A model generated the notes under the pieces. The model had not been told where the DNA came from, ran no database searches, and was given only the letters and a program-made list of their open reading frames with translations. This document shows, piece after piece, positions 1 to 64,000 of a stretch of DNA of 64,000 nucleotides. The number at the start of each line of letters is the position of its first letter. Position 1 is the stretch's first letter. Both the position numbers and the translations under genes were made by a program. The stretch is from Hyaloraphidium curvatum SAG 235-1 (Eukaryota > Fungi > Monoblepharomycota), in assembly GCA_025558095.1 (NCBI GenBank), contig JAIVFI010000017.1, positions 1-64,000 of the forward strand, given 5' to 3'.

Positions 1-1095
1 CCTCGCTCCTCTGCACCCCCGCGTGCTGCGTCGTGTCCCTCACCGCGCCCGCCTGCTCGCGGTAGCGGCGCTCGTCCTCGGCCGACCTGCCCGCCGAGGT
101 CTCGCGGACCTGCGTCTCGAGCTGCTGGCGGGCAACCTGGGTGGGCGCGACGACGTGCTCCTGGATCGGCTGAACGCTGCATGGCGGCGGTGGGGATGAG
201 CGGGGGAGGGCGGAAACGGGGTGCGATCAGCGGCGATCGCGGGGCGGCGCCGGCGATGCGAGGCGTACACCTGCTGGATCTCGGGGCGGATGACCTCGCG
301 CTCGACCTCGGGGCGGATCCTGACTTCCTCCCTGTCGGAGTGCACGGACACATCAGCAGCGCACGGAGCTGATGCGCGGGCCCGCACGCCGACCTCTCGC
401 GGATCTCCTCGTGCACGACCGGCGCGCGGACGCGGGTCCTGATTTCCTCGTCCTGCGGGTTACGGAGAAGCCGGAGAATCCTCAAATCAGCCCTGGATCG
501 ACCGATTCGAGCCACGCGGACCCACGGTGTCGACGGCGGTGCGCGACGTGGCGGTCGTCGACGTCTGCCCCAGCACGCCCGCGGTCCCGGTCTGCCCCGT
601 CATGCCCTGCCTGCCGATGCCCTGCTGCCCGGTGATGCCCTGCCCCATGGTCTCGCGTCCGGTGGTCTGCCGGCGCGGCGGAGGTCAGCGGTGCCGAAAG
701 CCCCCGAGGCGTCTGCGCCCACCGAGGTTCCCTGGCCCGCGATGCCTTGTCCCGCGATGCCTTGTCCCGCGATGCCCTGCCCGCCCGTGATGCCCTGCGA
801 GCCCGCGATGCCCTGTCCAGCGGTGGAGGGCTGTCCGGTCTGCGGGGGAAGGTCGGGTAAGCTCCGCCGCCGCGTCGCGTTCCGTGGCTTTCCGCCCACC
901 AGGCCGGTGCCGGTCGTGCCCGTCCCGGCGGCGCGGTTGTCCTGAGGAAGGCGGGGTCAGCTCAGCCGGGGGAGGGAAGTCGCGGCAGCCCACGTAGGTC
1001 GAGGCGGTGGTGCCGGTGCCGGTGGTCACCTCGCCGGCGGCGGGGTCCTTGTGGCCGGGCAGGACGGACTTGATGGCGTCGGCGGCGCGCTGCAT
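1..1095 (-). CDS. Multi-exon hydrophilic, stress/'allergen'-like fungal protein; 3' end runs off the window
   Basis: ATG at 1095 (MQRAADAIKSVLPGHKD). At least six GT..AG introns join Gly/Thr/Gln-rich GQGIAG repeats to DEEIRTRVRAPVVHEEIRER-EEVRIRPEVEREVIRPEIQQVVQPIQEHVVAPTQV, which resembles the VHE..RE V..VQPI motif of fungal allergen-like hydrophilins. Confidence 0.6.
731..818 (-). repeat. 15-18 bp coding tandem repeat (GQGIAG units)
   Basis: gatgccttgtcccgc and variants repeated about 5 times. Confidence 0.8.
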
Positions 1096-1320
1096 GGTGT
1101 CGTTAGGGGAAAGCGGGGGCAAGTCGGTGTGTGGTGAGCGGTAGGTTCGTTGTTTGCGGTTGCGTTTGCGCAGGCGAGCGGTGACGGTGCGCTGTCGACA
1201 AGCGCTGACGTGGCCTCAGGGCTTCGAGGACCCCGCGCACCATCACCGCACCAATTCACCCGCACCTCGCGAACTCAGGCCAACCAGCGCTCGCCCGCAC
1301 CGCCAACCGCAGACGGAAAC

Positions 1321-1993
1321 ATGAAGTTCGCCGCCAAGGTCGCCCTCTTCGCCCTCGCGGCCGCACTGCTCGCCGCGCTCGCCGACGCCGCCCACCCCGG
1401 CGACGGCAAGAGCGTCAACTTCCCCACCGGCACGTGGACCGCCGCCGACGGCAGCACCGGCCCCGCATCAGCCGTGTTCTACCCCAAGAAGTTCCAGTCG
1501 CGCGGCCAGGAGCTCGTCGTGCGCACCGCCTCGCCGCCGCCGCGACACGTCATCCCCTAACTGAACGCCTCGCCCCCCCAGCTCTTCGGCGACATGACCT
1601 TCGACCTCCCCGGCGCCCCCGTGCGCGGTACTCGCGTCAAGCGTCAGCTCACGCAGCCCGTCGCCGTGCCCGCGGCGGTGACGCAGCCTGGCGAAGCATG
1701 CGACATACTCAACCTTGATCTCGGTCCGCTCGACCTCAACCTGCTCGGCCTGCGTGTACGGAAAGCTCGCTTGGATGCAGCACTCCGATTCGAACTCATT
1801 CCTCGTCCCGCGGTTGCAGATCCAGCTCTCCGAGATCAACCTCGACATCACCGCCGTCCCCGGCCCCGGCAACCTCCTCGGCAACCTCCTCTGCGCCGTC
1901 GCCGGCCTCCTCGACAACACCGGCACCGGCGGCGTCCTGCAGCAGATCACCGGCCTGCTCAACCAGATTCTCGGCCTCCTCGGGACCCTCTGA
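1321..1993 (+). CDS. Secreted protein with a bacterial-type CxILNLDLGPLDLNLLGL...GNLLGNLLCAVAGLL domain; 2 introns
   Basis: Signal peptide MKFAAKVALFALAAALLAALADA. Three ORF pieces are joined by introns at about 1519-1581 and 1756-1818. Stop TGA at 1991-1993. Confidence 0.8.
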
Positions 1994-2841
1994 TCGCAGA
2001 TCGGGAGGGGGAAGGGGCGCCGCGGGTGCGCCCCGTCATCTTGGATGCTTGGAATGTCGAAGAGGAAGACGTCTTTTGCAGAAAAGGATCTTTGCTTTGT
2101 ACTTCGTCGTTCAAAAAGCGCGTCGACGCACGTTCTGCCGCCGGACGCCGCACCGAGCGGTCCGATCGTCTCGGAGGGCGCAGGTCCGCCGTCGTTTTCA
2201 AAGCAAAGACCTTCTTCTGTCCGCCGAAGATGACAGTTTGGGCACGCCGTGCTTCCACTCTCGACCATGGAACTTCGAAGTCCCTCGTCTCGTCGGGCTC
2301 TCGAGCAGGCTCGGGCGAAGGCGTCACAGCTTCCTCCCGACGGGCCGCACAGGGTGCCCGTGTATCTCTTCCCGAAGCGACAAAAGATGTCGTGCGAAGT
2401 CTCTTCAGTCGCAACCTGGATTCCGCGTGACGCGCAGAAGCAGTCGGAGACGTGAAGCGGGACGCGCCCCGTTGTTTACTCACCGGTCGCGCTGACGCCA
2501 CTCAGATCCTACGCAGCATGCCGGGGCCCGATCGAATTCTTGGAATCCAGTTGCCGGATGTCCCTGAACGGGTTTACCCTGGCAGCGCTCCTGCGGAACG
2601 TCGCGCGGCCACTACACCGCTTCTTGGTTCTTGCACAATCGGAGATGGAGTCCTTCTTGTGCTTGCGAACATTATCATCGGGTGAGGGGGATTGTAGGTG
2701 GTCTCGTACTAGATTGGCGATATGCACTCTTCGAGAGAGCATCTCTGCGTGCTGCCAGCGATCCGCGTCCCGGTGCCCCCATTTTGCCACCGACGCGATC
2801 CCGCTGACCCGCCCCGAACCTCCGTTGCCGCCTCCAGCGCC

Positions 2842-3666
2842 ATGTTTTCGGGCCGCCCCACGTGCACCGCGACCGTCACCTCGGTCTCCGAATCCGACTC
2901 CGGCACCGCGGTCGCGCTCTCGGGCCTCGCATCGCCCCCGCGCGCCGGCGACGCGGTGCTCCTCGCCGGGATCGCGGGGACCGTCTCGGCGGCGGCGGGC
3001 GGCACCACCGTCGAGATCCCCGCCTCGGAGCACTCGCTCGCGGGTGTTCTGCGCGCCGGGGCCAATGTGAACGTCGAGGTCGGCGGCGGCGCGGGATGGC
3101 ACCTCGTGCGCGGGCGGCCCGACGCGGTGTGCCGCGTGGCGGACGTGCTGGACGCCGGCAAGGGGTTCAAAATCGCCGTCTTGTCTCTGCCCGCCGAGAA
3201 GCACGCCCGCGGGGGGAAGCACGGCAAGCATTCGGGGGACCTGCGGGCCGAGCTGCAGCCCGGGGCGTACGTCGCCGTCGACGGCGTCGCGCTGTGCGCC
3301 ATCTCCGCGGACCACGAGGCCGGGACCGTCGCCGTTGCGCTGTCGCCCGAGACGTGCCACGGTACCACCCTGGGGAAGCTGGAGAAGGGCGGGGAGGTCG
3401 CGCTCGAGTGCGACGCGGTGGCAAGGCACGTGAGGGAGGAGCTGTCCGCCCCATCCGAAGAGGAAGGCGGCGACGCGAGGGACAAGGAGGGCAAGAGCGG
3501 GGCGAAAGAGAAGAAGGTGCAGGCTACGGCGCTGGAGAAGCTCGCGAGGGACCTGGTCAAGGGGAGCGCGTCGGCCGCCGAGGGCGTGGTCGCGGCGATC
3601 GCCGTCAAGATGGTCAAGAAGCTGGTGCAGTCCGGGCTGCAGGAGGCGCTCAAGGGGAAGCTGTGA
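2842..3666 (+). CDS. Riboflavin synthase (alpha)/lumazine-protein-fold protein, probably non-catalytic
   Basis: Starts MFSG (cf. MFTG). Two barrels: ..GANVNVE..WHLVRG.. and GAYVAVDGVAL..VALSPETCHGTTLGKLEKGGEVALECD. Intronless. Confidence 0.8.
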   Translation: MFSGRPTCTATVTSVSESDSGTAVALSGLASPPRAGDAVLLAGIAGTVSAAAGGTTVEIPASEHSLAGVLRAGANVNVEVGGGAGWHLVRGRPDAVCRVADVLDAGKGFKIAVLSLPAEKHARGGKHGKHSGDLRAELQPGAYVAVDGVALCAISADHEAGTVAVALSPETCHGTTLGKLEKGGEVALECDAVARHVREELSAPSEEEGGDARDKEGKSGAKEKKVQATALEKLARDLVKGSASAAEGVVAAIAVKMVKKLVQSGLQEALKGKL

Positions 3667-3809
3667 AGGGTGGGGAGGAGAGCGATCGGACGGAGGCGTG
3701 CCATCGGGTGGACGGAAGCGCATCGACCGACGGGAGGTGCCAGAGCAAACGATCCTTGAATTTCGCTGTACAAGACGCTTGGTCTCCACCTCCTGCTCCT
3801 CCTGGCCAC

Positions 3810-4922
3810 CTACGCGCAGTAGCTCCCGTTGACCGCCGACCCGTCCGCCCTCGTCTGGCTCGGCACCGGGCAGCTCACCCCGTCCGGGCTCGCGTACGAA
3901 ACGATCGCGTACCCCGCGTTACCCCCGTGGATCGGTCCGTCGTTCTGCGGGTCCTTGGTCCCGAACCCCCCGGCGCCGGCGCCGTAGGGCGGCACCGCGA
4001 CGCCGGTGGGAACGAACGCGCAGGCGCCTTGGCCGCCGGTGTTCCACCCGTACGAGAAGTTGGGCTCGCCGGGGGCGCCGTCGGTGCGCGCGGCGCCGCC
4101 CTTGCCGCCGTTGGTGCCGCCGGTGCCGCCCCACGGGTAGGGCTGGCCAGAGGTCATGTAGTAGTATAGGGGCTGGGGCGGGGAGCCGCCGCCGCTGCCG
4201 AACCCGCCGCCGTTGCCGGCCTTGCACGACGTCTGCGAGCCTTGGGCGCCCTGGCCGCCCGCGCCGCCGGGGCCGGCGGGGTAGTGGTTCGGCGGGTCCT
4301 CGCCCTGCCCGCCGTTCCACTGCGTACCGGGCTGGCCGTGTCCCCCGTGCGCGCCGCCGATCCGCGGGCCGGCGCTCTCCCCGCCCGCGCCGCCCGAATC
4401 CTTGTCCGCCGCGCCTCCCCCTCCCCCGTAGGCACCGGCGCCCCCACCCCCCCCGCCGGCGTAGCACGTCAGCGCCTTGTTGGGGTCTTGGTCCTTGCCC
4501 GACGCGGTGCACTGCACGTTGCCCGCGCCGCCGCCGCCGCCCACGGTCACGGTGATCGGGGTGCCGGGGGGCAGCGTGATCCCGGTGTAGCTTCTGTAGG
4601 CGCCGTCGGTGCCGGACCAGCCGACCGAGGGGTCGGTCGACTGGATGCCGCCGTGGCCGCCGGCGGCGTAGAGGTGCGTCGAGCCAAAGTCGAGGGCCGT
4701 GGAGCCGCCGCCGCCTCCGCGTCCGTTGGTCGACGAGCCGCCGCCGCCGCCGCCGACAAGCACGACGTCGACGGCGAGGGAGTTGTTGAGCGTGAAGGTC
4801 AGCTGCGTGGCGATGTTGGCGAAGCAGACGAGCGTCGGCTGCGAGATGGGCACGGCGGCGGAGAGGGGCAGCGCCGCGAGGAGCGCCGCGAGGGCGGCGC
4901 GGGTCTTGCGCGTGGGTGACAT
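3810..4922 (-). CDS. Secreted glycine-rich (polyglycine-II type) protein, paralogue A
   Basis: Signal peptide; VVLVGGGGGGS, LYAAGGHGG and ITVTVGGGGGAG motifs; C-terminus YASPDGVSCPVPSQTR..GSYC. Confidence 0.85.
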   Translation of the reverse strand: MSPTRKTRAALAALLAALPLSAAVPISQPTLVCFANIATQLTFTLNNSLAVDVVLVGGGGGGSSTNGRGGGGGSTALDFGSTHLYAAGGHGGIQSTDPSVGWSGTDGAYRSYTGITLPPGTPITVTVGGGGGAGNVQCTASGKDQDPNKALTCYAGGGGGGAGAYGGGGGAADKDSGGAGGESAGPRIGGAHGGHGQPGTQWNGGQGEDPPNHYPAGPGGAGGQGAQGSQTSCKAGNGGGFGSGGGSPPQPLYYYMTSGQPYPWGGTGGTNGGKGGAARTDGAPGEPNFSYGWNTGGQGACAFVPTGVAVPPYGAGAGGFGTKDPQNDGPIHGGNAGYAIVSYASPDGVSCPVPSQTRADGSAVNGSYCA

Positions 4923-5234
4923 TCGGGGTGCTCCGGGGTGTGCCGGTCGCGGGAGGGAACGAATAGTCGAGTTTGAAGTGTCTTTGCCGTCGGTGCCCTT
5001 ATCGCTTCAACCTCCCCGCTTTTGAATCGCGTAAATGCCGTGCGGGCCATTGGGGGACGGGGCTCGGTTCCAAGGAAGGTCGGCTGTGCGGCTCCGCCAC
5101 CTGCCGCGTCCCCCACAGGTTCTTGCGCGGTTCTCGCGCGGGCATTCTGGCGATTCAAAATCCGTCTGCACCGCCAAAATGTCCGGCATCGGTAGCCTCA
5201 TCGTCGACCTCGAACGACAGTACCCAGACGCGCT

Positions 5235-6428
5235 ATGCGCTTCCCCCGCGACGTCTCCCTCCCGGCCCTCGCGGCCCTCGCCTGCCTCTCCCTCGCCCCC
5301 CTCCCCGCCTCCTCGGCCCCACTCGGCGCACGCCAGCAGCAGTCCTCGCAGCTCCTCTGCGTCGCCAACATCGCCACCCAGGTCACCTTCACCCTCGACG
5401 CACCGCTGGTCGTCAGCGCGACGCTCGTGGGAGGCGGCGGCGGCGGCTCGGGGTACAACGGCCGCGGGGGCGGCGGCGGGTCCACCGCGATCGATTTCGG
5501 GACCACCCACCTGTACGCTGCGGGGGGGCACGGCGGCTACTCGGCCAGCGACAAGCGCAACGACTGGAACGGCTACCCGGGCGAGACGGTACACCAGACC
5601 GGACTGCAACTGCCCGCGGGCGTCAACATCACCGTCACCGTCGGGGGCGGCGGCGGGGCCGGCAACGACTTTTGCACAGGGACCAAGGGGTACCCGTGCC
5701 CGATGGGGGGCGGCGGGGGCGGCGCGGGGGCCTACGGCGGAGGAGGGGGCGCCGGCAAGGGCGGTTCGGACTCGGGCGGCGCCGGGGGTGAGAGCGCCGG
5801 TCCCAAGAAGGGCGGCTCCCACGGCGGCCACGGCGACCCCGGGGTGCAGTGGGCCGGAGGCAAGGGCGAGAACACGGGCTCCAAGAACTGCGACCAGTCG
5901 CTCGACAAGGACGGGCACAACCAGGCGTCGAACTGCGGCGGCGACGGCGGCTCCTTCTTCCTCGGCTCGCAGCTGGCCGACACAGCCGGCTCGGGCGGGG
6001 GCTTCGGCTCGGGAGGCGGCAGCTCGGCGCGGCAGTACGTCTACGGCAACGACCCCTGGGACACGTCCTACTACCCCTACGGAGGGGTTGGGGGCAGCAA
6101 CGGCTCGAATGGCGGCCCCGCCCGCACCGGCGCCTCCAACTCTGCCGGCTACGCCACCGGCCCCGACCTTTCTGGCAAGGGTGCTTGCTCGTTCCCCCCC
6201 GGCCTCTCGGGGGCGGTCCCCTCGGCCGCGGGCCAGGGCGGGAGGGGGACGGATCCCGAGATCGGCGCGCTGGGCGGCGTCGGGGAGAACCCCGGGCACG
6301 GCACCGTCAGCGCGGGGAACGCGGGGTACGCGACCATCGCGTATGCGAGCCCGGACGGGGTGAGCTGCCCGGTGCCGAGCCAGACGCGGGACGACGGGTC
6401 GGCGGTGGACGGGAGCTACTGCGTGTAG
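5235..6428 (+). CDS. Secreted glycine-rich (polyglycine-II type) protein, paralogue B
   Basis: Same motifs and a near-identical C-terminus to 3810-4922; divergently oriented. Confidence 0.85.
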   Translation: MRFPRDVSLPALAALACLSLAPLPASSAPLGARQQQSSQLLCVANIATQVTFTLDAPLVVSATLVGGGGGGSGYNGRGGGGGSTAIDFGTTHLYAAGGHGGYSASDKRNDWNGYPGETVHQTGLQLPAGVNITVTVGGGGGAGNDFCTGTKGYPCPMGGGGGGAGAYGGGGGAGKGGSDSGGAGGESAGPKKGGSHGGHGDPGVQWAGGKGENTGSKNCDQSLDKDGHNQASNCGGDGGSFFLGSQLADTAGSGGGFGSGGGSSARQYVYGNDPWDTSYYPYGGVGGSNGSNGGPARTGASNSAGYATGPDLSGKGACSFPPGLSGAVPSAAGQGGRGTDPEIGALGGVGENPGHGTVSAGNAGYATIAYASPDGVSCPVPSQTRDDGSAVDGSYCV

Positions 6429-7267
6429 GGTGAACGAGTGTGTGGATCTTCTTACATCCAATGTCTTCCTTTCGTTATGGTTGCCTTCTGCATTCCTCCC
6501 TGGCCCCTCTATGGGGAGTCCGCACGCTTTGGCTCCCGCTGTTGAATGGTGGTGTTTGGAAGCGCGGACGTCAATACGTCGAGTCCAGCTGCCTGTGATC
6601 CCGCTGCGGGCCTCTCGCATTCCTCTGCACACCCCCAGCACGGGCCTGCACACGCACTGCACCGTCACCGCGACCCCCGTGGCCCGGAGCACCGTCCGCC
6701 TACGAAACACTTGGCGACACCCGTCCTCTTCGTGCCTCGTACCCTCGTCCACCAGCTCCCGGCTGCCGCCCGACCCTCCGCCCTATTCCGCGCCGCCCGC
6801 GGGCGCGCAGGTTCCCCTGTGGGCAGGGCGTGCGCGGGCTTCCGGACGGCACGTCCCCGAGGGATCGGCGGCTTCTTTCCAAGGTGACGATGGAGTTCCG
6901 GAGCAAATCCACGCGTCCGTTGCCGGGGCTGGAAGCGGGACCGCCGGCCGGCACCGTCTGCGGTCGGGCCTTATCTGCGGACGAGCGGACGAGGCCGGGA
7001 CCGGTCCCTTGCCACTGCGCAGCTTCGAAGCTTCGAAACGGGCCGGGGCCGGGGCGGCGGGGCGCCGCATCGCCCCAACAGGGAGGTCCAGAGCCGCTTT
7101 GTTCGCCTCTCGTGCACCTGCACTGATCTGCCGACGCGCGGTCCGCTCGGGATCGCGGGGATGCTGTGTGGAGGCCTAGGGACCATCAGCTCACCAGCCC
7201 TTCCCACCCCCTTCCGTCATCGTCCGTCCCTCGTCATCGCCGCGCGCCGTTTCCCCCCGCTCCCACG

Positions 7268-8287
7268 ATGGCCGCGCCCGCCTCCCCCGACGGCAGCCAG
7301 CCCGACTTTTTCGTGCCGCCGCGCATGCCGCTCGGCGAGGTCGTGGGGGCCGCCGACGGCCGGGTGCCCGGCTCGGGCCTCGCGTCGCCGCCGGCGACCC
7401 CCGCGCCCATGTCGCCCGAAGCGGACCCCGAGCCCGAGAGTTTCGACATCGGGCGCATTTCCCCGGACGTGCTGATCGTTGCCGGCCGCCGCGGCGGCGC
7501 CCGCGCGAGCTTCCGGGTGCACAGCCAGGTCGCCGCGGCCGCCTCAGACTTCCTGGGCGGGCTGCTGGCCGGCGGCGCCCACCGCGTCGAGGTCGACGCC
7601 GACCCCGCGGCCTTCCGGCTGCTGCTGCGGTGGGCGTACCACGACGCCGAGCTCGTCGTCGAGCACCTCCCCGCCGACCGGCTCGGCGGCCTGCTGCACC
7701 TCGCCGAACGCCTCGGCGCGCCCGCGCTGCACGCGCAGATCGCCCGCGCGATCGACGCCGCCGTCGACGCCGCGCTGGCCGCCGCCCGCCCGCCCGACGG
7801 CTTCTGGGCGCTGTACCTGCTCGCCGTCGAGCACGGCCTCGAGCGGCCCGCGTTCCGCGCAGGCCCGCTGCTGGCGGCGCAGGACCGCGCGACGTTCGAG
7901 CGCGTCCTGGGCCGCGTGGAGATGCTGGACCCCGCCGTGGCGTCGCTGCTCGAGCGCGACCGCAGGCGCATGCTGGAGCGCCGCGTCGAGGTGCTGGAGA
8001 AGCGCCACGCGCTCGCGCTCGAGTTTGGCGGCGCCGCGGACGACAGCGTGCACTACTTCCTCGAGACCGCGGACGACGAGGAGCTGATGCGGCACGGGGC
8101 GAGCGTGCTGCGGTCCGCCGCCCCGGCGCAGTGGGCCATCCACGCGCCCGGGATCGGCCACGGGCAGCCGGTCACGCACGCCCACGGGGGTAGCACGGGC
8201 AGCCTGCGGGGGGATGGGCCGCACGGGAGGTCGGAGAGGCAGCGCACCGTGTCTTTCGCGCTGCCGGAGGAGGGGCACGGAATCTGA
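7268..8287 (+). CDS. BTB/POZ-domain protein
   Basis: PDVLIVAG..FRVHSQVAAAASDFLGGLL..VEVDADPAAFRLLLRWAY..LLHLAERL is a BTB pattern. Confidence 0.8.
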   Translation: MAAPASPDGSQPDFFVPPRMPLGEVVGAADGRVPGSGLASPPATPAPMSPEADPEPESFDIGRISPDVLIVAGRRGGARASFRVHSQVAAAASDFLGGLLAGGAHRVEVDADPAAFRLLLRWAYHDAELVVEHLPADRLGGLLHLAERLGAPALHAQIARAIDAAVDAALAAARPPDGFWALYLLAVEHGLERPAFRAGPLLAAQDRATFERVLGRVEMLDPAVASLLERDRRRMLERRVEVLEKRHALALEFGGAADDSVHYFLETADDEELMRHGASVLRSAAPAQWAIHAPGIGHGQPVTHAHGGSTGSLRGDGPHGRSERQRTVSFALPEEGHGI

Positions 8288-8829
8288 TGATCTGCGGGGA
8301 TGCTGGGGTGGGGCGGCGGTTGACTGCGGGACGGTCTTGCCGGGCAGGCGGAGAGAGATTGTTATGTAGGCCTCGTTGGAAAGCGGTTGATGATGTAGAG
8401 CTCGTTGATTTCGAGCTGTTGGACCTTCCTGACTGTTCCGTGCCTTGGCCTGTGATCCGAGTTCCAAGGCGCTGTGATTTGAGCTTTAAGGTGTCTGACC
8501 GCGGCGCAGCCCGTGGTGTCGGGGCCGATGCCGCCGCTTCCGCACGTCGGGGCCGTTACTGCGCGCCCATGTAGCGCCGGTACAGGTTGGCCCGAGCGTT
8601 CACGGCGGATGCAGGCGACCTTGTTGGGGGTGCGTACCCAGCGATGTCTGGACGCGACCGCGGTCCGCGGGAGCTTATTTCGGACGGGCCTCGAAGGACC
8701 GGGATGATCTGGATCGGATGCGTCAGCTAGGCGTCACCGCCTGCACACCGGATTCGGTTCCAATCCTCCATTGATCCAGCGAAAGATTCGTACATCGTTC
8801 TGCCCTTCCCGAGTCCATGCGCCCGGCCA

Positions 8830-11800
8830 TCAGCCCTTGCCGCGCCCGCGACCCCTCGGCTTCCCTCCCCTGCCCCTCGACGACGGCGGCGCAAAGGTGC
8901 CCGGCACGGTCGACATGGTCAGGGGGTCCTGGTCGTCCGAAAAGTCGGGCGCCTTGGCGGTCTTGCGCTGCGAGATGTTCATCTGCGGCTGCATGGCCAT
9001 CTCGTCGGGCGAGCCCCTGCGCATCCGCTTGGCCGGCGGCGCCTTGGCCGAGGCTTCCGATCCGTCCGATGCGGCGGGGTCGTCCGACTCGGTCTCGGCG
9101 TCGTCCACGGGCTTGGGCGGCGCGGCCGCGGTGCGCTTGCCCCTCGGCGGGGCGGGCGCCTCGTCGGCCTCCGATCCCGGGCGGCCGGCGTCGTCGGAGG
9201 CGCGGCGGGTGCGCGAGGCGGAGCGGGAGGCAGCGCGCGAGGGCACCGTGAGCGAGCCCGACATGAGCCTCGTCCTCCGCACGGGCACCTCCTCCTCTTC
9301 CTCCTCTTCATCTTCCTCGGATTCCGCCTCCTCCTCGCCGTCGGCTTCCGATCCGTCCTCCTCCGCCGACTCGCGGGCCGGGGATGCCGACGGCGAGGCC
9401 GCCTTACGCGTGCTCCGCCGGCCCCGCGTCGGCCGCTCCTCTTCCTCCTCGTCCTCCATCTCGGCGTCGGCATCGGGATCCTCGTCAGCGTCGTCGTGCT
9501 CCTCTGCATCCTCTCCGGCGGTGCTCCCAGCCTCCTCTTCGGCATCGCTGCCGGCACCGACGTGCCCGCCGCGCCCGCCCCGCCCGCGCCCGCGCCCGCG
9601 GCCCCTTCCCCTGCGGCCGCCGCGCCCGCGCCCGCGCGTTGCGGGGGTGGCTTCGGTCACGGTGACCGCCGGTGCGACGCCAGAGAGGGCGGCTCCGCGC
9701 GCCGCTCCGCGCTTGACGTGGTTGGCCCAGCGGCCCCGGCCCCGGCCCCGCGTCGGGGCGGCTTCGGCAGGCTCGGCGGCCTCTTCCTCGCCGCCCGTGC
9801 TCGCCGCATCGGCCGCACTTGCCGACTCCTCGTCCGCCTGCAAGGCAAGCTATCGTCAGTGGTCATCCAGGCTGGGCAGGCGATCGTCCGACGTACCTGT
9901 TCGGATTCGGACTCGACCTTGGCTTTGCGCCCGCCCCTCTTGCGCTTGGCAGGTACCACCGGTGCGGCTTCCTCCACAGACGACTCCGCCTCCGCGCCGG
10001 AAGCAGGCTCCTCCGCCTCCGACGCCGGTGCTTCGGCCTCCTCGCCGCTGGCTTCCTCCTCCGAGGCCGTCGCGCCGGCCGACGCCCCGCCCCGCCCGCG
10101 TCCGCGTCCCCGGCCCCGGCCCCTGCCGCCGCGCCCGCGCCCGCGGCCCCTGCCGCGCCCGGCGGCCGGCTTCTCGGTCTCGCTCTCTTCGACCTCGTCC
10201 GTTTCGTCCGACGCAGCGGCTTCCTCTTGCTCCTCGGCCTCGGCGGCTTCGGCTTCCTCGCCGGACGCCTCTTCCTCAGCCGTGTCGTGCTCCTCCTCCT
10301 CCTCATCCTCCTCCTCGGCGTGCGTGGCGCCTGCAGAAGCCCCGCCCCGGCCGCGCCCCCCGCGCCCGCGACCACCGCGTCCCCGACCGCCGCGCCCGCG
10401 TCCACGTCCTCGTGCACGCCCGCCGCGACCCCTCCCGCGACCGCTTTCAGAGACGGCCGACGTGGGCTCCTCCTCCTCGCCGGCGCTCTCGCTCGGCGGC
10501 ACGGGCGACAGCGGGGAAGACGAAGCGGGGGGGGCGCGCTCGCGCGGCGGGGGCGTGGCAGGCTCCTCCTCCTCCGAAGGCGACGAGCGGTCCGCTGCGG
10601 AGGCGGCGGCCCCCCTCCCGCGCCCGCGCCCGCGGCCCCTGCCCCTCCCGCGTCCCCTCCCGCGCGTCGGGGCGGCGTGCTCCTCCTCCTCTTCCTCGCC
10701 GCTCGCACCCTGCTCGTCGCCCGACGCACCGGGACCCGCGGAAGGCGATCCCTCGTCGCCGCTGCCGCTCGCGGGACCGTCGCTGGGAGGCGAGCGCGTG
10801 GAGATGGGCGCCACGCCCCCCCTGCCGCCCCTCCCGCGGCCCCGCCCGCGACCCCGCGCACGGCCGCGGCCCGAGGTCGGCGATGCGGGCTTGTCGCTCT
10901 CGTCCGCGCTGCCGTCGGCCGCGGCCGGCGACGACGCTGAGGCCGTCGACGCCGCGTCCTCCTTGGGCGGCCTGTCCGGTTCGTCCACGTCCATGGCGTC
11001 GGTGTCGCCTTCCTCCTCGGCCGGCGCGGCGGGGGCGGCGGGGGCGGTCGGGGGGGCGGCACGGGGAACCTCGATCGCAGCGGGCTTGTCCTTGGCGCGG
11101 CCGGGCGACGCACGGGGCGGGCTGGCGGCGGGCGATCGGACGCCCCGCGCGGGCTGGCGGCGGGGCTGCTCCTCCTCCTCCGCTTCCGACTCGTCCGCCT
11201 TGGCAGCCGGCGACCCGGGTGCGGAATCCGGCTCCTGCGATTCCGCAGCCTCGACGGCGGGGTCAGGGGCACCTGCCGGAGCGGGCGAGGTTGCCGCCTG
11301 CCTCACGGGCGACGTGGCGGTCGCAGGCTGCGACGGCGAGGCGCTCGTCGAGCCCGCGGGCCCCTTGCCCTTGTCCCTCGCCGGCGTCCTCGGCGCCTGG
11401 CCCTCCCCGCCGCCCTGCTGCGCCGCCGCCGCCGCCGCCGCCGCCGCCTCTGCCTCCCTCCCCTCCGCCGCCGCCCTCCTCGCCGCCGCCTCCTGCCGCC
11501 TCGCGGCCGCCAGGTCCGCGAGCACCTTCTGCACCGCGTCCGGCGTCGGATCCGGCCCCAGGTTCTCGAGCAGCTGCGCCAGCGCGGGGTTGGTCTGCCG
11601 CACCATGCTCTGCCCCTGCGGCGTCGCGAGGGTGCGGATGAGCAGGGCCATCTGCTCCGCGGCCTGCTGCCCTTGCGGCGCCTCCCTTGCGGGGGTCGTC
11701 GCCGCCGAGTTCCCCGCCGTCGCCTGGCCCGCGGGCGGCTCGGGTTGCGCCGCCGCTTCCCCCGGCCCCTCGCCCGCGCTCTCGGGCGTCCCCGCAACCC

Positions 11801-13996
11801 CCGCAGCGTCCTCCATCTCCTCGTCCTCCCCCTGCCCCTCCGTCGTCCCCTCCGTGTCCGCCCGCGCCGCCGCCTCGCGGAGCAGCTCCTCCCCCCTCCT
11901 CCGTTCCCCCTCCTCCTCCTCCCTCCGCTTCCTCTCCTCCTCCAACGCCCTCCTCCTTTCCTCCCTCTCCTCCTCCTCCTCCTTCCTCCTCCTCTCCTCC
12001 TCCGCGCGCCGCTCGGCCTCCCACCGCGCCCTGCGCACCTCGAGCTCCCTCGCCGCCTCGCGGGCGCGCTCCTCGGCCCCCGACGAAAACAGCGCCACCG
12101 CCTCCTCGGCCTCGCGCGCGAGATCGGGCTCCGGCTCGGTCTCGAGCATGCGGATGTAGCTCTCCCGCGGAACCACCACGACCTCCGGGGGCGGGCGCGG
12201 GCGCGGCCTGTCCGCCTGCTGCGCGGGTGGTTGGGGCGCCGGGTCCGCGGCGGGGGGCTCGGCCTCGCGCTCCTTCCCCTTGCCGCCGTCCTTGCGCGCC
12301 GCCGCCGCCGCCGCCGCCGGCCGCGCCCGGGGGCGGGGCTCCTCCTCGCTCTCCCCCGACTCGTCGGTGCCGCTTTCGTCGCCGTACGCCGGGATCGGGG
12401 CCCACCCGAAGGAGCGCTTCTTGGCCTTGCGCTGCGGCGGGGGCGCCGGTTGCGGTGCGGGTGCGTTGGCCGGGCCGGATGGGGAGCCGCCGGCGGGGGT
12501 GGGTGCGGCGCCGGTGGGCAGCTGCGGGGCGGGGTTCGCCGGCCCGGCGGCGGAGGTCGGCGTCTGCTGACCCCCCTCCGCCGCAACGTTGCCGCCCTCC
12601 CCGCCCTCGACGTCCCTGTTCACCTCCACCTGCTCCCCGCCTCCGTTCCCGCCGTTGCGCCCCACCATCCCCTCCAGCCCCCCCACCAAATTCGCCAGCA
12701 GCCCCTGCACGCTCTTGGCGTCCAGGTTGTCCCGGAAGCCCAGCGCCAGGAGGTGCGGCGGCAGGAGGTCGCGCCCCGTGGGGCCGGGCCCGAGCATGCC
12801 GAAGCCGCGCATGAGGCACGGGGTGCAGTACCACTTGCCGCGGGGGGGGACGAGCAGGCCGACGCAGTCGTAGTGGAACCATTCGATCTCGCACTGCGCG
12901 GGGCGAGCGGGGCGGGCACGGGGCGAAGGAAGGGGGGGGCGGGGGGGGCAGGTTAGCAGCCAGGGGGGGGGCGGAACGGGCCGGCGCCGCACCTCCTCGT
13001 TGTCGCACGCCACCATCTCGCCGTAGCTCTCCCGCCCGCACAGGCAGTACAGCGTCCTCGTGTCCTCGTCCTGCTCCTCCTCGCCGCGCTTCTTGCGCGG
13101 GGTGCCGCCGGCGCCGGCCGCCGCCGAGGAGGGCGCGTTGGCGGGGTCGTCGAAGAACGCGGGGTCGGCGCGGCGCACGTGCAGGTCGAGGGCGGCGACG
13201 TGCGCGGTGATCTGGGGCGGAGACGAGGGAGGTGAGCACGGGGAAGGTCGGGGGCGGTGCCGGTCGGCCCACCCTCCGGAACATCTCGTCCGCGCCGCCA
13301 ATCATGCCGTCCACCTCGCCGACGCTCTTGAGAAAGTCCAAGCCGTGCTGGTACATCTTGCGCGTCGTGTCCACGGCCTCGTCGACCGACGTGCCGACGG
13401 GGATCAGCCTGACCTCGGCCGGGCTGCTCGGCAGCGGCGGCGGGCGGTTGGGGTCCGACGGCCTGCGCCGGCGCTGCTTGGGCTGCGGCGCGGGGGTCTC
13501 GGGGGGCGGCGGCTCGGCGGGATCGGCGGGGGCGGCGGCGGGCGGGTCGCGCAGGAAGATGGCGTTGAGGTGGCGCTGCTGCGCCTGGATGACGGCGCGG
13601 TGGTTCTGGAACTGCGCGTCGTCGCGGCGCAGCTCGCGCATCTTGTGGGCGACGTACGACGGCAGGCCGCGGAGCGCTGCACGGCGGGGGAGGGTGGACC
13701 AGTTAAGCAGTTAAGTGAGAGTGATAGGGGGGTTAGGGGGGGCCGGAGGGGGCAGGCCGGGGCAGGGTCCGGGAGTCGAGGCGAGCGGTTAGAGGCGTCC
13801 TCGCGGCGGCCCGGGTGCACCCACACTCGAGGAACCGCTCGACGATCTCCTCTGGCTCGACGCCCTCGCCGTTCTCGCCGCGGCGGCCCAGGCCGAGGCC
13901 GGCGGCGTTTGCGGCGACGGCGGCGCCCATCGACGGCGCGGGCACCGGCACGAGGTGCTCCTCGCCGCCGCCGCGGCGCGGCCGCAGGCCCTGCAT
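8830..13996 (-). CDS. ING-family PHD-finger chromatin reader with a very long acidic/RG-repeat C-terminal extension; about 4 introns
   Basis: Spliced ING N-terminus [74 protein letters not shown]. An intron at about 9840-9896 joins the last exon. Confidence 0.85.
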
Positions 13997-15017
13997 GGCC
14001 GGCGGGGGGCTAACTGCCCGCTAGCTGTTTAGGCCGCGTCCGCGGTCGCCAGTACTGTCGCTGGTTAGGCCGGGGCCGGCGGCCGTACCGCGCCCCGCCA
14101 ACCGGTTAACTCGCTGCCGAACCCGCAGATACGGGCTAGGCGGCCCGGCGGCCCGCGGGTCCGGCCGGCGCGCCCGAGCCGCGCGTAACTCGCCGCGTCC
14201 GCGGGGGGCGGAGGCGACTGAGCGGGGGCGGCGGCGCGGGGGCCGGGCGCCAGAAAACCGTGCTGGCAGCGGCCGCGGGCGCGCGAACAACACCCCCGCT
14301 CGGGAGCCCCAAACCGCGGGCGGCCGGCTAAAATCGCCCAGAAAATCTCCATTCCCACGATGGCAACACGTCCCCGGCTCTTTCGCGCCCTGTTGCGGGG
14401 GTGCCGCGGCACGTGATCGGACGCCGCCGGGTCCGCCGTCCCGCTCCCTGCACCGGTACCGCGGCCGCAGATCACCACCCGGAATGCGGTCCGGCGGGCA
14501 GGTTGATGGGGGTCGCCGACGGTTCTCGCCGAGGCGGTGCCGGAAGGCGCCGGGGGATCGGGGGTTCGGGGACCCCTGTTGGCCCGCCCCACCCGCTTGC
14601 TTTCGCGGCAAAGTGAGGCGGCCGCCTCCCACCCCGCGCCCACCACACCAAACCCCCCGCTGCCGAGCGTTCCGAGATACAAATACATCTGTCCCTCTCG
14701 CGGACTCGGCGTTCGGAGCGCGGCAGCTCGGACGCTCCTGCGCACGCACGGAACCGTCCCGATCCCCGGCCCCGCTCCCCCGCATTGAGCCCGGATCGGA
14801 CCGGGCCCTCGACCTGCCCCTTTCCTTCGCCGTACTCAGTCCCTCCATGGGGGTCTGGAGGGCCGTGGGCGTGACTAGCCTGTCAGCGCAACGCCTCCGA
14901 CCGCAACCGGCTGTTTGGTTGTTGCTGACCCGCGTCTTCCTCTTCTCCACCGCCCTTCTCCGTCGTCCCTCCTTCTCCCCGCCGCCGCACGGCAGTCTCC
15001 CCGCTCGCGTTGCTGAG

Positions 15018-16850
15018 ATGCCGCCCCACCGCCGCCTCAAACCGCAGCCGCTCCTCGACGAGCCCGCGCTGCTGGACTTCCTCTCGGCGCGCAGCATCCC
15101 CCCGCTGCACGCCCGCCGGCTGTGGCAGCGCGTGTGCCAAACAACCGTCGGCGACGACATTTCCTCCATCCCCGACATCCCCAGATCCCTGCTGGACGCC
15201 GTCGGCCCCAGCGCTTCCGACGCCGACCCCCCGCCCGAGTTCGACCCGCACGAGTTCCGCGTGCTCACCTCCACCCTGGTCTCGGCAACGCCGGCGTCGG
15301 ACGGGTCCACGACGAAGCTGCTGATCCGGCTGCAGGACGGCCACCTGGTCGAGGCCGTGGTGATCCGCTACGGGCAGGTCGACATCCGGAGCTACCCCGA
15401 GGAGCTGCGGGACGCGGAACGCCGGCGCGCGGCGGAGAAGCGGGAGACGCTGGAAAGGGAGCAGCTGGCACGTCGGGCGGCCGCAAACGGGACCGCCCCG
15501 CCCCGCAGGCGGCGCGACTCGGCCTCCTCGAGCCTGTCCGCCGCCTCGCGCGCCACCTCCTCCGCCACCCGCTCCACCAACCCCGCCCCGCTGGACTTCC
15601 CCTCCGCCCCCCGCACGCACGTCTCCAAGCCCCGCCTCACGCTCTGCGTCTCCTCCCAGATAGGCTGCAGGATGGGCTGCACCTTCTGCGCCACGGGCAC
15701 CATGGACCTGCTCGGTTCCATGACCGCGGGCGAGATCCTCGAGCAGATCGTGCACGCGCAGCGCCTGGAGAACGCGAGGATCCGGAACGTGGTGTTCATG
15801 GGTATGGGCGAGCCGCTCGACAACTACGACGCCGTGCGGACGGCCGTCGGGGCGATGCTGGACCCGGGCCGGTTCGGGATGCAGGGCCGGAGGGTGACCA
15901 TATCCACCGTCGGCGTCGTCCCGCGGCTGGTGGCCATGAAATCCGACCCGCACATGTCCAAGTGCTCCCTCGCGCTGTCGCTCCACGGCGGCGACCAGGA
16001 GACGCGGCTGCGGATCATACCCACCGCCAAGGCCTGGGACATCCGGCGGATCGTCGACGCCTCCTCCGCATTCGTCGAGGCGCAGAACCACCTCGAAAGG
16101 GTGCCGGACCCTGCCTCGCCGCGGGGGTGGCGCGCCGAGCGGACCGCCAAAACCCCGCAGGACACCTCGTTCCGGCACCTGCTTGTGGAGTACATCCTCA
16201 TCCGGGACGTCAACTCGTCCCCCTGCCACGCCGCCGTGCTCGCGGACCTGCTCGGCTCGCTGCCGCTGGCGCACCTGACGGTGTTCACGAACCTGATCCC
16301 GTACAACCCCGTGCAGTCGATAACGGCGCGGCTGGGGTACCGACCCCCCCCGTTCGCGGAGATCAACGCGTTCGCGGCGGTGCTGAAGGAGAGGGGGCTC
16401 AAGGTGCTGGTGCGGCAGGAGATGGGGAGCGACGTGGGGAGCGCGTGCGGGCAGCTCGTCGTCGAGGGCGCCGGGAAGCGGGGCAGCGGGGAGCACGCGG
16501 CCGTGGCGGACATCGAGGAGCTCGGGAACGGGCGCGGCGCGGGGCTGAGGAACCGCAAGGGGGGGGCGGTGGTCAGGCGGAATGAGCCCGCGGCCCCGGC
16601 CTCGGGACGCGGCGCGGACGGCGAGGAGCAGGACGGCGCGGACGAGGAGATATCTTTGCTTCCGCCCGAGGCGCGGCTGGACGACGGGTTCGCCCCCGTC
16701 AAGGCATCGCACGCGACGGTGCGGTTCGATGTGAGGGGACAGGCGTATTCGGCGGCGCTGATGGTGATGCTGGTGCTGGTTGCGCTCAAGATCGCGGTCA
16801 GGTTGGCGGGGCTGGTGGCTGCGGGGCCGGGGAAGGCCGAGGGGCGGTGA
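15018..16850 (+). CDS. rlmN: RlmN-like radical-SAM RNA methyltransferase with a C-terminal TM helix
   Basis: TLCVSSQIGCRMGCTFCATG (CxxxCxxC), VFMGMGEPL, ISTVG, LALSLH, EYILI, NLIPYNP, ACGQL. Confidence 0.92.
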   Translation: MPPHRRLKPQPLLDEPALLDFLSARSIPPLHARRLWQRVCQTTVGDDISSIPDIPRSLLDAVGPSASDADPPPEFDPHEFRVLTSTLVSATPASDGSTTKLLIRLQDGHLVEAVVIRYGQVDIRSYPEELRDAERRRAAEKRETLEREQLARRAAANGTAPPRRRRDSASSSLSAASRATSSATRSTNPAPLDFPSAPRTHVSKPRLTLCVSSQIGCRMGCTFCATGTMDLLGSMTAGEILEQIVHAQRLENARIRNVVFMGMGEPLDNYDAVRTAVGAMLDPGRFGMQGRRVTISTVGVVPRLVAMKSDPHMSKCSLALSLHGGDQETRLRIIPTAKAWDIRRIVDASSAFVEAQNHLERVPDPASPRGWRAERTAKTPQDTSFRHLLVEYILIRDVNSSPCHAAVLADLLGSLPLAHLTVFTNLIPYNPVQSITARLGYRPPPFAEINAFAAVLKERGLKVLVRQEMGSDVGSACGQLVVEGAGKRGSGEHAAVADIEELGNGRGAGLRNRKGGAVVRRNEPAAPASGRGADGEEQDGADEEISLLPPEARLDDGFAPVKASHATVRFDVRGQAYSAALMVMLVLVALKIAVRLAGLVAAGPGKAEGR

Positions 16851-16941
16851 GGCCCCGGCGGGGACGGGCGATGCGGGCAGGCGATCCCAAGAGACGCGCG
16901 TGTTGACCGGCTTGCGCAACAAAAGCACTCTCCTACGCCCA

Positions 16942-17833
16942 TCAGTTGGGCGCGCCCGTCTTAATGACCTCGATCCAGTACCCGTCCGGGTCGGCGATGA
17001 ACGCGATGGTCTTCATCCTCCCGTCCGACGGCTTCTTGATGAACCTGACCCCGAGCTCCTCGAATCGCGCGCAGGCCTCCTCGAGGTCGTCGACGAGGAT
17101 GCAGATGTGCCCGAAGCCGCGGGGGTCGGTGTTGCCGGTGTGGTAGCCGGCAAAGTTGGGGTCGGATTCGGTGCCCCAGTTGCTGCGGGCGAGGAGGGAG
17201 GGAGCGGAAACCGGGGCGGAGGCAAGTGAGGCGAGTGGAGAAGCAGGTTTGGGGGCGGAGGAGACGGGGAGGCAAAGGAGTTGAGGGGCGTTTCGGGAGC
17301 GGGCCACGGCGCGGCGTACTGCGTGAGCTCGAGGATGCCCGAGTTGCTGAACGCGTAGGTGCGCTTCTCGGCGTCGCTCTCGCCGATGGGACCGTCAGGC
17401 TGAGTGCCCGAAAGTCAGCAGATAGCACGCAATGAGCGGAGGGAGAGGCCCACGAAGCCAAGGACTGGGGAGACGCCGACGGCGGCGTCAGATACGCGAG
17501 AGACGAGAGCGGGCACACGCGGGCTCACAGTAGAGGGTGAACTTGGCCTCCTCAAAGTCCATCTTGGTCAGCAGCCTGGACGGGACGGGGTGAGCACCAC
17601 AACGGGAGGGCGACGCGTCGGACCCACGTCATCCCCACGACCTTCTGGTAAAAGTCCAGGGTGACCTTGGGATCCTTGATCCGGATCATCGTGTGGTTGA
17701 ACTTGTACTCTGCAGGGTCCGCGGCGCGTTCGGGGGGGGCGTGGGAGGCGGTTTGCGGTTGGGCGGCAGCGGGGACGCGCAGCGCGGCAGACGCACTGCT
17801 GGGGTCCGTCTTGTGCGACGTCGCGGTGGCCAT
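16942..17833 (-). CDS. GLO1: Lactoylglutathione lyase (glyoxalase I), multi-exon
   Basis: [64 protein letters not shown]. Confidence 0.95.
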
Positions 17834-18582
17834 GGTCGGTAGAAGGTGTCGCTCGCGCGCGATGGACGGTTTGCAGGGTTTGTGTGGAGGCGGGAGCTCG
17901 GGCGTAGGGAGGAGTGGGGAGGGCGCTGCAAGACAGACGACGCTACATGAAAAAGAAAGATTATGGAGCCAGGCAGAAAGATGCTGAACCACAGTGAGAC
18001 ACACATTCGATCGCATGATTGTTCTTGCTGCGTGGCAGCTGTGGAGTTCCGAGTCTCTCGCGTGCTGCTTTCGTCCGATCGGGAGCGCGACCAATGGATT
18101 GGGCGCGGGAGCGAGAGGCGATGTTCATCCAGCCCATAGATGGCTCCCGATGGTTTTTCGGCCTTGGCTTGAGCCACAGCAGGGATTTCGTCGGGCGGGG
18201 GATGCCTTGTGGCGAACGGGAGCCGGTCCGCAAGATCATCCGCCGCCCCGGCGTTCGTTCCTCCCACATCGCATCTCGGCGCGCCCGCCCGCCGACGACC
18301 GGTGTCACACCTTCGGCTCGTATTGCAGCCTCTCCCACGTCAGTGTGCCGCCCTGAAGCGCCGGCGTGGTGTGCGGCGAGCCCGGCCTCACGACGCGTTT
18401 CCACCTTTTCCCGCCACCCCATCCTCTGCCCGCGCCTGTTTGCCTCCAACAGACTCCTTTCCAAAGTGTGAGTGTTATTCGCTGGCGGCCTACACTGTCC
18501 TCTGACCTCCTGACCCCGTCCGCTCGCCGTCTCCCTCTGCCTCCCGCGGTTCCCGCCCGGCACTTAGGAACCCGGCGCCACC

Positions 18583-20487
18583 ATGTCTCTCCTTCTCGAC
18601 CCCAAGACCAAGCTCAACCCGGGTACGTTGCCGGACGCCGTGTCGCACTTCGCTCCCGGCACTCGTGGCCTGACGAGCACCCCGGCCGCCCGCCGATTCC
18701 TCTTCACCGGCGCCACCTTCGTTCGCGACCCGCAGCGGGCACGCCCGACCTGTTCACCATCCCGAAGGAGATTTCGGACTACCTCGTTGGTTGAGCACGA
18801 GCCGGAGCGGTTTGGGGCGAGCTGACGCGATTCGATCCGCCTTCGCAGGTCGAGCTCGACAAGTTTATCGACGAGAAGGTGCGAGTCCCGCCGTCTTCCT
18901 TTTGCGCTTTCGCTAACGGCTGCTCGCCCGCCAGATCACTCCCCTCCAGATGAAGGACGACAACAACCGGTTCTTTGACCACCGCAGGGAGTGGGCCCGT
19001 GGGTAGACTTTGTCGGCGTTCAGGCACCGGTCCCCTCACACGCCGCGTTCTAGGTACCGACTTTGAGCACGGCGGTCTGCCGCGCAAGGAGTGGGAGGAG
19101 CTACTCGGTCAGATGAACAAGATGTGGGTCTTACCTGCGCCGGCTCGGGCGAGGCCAGCGACTGACACCACGCAATCAGCGCCAACGAGTCCGGCCACCT
19201 CCGCTTCGCCCTCCCCCCCGAGTTCGGAGGCCGCAACGGCTCCAACCTCGCCATGGCCGTCATCCGCTGGCACCTTGCCCGCAAGGGCCTGGGCCTGTTC
19301 AACGACCTCCAGAACGAGGCCTCGATCGTCGGCAACCTCGTGTTCCCGCTCATGTTCCGCGACTTTGCGACGCCCAAGCAGATGGAGGAGTACATGCCCG
19401 GCATCATGGACGGGAGGGTCAAGATCATGGTGGGCTGCGTCGGCGCCGGGCACGGGGCGCGCTCTTGCTGACTTTGGGTTCCCTCCAGTTCGGCCTGACT
19501 GAGCCCAAGCACGGCTCGGACGCCACCTACATGGAGACCAAGGCCGTCCGCGACCCCAAGAGGGGCGGCTGGCTCATCAACGGCTCCAAGATGTGGAACA
19601 CCGGCATGCAGTACGTCCCAAACGTGATATCGTCCAGTCGACCATCTGACATTGCCCGTCCTTCCCAGCGTCGCCACCCACGACTTCATCTTTGCCCGCA
19701 CCAGCGGCAAGGACGGCAACGCCCGCGGCATCTCGTGCTTCATCGTCCCCGTCAACGCGCCCGGCTTCAAGATCGAGGAGTACCTCTGGACCTTCAACAT
19801 GCCGACGGACCACGCCCTCGTCACGCTCAAGGACGTCTGGGTCCCCGACGAGGCCCTGTTCGGCGAGCCCGAAAACGGCCTCCTGATCGCCTCGCACTTC
19901 GTGCACGAGAACCGCATCCGCCAGGCCGCCTCGTCGTGCGGCGCGGCAGAGTACTGTATCGCCGAGAGCGTCAAGTACGCCAAGGAGCGCAAGCCGTTCG
20001 GCAAGCCCCTGGCCGCCAACCAGGCCATCCAGTGGCCCCTGATCGAGCTCCACACCGAGGCGACCATGCTCAGGGGGCTCATCTTCAAGACGGCCGCCGA
20101 GATGGACAAGATGCCCAAGCCGGACCACGCGCTGTACCTGTCGGACAAGATCGGTGGGTGGCCGCGCTGTTTGCTTCGTGGATTAGTCGCTGACGGACAT
20201 CCGCAGCCATGTGCAACTACAGGGCGAACCGCCTCTGCTGCGACGCCGCCGACCGCGCCATGCAGATCCACGGCGGCATCGGCTACTCGCGCCACAAGCC
20301 CTTCGAGCACATCTTCCGCCACCACCGCCGCTACCGCATCACCGAGGGCTCCGAGGAGATCCAGATGCGCCGCGTGGGGCAGGTGCTGTTCGGCATCGAG
20401 GGCTTCTCGTCCAAGGGCGCGATCGAGCTGCAGGGCAAGGCGTCGCAGGACGGCCTGTACCGCCACCGGCCGGAGTACAAGCTTTGA
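18583..20487 (+). CDS. Acyl-CoA dehydrogenase, many short exons
   Basis: FGLTEPKHGSDA, WLINGSKMWNT, RKPFGKPLAANQAIQWPL, AMQIHGGIGYS, RYRITEGSEEIQ. Confidence 0.93.
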
Positions 20488-21536
20488 AGTGTAAAGGAAA
20501 TTTTTCCATCAAATTTGGACCAAAACTCGACTGGCACAGTCTGACACTCGCATACTCGTACACTGCGCAGAAGCGGCTCGGCTCCTGCGGTAGTGCTCGG
20601 GCGTCCCCGTCTGTGCTCTGGCGTCCCCGGTCTGGCTTGGCAGAGAGGGATCGTCGACCGCGTGGGGGGGGACCTCGGTCGGGCCGACACGTCCTATGGG
20701 TATTGGAAGACACAGTCAGCAAGCTAGCAAGCTCGTCGCGAACTCCGCGGATCCGCAGTCGGCGACAAGGATGGAGAGCGGGGTGTCCCGGACGCAAGGT
20801 CGGAATCGCGCACTCGGAGCCAGTTCTCATCATCCAGAAGAAGTGCACTCGACTACACGACGAAAGCACGCTATGTACATGTAAAGACGCGGTTTATCGC
20901 GATTTTCTGCTGGCGGTCCGAGTCCATTTGTGGTCCACCGACCGCCCCCCCCCCCCCACTTCCCCCGGAGATGGATGACCGTTGAATGCGACGCGGATCA
21001 CGACGAAGAGGCTTCGAATGAATCTATTCGCGACACATCTCCTTGAGGTCAAACAGGTTTGGTGCCTCCCCAACTGCAAGTGAGTGCCTTCTCCACTTTC
21101 TCTGTCCAACTGACGCCGTTCTAGTTGAAGCCCACCTTCGCTTTACTCACCCTCGTCCTCGAGATGGGATCCATCAGTCGCTTTGCCGCCAAGTGGATAG
21201 CTATCGCCGACGCCGTGGCCTTGAACCCGCAGCAGAGAGAGCGCGACTCCGACAAGGTGACCGTGATCCACTGGTATATGACGTGACGTGATGCATGAGG
21301 GTTGGGGGGCGCTCAGCGCCTGTGATAGAATCTGAACCACTGGTCCAACTTTGCCGTGGCTGCCAAGCCGTGCGGTTGCCCTTCCCCTGGCCCACAGAAG
21401 CGGAGCCCGGAGAAGCCCACCGTCAGAGAGCGCCATCCTGCTAGTCACTCGGCAACCGATCCAGTCTTCATCCTTCACAAAGAAAGCGCAATTCACAAAA
21501 CAATGTGTTGCTCCGCAGAGGCATACTGTACGAGCT

Positions 21537-22671
21537 TCAAATCTTCGGCTTGGGAGCGGCGGGCGCGCCAGCGCTCTTGCGCATCTGCTCGATGACCTCC
21601 TGCGCCCGCCCGATCGCCAGCTCCTTCTCCTCCGTAGATCCAAAGGAGATGTAGTCCATGATTGCATGCGGCCCCGGGCGTCCGCCCGGGTACGGCACCG
21701 GCTCGCCTGCTTCGCCCGCGACCACCCACACCGCACCCCGCACCCCCTCGTCCTCGATGCACCGGACGTAGGCATCCACGAGCCTGCTCATGGGCGTGAA
21801 CCCGCCCACCACGGCCAGGCTGGCCGAGAAGAACGGATGCCGTTTCACGGCCTCCTCGGTCGCCAGGGTGGGGTCGACCTTGGGAAAGAAGGGGGTGAAG
21901 ACGACGCCCGGCAGGATCGCCGCGTAGCGGATTCCCGGAGTGCGCTTGCGGGCGAGGAGCAGCCCGTCCACCGCGGACTGTATGTGCACCGTCCAGCTGT
22001 TGATCCCGGCCTTGGCAGCGGGGTCTTAGGGTGGAAGAAGCCCGTGAGTCATGCGGTACCGTGGGCCGGCGGACGACGACGCACACGTGGGATCCGCGAT
22101 ACCTGTGCCGGGCCCGCCGTACGCCATCTGCAGTCCCGCTCCCGACGAGCTTGAGACGAAGGCCCCGGCGGCATCGCGGGCGAGCCAGTGCAGCGTGGCG
22201 AGGTTGCCGAGATACACCGTACCCACGAGGTTGCCTGCGATGGCGGAAAAGTCGTCGGCGACGCCCCTGCGGAGCTGAAGCGCGATGGGGGTGGTCGAGA
22301 AGCCGGCGTTGGCCACGACGACGTCCAGGGCGCCGTCCAGGCGCGCCACGGCGGCATCAAAGCCTGCTTTGATGGAGGGAACGTCGCACACGTCCATCCG
22401 CACAAACGAAACGTGGCCATCGGGGCGGCCGAAGCGCGCGCCGAGCGCGGCGACCATCTCGGCGCCGAGCTTCTCGTTGCGGTTGGCGATGACGACCTTG
22501 CCGATGCCGGAACCGAGCAGCCTCTCGACGATGGCCAGGCCGATGCCCTGACGGGCGAAAGGGCGGGGCCGTGAGCGCGCCGGCGGCCGCGTCGGTCACG
22601 CGCGTGGCGGAAGGGCACACCTCCGTTCCGCCCGTCACGAGCGCGTGCTTGCCCTTGATCGAGAAGACCAT
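21537..22671 (-). CDS. Short-chain dehydrogenase/reductase; 2 introns
   Basis: Spliced HALVTGGTEGIG, VVVANAG, and YPAAK rebuilt across an intron. Confidence 0.9.
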
Positions 22672-23619
22672 GGCGCGGAAGCAGTCGAGCGGCGTGGAGT
22701 ATCGAGAGATGGCCGGCGCCGATGTGGTTCAGGAGCCGGGCTCGAGGTGGAATTCGTGGCACCAGCCGATGGAACGTTCGATCGAACGCGGGCCGATGCA
22801 TGGCTGACTTTTGCTTGGCGAGGGGCGGATCCCGCACTGGAATCGGCCGGGAACGCGGACGGGGAAGCGGGAGATTACGCCTCGCTGCGGGGGCGACGAC
22901 GTCTTCTTCGCTCACGAAAGGGCCCGCTCTAGTCCTTCCAGCTTCACCAGCAACGCCGCGAAGACTTCGAAACAAGTTGCCGATCGTAACGTCGCACAGC
23001 TGCATGCCCTGCCCGTCCATCGCGTTGTCACATGCGGTGCGGAAGTCAGCACAGCGCGTGTGCTGACCGGCTTTTTGACAGGAAGACCAGACGAGAAGCA
23101 GATTGCCGCCCTCGCTCAGGAAGCAGATGCCTTCGCCGCCGATGAGATGATGATGAGGATGAGGCCGCTCCTGAGGAGGGCGAGCAAGGGGATGCAGCCA
23201 AGCGGAAGTAGGGCAAGAAGGACGCGGATGGAGGACAGGGGAAGCGAAAGAAGACGTGAAGTCCGTTTCAAATATGGAGCTAGCCCGGCGCAACACTGAT
23301 ACGGCTCCGCGGGGACTCCTTTGTTTCCTTGGAGGTGGGATGCGAACGGGAAATAGATCGTTGGCATTTTGCTGCGTGCCCATGCGGCTAACCTCCGCTG
23401 TCTCGATCGTCCCGGTCGTAGCCCCAAAGCAAGTGACATGGCACGCGCCTTGTGCTTATTCTCTGCTCGGAAACATGGCCGGGCCAAACAGTTCCCAGGA
23501 TCTAGTTGTCCGAGAACAATCTTTTTGTTCAAGTGAATGACTGTTGGATAGAAGAGATACAGATTGAATAGCGGGCAACGACCCATGGCGCGTTTCCACC
23601 TAACCGATCCTGAAGCCCA

Positions 23620-25305
23620 TCACGCCGTACCGTTCACCGGGATCGGTACCGCCGTCTCCCACGGGCCCCCGGTGCACCCTCCGATTTCCACCCACCCCTC
23701 CTCCCTCTCCCTCTGAACCCTCCGCACATCGAACGCCTCGATCTCTGCCGACCGCTCGTCCACGCCGTATCCCAAGTCGGCCAGCGACAGCGCGGTCATG
23801 AGCGACAGCGGGTTGCTCCGCGGCGACAGCGACCCCGTCATGAGCTCGGTCCCGTACGTGGAATCCTTCCAGTGCCCACAGGCCGTGCCCCGACCGCCGC
23901 GGTCCTCGACCCTGGGCCTGCCCTGCCCGCCGATCGCCGCCAGGCCCCGGGCCGCGTTGCTCCCCGTGAACTCGGCCAAGAACGCCGGCCCCGCCGTGCG
24001 GGCGTCGCAGTTGGCCGGGTCGATCAGGCCGTCGGACCAGCGGGTGCCGATCCCGAGGACGTGGCCGATCTCGTGGAGCACCGTCGCCTCGGCCAGCTGC
24101 GGGGAGCGCTGCCTGAGTGCGGCGAGGTCGGCCGAGTCGAGAACGACGAAGCCCGAGAAGGGCAGCCCTGCGCCGCGCGCGAACGAGCGCGGGCGGACAC
24201 CGTTGGGACCGGCAGCGCCGAGGGTGCCGCCGGTGCCGTCGATGCGGAGGACCTGGTAGCCGATGAGGAGATCATCGATGCGGGAGCAGGTGGCCACCTC
24301 GCGGCCGGAAAAGTCGCGCAGGCAGGTGATGGGGCGAAGGCCTTGGGAAGCGGCGTCAAAGTCGGTGAGGTCGGTCGTGATAATGTTCATCCAACGCTGG
24401 AAGACAGCGTCATCATGCTGGCCGATGTCGCGTAGCAACCAGCGACGTACCTGGGCGGCGCGAACAAAGATCGCGTCCGTCTCGGGGTCGCTCCCGCACG
24501 ACACGAGCTCGATGTTGAACACGTTCGACGCGTCGCGGCCAGCACCTCCGCGGTAGGGCACGGGGACGTAGCGGCAGTCACCGCGGAGGGTGTTGGCGGT
24601 GTCCCAGGTGGGTGTCACGAGGGGGCCTGAGGACATCGACGGGCCCGAGGGGGTCGAAGGGGGTGAAGCCGATGCCGAGGTCGTAGTCGTCCTTGAAGTT
24701 GTTCCGCTGGTGGTGGTCCGGGAGGTGGAAGTGGTCCGACTGGTCGTGGGCCCCCCGGCGGAGGACCCGGAGGGAGCCCCGACGGCGACGACCCTGTACG
24801 CCGACACGGGCGTGGCGCCGCTCGCAGACACCGTGAGGACCGCCCTGCCCTGGGAATCTGCGAATAGCACGACGCCAGAGTCGTCGATGGACACGGCCGC
24901 CGGCACCCTTCCCCCGTCCGCCACGACCACCCTCGCCCGCGGCCCCGCGCCGCACGAGTACGTGATGTTCCCCGAAGCCTCGAACGCCGCGGCCAGCCGG
25001 TCAGGGCAACCGCGGGTGGTTACTCCCAAAGGGGACCGCCAGCGCACCGACCAGCCGAGTCCCCAGAATTGCACGAGCCTCGGGAGCCCGTCGCCCACGA
25101 TGAAGGCCCAACGGCCGTTGGGCGAGCCGACGTCCGGTGACGACGCGGAACCGGCGGTCACGGAGGGGCAGAGGCGGCGCATCGCGGCATAGTTGAAAGC
25201 GCACGCCTGCCGGGGGTGCAGCGGCGCGGCGAAGGTTTGCGGAGCGGCGAGCGTGACGGCCGCCAAGAGCGCGAAGAGGGCGGGCACGCCGAGCGGGGAG
25301 CGCAT
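23620..25305 (-). CDS. Secreted leishmanolysin-like (M8-related) zinc metalloprotease with a bulb-lectin-like N-domain and S/T linker
   Basis: Signal peptide MRSPLGVPALFALLAAVTLA; IDGTGGTLGAAGP, HEIGHVLGIG, GTACGHW, ELMTG. A probable in-frame intron lies at about 24398-24451. Confidence 0.85.
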   Translation of the reverse strand: MRSPLGVPALFALLAAVTLAAPQTFAAPLHPRQACAFNYAAMRRLCPSVTAGSASSPDVGSPNGRWAFIVGDGLPRLVQFWGLGWSVRWRSPLGVTTRGCPDRLAAAFEASGNITYSCGAGPRARVVVADGGRVPAAVSIDDSGVVLFADSQGRAVLTVSASGATPVSAYRVVAVGAPSGSSAGGPTTSRTTSTSRTTTSGTTSRTTTTSASASPPSTPSGPSMSSGPLVTPTWDTANTLRGDCRYVPVPYRGGAGRDASNVFNIELVSCGSDPETDAIFVRAAQVRRWLLRDIGQHDDAVFQRWMNIITTDLTDFDAASQGLRPITCLRDFSGREVATCSRIDDLLIGYQVLRIDGTGGTLGAAGPNGVRPRSFARGAGLPFSGFVVLDSADLAALRQRSPQLAEATVLHEIGHVLGIGTRWSDGLIDPANCDARTAGPAFLAEFTGSNAARGLAAIGGQGRPRVEDRGGRGTACGHWKDSTYGTELMTGSLSPRSNPLSLMTALSLADLGYGVDERSAEIEAFDVRRVQREREEGWVEIGGCTGGPWETAVPIPVNGTA

Positions 25306-25992
25306 CGCGCGTTCTTCACAAGATCTGAGGTTGCAGACGACGCGTCTGCCGCGTGCTGAGGCGGCACGCTGTGCATTTGGGCGTCGGATGGTGTTGCGCA
25401 CGGGCGGACATTTGCCGGTGGCGCAGAACCGCAGGGACCCCGATCCACCCCCGGAAAGGGCAATCAAGTCAAGGAAGGGCCCGCAAACCCGGACGGTAAC
25501 TGCATTTGGCATCAAGCATTGCGGTTCAGAGCGATCTCTGCACCTGCAGCTGCCTGCAATAGGCGACTTCAGATCGTCCCTACGCCCGCACGACTCAGCA
25601 AGAGTCGGCCAACCCTGTGCAACCCGAATACGGCAAAGTCAGTAAATTTCTTCCTCGTCAGCAGATCACGGAGCGCCATAGCTTGATCCCGGAAACTCGT
25701 GGGCCAAGTCCTTCTGACACTGCCCGCCGACGAAACGGGACAAGGTCCGCTAGGCCTTCCGTGTTCGCTGTCTCTAGCCTCCATGACAAAGTTCTATCTC
25801 TCCGGCCGACCCGTAGCCACGCGGCCTCTATAGTCTCCGACCGGCAGCGGCGGCCGCTCCCGCGCGCACCGGTTCCGGTCCAGCCCAGCTCTCTGCCCGC
25901 ACGCCCGCAACCACCCCTCGCCCCTGCCATGCCTGGAATCCCATGTAGACCAGGTAGGCCAGAAGAAACAGCACCATGATCTGCAACATCGG

Positions 25993-26287
25993 TCTTGTTC
26001 GAGAAGTCGAACATCGGCCGGTCGGGTGGGGAGGCGGAAAGGACGGATGAGCGTCAGGCCCCGTGCCCTCGCCGGCAACCGCACCACTGCAAAACGCACC
26101 CGCCCTCGGGGTCCGGCGTCGCGCATGTACACCGCTGGTCCTTGGGCACTCCCTGGAGGACCTGCGTGACGTGGCGGCCGCAGCCTGTGTGCGTGTGGGT
26201 CAGCGCGTCCGGGGCGGGACGCCGGCGGGGGTGCCCACCGCTCCATGTGGTCTTGCCGCAGGCACGGCAGCGCGCTCGGGAGCACAT
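25993..26287 (-). CDS. Small (~50 aa) Cys-rich protein MCSRARCRACGKTTWSGCGRHV..VPKDQRCTC.., probably ending in CaaX (CVLQ)
   Basis: The intron GTGGGC..CACAG restores the CxxCGKTTWxGCGxH motif. A second intron would complete TG|A immediately after CVLQ. Confidence 0.7.
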
Positions 26288-26541
26288 CGGTGGAAGTGTG
26301 TGGAGGGGGATAAAACCGGATTTTCGGGGACGGTTGGTGCGGGGGCGACGTGACGGCGCTTTATGGGGAGGGTCCCGCTTTGTCAGCAACGGCCGGCGCC
26401 GTCGGTCGGCCTGCTTGGTAACCCGTGCTCCGGTGGCACCCACATGGCTAAATGTGACGTGATCATACGTCTGCGCTCCGTAATGCTACATTCGCGCCGC
26501 CACTGTTTGCACTCTGTCAGGCTACATCCGCCCCGCCCACG

Positions 26542-28042
26542 CTATCCGAAGATATTGCCCAGCGAGCCTCCGTTCAGGAGCTGATCGAGCAGCCCCGCGA
26601 GCCCGCCGCCCTGGTTCCCCCCCTGGTTCCAGTTGTTCCCCCCCTGGTTCCAATTGCCCTGGTTCTTCACCCCGTTCACGCAGTTCTCGCAGAACGCCGT
26701 GCCGCACGTCTTGCACCTGTAGTTCCTCCCGCTCGGGCCCTGCTGCACGTTGCACATGTTGCAGAGGTACGCGGCCTGCACCGCCGAGTGCGTCAGGGTG
26801 TGCTGCTTGTTGTCCTTGAAGCTGCTGCCCTCGGCGTGGAGCCCGAACGGGCCGACGCCCTGGTTCCACCCGCCGCCGCCCTGGTTCCAGTTGCTCCCCC
26901 CGCCCTGGTTCCAGTTGTTCCCACCGCCCATGCCGGGGGGAGGGTTGGGGTTGGGGTGGACGCCGCCGCCGCCTTGGTTGCCTCCCTGGTTCCAGTTGTT
27001 ACCGCCTCCCTGGTTCCAATTGTTCCCGCCTCCCTGGTTCCAGTTGTTCCCGCCCTGGTTCCAGTTTCCTCCCCCGCCGGGAAGCGGCGCGCAGTTCACG
27101 CAGTAGTCCGTGTTGCTTCGGAACCGTCCCATCAGCTTCCACCGGCATCACCTCACGAGGGAGTCCAACCCACCAGGCATCGCACCGCATGTGCGGCTCC
27201 CCCACCGCCCTCTGCTGCCCGCACCGATCGCAGTTGTATACGGTGTTGATCTGCCGGACCTCCATCGCGTGGCCGCGGGGGTCGTACACGGGGCCGCCGC
27301 CCGCGCCGCCGCCGCCCTGCGGGGGGCGGCACGAGGAGCAGAAGTCGAGGTCGTCGGCGTCGCAGCGGACTGCCGGCAAACGCATCAGCAAGACGTAGTG
27401 CCGCACGGACGGCGGGGAGCTCACGGTGGGGTTCGTTGGGCTGCCCGTTCCTTCCGCACCCGTTGCACGACCACGCGGTCGGGATGGCGCGCACGAGCAT
27501 CTGGTGCTGGTAGTTCTTGGGGCACTGCGTGTTGGGCCCGCCGCCGCCCGCCGTGCGGGGGTCGTGCGCGGAGCCGGCGCTGGCGGCGGAGGCGCCCCCC
27601 GCGGGGGGGCGGCCGGCAGAAGGCGGGTGGGCCGAGGCGGCGGACGCCTGCCCGGGAGGGGGACCGCCGGAAGGTGCCGAGCGCGCGCCGGAGGAGGCGG
27701 CCTTGTCGAGGAGCGGCTGGATGATTTCCTGGGGCGGCCGGGCGGGCGGGGTTGGGACCTCCCCGCGACGCCGCGCTCCGGAGGACGACGTACCAGCGCG
27801 GAGCCGGGAACTCTTCCGCCGTGGGTCTTCTTGGCCATTTCCTCCAGGCCCTGGTAGGCGGCCGGGTTCTTGGCCTTGAGCTGGTTCAGAAAGGCCCTGG
27901 CCTCCTGCTCCGATATCTTGCCGTCCTTGTTTGCGTCGACGGCTCCCATGGCGCCGCCAGCCGGGGGACCGGCGGCGGGAGGCCTTGCGGGGGGTTGGCC
28001 GGCGGCAGGAGGCGGTGCCGAAGCGGGAGGACGGGCGGCCAT
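26542..28042 (-). CDS. Protein with an EF-hand, three C1/DC1-like Cys/His domains and NWNQGG repeats
   Basis: DANKDGKISEQE EF loop; three H..CxxC..RCxxC/D.xxFCxxC units after splicing three introns; QN/G/W repeats. Confidence 0.8.
26858..27066 (-). repeat. Coding tandem repeat encoding (N)NWNQGG(G)
   Basis: ccctggttccagttgtt-type units repeated about 8 times here, with 2-3 more at 26610-26665. Confidence 0.9.
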
Positions 28043-28545
28043 GGTCGAGGAGTTTCAGGATTGGGTGAACCCGGTCCCCGTCGGACCCTGGCGACCGGAC
28101 TTGTGCCCGCGTGCCTCCCGTCCTTGAAATACCACATGGCAGGTGCGTGCTGGTCCGAAAGAAGGCCATTCAATTCGGATGCACATCCCCTGGCGGTCGG
28201 CGGAAGGATTCGAAGTGCCTCGCCGAACGGAGATCTTGGCACGGTAAACAGCACGCGCGGCGTTCAAGAGACAACCCTCGCGCAAGATTAGGAACCGAGG
28301 CCCGTCCGGGCCCCGCGCTTCTAGGTGTCTGATTGCCCTCGACGACGGGTGTGGCCGGGGGCGTCCTATGGCTTCCTTCTTTTTGACGATCGTTGCCGAA
28401 GCGAACGGGTCCTCGAATATAATGTCGGACGGGACCGAATCGCCCACGGCGGCACGTCGACACGTGCCGGAGCCACAATACGGCAGCTCACATCGCCAGG
28501 CGTGAGCCGCTGGCCGGTTCGGTCCTTTGAAAGCCGATGATCAGA

Positions 28546-29589
28546 TCACTCCTGCCATGTTGCCTCTACATCAAAACTTCCCGCGCCGTCCGATCCCGCC
28601 CTCGCGGCGGCCAGCATCATCCTCAGCTCGCCATTGTCCCTCCTCAGATCCCCGTTCTCGGCCTCGAGCTCCCCGATCCTCTGCTCGAGCCACTCGGCCC
28701 TCCGGCGGCGGCGGTCGCGGCTCCGCCGCGCGGCCTCGGTGTTGCGGAGCCGCTTCTGCTCCAGCGTCAGCGACGGGTCGTCGTCCTCGGTGCGTGGGCG
28801 GCGCCGCTGCTTTGCAGGAAGGGAGGGGGGAAGGACGAGGGGGGGCCGCGGGGGGGAGATGGCGATCAGGGGGTGCGGGGGCAGCGCGGCGGGTGCGGAG
28901 CGGAGGGGTGATCGGGACTCGGAGCCCGAGAGGGAGAGGGCGGCCTGCGAGTCTGGGGAGGCGGAGCGCTGCGGTTCTCGGAGGGTCGAGTCGGTGGAGG
29001 TGGCGGCCGGCGATGGAGGCGCCGGCCACGGGCACCGCTCGCCCAACGGGGTGTAGTGCCGCGGGGGAGGCAGCACGAGCGCCTCGGAGGCGCGGAGGTC
29101 CTCTTCCAGCTGGTCGATGGCGGCGCTGAGGAGGTAGCTCTGGACCTCGGAGGCGGGGATGTGCGCCGGCACCTCGGGCGTCTCGGGGGGCCTCGGGGGC
29201 GTCCAGGCGGTTCCCAGGCCGCCGCTGGGCAGCCTGGCGGTCAATGAACCCGGCGTCGTCGGAGAATGAACGTCCACATGGGTTGCCTGTGGCCGGTGAA
29301 GGAGCGGTGGCGGCCGCGGGCCACGGGGGCCGGCCGCCGCTCCGGCCTGCAGCACGCGCGTCGCCAGCACCTGCGTGGCCAGCCGCACGGCCTCGAGCGA
29401 GTCGGGCCGCGGCAGGAAGTCGCCGGGCAGCGGCCACGCCGGGTCACCGGGCGCGTCCGCCGCCGCGTCGCCGTCCGCCTCGCCAAAGTCGACAAAGTCC
29501 ACGAAGAAGTCGTCGCCCGCCGCGGCCGCCCCCGCCACCGCGCCGCCGGCCCGCCCGCGCGCCGCGCCGCCGCCGCCTGGGCCGCCCAT
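28546..29589 (-). CDS. GCN4/CPC1-like bZIP transcription factor, copy 1
   Basis: KRLRNTEAARRSRDRRRRRAEWLEQRIGELEAENGDL. The start is uncertain because an in-frame ATG also lies at 29841. Confidence 0.85.
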   Translation of the reverse strand: MGGPGGGGAARGRAGGAVAGAAAAGDDFFVDFVDFGEADGDAAADAPGDPAWPLPGDFLPRPDSLEAVRLATQVLATRVLQAGAAAGPRGPRPPPLLHRPQATHVDVHSPTTPGSLTARLPSGGLGTAWTPPRPPETPEVPAHIPASEVQSYLLSAAIDQLEEDLRASEALVLPPPRHYTPLGERCPWPAPPSPAATSTDSTLREPQRSASPDSQAALSLSGSESRSPLRSAPAALPPHPLIAISPPRPPLVLPPSLPAKQRRRPRTEDDDPSLTLEQKRLRNTEAARRSRDRRRRRAEWLEQRIGELEAENGDLRRDNGELRMMLAAARAGSDGAGSFDVEATWQE

Positions 29590-31655
29590 CGCAGCGCCCC
29601 CGATGCCGCTGCCCTCGGACACGCAATCTGTCTGCCCCTCGCCCGCCGCCCCGGCACCGCTCCCCTCGACGCACGCGTCGGAACAGCGGGCGGGCGTCGC
29701 GGCGGGCCTCGCGTCCCTACAGCCGCGCGGGTGACTGGCCGGCGCCTGAGCAATGCCCGTCGGTTGTTCGGTTGATTCACGCGGGCTGGCGCGCCCCCGA
29801 ACGTCCGAAACTCCCACCACCCCACGCCGCTCAACGTGCATCGAATCGCCGTCAGGAGCGGCAGATAAGGTTCCTCGATGTCTTGGAGCTCGCTGGCGGC
29901 CGATCGCCTCCAAGTGGCGCCGGATGTAGTGCCTTGCCGCAAGGACAGTGCCTGGCTGGGCCGCGCATGGCGCAGTTCATTCTTCGTTTGCCGCCCGAAC
30001 CGCCGAGTGCGCGGCCCACAACAAAAACACCTGCGCCGGCTAAAGGCACCGGGCAATTGCGCTTGCTGGTTACGGAATTTCCGCGGCATACCCGTCCGGC
30101 GGAGCGAGCAATGGCCGTGAACTGTGTGCGGTGGCTGGATTGGGGGTCCTCCCCCCCTGATCGAGGCCCCAACCATCGGCCAGGCGCCGCCCAGCAGAAG
30201 CCAACGGGGACGGCTCGTCGACGCCGGCCCGCCCCGAACCGAGACGATGGGTGCCGCCCCATCCCGGACCGTCGCCGACCGCGCGCCGGACGGCGGGGAG
30301 GATTTCCCGCCTCGATCCCTCGGCCGCCTCGCCGATCATCTCCGCCCGAACCGCCGGTGGCGCGCCTCCCGCGGCCCCGAAACGACCGGCACGCTTTCTC
30401 CCGCTCAATTGCCGCTCCCCGCTGCCGTCCCGGTGCCGGGATGTCCCGCGGCCGGGCCGCCGCGGGGCTTCCGAGCCGGCCGACCCCGGGTCCCCGAAAT
30501 GGCACAATCGCACGTGACGACACCGGTGGGGGCGGTGTTCCTCGAAGTGTGCCCGCGGGACGCAGCACGGTGAACCCGCGGTACGGAGACGAACGATACC
30601 GTGTTGATCCGTCGGCGGGGGCCGCGGAATGCAGCGAGGCACCCCCGAGCAAGGGGCAGCCGGCTGTCCCACCCCGGGCGGCTTCGCTTCGCGTTCCCCG
30701 TTCCGCTCATCGGCGGCCGGAGGCGCACGGAACGGGACTCGGTATGCGTGGGGAAGGCATGCATGGGCATCCGGCGGCGTGGAGTGCCCGGCAGGCAGCC
30801 TGTGCAAGGCGCCTGGCGCTATGCGTGGGACGCCCGGTGGCAAGTTCGGGGGGGGGGTTACCCTCATCCGCCATCCGCCGCCGGCCCATCGTCGGCACGC
30901 GAAAGGTTGCGCGGCCGACGGCGCCCGAGGCGCGCGCTTCCGGACGGATCGACGTCGTCGCCGATTTCCCGGCCGGCGTGCATGCTCGGGCGTCCCGCTC
31001 CCGATCAACGATCACCGCAGGGGGTTTCGAGGCCGTCCTCCATCCGAACGGCCGCTTCTTGCCTCCCGCCCGATCCCGGCCGACCGCGTCGGCTTGCGGC
31101 CGAGCACAGAGAACCGATGGGACGCATACACTGGGACGTTCGGGCGCAGCTCGACCCGTTCCTTCTCCCTCCAGCGCAATGACCGGCCGCCGTCTCCGAC
31201 GCGGCCGAACGAATCGACCGTTTTGCCCCCCTCATCCCCGGGGGGGGGGGCGCGGAAAACTCCCCCAGAGGCGGGCGCATGGTGTACTTCACATTGGGAT
31301 GAGAATCCGAGCCTCCTCCACGGCCTGGCGGCACCACCGGTTCCCGTCCACCGGCCGCATCCTCCACGGCGCATCCGTTTCCCATCGTCCCGACGAGAAG
31401 CAAGACGGACGCGCACGGACCGGGCGGAGGAAGGGGTACCGCGGCGGGACGGGCCTGCCGCACTCCGTCCGCTTGCGTGCCCACCCCCCGGTTGCTCCCG
31501 CCACCGGTCCGGACCGCGCGAGCACGAGACGGCAGGCAAGACGGCGTCGCGTTCCGCGGCGTACACAAAGACGATAAGCGGGCTCCCCCGCATGCACCTC
31601 CTCCCCCACCTCCATGCATCCGCGCATGCATCCCCTTCCGGGGACGGCCGTCCGC

Positions 31656-33029
31656 TCACCCCCTCATCCCCAACAACCTCTCCAGCTCCTCCACCCTGGC
31701 CCTCAGCCCGCCGTTCTCCCCCTCGAGCTCGCCCACCCTCCTCTCGAGCTCCTCCACGTGCCCCCTGCGCCGCTCCCGGCTGCGCCGCGCGGCCTCGGTG
31801 TTGCGGCTGCGCTTGGCGAGGATCTGCGCGACGCACTGCGCGCGCTGCGAGGCGGTGAGCTGCGCGGGGGGCAGCGAGAAGAGGTGCGTGGCGGCGGTCG
31901 CGAGGACCTTGGGGGAGATGTAGTCGTCCGCGTGCTGCTGCGGTGCGCGGCCTGCGGGTGCGGTCTGGGGTGCCGGCGAGGCGGATGCGGAGCGGCGGGA
32001 TTTCTTTGCGGGCGCGGCGCGCCGGGAGCGGGCCGGGGCGCGGCGTTTCTTGCGCGGGGCGTAGTCGTCCTCTTCCGACTCCTCCTCGCTCTCGTCCTCG
32101 GACGGGAGCTCGGCGGCGGCGGCGGCAACGTCTTCCGCCTCCTCCTGCATGACGGCGGCGGGGGGCAGCGCGCCCGCCTGCGCCATGCCGAGGAGGATCG
32201 GGACCACGCTGCCGCTCCCCGAGCGCGAGTCGATGGTCGACGAGGAGGCGGCGCGGTCCGCGGGCGCCGAGGGGGCCAGCAGGTCCGGCGCAAAGGCCGC
32301 CTGGGGGGCGTACTGGTCGGGGTACGGGTAGGCCGGGTGGGGGTAGGAGTGGTCCGGGTAGGCAAATGCCGGTGCGGGGGCGGGGAGGGGCGCCTTGGCG
32401 AGGGATGCGGGGAGGGAGAATGCCGGGCGGGCGAGGTCCGTCCCGGGGAAGCCGGCGAGGAGGGCAGGCTGCTCGGCGAACAGCGCGGGCGGGGCGTCGA
32501 ACTCGAAGGGCAGGGCGGCGCCGACGTCCGGGAACATGGGCGCGTGGAGGTGGCCCGGCAGCGGCAGGTGGGCGGGGAGCCGCGGCGGGTGCGGCGAGAG
32601 CGGCGGCGTGTCGGGGCGGCGGGCCGGGAGGGGGGCGGCGAGGGGCGGCGGGGCGGCGAGGCCGGGCGGCGACGGGTACGGGTAGCTCTCTGGCGGGCGA
32701 GCGGGCGGCGGGCGAGCGGGCGGGCCGGGGCATCGCGGGCAGGGCGGGGGGGGAAATGGTATCAGGAGTTAGGGGGCGGGAGAGGGGGAGGCCTGGTTAG
32801 AGCGGAGGACGGGGCAGGCAGCGGAGCACCCACGGTCCGCGTCCTCGGTGTCGGCGCGCGCGTGCGCTCCCGCCTGCGCGGCCTCGCGCAGCAGCGGCCA
32901 GACAAAGTCCTCGTCGGCGGCGCCGTCGTCGTAGTCGACGAACATCTCGTCGGCCACCTGCGCGAACGGCGAGTTGGAGATGGTGCGGACGTGCGGCCGC
33001 GCGGGCGGCGCGAGCAGGCGGTGCTCCAT
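31656..33029 (-). CDS. GCN4/CPC1-like bZIP transcription factor, copy 2 (intron 32690-32833)
   Basis: KRSRNTEAARRSRERRRGHVEELERRVGELEGENGGL. Exon 1 MEHRLL..FVDYDD..FVWPLL splices in frame. Confidence 0.85.
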
Positions 33030-33153
33030 GGCGGCGATGGGCGCGGCGGCGATGGGCGCGGGGAAGGTGCGGCGATGTGAATCTTCGGTTGCTCCGGGGG
33101 ATGCAGATTCTGGCGGCGCCTGGGCTCTTCAAGGGCCGATTGGACCTCACTCA

Positions 33154-33173
33154 TTCGTCCCTGGTTACGTCAT
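33154..33173 (-). promoter_or_regulatory. Candidate uORF1 (ATG ACG TAA) or CRE-type site, followed by the uORF2 start, upstream of bZIP copy 2
   Basis: ATGACGTAA at 33173-33165. The ATG at 33154 opens a frame overlapping the main ATG (33029) out of frame. CCAAT lies about 10 nt further downstream. Confidence 0.5.
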
Positions 33174-33803
33174 GGTTCACTCCCTCCTCGGCGTCCCCGG
33201 CGCCCACTCCGCCCCGCAGGCCCCCCCAAAATGCTCAACATGCCCCCGAATGGTGGCTCCGCATTGTAGCGCCCCCCTCCGACGGCCCGCGACGCACGCC
33301 CGTCCCCTCCGCGGAGCGGCCGGTGGCCCGATCCGGCTTGCCGTCGTGGCACCGCCCATCGGCCGGCGGTTCCAGACCCGCATCTGACAAAGCCCTCCGC
33401 CGCCCTCCCTCTGTTTCACGGACCTGGGACGGGGTCTTTGCCGCACATGGGCTTCCCTTGCCCGCGCGACATCCCTCGTGGGCTTCGTGCGGCGCGCTGT
33501 GCGGTGTCGGGTGAACTTCGGGATCGCCTGAACCTGGCTCGGTGCCGACGACGGATGCGCCCCTCCGCAGCTTGCAATCCGCGCGCCGGGTGCGCATGGG
33601 GATGCATCGTACGAGCCGCGGAGCACCCGATCGTGCGTGGAAGATCCGGAGGGTGGTCGGGCGAGGACAGGCGACGGGTAGCGGGCAAGTCCGACAACCA
33701 TCATGTGATTCGGCCGCCCTTGCCACTCGCTCCACCGACCGCCGTTTGCATGCATGCATTCTCCTTCCCCTTGCCCGAGCATCCCGCGGGGCCGCCGCGC
33801 GGC

Positions 33804-34847
33804 CTACACCTCCCCCCCGTCCCACCCCCTCCTCCTCAGCTCCCCCTCCAGCCTCCCCACCTCCCCCCTCAGCCGCTCGTTGTCCCCCTCCAGCTCCCTG
33901 ACGCGGGCCTCCATGCCCTCGACGTACCCGCGCTTGCGCTCCCTCGACCTCCTCGCGGCTTCCGTGTTGCGCTCGCGGCGCGAAACGACGTGCGACGCGC
34001 AGCGGCGCTTCTGCGTGGGCGTCAGGCGGGAATAGGGCAGCGAGAAGAGGTGCCGCGCCGCGCGGTCCAGCACGGACGGGTTGATCCCCTCGCCGTGCCC
34101 GCCCGACGGCGGCGGCGGGGATCCCTCGCCGTCGGCGTCCGTCAGTTCCTCCTCCCCGTCGTCCGTCGACCCGGCGGGGGGTTCTAGCTTGACAGCCGGG
34201 TCGGGCGGGAACAGCGCCGCCGTCCCGGCGGGCAGCGGCCCCGAGACGTTGACCCACGTGCGTCCGGAGCCCGAAGAGGCGTCCCCGGCGGGGGGCGGGA
34301 ACGACCTCCCCAGCTGTCCGGCGCTCAGCGTCCTTTCCGCCTGCCCCGCCGCGGGGTTGTACGCGTTGGGCCTGGGCGCAAAGTCCGCGGAGAAGCTCCG
34401 CGCGGCGGCGTGGTGTGCCGAGCCCGGGGGCGTGGGGGGCGCGGAGACGCCGAGGGGGACGGAGCGCGGGAACAGGGGGGCTGTGCGCGGGGATGGCGGG
34501 GGCGGGGGGACGTGCGGGTACGGCTGGAAGGCGAAGCGGGCGAGGTGCGTGAGGTCCCAGGGGAAGCCGTCGGGGTCGGCGGGCGGCGGGTCGGGGAGGG
34601 CCGGGAAGAGCGGGGCGGCGGGCGGCCACGGCTCGGCGGGCGCGGGCGGCGCGCGGGCGGCGGCGGGTGGGAGGAAGAGCGGCGCGGCGGGGCGCGGGGA
34701 CGCGGTGGTGGTGGCGCCGGCCACGCCGGAGGGAGGCTCCGCGGGAAGCGCCCCGGGCGCCGCGGTGCGCCGCGGCCCCGCCGCCGCGGCCCGCTGCCCG
34801 CCGGAGCCGTCGGCGGCCGCCCATTGCACCGATGCCAGCGGCCACAT
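33804..34847 (-). CDS. GCN4/CPC1-like bZIP transcription factor, copy 3
   Basis: RRERNTEAARRSRERKRGYVEGMEARVRELEGDNERL. The start is uncertain because in-frame upstream ATGs exist. Confidence 0.85.
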   Translation of the reverse strand: MWPLASVQWAAADGSGGQRAAAAGPRRTAAPGALPAEPPSGVAGATTTASPRPAAPLFLPPAAARAPPAPAEPWPPAAPLFPALPDPPPADPDGFPWDLTHLARFAFQPYPHVPPPPPSPRTAPLFPRSVPLGVSAPPTPPGSAHHAAARSFSADFAPRPNAYNPAAGQAERTLSAGQLGRSFPPPAGDASSGSGRTWVNVSGPLPAGTAALFPPDPAVKLEPPAGSTDDGEEELTDADGEGSPPPPSGGHGEGINPSVLDRAARHLFSLPYSRLTPTQKRRCASHVVSRRERNTEAARRSRERKRGYVEGMEARVRELEGDNERLRGEVGRLEGELRRRGWDGGEV

Positions 34848-36134
34848 GGTGCCGCGGGGGTGCGCAACAGTGTCGGGATGAGTTGTGTGTGAGCTGTCCG
34901 GGAACCCTCTCGACCCTTGACCCCAGCGAGCCGTGACGTCGTCCTCATTCACCTGACCCTCGAAATGCACCCCGCGCATCCCGCAGCACCATCCACCGCA
35001 CACCACAGCTCCCATGCACACAACGGAGCTATTCGCAGCACACCGGCCGGCCCCCGTGCACCTCCGCGCTTCCGGCCGCCCCTCCGCGCCGCCGCCGGTC
35101 CGGGCGGGCCGCCGCCGCCCCGAACCCCGGGCCTCCCGCCGCGTCCCCTCCCCGCCCCACGCACCCCCCGCATCCCTCTCCCTCACACCACCCCATCCGA
35201 ACCCGCCGCACCCACCCTCACCCCCCGCCGCCACGCACCCGCCGGGCGCAACGGCGAGTTACCGCGCCCGGCCGCCGGCCGCGGTCCGGAGCCGGCCGAC
35301 AGATCTCCGGGGACGCGGGGCCCGCGGATCTCGGGCGGGGAAACGGGCGGGTCGGGACGGCGGGGGGCGTTGCGCTGCCGCCTGTGTGGCGGGTGAGGGA
35401 GGGAGGGAGGGAGCGGGCAAGGAGGAGGGGGGAGGGGACGGCGCGGGCGGAGGTTCGGGCAGATGCCTGGAGAGCTGCGTCAGGCACGGCGCTCCTAAAC
35501 TCGCAATTGAGCCGCACTCCGGCGGGCGTACGTCCGTCCCGTCCGGTGCATGGTCCGGTCCCGTCGGTCCCCGGTCCCGTGTAGTCCTGGTCCGTCCGGT
35601 GCCCCGCAACGTACGTCCACGTCCGATGGCCCTCGGACGACCACAGGGGTTCGTGGCATGGAGCGCCACTACACCGAGCCCTACCCATCCTTGGCGACGC
35701 GCATGCCCGGTCCCTGTGCCGTGGTGCAATACCCCCCGTGGAGAGGGCGGAGCGGGGGGGAGAATTGGTGTCAGCTGGCGCACGTTGCCTTCCAGGGAAC
35801 CGCGAAGCCAGGCGTTCCCCTTGCTTGCCCTTTGCGCTTCGGCGCCGGCCGCGCGCACCTCTGCGCCAGAAAAATCCGATCCGGCCCGCCCCGATCCCGC
35901 CCGATGGCGGCGCCCGCGCCGGTTTCCCGCGCCCCGCGGCGGGAAACCGTACGGCCGGTCCGAGGTGCACCGCAGGCGGTCACGGCACGCGATTCATCCC
36001 AAGGTTGTTCGCGTCCGGCATCCGTCGACGTTCCGTGTTCCTTAATTCCCGAATCCATTTAGCTGAGGGACAGATCGACCTCGGTGAGGACGCCCTGGTG
36101 GAGCAAACAATGCAACAACCCCGCCTTGACCCCC

Positions 36135-38288
36135 ATGCGCCCGCCCCTGCGCGCCTTGTTCGCGCCGATACCGCCCCCGCGACCCCCATGTTCCCGCTGC
36201 TTTGCTGCGGCGGCGCGCGCGGGAACGGGATCGTCGCTGCCGGGGCGCCCGTCTCCGCCTCGGGGTCCGCGGGAACCGGCGGAACCGCGTCGGCCGGCCC
36301 GGCGGGACGGGCATGCCGGCGCCAAACGGACTACGCCCGCGGGACGTTCCCCCGATCGGGGCGCCCTATTGGGCTTCCGTTCGGCCGTCGGCGCCGCGGT
36401 TTCCGGCAGGACGGACGCCCGCGGATCCGCCGACGCCGTGTGGGCGGCGTACCGCGCCCTCGGCTCGGCACGCGGGCTCACGGGGGACGACGTGAAGAAC
36501 GCGGTGCGGTACCTCGCGGGACATGCGGTCGCGGGGCGGTCCGGGGCGCGCGGGGACGGGGGGGCGGCCGACGAGGCGGCGGGGAGGGCGAGATGGGTGC
36601 TCGTGGATGCGGCGGCGGCGGGGATCGGGATACCGGACAAGGCCGTGGCGTGGTTCGTGCAGATCAGCGATCGCCGCCTGGGGTGGGTTTGGAAGCCGTC
36701 GACGTCGGGCCGCATGCCAATGATCCCGACGCATGACAGCACCTACGCCGCGTGCCGCGACCTGCGCGACTTTCTCCTTTCCGAGTGCGGCGTGCCCATG
36801 AGCGCGAAGCTCCTCTCCGGCCTGCTCCGCAACGTTGCCCACGGCGGCAACTACACCGCCTTCCTCAAACTGCTCCACGAGTCCCTCCCCGACATCGCGT
36901 CCGGGGACGTCGACTCGTACCTGGTCAACATGTTCGTCAAGGCCGTCGCCACGGCCTCGCCGCGGGCCGCGGAGGACCTGGAGGGATACCCTTCCCGGCA
37001 GAACCTGGTAGCGGATCTGGCTGTGCCCCTCTGGGCCATCGACGGGGACCGCGGCGCGCTGCGGAGCCGCATGCCGAGGCAAGACCGCGAGGAGCTGCAG
37101 AAAGACGCGGACACCTCGCTGCGCCGCGCGGTCCTCGAGGGCCGCGCCCCCCGGCTCGCTGACTTGTGCGCGCCCGGCATGCCCCCCGGCTCCACCGCTC
37201 CCGTGGACAAGATCGCGCAGATCCTGTGCTTCTCCGCCTCCCGCTTCCGCCAAGGGCATCACCGCATCGTCGATGGGCAAACCCCCAGCGCGGCCGTCGA
37301 GGCCTTCTGCGCGTGGCGGCGCCGCGGCCTCGCCCGCGCCGCGCTGGAGCTCCTCCTGGGCGACCCCTTCCGCATCCCGCCCGGTCGGGCGCAGTTCTCC
37401 GTGCTGATCGCCGGCGCGGCCCGCGACCGGGACGCGGCGGGCGGCGGGGAGCTGCTTTCGCGGATGGCGGAGCTCGGCGTCGCGCCGAACCGGGAGGTGT
37501 ACAACGCGGTCATCGGCCTGCATGCGCGGACGGGGATGCTGGACCGCGCGGCGGGGACGGTGGCGGAGATGCGCGCCGCGGGGTACCCGCCCGACTCGAC
37601 CACCGGGATGGTGCTGCTGGACGGCGTGCTCGTTCCCGGATCCGACGGCCGCGCCGCCAAGGCCGCCATGCGGACGCTCTCGCGGGCGGGGATCGGGGTC
37701 AGAGCCTCGCACTGGAACAAGGCGCTGCACCATTTCGCCCGCGCGGGCCGGCTGGAGGACATGGAGGAGGTCCTGGCCGCCATGGAGCCCGGGTGGGACG
37801 AGGTCACCGTTGCCACCTGCTCGCGGGCCTACTCGCGGTCCGGGCGCGCCGACCGGCTGCTGAGGTTCCTCCGCCGCGCGCCCGCGGGGACGCTGTCCAA
37901 CGGGGCGACCTGGAGCGCCGCGGTGCTGTGCTTTCTGCGGCAGCACGGCGACGAGCCCCACGAATCCCGGTTCCGCGGGTACGCCCACGCGCTCTGCTGC
38001 GCCGTGCTGGACGGCACCCCAGTCGATCGCCCGTCCCTCCCCCCGGAATCGGGCGGGTTCCCCTTCCTGGACGTCCCCCCGCCGCCGACCAAGCCCGGGC
38101 TGCTGCTGGTCGTGTTCGACTGCATGCACCGCGGGTTCGCAGGGCAGCGCAGAGCGGCGCTCGAGGAGAAGGGGAGGGCGTTCCTCGTGAGGGAGGGGTA
38201 CCCGCAGGCCGCGGGGATGGGGGCGGAGGAGATGCACGCGATGCTGGAGCGGTCGGGGGGGGTGCGGCCGCGGGAGGCGGATGGGTGA
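36135..38288 (+). CDS. PPR protein copy 1, putatively mitochondrial
   Basis: Arg-rich, acid-poor N-terminus; 35-aa repeats such as REVYNAVIGLHARTGMLDRAAGTVAEMRAAGYPPD; family-conserved intron at about 36682-36739. Confidence 0.88.
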   Translation: MRPPLRALFAPIPPPRPPCSRCFAAAARAGTGSSLPGRPSPPRGPREPAEPRRPARRDGHAGAKRTTPAGRSPDRGALLGFRSAVGAAVSGRTDARGSADAVWAAYRALGSARGLTGDDVKNAVRYLAGHAVAGRSGARGDGGAADEAAGRARWVLVDAAAAGIGIPDKAVAWFVQISDRRLGWVWKPSTSGRMPMIPTHDSTYAACRDLRDFLLSECGVPMSAKLLSGLLRNVAHGGNYTAFLKLLHESLPDIASGDVDSYLVNMFVKAVATASPRAAEDLEGYPSRQNLVADLAVPLWAIDGDRGALRSRMPRQDREELQKDADTSLRRAVLEGRAPRLADLCAPGMPPGSTAPVDKIAQILCFSASRFRQGHHRIVDGQTPSAAVEAFCAWRRRGLARAALELLLGDPFRIPPGRAQFSVLIAGAARDRDAAGGGELLSRMAELGVAPNREVYNAVIGLHARTGMLDRAAGTVAEMRAAGYPPDSTTGMVLLDGVLVPGSDGRAAKAAMRTLSRAGIGVRASHWNKALHHFARAGRLEDMEEVLAAMEPGWDEVTVATCSRAYSRSGRADRLLRFLRRAPAGTLSNGATWSAAVLCFLRQHGDEPHESRFRGYAHALCCAVLDGTPVDRPSLPPESGGFPFLDVPPPPTKPGLLLVVFDCMHRGFAGQRRAALEEKGRAFLVREGYPQAAGMGAEEMHAMLERSGGVRPREADG

Positions 38289-38457
38289 GAGGGTCAAGGG
38301 GTGCAATCTCGACAACGAAGCAGAACGTCTTTTGTCCTCTTCCGTTCTTTCGATCTTCTGTTTATTTCCAACGCCTGCCAAGCCACTACGAGGGGGTGAG
38401 GCGGTGCGGCACGCGTCGGCGCGACGCGACCAGTAAACAACCACCCGCCGCGTTGGG

Positions 38458-40570
38458 ATGCACGCCCTCGCGCGGTCCTGCCGGGCCGTGCCCGCCCGGC
38501 TCCCGCGACCCGTGCTTCCCGGAGCCCCGCACGCCGCGGCCGCGTCTTCCGGGCCGAGAAGGAGGGCCGCGCCCGCCCCGCCGAAACCGGCCCGGCCGTC
38601 GCCGCCACCGTTCGCCGCGATTTCCGCACGGCCGACGTTGCGGGCGGCGGATCCCGTGGAGCGCCTGCGGGAGGCCATCGAACACGCCAAGGCCGCGCCG
38701 TTCCGCGTGGGCGCGGACCTCGTCTGGGACGCCTACCGCGCACTCGGATCGGCCGCGGGCCTGACCGCGGACGACGTGCGGGAAGCGGCCCTGCAGATCT
38801 GCGCGCGGCCGGTGGGGGAGTTCGGGACGGTCCAGCGCGGGCCAGGGGAGAAGGCAAAGGCACAGAGCCGCGCGGGCCCGCTGGTCGCGGAGGCGGGCAG
38901 GAGGATGCGGCGGCTGCTCACCGACGCCGCGGAAAGCGGGATCGTGGTCGACAAGAAGACCGCCATGTGGTTCATCCAGGCGAACGAGAAGCAATTGGTG
39001 TGGGTGCCACCTCCGCGGTGTCCCGCCGCGCCGCTGAACCGGCCGTCGCGACGGCAGATCCTACGCGGTGTGCCGGAACTTGATGGACTTTTTGCGGTCA
39101 GACTGCCGCGTGGCGTTTGACGTGCGGCACCTCAATACCCTCGTGACCACCGTGGCGCACGGGGGCAACTACACCGCGTTCCTGAAGCTCCTGCACGACT
39201 GCCGGACGGCCGATGCCATCTCGGCCATGGACGTATACACCGTCAGATTGTTCTTGAAAGCCATCGCCAAGGCCGCGGCCAATCCCGCGGCGTGCGAGGA
39301 TCTGGAAGGGTACCCCAGCCGCAAGACCAGCGTTGCGGACCTCGACACACGGGCCGCTCGGGACCCGCTGGAATCCGAACCCGAACCGGAAGCCGCCCTG
39401 CGCGCCGCCATCCTAAACGGTCCCGAGGTGCAGGCGTCGGACCTGTACGCCCCGGGAATGCCCCCGGGCTCGACGACGCCGGTACGCAAGGTCATCCAGC
39501 TCCTCTCTTTCGTCGCGGCCCGCCTCGAGGGACGACACGCCGACCTCGTCAACAACCACATCACCACCGGCGTCATCGAGGCCTTCCTCAACGCGGGCCA
39601 CCCCCGGCTCGCCCGCGCCTCGGTCGAGGTGCTCGCAGGCGAACCCTTCCGCATCGCACCCGATGCCGCGCACTTCAACTTCCTCCTCAAGGACGCGGTC
39701 GAGCGCGGCGACGACCGCGCGGCCGATCGGCTGGTGTGGCGGTGGCGCGAGGCGGGCGTGCGGCCCGACCGGCAGCTGTTCAACACCACGATCGGGTTCT
39801 ACGCGCGCGCGGGGCGGGTCGACGAGGCCCGCGAGACGCTGAAGGAGATGAAGGCCGCGGGCATCGCGCCGGACGAGCTGACGGGCTCGCACCTCCTGGA
39901 CGGCATCCTCGCGCCGGGGATCACGGTCAAGGACGTGGAGCTCTCCCTGGGCTGGCTCGCCGTCAACGGGATCGAAATCACCCCCAAGCACCAGATCAAG
40001 GCCCTGCGGCACTTTGCCGAGCTCGGGGACCTCGACAGCATGGAACGGATCTTCGCCGACCTGCCCGCGACGCCCAACTCGCACGCCGTCGCGACGTGCG
40101 CGGTCGCGTACGCCAAGCACGTGGACGACGAGCGGATGTTTGCATTCCTCGGCGGCGTCAAGAAGGTGCAGCTCCCGCGGTCGGAGACGTGGAGCGCCGC
40201 GATCCGGGCCCTCGCGCGGCGGTGGGCCAAAACCGGCGACGGCGAGGTCGGCGACCTCATCTTCGCGCTGATCAACGGCGTCTTCGACCGGAAGCCCGTG
40301 GATCCCGCCGCCGTCTCGCAGGGCAACCGGGACTTCGTGCTCCTGGGCTCGGAACCCCCCCGGCCGTTCCCCGAGTTCCTCCAGGGCATCTTCTCCATCG
40401 CCAGGAACAGTTTCACGGGGGATCGCCTGCGCATCCTCGAGGAGAAGGGCCGGGCGCACCTCGCCTCGGAGGGGTACAAGGTGACCCCGGACATGGGCGC
40501 GGCGGAGATGCTCGAGGCCGTGGAGCGGCATCCCCGCTTGCGTGGCCAAAGCGGTTCGGCCTCAGACTGA
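38458..40570 (+). CDS. PPR protein copy 2, putatively mitochondrial
   Basis: MHALARSCRAV..; intron at about 39000-39057; RQLFNTTIGFYARAGRVDEARETLKEMKAAGIAPD. Confidence 0.88.
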
Positions 40571-41387
40571 TCGTTTGGCTGCGTCGTGAAATAGATATGC
40601 CCTCCTTGCACATTTGGATGACCGTCCTGACGACCCGACGAGTCGATCCCGACTTTCCTGGGGACGACATCGATGGGCTTAGGAAACTCTAGATGGCTTC
40701 TGCACGCCAGCGCCAGCTGCTTACGGCGGCCTGGTACGCGGTGCAGAACCGGCGTCGCAACGCTGGATCAAGCTTTGCGTTCGCGGCAACGGCGGCGGCT
40801 CTGCTGGAGATTCTTGGAAAAGCCAGGACTCCGGGATCGGGCTCGCCGCAGGGTGCGGCCACGGCGGCCGGGCGGGCTGCCGGTGAGGTAAGTGGTCGGG
40901 TGGAGGCGGCTGCTCGATGGAAAGGTATTTTTCGGCGGGCAGGGCTTCGTGCTTTCGTTAGTCTTGCGTGAGCACCCCGGAGGCCGCGCCGTCGGATCCG
41001 CTGGCAGCGACCGGCCTGCCGTTCCGCCCAGAGCATGTGTGTGTTGCCTGTGATTTGGCTTGTGGATTCCAAGAAGTTGGGTGGTGGCAGCACGGACTCG
41101 AGTCAAAGATCACTACGATCGGTAGGCTCACCGATCTTCGATCGTATTCACTGCGCTCAAAACGGGTCCATCGGAGGCGAACGTGCGGATTCGTTGGTTC
41201 GCTGTCGTTCTATTCTTCAGTGGACCGGTGGGGCGGCGGGGCCTCGGGATGTGCGTTCCGCTGAGTGACTGCCCTCGTCGCGCCCGAACGAAGAACACAG
41301 TGTTACGTTTGCACGCAGCCAACACGGGAGCTAGAACTGGATCCTGAGTTGAATTGCCTACAGAGCATCTCGCCCCGCGGAGAACCA

Positions 41388-42510
41388 TCAACCCCGCCCA
41401 CGCGCGGCGGAAGGACGTCCGGCCCTTTTGGCATTGCGGCCGGAAACGCCCACCGACCGCACGAGCATACGGAGCATTCCCTCGGCGTCCATGTCGCGGG
41501 CTTCCGGGTAACCCTCCGCGACGAGGTACCCCGGCCCTTTTCTTCGAGGATCCGCAGGCGGTCGCCCCGGAATTTCGTCCGCATGCCTTCGAAGATTACC
41601 AGGAGCAGCCCCGGCATCGGCCGCGGCGGCGACATCCCCGCCAGCGGCAGGTCCCGCTTCCCGAGGGGCAACGCGGCGGCGTCGATCGGGACCCGATCGA
41701 GGACGGCGCAGCAGAGGAGCTTCAGGAACGCAGTGTAGTTGCCGCCGTGCGCCACATTGCGGACCAGGATGTTGAGGTGCCGCGCGGTCAGAGTTAGCCC
41801 GCACTCCAGCCGCAGGAAGTCCATCAGTTCTTTGCACGCCACATAGGAGCTGCCGACAATGGATCGAGGTCAGCGGCCACACGGAACGGGGGCCAAGGAG
41901 CGCGGGAACGAGGCACTCACACCAGAAGTCGGTCATTCACCTGGATGAACCAAGTAACAGCCTTCTCATCGATCGCAATGCCACCATTTTGCGCCGCATC
42001 GACAAGGAGGCGGCGCGTCCTGACCTTCGCCTCGTCGACGAGCTTCGCGGTCCGGCGCTGTGCCTCCGTGCCATCCTTTGGACCTCGCCGCAGTTTTCCC
42101 TGCTCTGCTATCGCGTGTGCGGTGAGAAAGTGGGCGATGCTTGCACCGTCGCCCGTCGTCAGGTCCTCGGCCGACCCGAGGGCGGCGTAGGCGTCCCAGA
42201 CCGCGTCTGCGGCCTTGGGGAGCGGGATCCGCCTCCGGCCGGCGCTCTCCAGGACCTTGCGCAGCCGCTCCAGCCCGGCATTCCTCTCAGGGGCAGACGA
42301 CGAGAACCGGGGCGCAGGAAGGTCGACCGCCGGCCGCGGCCGATGCTGCCGGGTTGCGGCGCTGGTCGCGTTCCGGGACGCGCTCGCCGCCGCGGACGCG
42401 CACCGCAAGGGCCGACCGGGACCCGCAAATGCAAGAGACGGTGCCGAAAGACGTTCCAAAGAGCGCCGGAGCGCGCTCAGGGCACGATCCGGGCGCTGGA
42501 AGCCGAGCAT
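41388..42510 (-). pseudogene. PPR copy 3: internal deletion of the whole PPR tract plus a frameshift
   Basis: NYTAFLKLL is fused directly to CCAVLDRVP at about 41714. A 1-nt deletion lies at about 41529 (GGCCGGGGTACC vs GGCCGGGCCTACC). Confidence 0.85.
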
Positions 42511-43068
42511 TGTTTCCTTGTTTGCAACACTTGGATCATCCTCACAACCTTTTTATGTAACGCGAACCCGGCGAGGGTTCGCTGGGTCCACTCGCGACGA
42601 CAGATGCCGATGATCTGCAGCGTCAGATTCGAGATCCATCGACGTCCATCACGTCATCCGCGCCGGGGCGTAGTGGCCCCCACGTTGATCGAAGCCAACC
42701 CTCTTCACCCGTGCGTGCAAATCAAAGGATCTGCCTTGAGGAACCAAAAAGCTCCCCAGCTACCGCCGCCCGCGGGTGTCAGTTGCCGTTGACGGTGTTG
42801 GCTCGAGCGGCACAAGAACGATGTGCGATAGGCGGCCCACAAGAACGCCTCCCGCAGCACCCGACAGAATAATGCGCGGAGCGGATGACCGCGGCCGCAA
42901 ACCCGGTCGAAACTTCGCCGTGAAGTGTACCGCGGCCCCGGAATCCGGTGGACGTGCACGGGATCGGCATTCCGCCCGTCACTCGCTTTCGCGCCACCTC
43001 ACTGCCCCGTACACACTCCTTCCGCCCCCCTCCCTTCCCCTCCTTCCGTCCCCCACACCAACGAAGAA

Positions 43069-43848
43069 ATGTCCCTCCCCACGCCTGCCCGCACCCCTCC
43101 CGGCCCCGGCCCGCTCCGCCCGGCCGCCTCCTCGCCCGCCGCGCGTGCCGGGGCGCACCCCTCCCCGGCGCCCACGCCCGCGCCGGCGAAGCAGCCTGCG
43201 CTGGGACTCATCGGGCTCACGCAGCCCGAGATGTTCAGGAAGGAGAGGGCCAAGAGGGAGAAGAAGCCCGCGGGCGAGGGCAAGGCCAAAAAGGCGCGGA
43301 AGGGCAAGGACGCGGAGGCCGGTTGCGGCACCAAAGCGAACGGAGACTCTGGCAAGGCACCGATCGGAGCGAACGAGGGGGACGTGGTCGAGGTCGAGGT
43401 CGTCGGCGGCAAGCTGGTCCCCGTGTTCGCGCCGCCGGCCCCCGCCAAGAAGCCCAAGCGCGCGGATTTGGCGCCCAAGAAGAAGCCCGAGCCGAACCTG
43501 TTCGTCGCCGTCGAGGCGCACGGCGGACAAGAGAGGGCGATCGGGTGCTTCAAGGACGAGGGGGCGGCGGTCTTGGCGTCCGGGGGACCCGAAAGAGGCG
43601 GATCTGTGCGCAAGCTCTCGGTTCCCGGGCTCGGGACCACCGTGGTGCTCGGGATCGCGTGGAACGAGGCCATGCGGGCGGTCAGGTTCGCTGCGGGGAC
43701 GAAGCAGGCGCTGGCCGAGGCCGCGGCGCGGGAGTGGAAGATGTCGCCGAGGCGGATCGTCTGGCTGGATGGGGACGCGAGGATCGACCATCCGAGCTCG
43801 CCGGGAAGGGCAGGGGTGGATCTGGAGGAGCACGAGGTGCGGGGGTGA
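43069..43848 (+). CDS. Hypothetical Lys/Pro-rich protein
   Basis: Intronless ORF with coding-like codon usage; no motif recognised. Confidence 0.6.
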   Translation: MSLPTPARTPPGPGPLRPAASSPAARAGAHPSPAPTPAPAKQPALGLIGLTQPEMFRKERAKREKKPAGEGKAKKARKGKDAEAGCGTKANGDSGKAPIGANEGDVVEVEVVGGKLVPVFAPPAPAKKPKRADLAPKKKPEPNLFVAVEAHGGQERAIGCFKDEGAAVLASGGPERGGSVRKLSVPGLGTTVVLGIAWNEAMRAVRFAAGTKQALAEAAAREWKMSPRRIVWLDGDARIDHPSSPGRAGVDLEEHEVRG

Positions 43849-44311
43849 GGGCCAGGAAGGGAAGGGGGGACAGACTGGACGGGCCGGAGTGGCCGCTGGG
43901 GGGGGATCGCGGCGCGGCCAGGCGGGGTGCGGCGGGGACGATCGGACGGCACTTTGGAAGCGATTTCTTCGGAGGAACATGTTGTCTGGCGGTTTCCGGT
44001 CGCCGATGGCCGACACAGCCCGCGCGTGACGGGCGGATGGCGTTGCGCAGGGCGCAAGCCCCCTAGCCGCCCGCCCCGTTCGGGCCTGCCCCACGCCTTC
44101 GGCATCAGGTGGCCCTCGATCCGGCTGTCTCACGCGAAGGTCCCGAGCGCCCCGTGGCCGCGGTTGCCGGTCCCGCCGTCGGGTTCAATATCCTAAATGG
44201 CTGCGGTCTAGGGACCCGGCGCCTAGAACGCGATCTCGCGATGCATGCGATCCCTTGCCCCCTGCCACATTGCCTGAACGAGGACACCGCTCCCCCGCGC
44301 CCCCGCCGACG

Positions 44312-46314
44312 ATGCGCGCCGCCCCGATCCTCGCCGCGGCCGGCGTCGCGGTGCTCGCGCTCGTGGGCCGCGCCGACGCGCAGGGCGTGGCGTGGGCCGG
44401 CCGCGCCGAGCTCGCCGCGCTGTCCGGTTGCACGTCCGGCCTCCCCGGCACAAACGCGCCTCAGGTCGACGCGGCAAAGACGAACATGACGCGCGCGGAC
44501 ATCACCGTCGCCGCGTGGACAAAGCCCGTCACAGGCCGCAAGATGATCATGTACCTCGGCAAGGAGATGCACGGCACCGCCGCCTGCGTCGCAGACTCGA
44601 TCGGCTCCACAAGCACCTGCCGCTACGACTTCACGCTCCAGGGCACCTGGCGCTCGCTGCGCGGCTGCGGCTGGTCGAACCCAGACACCGCGAGCCGCCC
44701 CGGCTACGAGGTCCGCAACAGCACCGTCTGTGAGTCACGCGCCCCCGGGCGGCCCAGCACGGCCTGATCGCGCCCCGCGCCGCAGATCTCGAGTGGCAGG
44801 ACCAGTTCGCCGGGGGCAACCGCCAGGCCTCGCGCTACGCCTACCCGGTGTCCATCGCCCTGCCCACGACCGTGAACGTGCAGACCGACATCAAGGTCCT
44901 CGAGGAGTCGGGCATCAAGAACTTCAACCTGACGGGGCTGTCGTACGACATTACCGACGGGCAGCGCTTCCTGATCGTCGACTTCACCATGTTCTCGAGG
45001 TGCGTTGCTCGCGGGTGCGCTGATGGGCCGCGATCTGATTCTTCTCTCTCTTCAGGTGGCCCAACAACCTCACCCTTGACGCCGACTCGGGCTACATCCA
45101 GCTGCCCGGCTACACCGGTTCGGTCGAGATCGTCTCGTACACCCTGCCCACCTGCGTCAAGACCGACGGCTCTTCCAGCACGGCCTTCACCACTCAGGAC
45201 TTTTGCTACCAGAACGGCCAGCTCAAGATCGCTATCGGCGACCGCTGCAACGTCGGCGGCACCTACGCCTTCAACTTCGACACCAATTGCTTCCCCGGCG
45301 CGGCAAACACAAACACCTGCACCGGGAAGGTGCTCACGGCCAATGCTCTCATCGGAACGCCCAACGCCTCGGGCGCCCTCGAGCTCGACCTCTGCAACGC
45401 GCTGCTCAACACCGTGGCCGCCGTCACCGGCGTCATGGTCGCCGACAAGCCTCAGGGCTACTTCTTTGGCGACACCGTGACCCTCACGGCCACCTTCACC
45501 TCGCCCGACCTGCCCATCTACGAGGCCCGCCTGACCAAGATGATCCTCGGCCGCAACAAGGTCGAGCGTACGCCCAACATCGGTGCCGCCACCACCGTGA
45601 CCCGCAATGTGAACACAACCCTCGTCGACTCGGCCGCCGGCCCCGCCGCCGTCGGGGCGCTGTCGACGCTCGCGACGAACACCAACTTCACCTACCTGCC
45701 CACGGCCGACCCCAACGTGGTCAACATGAAGATAACGCCCAATATGTTGCCCAAGCAAGCGGGGGTGGATTTCAACGACAATTCGTTCCTGACCACGGAC
45801 GACTTTGACTCGATCACCGTGAGCAGCACGCTCGTGCAAACCGCGCCGAAATCGGCAGCTCACACCCCTTTCCCTCCAGGACTACACCTTCTACGCCACC
45901 TTCCGCATCTACTTCGACCAGCAGTCCGCCGCCGGCCAGCGCCGCCGCCGCCTCCTCGCCCGCGACGTGCAGGTGCCCGCCCCGGCCCTCCGCCAGACAA
46001 CGACCAGCAACCAGAACGCCAACGCCGCGCTCACGGTCCCCCCCAACCCCAACGCCGTCGTCACCCAGCCCACGACCGCCCCCGTCGCCCCCGTCGCTCA
46101 GCCCGCCGCCGCCACCGGCACCTCCGAGGCCCTGGTCATCGCCGCCATCGTCATCGGCGTCCTCGCGCTGCTGGCCGCGTGCTGCACGCTGTTCGTGCTG
46201 CTGGCCATGCGCCGCAAGGACAGGAAGAGGGAGGAGGAGGACGCGTTCATCAGGCAGAGGCTGGTGGCGGGGCTGGACAGCGCAAAGGCGCCGGCCTGGG
46301 GCACGTCGGCTTGA
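44312..46314 (+). CDS. Type I membrane/secreted protein with a ZP-module-like architecture (introns 44730-44785, 45000-45055, 45819-45879)
   Basis: Signal peptide; Cys-containing beta-rich ectodomain; RRRRLL furin-type site; TM LVIAAIVIGVLALLAACCTLFVLLAM followed by RRKDRKR. Confidence 0.85.
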
Positions 46315-46381
46315 GGAATTTTGGAGGAGGAGGATTCGACGGGTATTGCATCGGGGGCTTGGAAGCTTATCATGACTTATC

Positions 46382-46429
46382 AGTTCAAGTTTTGAAGAAG
46401 ATCGAAGTTCAAGTTTTGAAGAAGATCGA
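46382..46429 (+). repeat. Perfect 24-bp tandem duplication in the 3' UTR/intergenic region
   Basis: agttcaagttttgaagaagatcga x2. Confidence 0.95.
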
Positions 46430-46505
46430 AGGGGGAATCTTCAATGTGCGCTCGAAGCACATCATCCGTCCACCCCGACAACGAGAATGGTTGACCTGGT
46501 CCTGA

Positions 46506-48243
46506 TCATCCCCGGTGCTTGGTCAGCCGGCAGAAGCACGGCACATCGATCGGCGTGTCCGCCAGCCCCGCCAGCCTTTCCAAATCCTTTCGCACCTCGC
46601 CGGCCTCCTCCGACCCGCCCCGTCCCGTCCGCTCGAGGCACTCGGCGAGGCCACGCAGCGCCCACAGGTTCTTGGGATGCTTCCCCAGATCCTCCCGCAG
46701 CACCCCCTCGGCCTCCTCCACCCGCCCCTGCTCCAGCAGCAGAGCCCCCAGCGCGTGCCTTACGGGCTGCATCTGCCCCTCGGGCTCGTCGTACACCAGC
46801 TCGTCCGCCAACCTGGCGCCCTCGCGCAGCGCGGAGAAGGCCCCGTCGTGCTCGCCCCGGCGGTAAAGCACCTCGCCCAGGGCGAGGCGGGAGGAGACGG
46901 CGAGGAGGGCCTCGGCGGTGTTGTTGAACAGCGTCCGCGAGGCCGGCACGCGCGCGCGGGCGGCCTCGAACGCCAACCGCTCCGCCTCGGCCTCGTCGGG
47001 GCGCGACAAGGAGGCCAGTGCGACGGCGCGCGCGTACAGCCGCGTCGCCTCGACGGTGCAGAACACCTCCGCGTCCTCCGGTGCGGGCTGGGCGAGGATC
47101 TCGTCCCATTTCCCGAAGCGGATCCAGACGTGGTACGGTACCGCGACAAAGGCCTCGAGCCAGTCGGGGCGTTCGGCGATCAAATGGGAGGGGGTGGAGG
47201 CCAGTTCCTGCGCGGCCGAGATGGCCTTTTCGTAGATGCCTGCGAACATGGCGGCGTAGACGAGGAGGTGCAGGTCGTGGAAGCTGGCGGGCGGCATCAG
47301 GTGAGAAACTTAGCGGGCGGGCCGTCCCAAGGAAACCCACCGATAGAGCGTGTAGAACCCCTCGGGACCCCGGTAGGCGAGGTACTTCCTGTCCGCGACC
47401 ACGGCCAGCTCGTTGGCCAGGATCGCGGCCGAATAGTCCCCGACCAGCATGTCGACGTGGCTGGGCATGTGGACCAGGTGGCCGCCGTCGGGGACGAGCA
47501 GGCGGAGCCTGTTGGCGTACTCGAGCGATTTGCCGGGGTCGGGAGACATCTCGTAGGCGTGGATGTGGAAGTGGAGCAGGCTTCCGGAAGATGTTGAGAT
47601 GCGCGGAAGTTCGAGGGCTGGACGTGACCTACGCGGGATGGTCGCCCTGTAGGGCCAGCCCTTCGTCGAGCAGCGCCAGGATGTCGGCGATCTTGGTGTC
47701 GTCGGCCATCTTGCCGTCCTTCCAGAGCCGCCACGGCGACAGCTGCATGAGCGACTCGATGTAGACGGCGATGATGTCCGCGTCGCTTTGCCCGTACTCC
47801 TCGTAGACACGTCGCATCGCGTCGGCGTAAGCAAGGTCCAGTTCGGCGCGCAGCTCGGCTGCAGGGCTATCCTCGCTGCCTTCCGGAGGCAGGTGGCGGA
47901 CCGCCATGGCGCGAAAGAGCGCCTTCTCGGCCTCGGGAAACAACTCCGCGCGCGACGCGTCCCCGAGCAGCTCCAGCCCCTCGCGCAGGATCTCGGCCGC
48001 CATCTCCGGCTCGTCCGCCTCGGGGTTGTTGTAGTGCGGCCCGCAGTTTGCCGCCAGCCCCCACATGGCCATCAGGCACGCCGGGTCCTCATCGAGCGCG
48101 CGGCGGAAGCACCAGCGCGCCTCCTGGTGGTTGAAGGCGTGGCCCCACGCCGCGCCGCGGTCGAACCACGTCTGCGCCGCGGGGGACGCGGCGGTGACCT
48201 TCCGGGAGTGCGCGCCGAGGGAGAAGGGGTAGTCGTCCGCCAT
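46506..48243 (-). CDS. TPR-like helical repeat protein of the AQxWFDRG..FNHxEA family; 2 introns
   Basis: AQTWFDRGAAWGHAFNHQEA, GPHYN, HFHIHAYEMS, HLVHMPSH, LVYDEP, HPKNLWAL, CFCR. Confidence 0.85.
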
Positions 48244-48339
48244 TTCGGCGAACACGCGTGTCCTCGCGAGATGTGCTTGTCGAGACGATATCGTGATCGA
48301 CTCGCGATGGAATGGGTGGTGCATGCAAACAAGGAAACA

Positions 48340-50359
48340 ATGCTCGCCGTCCAGCGCCCGCATCGTGCCGTGAGCGCGCTCCGGCGCTCCTTCGGACGTG
48401 TTTCGGCACCGTCTCTTGCATTTGCGGGTCCCGGTCGGCCCTTGCGGTGCGCGTCCGCGGCGGCGAGCGCGTCCCGGAACGCGACAGGCGCCGCAACCCG
48501 GCAGCATCGGCCGCGGCCGGCGGTCGGCCTTCCTGCGCCCCGGTTCTCGTCGTCTGCCCCTGAGAGGAATGCCGAGCTGGAGCGGCTGCGCGAGGTCCTG
48601 GAGAGCGCCGACCGGAGGCGGATCCCGCTCGCCACGGCCGCATATGCGGTCTGGGACGCTTACACCGCCCTCGGATCGCCCGAGGGCCTGACCGGGGAGG
48701 ATGTGCGGGATGTCGCCCGCTTTCTCACCGCACACGCAATAGCGGAGCAGGGGAAACTGCGGCGAGGTCCAAAGGACCGGACCGAGGCCCAGCGCGGGAC
48801 CGCGAAGCTCGTCGACGAGGCGAACGTCAGGACGCGCCGCCTCCTTGTCGACGCTGCCCGAAAAGGTGGCATTGCGATCAACGAGAAGGCTGTTGTTTGG
48901 TTCATCCAGGTGAATGACCGACTTCTGGTGTGAGTGCTCCTTCCCGGCCTCCTTGGCCCCCGTTCCGTGTGGCCGCTGACCTCGATCCGTTCTCTGCAGC
49001 TCCTATGCGGCGTGCAAAGAACTGATGGCCACGTCTGAAGACCTGGAAGGCTATCCGAGGCGACAGACGAGCGTCGCGGATCTCGCTGTTCCTCTGTGGG
49101 CTTTAAACAAGGATGACCAAGCGATTCGGTCCCGTTCGGCAAAACGGGACGCTTTGGACCCGCTGGAAGTGGACCCGGACCCGGAAGCTGCACTGCGCGC
49201 GGCCATCCTGAGCGGTCCAGACCTGGGGATCACGGACCTCTGCGCCCCGGGTATGCCCCAGGGCTCGGTGACGCCGGTGCGCAAGGTTCTCCAGCTCCTG
49301 TCTTTTGCCGCCGCCCGCCATAGGCAGGGGCAGCGAGGCATCGTGGATACTTACACTTGTGCCGCCGCGGCCGAGGCTGCCAAAGCCTGGAACCATCCCC
49401 GGCTTGCCCGCGCCGTGGTCGAGGTCCTTTTGGGTGACCCTTTCGGCGTGTCTCCCAATGCGGCGCTCTTCAACATCCTCCTCGCGGAAGCTTCCGACGG
49501 GCGGGACTCTGAAGCCGGCGACGAGCTGCTCGCGCGGATGCGGCGGCTGCGTCTCGAACCACACCTCGACATGTTCAACACCATGATCCGCTTCTACGCG
49601 CGTACGGGAAGGCTCGGTCTGGCCCGCGACACCCTCAAGGAGATGGTGGCCGCGGGACACAAACAGGACGAGGTGACGGGGTTGGCCCTGCTGGAAGGCA
49701 TCCTCACTGCGGAGACCACGGTGGAGGACGTGATACGGACGATGGACTTGTTGGCAGAAGCGCGGATCGCGGTTACGTTCAAGCACTGGAACAAGGCCCT
49801 GCGCCACTTTGCCGACCAAGGAGACCTCCAAAGCATGGAACGTATTTGGAACGACTTGCCCGTTGCGCCGAACGAAACAACCGTCGCCACGTGTGCAAAC
49901 GCCTACGAGAAGTTCGGCAGCGCGGACCAGCTCCTTACCTTCCTTGACGGCGCGCCGAGGCAGTTGCTTTCGACGTCGGAGACGTGGAGCGCCGCAATCC
50001 GCGCGTTCGCCCGGCGGTGGACCGTCTCTCGGGACGAGGAGTTTGGTGATTTGGCCTTTGCCCTCTGCTGCGCCGTCCTCGATCGAGTCCCGATCGACGC
50101 CGCCGCGTTGCCCCTCGGGAAGCGGGATCTGCCGCTGGCGGGGATGTCGCCGCCGCGGCCGATGCCGGGGCTGCTCCTGGTAGTCTTCGAAGGCATGCGG
50201 ACGAGGTTTGAGGGCGACCGCCTGCGGATCCTCGAAGAAAAGGGCCGGGCCTACCTTGTCTCTGAGGGGCACTCGGTGGGCCCGGACATGGACGCCAAGG
50301 GGATGCACGAGATGCTGGACCGGTCCTTTGGCAACCACCGTCGCAGTGGACCGGGCTGA
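48340..50359 (+). CDS. PPR protein copy 4 (in-frame deletion of about 65 codons after ACKELM)
   Basis: Exon 1 is nearly identical to that of copy 3; same intron position; PPR tract intact. Confidence 0.85.
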
Positions 50360-50575
50360 TCGCCTGCGGATTCTCGACGAAAAGGGCCAGGCCTATACCT
50401 CGTCGCGGGAGTTACCCGGAAGCTCGGAACATGGACGCCACGGGAATGCTATGTTGCTCGAGCAATCGATAGGCAGTTGCGGCCGCAGTGTCAAACGGAT
50501 CGGACGTCCTTCCGGCGCGCATGGGCGGGGTTGATGGATTCTCCGCGGGGCGAGCATGCTCTGTAGACAATTCAG
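50358..50575 (+). pseudogene. Degenerate tandem remnant of a PPR 3' end plus 3' UTR
   Basis: gatcgcctgcggattctcgacgaaaaggg...gggcggggttgatggattctccgcggggcgagcatgctctgtag matches the 3' end and UTR of copy 3 (41350-41560, reverse strand). Confidence 0.85.
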
Positions 50576-50819
50576 CACACGCTTTCAATCCGCCCTCCTG
50601 ATTAGCGTTGTGTGTTTGAGAAGCCATGCCGCCTCACCTGCAGCCCGTGACGACCGCGTTCGTAGCCGGCTCAACTTCGATTCGACGGACCTCATTCCCG
50701 GCCAACTCCGCGTGCTCCAGGCACGTCCAGGCCCCGGCGACCCATTCCCAAATACCCATTTCCGTCGTTCCCCGGCCCATGGCCCCCCATCTGTCCCGGA
50801 CTCGACGTCGGCGGCGGTG

Positions 50820-52397
50820 ATGCCCGGGGAACGGTCTCGCCTTCTGCTGGCCCTCGCGGCCCTCGCGGTTGCGCTCCTGTTTCTTCTTCCGCCGTGGAGC
50901 GCGGACAGGCGCGTCGGGAACACTGGGAAGAGCGGAAACGGCGCTGTGGACTCGCGAGACGTCGCGGGCAACACGGACTCTGCGGGCGGAGCCGTCGGAA
51001 CCGGTCCCCGGGGCGGCATCTACGGGCAACAAGCGAAACCGCTGACGCCGCTCAAGCGACCCGATAGAGCCAAGCCGAATTGGAACCAGCCGCTGGAGTT
51101 TGCGCCAGCAGGGAAGGAGGACGGGACGGGCGACGCGGTCCGGCCCGGGGACGCAGCCGACGGCACGACGGAGCCGTCAAATGGCGATCTTCGATCCGAG
51201 GACGGCGAGGCTGCCGAGGAAGAGGACGGAAATGAGGCCGGAAAGCGGGGACTCAACCCCCCCGCCGAGCTTCCCTCGGACTTCCTCTACACCCCGCTCG
51301 GCCAATCCCACACCTCCTACCTCCTCCTCCCCCGCTCTGGCCTCGCCCCCCTCACCCACGAGATCCAGTCCCTCATCCTGCGGCACCAGTACCGCCCCGC
51401 TTCCGAATGCGCCGCGGCAAAGTTCATGAGCAACGGCTGGTTCAGCGGCATGGGCCACGAATGGCACGTCGGGGGCCAATACCTCGCCCTGGCCATGGAG
51501 CTCGGCCGGATCTTCCTCTGGGACAGCAAGTCGGGGGTGCACTACGCCCGCGGGCCGCACTGCGAGGGCGCGCCGAGGTCGTGGCTCTGCTACTTCCGGC
51601 CCGAGACCAACTGCTCCGCGTGGGCCAACGAGGGAAACACGATCCCGGCGGCCAACATCACCAAGACGGAGAGGATGGTGGTCGAGGGTCGGGACTTTGT
51701 GTCGACCGAGGTGGCGGACCTGGTCCGGCGCGAGCGGCCCGAGATCACGGTGCCGGAGCTCAAGTACCTCTGGCGGGCGCAGTCGGTCGCGTTCTTGATC
51801 CGGCTCAACGACAAGACCGTGGACGCGGTGCGCAGGCTGCGGATGGAGCCCAACATGACCGCGGTCGCGGGCAGCCCGGGCCCGCCCGAGTCTGTGTTTC
51901 CCCTCCCGCGGGGCTGCATCTCGGCGCACGTCAGGCACGGGGACAAAGGCCGCGAGATGCCGCTGGTGGCGTACTCGGCGTACGCGGCGGCTGCGGAACG
52001 CCTGCGCTGGCTGAACCCCACCCCCTTCCGCCGGGTCATGTTCCTTTCGAGCGAGGACCCGAAGGTGATCGAGGAGGGCGCCTCGCTGCCGGAAAAGTGG
52101 ACCGTGTACTACTCGGACATCCCGCGGGAGAACACCAACGGGCAGAGGCAGCAGGTGCTGCATCCGATGATGACGGTCCTCCATTTGCTGCAGCTGCTGA
52201 TGGCGCTCGAGTGCGACGCGTGGATCGGGACCAGGGGATCCAACTGGTGGGTCATCCGGGCGGTGCTGCTTCTATTCTGACGGCGCGGCGGCAGGAATCG
52301 CCTCATTGACGAGCTCAAGTGCGTCTGGGTCGCCAAGTGCGGGCATCCCTACGTCGAGGTCGGCCCGGACAACAGCTTCGACGGGTACCGGTGGTGA
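50820..52397 (+). CDS. Type II membrane alpha-1,6-fucosyltransferase-like protein (GT23, FUT8/NodZ-like)
   Basis: N-terminal TM; GMGHEWH, ISAHVRHGDK (cf. VHVRRTDK), MFLSSEDP, CDAWIGTRGSNW-intron-NRLIDEL. Confidence 0.8.
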
Positions 52398-53004
52398 GCT
52401 GACGCGGGCGGTGTCGCGTGCGGGCCGGCCGCCATAACGTCAGCTGCCCGATCGAGCCCGGGGCCAATCCGGGGCACAGCCCTTGCAGCACCGCCATGGG
52501 CCGACTCGACTCCCGACTCCCGGCCCCCCGGTCGGTTGGCAGTGCCGGCCGGACGACCGACCGGGCCTCCCACGGGACGTAACGGCGCTGCGTTGGGCTC
52601 GATTGCCAAGCAGATGGCCCAACGGATGCCCATCCGAGTGAGCCCGAGCGTCCCTAGTGGCTAACGGCATCCCGACGGGAGGCCGGCGGCTCGGGGCCTG
52701 GGCCGGGCGAATGACAAAACGGATCTTTCGGAACGCGGCGCGCGGGCCAAAACTCCAATAGACACCCGAACACACGGCATGAATTGCCAGCTCTTTTGGC
52801 CGGTCGCCTGATTGGGGCAATCCAGGGTCACGGAGTCGCGAAAGGGCCGACGAAGATTGAGCACCGCCCCGAGGCTCTTTTTTCGAATTTCCAGGGATTG
52901 CCGCCGAGTGACGTTGGGGCGGCCCAAGCGTCCCGGCATAAAAGGCGACGCCAAAAACCCACCGGCTCCATTCGCACACTTGCTCTCCATCGCCTGCCTC
53001 CGCC

Positions 53005-54531
53005 ATGCCGCAGCAACACCGCTCCGGCCGCGCGCTCCTCCTCGCCTGCGCCGCCGCGCTGCTCGCGCCGGCCGCCGCCGCGCCGCTCACTCCCCCCGGA
53101 CTCTTCACGGCGCAGCCCGGCCCACCCGCCGGCTCGCACGTCACCCACCCCTTCGCCTCGGGAGCCCAGTACGTCATCCTGAACAAGGCGCTCCTCGAGG
53201 ACGGCCCGTCGGTCATCGGCCTCAACGCGTTCGGCAAGCCCCTCCGCGGCGTGCGAAGGAGCAGCCAGGCGTCCAACGGCAAATTCGAGTGGTTCGGCTC
53301 GGTCGATGGCGCCGACTTGAGCAGCGCCGTCTTCGTCGGCTCGGCGGACGGAATCGCCGGCACCATTCGCACTTTGGACAAGGTGCGAAGTCGGAGTTGT
53401 TCGACGGCACACCCCGCTCACCCTAAGCTCTTTGTTGGCCAACAGGTCTACGAGGTCGCACCGGTCCACGGCGCCGTGCACGTCGTGTGGGAGATCGACC
53501 CCAACGCCTTCCCCGACGAGCTCCCTCCCAAGGCCGCACCCCCCGCACCCCGACTTTCGCTCGCCGCTCGCGGCTTGGAGGAACGCCAGACCTCCGGCAC
53601 CCCCGTCATCGATGTCCTCGTGGTCTACACCACCCAGGCCCGCATCGACGCGGGGAGTGACGCCAACATCCGCACCTCGGTCAACCTCGCCGTCACCGAG
53701 ACCAACGAGGCCTACCTGCAGAGCGGCGTGAACCAGCGGCTGCGCCTGGTCTACGCCGGCGAAGTCGCCTACACCACCGCCGGCTTCGACACGGACCTTG
53801 CCCGCCTGCAAAGCACCACGGACGGCTTCCTTGACGAGGTGCACGCCCTGCGCAACCAGTACGGCGCCGACCTCGTCTCCCTCATCATCACCGACACGGC
53901 CTACTGCGGCCTCGGCTACCTCAACGGCGGCGCCGACTGGGCCTTCACCGTCGTCAGCCGCACCTGCGCCACGGGCTACTACTCCTTCGGCCACGAGCTC
54001 GGGCACAACCAGGGTCTGATGCACGACCGCGCCAACGCCGGCGGGGGCTCGGGCGCGTACAGCTTCTCCTTCGGCTACCAGGACCCCAACAACCGGTTCA
54101 GGACCATCCTGGCGTACAACTGCCCGGTCGGCTGCCCCAGGCTCAAGTACTTCTCCAACCCCAACGTCCTCGAGCCGTCCTCCTCCGCACCCATGGGCGT
54201 CTCCTCCACTGCCGCGAACTCGGTTAGTTCGCTCCTCTCCCGCTCCAGGAGCATCCGGTCTGACCCCCTTGCCCCCTGCTTCCAGGCCGACAACGCGCAG
54301 TCCCTGAACCTCAACGCCGACGTCATCGCCGCCTTCCGCGCCGCCATCCCCCCGCCGCCCGTCGAAACCACCACTTCCCTGACTCGGACGTCGACGGCCA
54401 CCAAAACGCCCACAACCAGCGCGACCCGCACCGCGACGACGTCGCAGACCACCGCCACCAGGACGATGACCAGCAGCCGTTCGCGGACGGCTACCCCGAC
54501 GCGGACGACGACGACGAAGCGGAAGAAGTGA
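53005..54531 (+). CDS. Secreted bacterial-type reprolysin-like/peptidyl-Asp (M12B/M72-like) metalloprotease with a Thr-rich tail
   Basis: IDVLVVYT, LRNQYGADLV, CATGYYSFGHELGHNQGLMHD, FRTILAY, YFSNP; two probable in-frame introns. Confidence 0.88.
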   Translation: MPQQHRSGRALLLACAAALLAPAAAAPLTPPGLFTAQPGPPAGSHVTHPFASGAQYVILNKALLEDGPSVIGLNAFGKPLRGVRRSSQASNGKFEWFGSVDGADLSSAVFVGSADGIAGTIRTLDKVRSRSCSTAHPAHPKLFVGQQVYEVAPVHGAVHVVWEIDPNAFPDELPPKAAPPAPRLSLAARGLEERQTSGTPVIDVLVVYTTQARIDAGSDANIRTSVNLAVTETNEAYLQSGVNQRLRLVYAGEVAYTTAGFDTDLARLQSTTDGFLDEVHALRNQYGADLVSLIITDTAYCGLGYLNGGADWAFTVVSRTCATGYYSFGHELGHNQGLMHDRANAGGGSGAYSFSFGYQDPNNRFRTILAYNCPVGCPRLKYFSNPNVLEPSSSAPMGVSSTAANSVSSLLSRSRSIRSDPLAPCFQADNAQSLNLNADVIAAFRAAIPPPPVETTTSLTRTSTATKTPTTSATRTATTSQTTATRTMTSSRSRTATPTRTTTTKRKK

Positions 54532-54842
54532 TCGGAATGGGCGTCGAAAAGCGGACCTGTCTGGACTGTGCTGTACTTAATTCTCCGCGAAGAGAGCGCA
54601 TTGGACCTGCATCCGAAGTCCGCCTTGTCGCCGATTAGTCCACAGCCACGACATGAAGGCTCTCATTTGTGCTCGGCGAGGCCCGATAATGAAAGGAGGT
54701 GGGAGCAGACTCTGGAGAGGCAGAGCCTTGCGACTAAACATGCATAGATACGACACAGCAAGACAAAGGTACACGAAACAACAGCACAAGGGTATCAGAT
54801 GGCAGGCGGCTGGCGCTCCAGAGAACTCCATCCGTAGCCGAA

Positions 54843-55786
54843 TCAGTCGCTCTCGGTATCGGCCTCCTTGCCCCGACGCTTCCCGATCCGGGATGCAACG
54901 AGCCTGCCCACGCTCAGGGACCACCACCTGCCGGTGTTCTCCTGGTTCGACTCGATGTCGAGGTTGATCCGGGGCTGCGGCGTGGGGGTGACCGTCTGGA
55001 CCAGCAGTGAGCCTGAGCTTGGAGCGACAGCATCGGCATCCCAACCCACCAGAGTCGTCGTTGTCGGCACGGTCACGGTGGTGAGCCCCAGCGTAATGGT
55101 GCTCGTCAGCACGGTCCCGGTCTGGCAGCAGAACTTGGTAATGGTGCCGCTGTTGCCGCCATTGTTCCTCGCCTCGAGGGCGCGCGGCTCGGGGGTCAGG
55201 GTCGGGCACGCATCGCACGTATGGCGGCGGTGCAGCCCGTGCTGGTCGTGCACATGCACATCTGTCGTCGGCTCCGCGGTCGTCGGTGTCGGGCCATCCT
55301 CTGCGTCCGGGGCCCGCACGATGCTGGGCCGCAGCCGGAACAGCCCAGCCGCCCTGTCCAGCAGTCGCCGCAGCGGCACGGGGCTCACGGTGGTTGTCGT
55401 CGTCGTTCTGGTTATCGTGGTGCGCCGGGTGATCGTGACGATGAGGCTCCGGGTCGTGGTGGAGGTCGCGAAGTTGTTCGGCGCGCAGCAGCTGGGGGAC
55501 GGTGAATCGCCCGCCCTCGCGCCCGCGGCGGCCCCGGCAGACCCTCACCAGTTAATCGAGTTGGAGTATGAGCAGCCGGGACAGCTTTTGGGGCGGAGGC
55601 GGCGTCAGGCGCCGCGATTCGGGGCGACGGAGCGACGCACCAGGTCTCCGAAACAGCCGAATACGTGGTTGCCGTCGCGCCTCCTCCATCATTGTTCGCG
55701 GCCGCCGTCCGGAGGACCGCTAGTAGCGCAAAAAGGATGGCGAAGAGCAGAGGCCGGCCAGGCACGGCCCGTCGTCGGGGCGACAT
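54843..55786 (-). CDS. Secreted Cys/Thr-rich protein, multi-exon
   Basis: Signal peptide; spliced ETCCPGCSYSNSINCCCAP, Thr-rich strand, HRRHTCDACP..FCCQTG, Thr-rich strand. Confidence 0.65.
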
Positions 55787-55907
55787 GACTGCGGAGGAGT
55801 GGGGGATCGCTCAGCCGCCAACGGCACGCTCTGAGCCCTGAACACCTCGAGAGGAAGAAGACACACGAAGTCGTCTCTTAGCAATCCAACCACGCCAACA
55901 TGCGATG

Positions 55908-56010
55908 TCAGAGCTTGAGCTCCCGAACGTCCTTGCCCTCATCGTTTCCTTCCAGGCCTCAGAGCTTGAGCTCGCGAACGTCCTTGCCCTTCATCATTTC
56001 CTCCCACGCA
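55908..56010 (-). repeat. About 51-bp imperfect tandem duplication of the SDR C-terminus and stop codon
   Basis: tcagagcttgagctc(c/g)cgaacgtccttgccct(t)catc... occurs at 55908 and 55959. Confidence 0.9.
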
Positions 56011-56999
56011 TCCTGCCCCCGCTTGAAGTGCCGCCTCATGACCGGGTGCGACCCGGAAACGATGATGGTCTCGCCGTTGATGCTGTCGTCCTCGATCACC
56101 TTCATGAAGGTGTCCCTGGCGGCAGGTTCAGAAGGCGCTCGGTCATGCCCGCCCGCTCGGTACCCACACGACCTTCTCCAGCGGAGTCCACCCTCCCGCT
56201 GCCTTGATGTCCCTCCCGAACGCCGGGTCCGCTTCGACGTGCTGCGGAGTAGTCCACCGCCCGCCGCTGTTGTTCTTCCAGATGTCGGTGAAAGTGAACC
56301 CGACCGCGATGGTGTTGGCGCGGCAAACGCCCATACGCGCGTACGGGGAGCCGGTGAGCGTGCCCATTTCGGCAATCGTCGCAACCTGCGCGCTCATGGC
56401 GGCCTTGGTGATAACGTAGGTGGGGTCGGTGTGGGCAAGGAACTCGGAGACGGAACCGGTGTTGAGGATCAGGCCCGGGCGCTTGTTGCGGACCCAGTGG
56501 GTCAGGGCGATACGGGAGGCGAGCAGGGTCTGCGGGGAGATCAGCGACTGGCCGTCCGCGAAAGGCCCGGGTGACGGACCGAAGTCAGGTTGACGTTGAC
56601 CGTGTCCATCCAGGTGTCCTGGTCCTTCATGACGTCCGCGAGGTAGATGCCGCTGATTCCTGCGTTGTTCACGAGCACCCCATAGTCGCCGAACTTGTCC
56701 ATGGTCGCCTTGAAGAGGGCCCGAACCTCGTCCATCTTCCCCACCTGCGGCAACCCGCGTTACGCCTCCCTCGCGCAATACTGGGCAAACGCGGGCACAC
56801 TGACATCCGTCTTGACAAAGATGTAGTCTCCCTTCCGTCCGTATTGGTCCTCGAGCTTCTTGACGAGGTCCTGACCCGGCCCGACCGACCGGCCCGCGAG
56901 GACGAGCTTCGCGCCCTTCGACGCGAGACGCTCCGCCAAGGCCGCCCCGATTCCCATCGTGGCGCCTGTGATGATGAATATCTCGCCGTCGACCCTCAT
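55959..56999 (-). CDS. Short-chain dehydrogenase/reductase; 3 introns
   Basis: IITGATMGIG, LVNNAG, NTGS, YVITK. Confidence 0.92.
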
Positions 57000-57149
57000 G
57001 TCGAGCAGTTCGAGGAGGAAAACGTGGGACGGGAGACAGAACAATAAGTGTTCACTTTGGCGGCGGCGGTGTCGGCGGCCAAGTCAAGCCGCTCGCGTCG
57101 AATCGGCTTTTCTCACGAACCATTCACCCATCTGTCTGCCGCCGCGACA

Positions 57150-58927
57150 ATGGGAAACGTCTTTTCTTCTCAGGACCACCGTCGCGGTGGTGCCGACGAG
57201 GACCGCGGTCGCGCGGAGGCGCCGTCGCCTGCGCGACCAGACGCCCCGCAGGGAGCGCGCGGCGCGGAACCGGCGGCTCCTCTTCCGCGGCCGCAAAAGC
57301 AGGCGAAACTGGATCATTTCCTTGTCTACGAGCCGCGAAGGGCACCAGTGGAGGGGCCGGCGGGCTCTCTGCCTCCGGTTGCGGCTCGGGTCGGCAAGGA
57401 GGAGGACGTGGCGGTCGCCGAGCCCGTCCGCCTCCCGCCGGAGCTCCTCCATATCATTTTCGAGTGCGTCTCACTGCGAAAGATCTCACTGTGTCAATGA
57501 CGAAGACCGCCAGGTTCGCGCTGCCAAGGTGCTTGAAAAGCCTGGTGCCCGTCTGCCGCGCGGAATGCAAGTGCCACAAGTGCGACTGCTCCACCAAGTG
57601 CGCTGCCGCGCGGAAGCTGGCGATCAAGCTCTCCAAAGTCAACCGGTTCTTCCGCCGCGCCGTGGCTCCCAGGATCTACCAATGCGTTTCCTTGGCTCCC
57701 CCGCCGCCGACGCCGTACACGTACACGCCGACTCCGACAGGCGCTTCCGCCAAGATCGATAGGCTCCACCGGACTCTGGACCACTTTGGTGCCGCTCGGC
57801 TCGTGCGGAGCATCAGCTTCGAGCTCCGGCCCGCAGATCGCCAGCTAGGGCTGCCCAAGGCCGTGGAGATCGTGCGCGCCGCCACGCACCTGCGGTCGCT
57901 CGCCGTCTCGAGCTTCTTCTACGCTCACATCCCCGGCGACGGCATCCTCGAAGCCGCGAGGAGATGCAAGCACCTGCGGAGCCTCTCGTTGGAGGGCGTG
58001 AGCTTTTCGCAGGTGGCCCTGAGCCAGACGATCGAGGCGGCCGAAGAGCTCAAATCGCTCAGGTTCGCGGGCCTCGTCCCGTCCGGTCTCTTCACGGCGC
58101 TGGCGGATTCGGCTCCCAGCGGGCTGCTGGCGCTCTCGCTGGGCCCCTGGAGGAGCGCGGACGACGAGATGGAGGCGGACGTCGTCGCCTTCCTCGAGGA
58201 CGATCTTTTCAGCCTCATCACCTGGCGCATCAAGAGCCTGGCACGCCTCCAGATCCGTAACGCCGCACTGTTGAGCAACCAGGCCGTCGGCGCCGCGTTG
58301 GAGCGGTTCTCGGACCTGAAGTTCCTGGACCTCAGCTTCTGCCAGGGGGTCTCGAACGCGGCGCTGTCGAGGTTCACGGGGACGGGGCTCAAAGTGCTCC
58401 GCCTGGACGGGGTGCACCAGGTGACGGACGCGGGGTTGGTGCCGCTTCTGGACAGGAATCCGGGGTTGGTGGAGATCGATCTGTGCCAGACGGCGATCGG
58501 GGTGAGAAAGCAAGTTCCCGCTCTCATGCTGGTCCTCGGCCTAACCCGGAGCCCAAAACAGGCCGCGACACTCAAGAAGATTGGCGAAAAGTGCCACTCG
58601 TTGGTCGACCTGAACCTCTCGAGGACCAGCCTCTCGTCGGCCGCCCTCATCGAGTACCTCAAGGCCCCCCCGGCCCGGCTCAAGGTGCTCCGCCTCGCAC
58701 TCATCGGCGGCGTTAACGACGCGGTCGTGCGGCTCATCGCCAAGAAGCTCCCCAAGATCACCAAGCTGTCGCTGCTGGGCTGCAACGGGCTGCGGGACCC
58801 GGCCGAGAACCTGCTGCTGCTGGCTTACGCCCGGCGGAAAACGCTCGTCCAGATCGACATCGACGGCGTGAATGTGATCGACGACGACCTCGCTTTCGCT
58901 CTCGAAAGGATCCTCGAGCGCAGTTGA
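57150..58927 (+). CDS. F-box/LRR protein with an N-myristoylation-type start
   Basis: MGNVFS; RLPPELLHIIFE (intron 57464-57513); LRRs LKFLDLSFCQGVSN, LKVLRLDGVHQVTD, LVDLNLSRT. Confidence 0.88.
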
Positions 58928-59033
58928 GCATTGGAGCGATGGACGGGATCCGATTCCGCGCGGCAAAGCCGGAACACATGAACGAACAAAGACGGAGATG
59001 GGGGCCGAAACCCCGTGCTTGCTTGTTCTCGCA

Positions 59034-59756
59034 TCAATAGATCCACGGCACCATCCTCCACCTCCCCGCGGCGTGCGCGTCCCACTTCTCCGGCCCAAAG
59101 TGGTCCCTCAGCGTCCTCTCCTCGACCTCGATCCGCCTACTGGTGAAGTAGACCGCCGCAGCCAGCTGCAATCCCAGGTATAGCGGCCCCCGCTCGGCCA
59201 GCACCCCCGCGATCCGTTCCGCCAATACACGGGGATCACCCCGCGCCAGACCGAGCCGGATGGCCCATTCCGCAACGAGTCGCACCCAGCCCGTCCACAC
59301 CGTGCCCAGGAAGTAGGTCGAGCCCCCCAGCGCGGCGAGCCACAGCCCCGTATAAGAAGGGTGGAGAAGTAGGGCGTACGGGCCCGTGGACACGATCGTG
59401 TGACCTTCGCGGATGCCGACCTGATAGGTGAACAGCCGACCGAGCTCGGTTTTTGCCCAGAGCCGGAGAAGGCAGCCAGCGAGGCAGGCGGTGAAGGATG
59501 CAAAGACGAGGGAACGCGGCGGGGGCGGGCAGCGCGCCTTGGCCTCCACGTACAGGGCGAACACCCATATGGCGACGAGAAAATTCAAGGCAGGGAGCAG
59601 GGGGTGCAGGCCACGAAAGCCGAACACGAATCCGGCGTCGTGGACGACGCGGTCCCCTTCCGACGCGTCCAGCTGGTGCGGCGGCGTGGCGGAGCGCGAC
59701 AGGAGCAGCGCGAGCACGAGCGACGGAAGCTCCGACGCGTAACGCCGGAAATCCAT
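59034..59756 (-). CDS. Isoprenylcysteine carboxyl methyltransferase (ICMT/Ste14-like) family membrane protein
   Basis: LGRLFT..HTIVSTGPYALLLHPSYTG..RIEVEERTL..FG..W..RMVPWIY; multiple TM segments. Confidence 0.85.
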   Translation of the reverse strand: MDFRRYASELPSLVLALLLSRSATPPHQLDASEGDRVVHDAGFVFGFRGLHPLLPALNFLVAIWVFALYVEAKARCPPPPRSLVFASFTACLAGCLLRLWAKTELGRLFTYQVGIREGHTIVSTGPYALLLHPSYTGLWLAALGGSTYFLGTVWTGWVRLVAEWAIRLGLARGDPRVLAERIAGVLAERGPLYLGLQLAAAVYFTSRRIEVEERTLRDHFGPEKWDAHAAGRWRMVPWIY

Positions 59757-59856
59757 CGCGGGGGCCGGGGACAGCCGCGCCGGAAGAAACAGGGTCGAAC
59801 AGCTTGGACTTGTCCGACCGACGCGTCCGTTTGTTTATTGCGTGAGGTGTCCACAC

Positions 59857-62109
59857 ATGACCTCGCTCCTGGGGGCCCGACGCGGCCTGCTCCGCCCTCC
59901 TAGGCCCACATCTGTGTCCATTCTTGCCGGTCAGGTACCGTTTGCGGCGTTCTGGGACGGAAACAGCGTTGCAGCCTGCCTCCATGCTCCTCCAATTGCC
60001 ACGGCGGGGTTGGGCCCCACGGTGCGCCCTGGGAGGCCCAATGGCGGCCGCGGGGCGCGGTACTTCTCATCTCCTGCTCTTCCACCGGCCAACGGATTGG
60101 ACAATCTCCGCAGAGTGTTCGAACGCGCCCGCGGGAAGCGGATACCTCTCGCCCAGGCCGAGGACGCGGTCTGGGACGCCTACGCCGCACTCGGATCGAC
60201 CAAGGGCCTGACCGGGGAGGACGTGCGGGATGTAGCCCATTTCATCACAGCACACGCGATAGCGGAGCAGGCGAAGCTGCGGGCAGGTCCGGAAGGACGG
60301 ACCGAGGCCCAACGCCGGACCGCGAAGCTCGTCGACAAGGCGAACGTCAGGACGCGCCGTCTCCTTCTCGATGCGGCGCAAAAAGGTGGCATTGCGATCG
60401 ATGAGAAGGCTGTTACTTGGTTCATCCAGGTGAATGACCGACTTCTGGTGTGAGTGCCCCCTTGCCCGTTGGCCCCCGTTCCGTGTGGCCGCTGACCTCG
60501 ATCCATTGTCGGGAGCTCCTATGCGGCGTGCAAAGAACTGATGGACTTCCTGCGGCTGGAGTGCGGGCTAACTCTGACCGCGCGGCACCTCAACACCCTG
60601 GTCCGCAACGTGGCGCACAGGGGCAACTATACCGCGTTCCTGAAGCTCCTCCACGAGATCTTGACAGCAAACTTCATTCCGGTCATGGACGGCTACATCG
60701 TCAACTTGTTCCTGAAGGCCGTTGCCGAGGCCTCGCCGGCCGCGTCGGAAGACCTGGAAGGCTATGCTCGCCGGCAGACCATTGTCGCAGACCTTGCTGT
60801 TCCCATGTGGGCTTTGGACAAGGGGGACCCAGCGGTTCGGTCCCGTTCAGTACAACGGGATGCCTTGGACCCGCTGGAAGTGGAGCCGGACCCGGGAGCT
60901 GCACTGCGCGACGCCATCCTGAGCGGTCCAGACGTGAGAATCATGGACCTGTGCGCCCCGGGCATGCCACAGGGCTCGGTGACGCCGGTGCGCAAGGTTC
61001 TCCAGCTCCTGGCCTTTGCCGCGGCCCGCCATCGGGAGGGGCAGCGAGACATCGTGGACGCTTACACTTGTACCGTTGCGGCCGGGGCTGCCAACGCCTG
61101 GAACCACCGACGGCTTGCCCGCGCCGTGCTCGAGGTCCTTTCGGGGGAACCTTTCAGAGTGTCTCCCAATGCCACGCTCTTCAGCATCCTCCTCGCGGAA
61201 GCTTCCGACGGGCGGGACTCTCAAGCCGGCGAAAGGCTGCTCGCGCAGATGCGGCGCCTGCACGTGGAACCCGACAAGAAGCTGTTCACCGCCATGATCC
61301 ACTTCTATGCGCGTACTGGGAGGCTCGCTCTGGCCCGCGACACCCTCAAGGAGATGTTGGCCGCGGGACACAAACCGGACGGGGTGACGGGGATGGCCCT
61401 GCTGGAGGGCATCCTCACTGCGGAGACCACGGTGGGGGACGTGAAGCGGGCGATGGAACTGCTGTCGGAAGGGGGAATCCCGGTCACGATCATCCACTGG
61501 AGCAAGGCATTGCACTACTTCGCCGCCCGGAGGGACCTTCAAAGCATGGAACGTATCTGGAACGACATGCCCGTCGCGCCGAACGAAATAGCCGTCGCCA
61601 CCTGTGCAAACGCCTACGAGAAGTTCGGCAGCGCGGACCAGCTCCTTGCCTTCCTTGGCGGCACGCCGAGGCAGTTGCTTTCGACGTCGGAGACGTGGAG
61701 CGCCGCGATCCGCGCGTTCGCCCGGCGGGGGACCGTCTCTCGGGACGAGGAGTTTGCCCACCTGGCCTTTGTCCTCTGCTGCGCCGTCCTCGATCGGGTC
61801 CCGATCGACGCCGCCGCCCTGCCGCCCGGGAAGCGGGACCTGCCGCTGGCGGGGATCCCGCCGCCGCTGCCGCTGCCGGGGCTGCTCCTGGTAATCTTCG
61901 ACGGCATGCGGACGAGGTTGGGGGGCGACCGCCTACGCATCCTCGAGGACAAGGGCCGAGCCTACCTCGCCGGCGAAGGCTACTCCGGAACTGAAGGCAT
62001 GGGGGCCGAGGAGATGTACAGGATGCTGGGTCGGTCTGGAGGCGTGCGCCTGCGGTCCAGGAACGTCAACCGGGCCGGCGGGGTGGTCCGGGGTGGGTCG
62101 GAGAAGTGA
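59857..62109 (+). CDS. PPR protein copy 5, full length, putatively mitochondrial
   Basis: MTSLLGARRGLLRP.. presequence-like start; family intron at about 60450-60515; full PPR tract. Confidence 0.88.
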
Positions 62110-62167
62110 AGCGCAGCTTGGCGGTCAGCGGGCGGACGATGCCGTGATGCCGCAGATTAGATTACCC

Positions 62168-63358
62168 CTAGCCTCCCCTCACGTCCGTTCCGACCACGCT
62201 CCGCCGCGCCCCGGCCCCGTCCGCCGCCCCGCCCTCCGCCCCGTGTCCAGCGCACCTCTGCAGGAACTCCCCCACCGCCTTGGCGTACGCGAACCTGTTC
62301 TTGCCCCTGTAGTGCGCGACGTGCCCCGACCCCTCGAACTCGAGCGCGCGCGCGCGGGCGCCCAGCCCGCGCAGGTGGTCCCTGTACTCGACCACCGACT
62401 CGGCAGGCACGAGCTTGTCGCCCTTGCCGTAGAGCATGAGGAATTCGGCCCGCGGGAAGAGCGACGGGAGGCGGTCCAGCGCTGGGAAGAGGAGGCCGTC
62501 CATCCCGGCGACCACGGACGGGCGCCGCATCCAAAAGGCAAAGAAGCGCTCGAAGAGGTCCCACCACGTGGAGCCTGCGATGCCGAAGCGGCGCACCGAG
62601 GGGGTGATGTCCGGGGCGCCGGTGAAGACGATGGCGGCGGCCTTCGCGATCACGCGGGGGGTCAGGGCCGACGGGGCCGAGTCGACGATGATGCCGGCAA
62701 TGCAATCGCGGAGGGCGGCCAAATCCGGCGGCGGGCTGCCGTTTCCGGAGGGCAGGATTCTGTCGAGGGCAATCTCCGTCGCCCGCCCCGTGTAGAGGAA
62801 CTCTTTCTCGGGCGCCAGCCCCGGCGGTGGGCTCGACCGCAGCCGCATCAGTGCACCCAGGCATGCGGCATTGTAGGCGCCGTTGTTGCTCATCGCGTGC
62901 ACCACGATCCTGAGCGGGCCTTGCCGCGATTTTCGGAAGACGTCCAGCGCCTCCAGCATGCGCCAGTTCTTGCGCACGGTCGAGCGCGGCAGGAAGGTGT
63001 GGCGCATGGGCGGCAGGTGCACCAGCGTGTCGTAGCCGAGGTCCGCGTAGAGGTCGCGGTAGTGCTTCAGGTTGCCCGGCGACGCGCCCCACCACCCGAG
63101 GAGCAGCACCAGCGGGCGCGTGACCTCCCCGCCGTCCAGCGTCGCGGTGTTTGTGCCCGGCGTCCCATTGTTTGCGATTGGCGTCTCCCTTTTGGGATGG
63201 AAGGACAGCTGCTGCACCAGCTGTGGGTCGAGCCGCCAGTGGTGCGGATCGTCGCTCTTGGCGTCGCCCGGGTTGAACACGAGGCCCCTCGCCAGGCCGC
63301 GCGCGGAAAACTCGCTTACGACGCGCATCGCGCGGTGGACGGGCGCCGTCGCGCGCAT
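62168..63358 (-). CDS. DUF829/TMEM53-like alpha/beta-hydrolase
   Basis: PLVLLLGWWGA..LKHY..LY, IVVHAMSNNG, GIIVDSAP, LMLYGKGDKLVP, FEGSGHVAHYR. Confidence 0.85.
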   Translation of the reverse strand: MRATAPVHRAMRVVSEFSARGLARGLVFNPGDAKSDDPHHWRLDPQLVQQLSFHPKRETPIANNGTPGTNTATLDGGEVTRPLVLLLGWWGASPGNLKHYRDLYADLGYDTLVHLPPMRHTFLPRSTVRKNWRMLEALDVFRKSRQGPLRIVVHAMSNNGAYNAACLGALMRLRSSPPPGLAPEKEFLYTGRATEIALDRILPSGNGSPPPDLAALRDCIAGIIVDSAPSALTPRVIAKAAAIVFTGAPDITPSVRRFGIAGSTWWDLFERFFAFWMRRPSVVAGMDGLLFPALDRLPSLFPRAEFLMLYGKGDKLVPAESVVEYRDHLRGLGARARALEFEGSGHVAHYRGKNRFAYAKAVGEFLQRCAGHGAEGGAADGAGARRSVVGTDVRGG

Positions 63359-63447
63359 TTCGCCGGGGCGCGTCGACGTTTCGGTGTGGGCGGTGATCGA
63401 CGCCAGCCAAGGATGGGCCAAGGACCAGCTCGGACAAAGCAGGAGAC

Positions 63448-64000
63448 TCAAGCAACTACACCCGCAAAAGCTAGCAAAACCGCCCCGACCAGCCCCCATC
63501 CGACTTTTAACACCCTCCCCGAGCTCGGCCTGGCGGTGCTGCTCGCCACCGTCGCCGTCTGCGTCGCCGACGTCGCAGTGCTCGTCGCCGCGCCCGTCGG
63601 GATGCCCCCGGCAACGCTGAACACCCCACGCGGGTCGAACGAGCGCTTGATCGCCGCCAGTCGCGCCAGGGTGTCGCCGCCGGGGGTCGCGGTCGGGTCG
63701 TCGTAGTACACCGTTGGGTCGGCGCGGGCAGAGTCGATGTCGATGTAGTTCTGCGCGGACGGGGCGGCGCACATCAAGCCTTGCGCTGCAACCATCAGCG
63801 TGTGCACGAGCTTACGATGTACTGGTAACCCGTCGCGTTCCTGACCGGCCTTGTAGCGCCTAGCGGGTAAGCCTCGGGCCTCGTGGCCTCCGCCAGAGCC
63901 CTCTCCATCTCGCGCATGAACGGCACCACCTTCTCCTGCAGCTCGTTCCCGTCCTTGGCCTCCCCGTAGTACTGCATCACAAACCCCGCGCCGCGCCACG
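63448..64000 (-). CDS. C-terminus of a BBE-like FAD-linked oxidase with a GPI-anchor-type tail (partial)
   Basis: GYQ-intron-NYID..YY..TLARLAAIKRSFDPRGVF, then S/T-rich stretch, SSG and a hydrophobic terminus. Confidence 0.85.
   Translation of the reverse strand, partial: VARRGVCDAVLRGGQGRERAAGEGGAVHARDGEGSGGGHEARGLPARRYKAGQERDGLPVHRKLVHTLMVAAQGLMCAAPSAQNYIDIDSARADPTVYYDDPTATPGGDTLARLAAIKRSFDPRGVFSVAGGIPTGAATSTATSATQTATVASSTARPSSGRVLKVGWGLVGAVLLAFAGVVA

What the first reader, a model, noticed from the sequence alone, without database searches (positions are those of the whole stretch)
36135..62109. Restorer-of-fertility-like PPR gene cluster in a fungus, varying at RNA-code positions
Seen: five paralogues (36135, 38458, 42510 reverse, 48340, 59857) share one intron position, presequence-like N-termini, and family-specific blocks (VWDAYxALGS, NVAHGGNYTAFLKLL, EDLEGY, DLCAPGMP, LEEKGRA). 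Copies 4 and 5 are otherwise very similar but differ at PPR positions 2, 5 and 35. Repeat A reads 5/35 = N/H in copy 4 and S/D in copy 5 (S/N in copy 1, N/D in copy 2). Repeat B reads N/D vs T/D. Repeat D position 5 reads N vs S. Established: positions 5 and 35 set base specificity (ND=U, TD/SD=G, SN=A), and clustered, fast-turnover PPRs with selection on these sites characterise plant Rf-like genes that suppress selfish mitochondrial ORFs. Inference: this may be an undescribed nuclear-mitochondrial surveillance or arms-race system in an early-diverging fungus.
Basis: partly seen in the sequence, partly recalled or inferred. Interest (0 to 1): 0.85.

Follow-up and report, generated by a model that had tools for sequence, protein, structure and literature searches.

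The report
Fast-turnover fungal mitochondrial PPR gene family
A little-studied aquatic fungus carries about 30 related genes for probable mitochondrial RNA-binding proteins that duplicate, swap pieces and decay, and change fastest at the positions that read RNA in plant relatives; this resembles plant fertility-restorer genes, but no target or arms race is shown.

Summary
The five copies are real PPR paralogues of Hyaloraphidium curvatum with one shared intron, and the quoted code residues are correct. Corrections: copy 3 has lost its main repeat tract, copy 4 lacks 65 codons, and copies 4 and 5 differ at 93 of 430 residues, only 10 at code sites. The cluster continues past the window (8 copies) and belongs to a family of about 32 loci, roughly 40% broken. 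There is a second young cluster at a telomere, a bias to contig ends (P about 3e-4) and mosaic gene conversion (P 0.002). In both young clusters, positions 2/5/last change about 2.7 times faster than the scaffold (dN/dS about 0.7 vs 0.25, permutation P 0.0002), also against surface controls. But dN/dS is not above 1, position 5 alone is not significant, and the weak M7/M8 signal lies elsewhere. The proteins have about 9-10 degenerate repeats, not 15-20. Verdict: an apparently undescribed fungal PPR family that evolves like Rf-like clusters but is not an RFL. Most likely mitochondrial RNA factors with relaxed specificity; arms race about 25%. The scan noted pieces of this family elsewhere in the same genome.

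The parts
36135..38288 (+). Copy 1, intact PPR gene; intron 36683-36739 (57 nt, in frame, no stop)
   Evidence: about 49% identical to copy 5 in exon 2
38458..40570 (+). Copy 2, intact PPR gene; intron 39000-39057
   Evidence: 53% identical to copy 5
41350..42510 (-). Copy 3, pseudogene: inverted duplicate of the copy 4 unit; intron 41920-41850; 1125-nt deletion at about 41715 (short CCTC microhomology) removes repeats P2-F; 1-nt frameshift near 41528
48340..50359 (+). Copy 4; intron 48930-48999; in-frame loss of 65 codons at about 49027 (repeat P1 and most of P2); function doubtful
50353..50574 (+). Decayed tandem duplicate of the 3' end of copy 4 plus flank; the flank is shared with copy 3
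   Evidence: self-BLAST 50212-50306 vs 50353-50449 and 41350-41570 vs 50351-50574
59857..62109 (+). Copy 5, intact, 728 aa (NCBI model DFJ74DRAFT_671669); present in the RNA-like run
59857..60075 (+). Presequence-like N-terminus of copy 5 ending in an R-x-F-S-S cleavage-type motif, kept in most copies of both clusters
   Evidence: no targeting predictor could be run
60450..60515 (+). Shared phase-2 intron, with a GAG instead of YAG acceptor in copy 5
   Evidence: joint 60449 to 60516 in run X1, which may come from a paralogue
60733..61056 (+). Family-specific insertion of about 108 aa between repeats P2 and P3 (EDLEGY and DLCAPGMP blocks); conserved, dN/dS about 0.22-0.36; no known relative
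61171..61584 (+). Core PPR repeats A-D of copy 5 (A 61171-61275, B 61276-61380, C 61381-61488, D 61489-61584); 5/last pairs SD, TD, MT, SN

Best explanation
A lineage-expanded family of P-type PPR proteins that are imported into mitochondria and bind mitochondrial transcripts to stabilise them or promote their translation, as fungal PPRs do. One branch of the family has seeded two young tandem clusters near contig or chromosome ends, where unequal recombination and ectopic gene conversion duplicate, shuffle and destroy copies. The helical scaffold stays under purifying selection. Redundancy frees the RNA-facing residues (2, 5, last, and also 1) to change at close to the neutral rate, giving a shifting repertoire of specificities from which an occasional variant may be kept when it fits a changed mitochondrial sequence. 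Shown: PPR fold, family size, clustering, pseudogenes, mosaicism, the site-class excess, and presence of copy 5 in an RNA-like run. Inferred: mitochondrial import, RNA binding, the targets, and that relaxation rather than conflict drives the excess.
For: Pfam PPR hits. AlphaFold model pLDDT 90.7 whose best matches are designed PPR-RNA complexes (Foldseek E 1.6e-9; VIA Z 20.8, rmsd 8.7, 352 aligned). Language-model neighbours are fungal mitochondrial PPRs such as Pet309 and Cia84. About 32 loci. Cleavage-type motif kept in divergent N-termini. M0 dN/dS 0.26-0.35. Code sites 0.68 (0.47-0.87) vs 0.25 (0.22-0.28) in intact copies only, P 0.0002. With a free synonymous rate, the non-synonymous rate is 0.80 vs 0.27 and the ratio does not differ from 1 (P 0.28). 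PHI-type test P 0.002 in both clusters. End bias P 3e-4. All S. pombe PPRs tested are mitochondrial (PMC3185421).
Against: A class average of 0.7 could hide a few positively selected sites among conserved ones. Position 5 mostly toggles among N, S and T in repeats P1, A, B and D, which suggests selected re-specification rather than free drift. Broken copies of the C3 cluster show the same excess. No localisation or binding data. About 30 genes is many for a small mitochondrial genome.
Confidence: 0.5

Rival explanations
1. RFL-like surveillance: the young clusters are a repertoire under diversifying selection that silences selfish mitochondrial ORFs, plasmids or mitoviruses.
For: Same genomic signature as rice and barley RFL clusters: clusters mixed with unrelated genes, chimeric genes, more similarity within than between clusters (PMC5075784). 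Excess at 2/5/last in two independent clades, also against polar, loop and outer-helix controls (P 0.0008 and 0.009). Nearly every copy has a different code string. Point estimates reach 1.1-1.3 for positions 2 and last in the C3 clade.
Against: No site class is significantly above 1. M1a/M2a is not significant (P 0.10-1.0), and the M7/M8 signal (P 0.02-0.03) falls on C-terminal and other non-code sites, where the synonymous rate is also raised 2.5-fold in the C17 clade. Position 5 alone P 0.12, whereas it is the main target in barley RFLs (PMC7380019). About 9-10 degenerate repeats vs 15-20 near-consensus ones. No selfish element identified. No sexual stage is known to me for this species (own knowledge).
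Confidence: 0.25
2. Neutral by-product: chromosome-end recombination amplifies one mitochondrial PPR gene, most copies are dispensable, and positions last/1/2 vary simply because they form a tolerant helix cap.
For: Strong end bias, with C3 and C5 copies within 5 kb of (TTAGG)n telomeres. Three of 8 C17 copies and 5 of 7 C3 copies are damaged. Position 1, not an accepted code site, is as fast as position 2. The excess is weakest at position 5.
Against: Neighbouring loop residues (0.32) and outer-surface residues (0.32) are not raised. The scaffold is under strong purifying selection in young copies. About 11 old lineages have stayed intact at 25-40% identity.
Confidence: 0.17
3. The family is a helical-repeat protein scaffold (for example a mitoribosome or respiratory-complex assembly factor, or a non-mitochondrial binder) and the code reading is irrelevant.
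For: Only repeats A and B reach Pfam cut-offs; repeats C, E and P3 carry non-code residues at position 5; a conserved unexplained insertion; atlas neighbours include complex I intermediate-associated proteins.
Against: N/S/T at position 5 and D/N at the last position are kept in most repeats; PPR-RNA complexes score well above TPR folds (Z 20.8 vs 13.0).
Confidence: 0.08

Closest known systems
Plant Restorer-of-fertility-like (RFL) P-class PPR genes (Fujii et al. 2011, as cited in PMC5075784 and PMC7380019)
   Same: P-type repeats with no catalytic domain, tandem clusters among unrelated genes, chimeric copies, pseudogenes, faster change at RNA-reading positions
   Different: Separate origin in a fungus; about 9-10 degenerate repeats vs 15-20 near-consensus; conserved intron; about 108-aa insertion; dN/dS not above 1; position 5 not the main target; no CMS-type target known
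Fungal mitochondrial PPR proteins (Pet309, Aep2, Dmr1/Ccm1, S. pombe Ppr1-8, Cia84-like)
   Same: Degenerate PPR solenoid with a presequence; nearest language-model neighbours; fast evolution and nuclear-mitochondrial co-evolution (PMC7430664)
   Different: Those form small sets of about ten distinct genes (nine in S. pombe, PMC3185421); this is one family of about 32 loci with birth-and-death clusters and no detectable full-length orthologue among them
Chlamydomonas NCL (NCC-like) OPR-RAP paralogues
   Same: A non-land-plant family of paralogous organellar helical-repeat RNA binders, where point changes retarget the protein (PMC8635915); clustered and fast-evolving (own knowledge, Boulouis et al. 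2015)
   Different: OPR repeats with a RAP domain, acting in the chloroplast; this family is PPR with no nuclease-like domain

Membership tests
PPR superfamily (P type) | Tandem helix-turn-helix repeats of about 35 aa matching PPR profiles | tested here: met
   PF13041 above cut-off in copies 1, 2, 4, 5; repeats of 32-37 aa
PPR superfamily (P type) | PPR-type solenoid fold | tested here: met
PPR superfamily (P type) | No E/DYW editing domain or PLS triplets | tested here: met
   no such Pfam hit in 18 members; C-terminus is helical
PPR superfamily (P type) | Sequence-specific RNA binding | not testable with these tools
   code-type residues present; no binding data
RFL | Member of the angiosperm RFL clade | tested here: not met
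   full-length homologues only in H. curvatum and one other fungus-like assembly; plant hits cover only the repeat core
RFL | 15-20 near-consensus P motifs | tested here: not met
   9 repeat units defined in exon 2, about one more across the intron; only two reach Pfam cut-offs (PMC5075784)
RFL | Essentially intronless coding sequence | tested here: not met
   one conserved intron in nearly all members (PMC5075784)
RFL | Clustered at few loci, more similar within than between clusters | tested here: met
   C17 (8 copies) and C3 (7 copies) form separate clades; 74-93% within the young clades, about 50% between
RFL | Chimeric copies from intra-cluster recombination | tested here: met
   PHI-type P 0.002 in both clusters; tracts with 0 differences beside tracts with 20-30 per 99 nt
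RFL | Diversifying selection (dN/dS above 1) at positions 5 and 35 | tested here: inconclusive
   raised about 2-2.7-fold over scaffold but 0.5-0.8 and not above 1; position 5 alone not significant; few sequences, low power
RFL | Mitochondrial localisation | tested here: inconclusive
   presequence-like composition and cleavage-type motif; the GC-rich genome favours Arg/Ala/Pro anyway; no predictor available
RFL | Variable gene content between strains or close species | not testable with these tools
   no second strain or close relative available
RFL | Suppression of a selfish mitochondrial ORF | not testable with these tools
   cox1 not found in the assembly, so mtDNA is not included

The most novel reading that the evidence does not exclude
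An independently evolved fungal counterpart of plant restorer clusters: a recombining PPR repertoire selected to silence selfish mitochondrial elements. It would arise in the Monoblepharidomycetes, the one fungal class whose sexual members have eggs and motile sperm (own knowledge), which is the condition for male-sterility-type cytonuclear conflict.
Probability: 0.25. Interest if true: 0.85.

Novelty: new variant of a known kind. Interest (0 to 1): 0.6.

Why it matters
The fungal PPR sets I could check in the literature are small (nine in S. pombe), and clustered, recombining organellar RNA-binder repertoires are known from flowering plants (RFL) and, as a paralogue family, Chlamydomonas (NCL). 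A fungal case would show that this evolutionary pattern recurs in a third lineage. Close paralogues that differ at a few RNA-facing residues are also a natural test of whether the PPR code works outside plants, which is still open (PMC7430664). I found no paper describing this family in the searched library.

Tried and rejected
Positive selection by M7/M8: nominally significant (P 0.024 in C17, 0.018-0.029 in C3) but rejected as support, because the top sites are C-terminal or non-code, M1a/M2a is not significant, M8a/M8 gives P 0.84 on all 13 sequences, and recombination inflates the test. Older splits are saturated at synonymous sites and uninformative. Target prediction was dropped: the mitochondrial genome is not in the assembly and only 3-5 repeats give readable codes. 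Spliced models were searched exon by exon by reference; I left the joined step out and used only full-length proteins that the tools returned. Metagenome scan found no relative. The organism of run SRR26194948 could not be named. Word-index searches found no further relatives, which is weak evidence. The insertion has no credible atlas match. The Bullerwell 2003 and Laforest 2004 papers were not held. The careful tree did not finish; the quick tree is quoted. MitoFates/TargetP and codeml were not available; the codon models are my own implementation (F3x4, naive empirical Bayes).
Full report
Identity. The window is the first 64 kb of a 732-kb contig in a 31.9-Mb, 55-contig genome. NCBI names the proteins as hypothetical proteins of Hyaloraphidium curvatum, a monoblepharid fungus with a linear mitochondrial genome (PMC6131824).

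Observation. Five paralogues lie at the stated starts and share one phase-2 intron. Three statements need correction. Copy 3 has lost 1125 nt covering repeats P2-F and carries a frameshift, so it is a pseudogene without two of the named blocks. Copy 4 lacks 65 codons including the NVAHGGNYTAFLKLL block. Copies 4 and 5 are 77% identical, with 93 differences in 430 residues, of which 10 are at 21 code sites. Copies 3 and 4 are an inverted duplication around three unrelated genes. Other genes between the copies encode a TPR protein, an M12B-like peptidase, an LRR protein and an ICMT-like protein.

Expression. The one public run holds contigs that match copy 5 with no differences over 349-478 nt, a joint that skips the intron exactly (60449 to 60516, GT..AG), and almost nothing in the intergenic bin after the gene. 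This fits transcription of copy 5. The joint itself may come from a paralogue, so use of the GAG acceptor is not proven, and the run's RNA status is a guess by the tool.

Family. Genome searches give about 32 loci: 8 on C17 (three beyond the window; copy 6 has a stop in exon 1), 7 on C3, and 17 more on ten other contigs. Roughly 40% are truncated, frameshifted or deleted. The C17 and C3 groups form separate clades inside a set of about 11 old intact lineages at 25-40% identity (quick tree). Twelve of 14 sites lie within 137 kb of a contig end (KS P about 3e-4). The C3 cluster ends about 1.3 kb from a (TTAGG)n telomere and the C5 copy about 4 kb from one. The left end of C17 has no telomere repeat in the assembly, so this cluster is near a contig end but not proven subtelomeric. 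A profile search of 1.84 billion representatives found full-length relatives only in H. curvatum (8 of the 10 looked up; two others were not looked up but match H. curvatum loci) and two intronless genes in an unnamed 53% GC, fungus-like assembly, SRR26194948. The family is therefore older than this species. Weaker relatives could be hidden below the 150 listed generic PPR hits.

Protein. AlphaFold gives a confident helical solenoid (pLDDT 90.7 for exon 2; 88.2 with exon 1). I defined nine repeat units in exon 2, interrupted by a conserved insertion of about 108 aa with no known relative. The best structural matches are designed PPR-RNA complexes, and the nearest language-model clusters are fungal mitochondrial PPRs. 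N-termini are Arg-rich and acid-poor, and most keep an R-x-F-S-S/A motif at about residue 65-70 while diverging elsewhere. That fits a matrix presequence with a peptidase site (own knowledge) but was not tested with a predictor.

Recombination. Both young clades are mosaics (PHI-type P 0.002, the floor of 500 permutations). Copies 4, 6 and 7 are identical across one 99-nt window in repeat A/B where copy 5 differs by 22 nt, while copies 5 and 6 are close in repeats C-D. Whole repeats are therefore exchanged between copies, as in rice RFL clusters (PMC5075784).

Selection. Gene-wide dN/dS is 0.26-0.35. With fixed site classes, positions 2/5/last give 0.68 in C17 and 0.98 in C3 against 0.25-0.28 for other repeat positions (permutation P 0.002 and 0.0002). 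The excess survives restriction to polar or non-buried columns, comparison with loop and outer-helix sites (0.32 each, P 0.009), dropping any one repeat, a tree-free count of variable columns (15/27 vs 75/249 and 19/27 vs 85/249), and use of intact copies only (0.68, interval 0.47-0.87, vs 0.25, P 0.0002; positions 5 and last alone 0.53, P 0.037). It is not positive selection in the strict sense: with a free synonymous rate the ratio is 0.78, not different from 1. Most of the signal comes from positions 2 and last, position 1 is as fast, and position 5 alone is not significant. M7/M8 is nominally significant but points to C-terminal and other non-code sites, and in C17 that region also has a 2.5-fold higher synonymous rate, which marks older conversion tracts. 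In barley RFLs position 5 is the major target and many genes reach very small P values (PMC7380019). My repeat boundaries and codon models are hand-made and the sample is ten sequences from one genome, so power is low.

Mechanism. Most likely (0.5) these are mitochondrial RNA stability or translation factors whose young, redundant copies keep the scaffold and let the RNA-facing edge drift, with conversion reshuffling repeats. An RFL-like surveillance role (0.25) predicts the same genomic pattern and is not excluded: position 5 toggles mainly among N, S and T, and nearly every copy has its own code string. Against it are the lack of dN/dS above 1, the short degenerate array, no identified selfish element, and evidence that fungal PPRs follow the plant code only loosely (PMC7430664). 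A purely neutral chromosome-end amplification (0.17) and a non-RNA scaffold role (0.08) are the other rivals.

Comparison and verdict. It evolves like an RFL cluster but fails three RFL membership tests (clade, repeat number, intron), with the selection test inconclusive. It is a PPR family. I found no description of it in the searched library. I rate it a new variant of a known kind, interest 0.6.

Limits. More genomic DNA could not be fetched, so intergenic parts of the other clusters were not read. Spliced models were searched exon by exon; the joined step was left out.

Noticed in passing
window:60450-60515: Intron of copy 5 ends in GAG instead of CAG; the NCBI model and a joint in run X1 use it, but the joint may derive from a paralogue.
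   Followed up: partly
L010:3830-3994 (G000:C3 right end): Telomere repeat is the 5-mer TTAGG; arrays of 95 nt or more were found only on one strand, at right ends of the contigs listed, and none at left ends.
   Followed up: partly
window:36683-36739: Intron of copy 1 is 57 nt, in frame and stop-free, so retention would give a protein with a 19-aa insert.
   Followed up: no
window:48243-48340 and 59756-59857: Copies 4 and 5 start about 100 bp head-to-head from a TPR gene and an ICMT-like gene; shared or captured promoters are possible.
   Followed up: no
L028:769-3021 (G000:C10 681-683 kb): A divergent family member lacks the shared intron, as do the two genes in SRR26194948; retroposition or intron gain in the rest of the family.
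   Followed up: no
L020:1-3720 (G000:C8 43-46 kb): Family member with a long extension that repeats its own C-terminal repeats (open frame over 1200 aa).
   Followed up: no
window:44255-46505: Multi-exon secreted-looking protein with a C-terminal hydrophobic segment and no Pfam hit in the part tested, inside the inverted duplication.
   Followed up: no
window:3809-6429: Short inverted duplications (4293-4833 vs 5351-5876, 68%; 3809-3927 vs 6311-6429, 89%) unrelated to the PPR genes.
   Followed up: no
G000:C2 411 kb and 421 kb, C18 302 kb: Other PPR genes outside this family with more canonical repeats.
   Followed up: no
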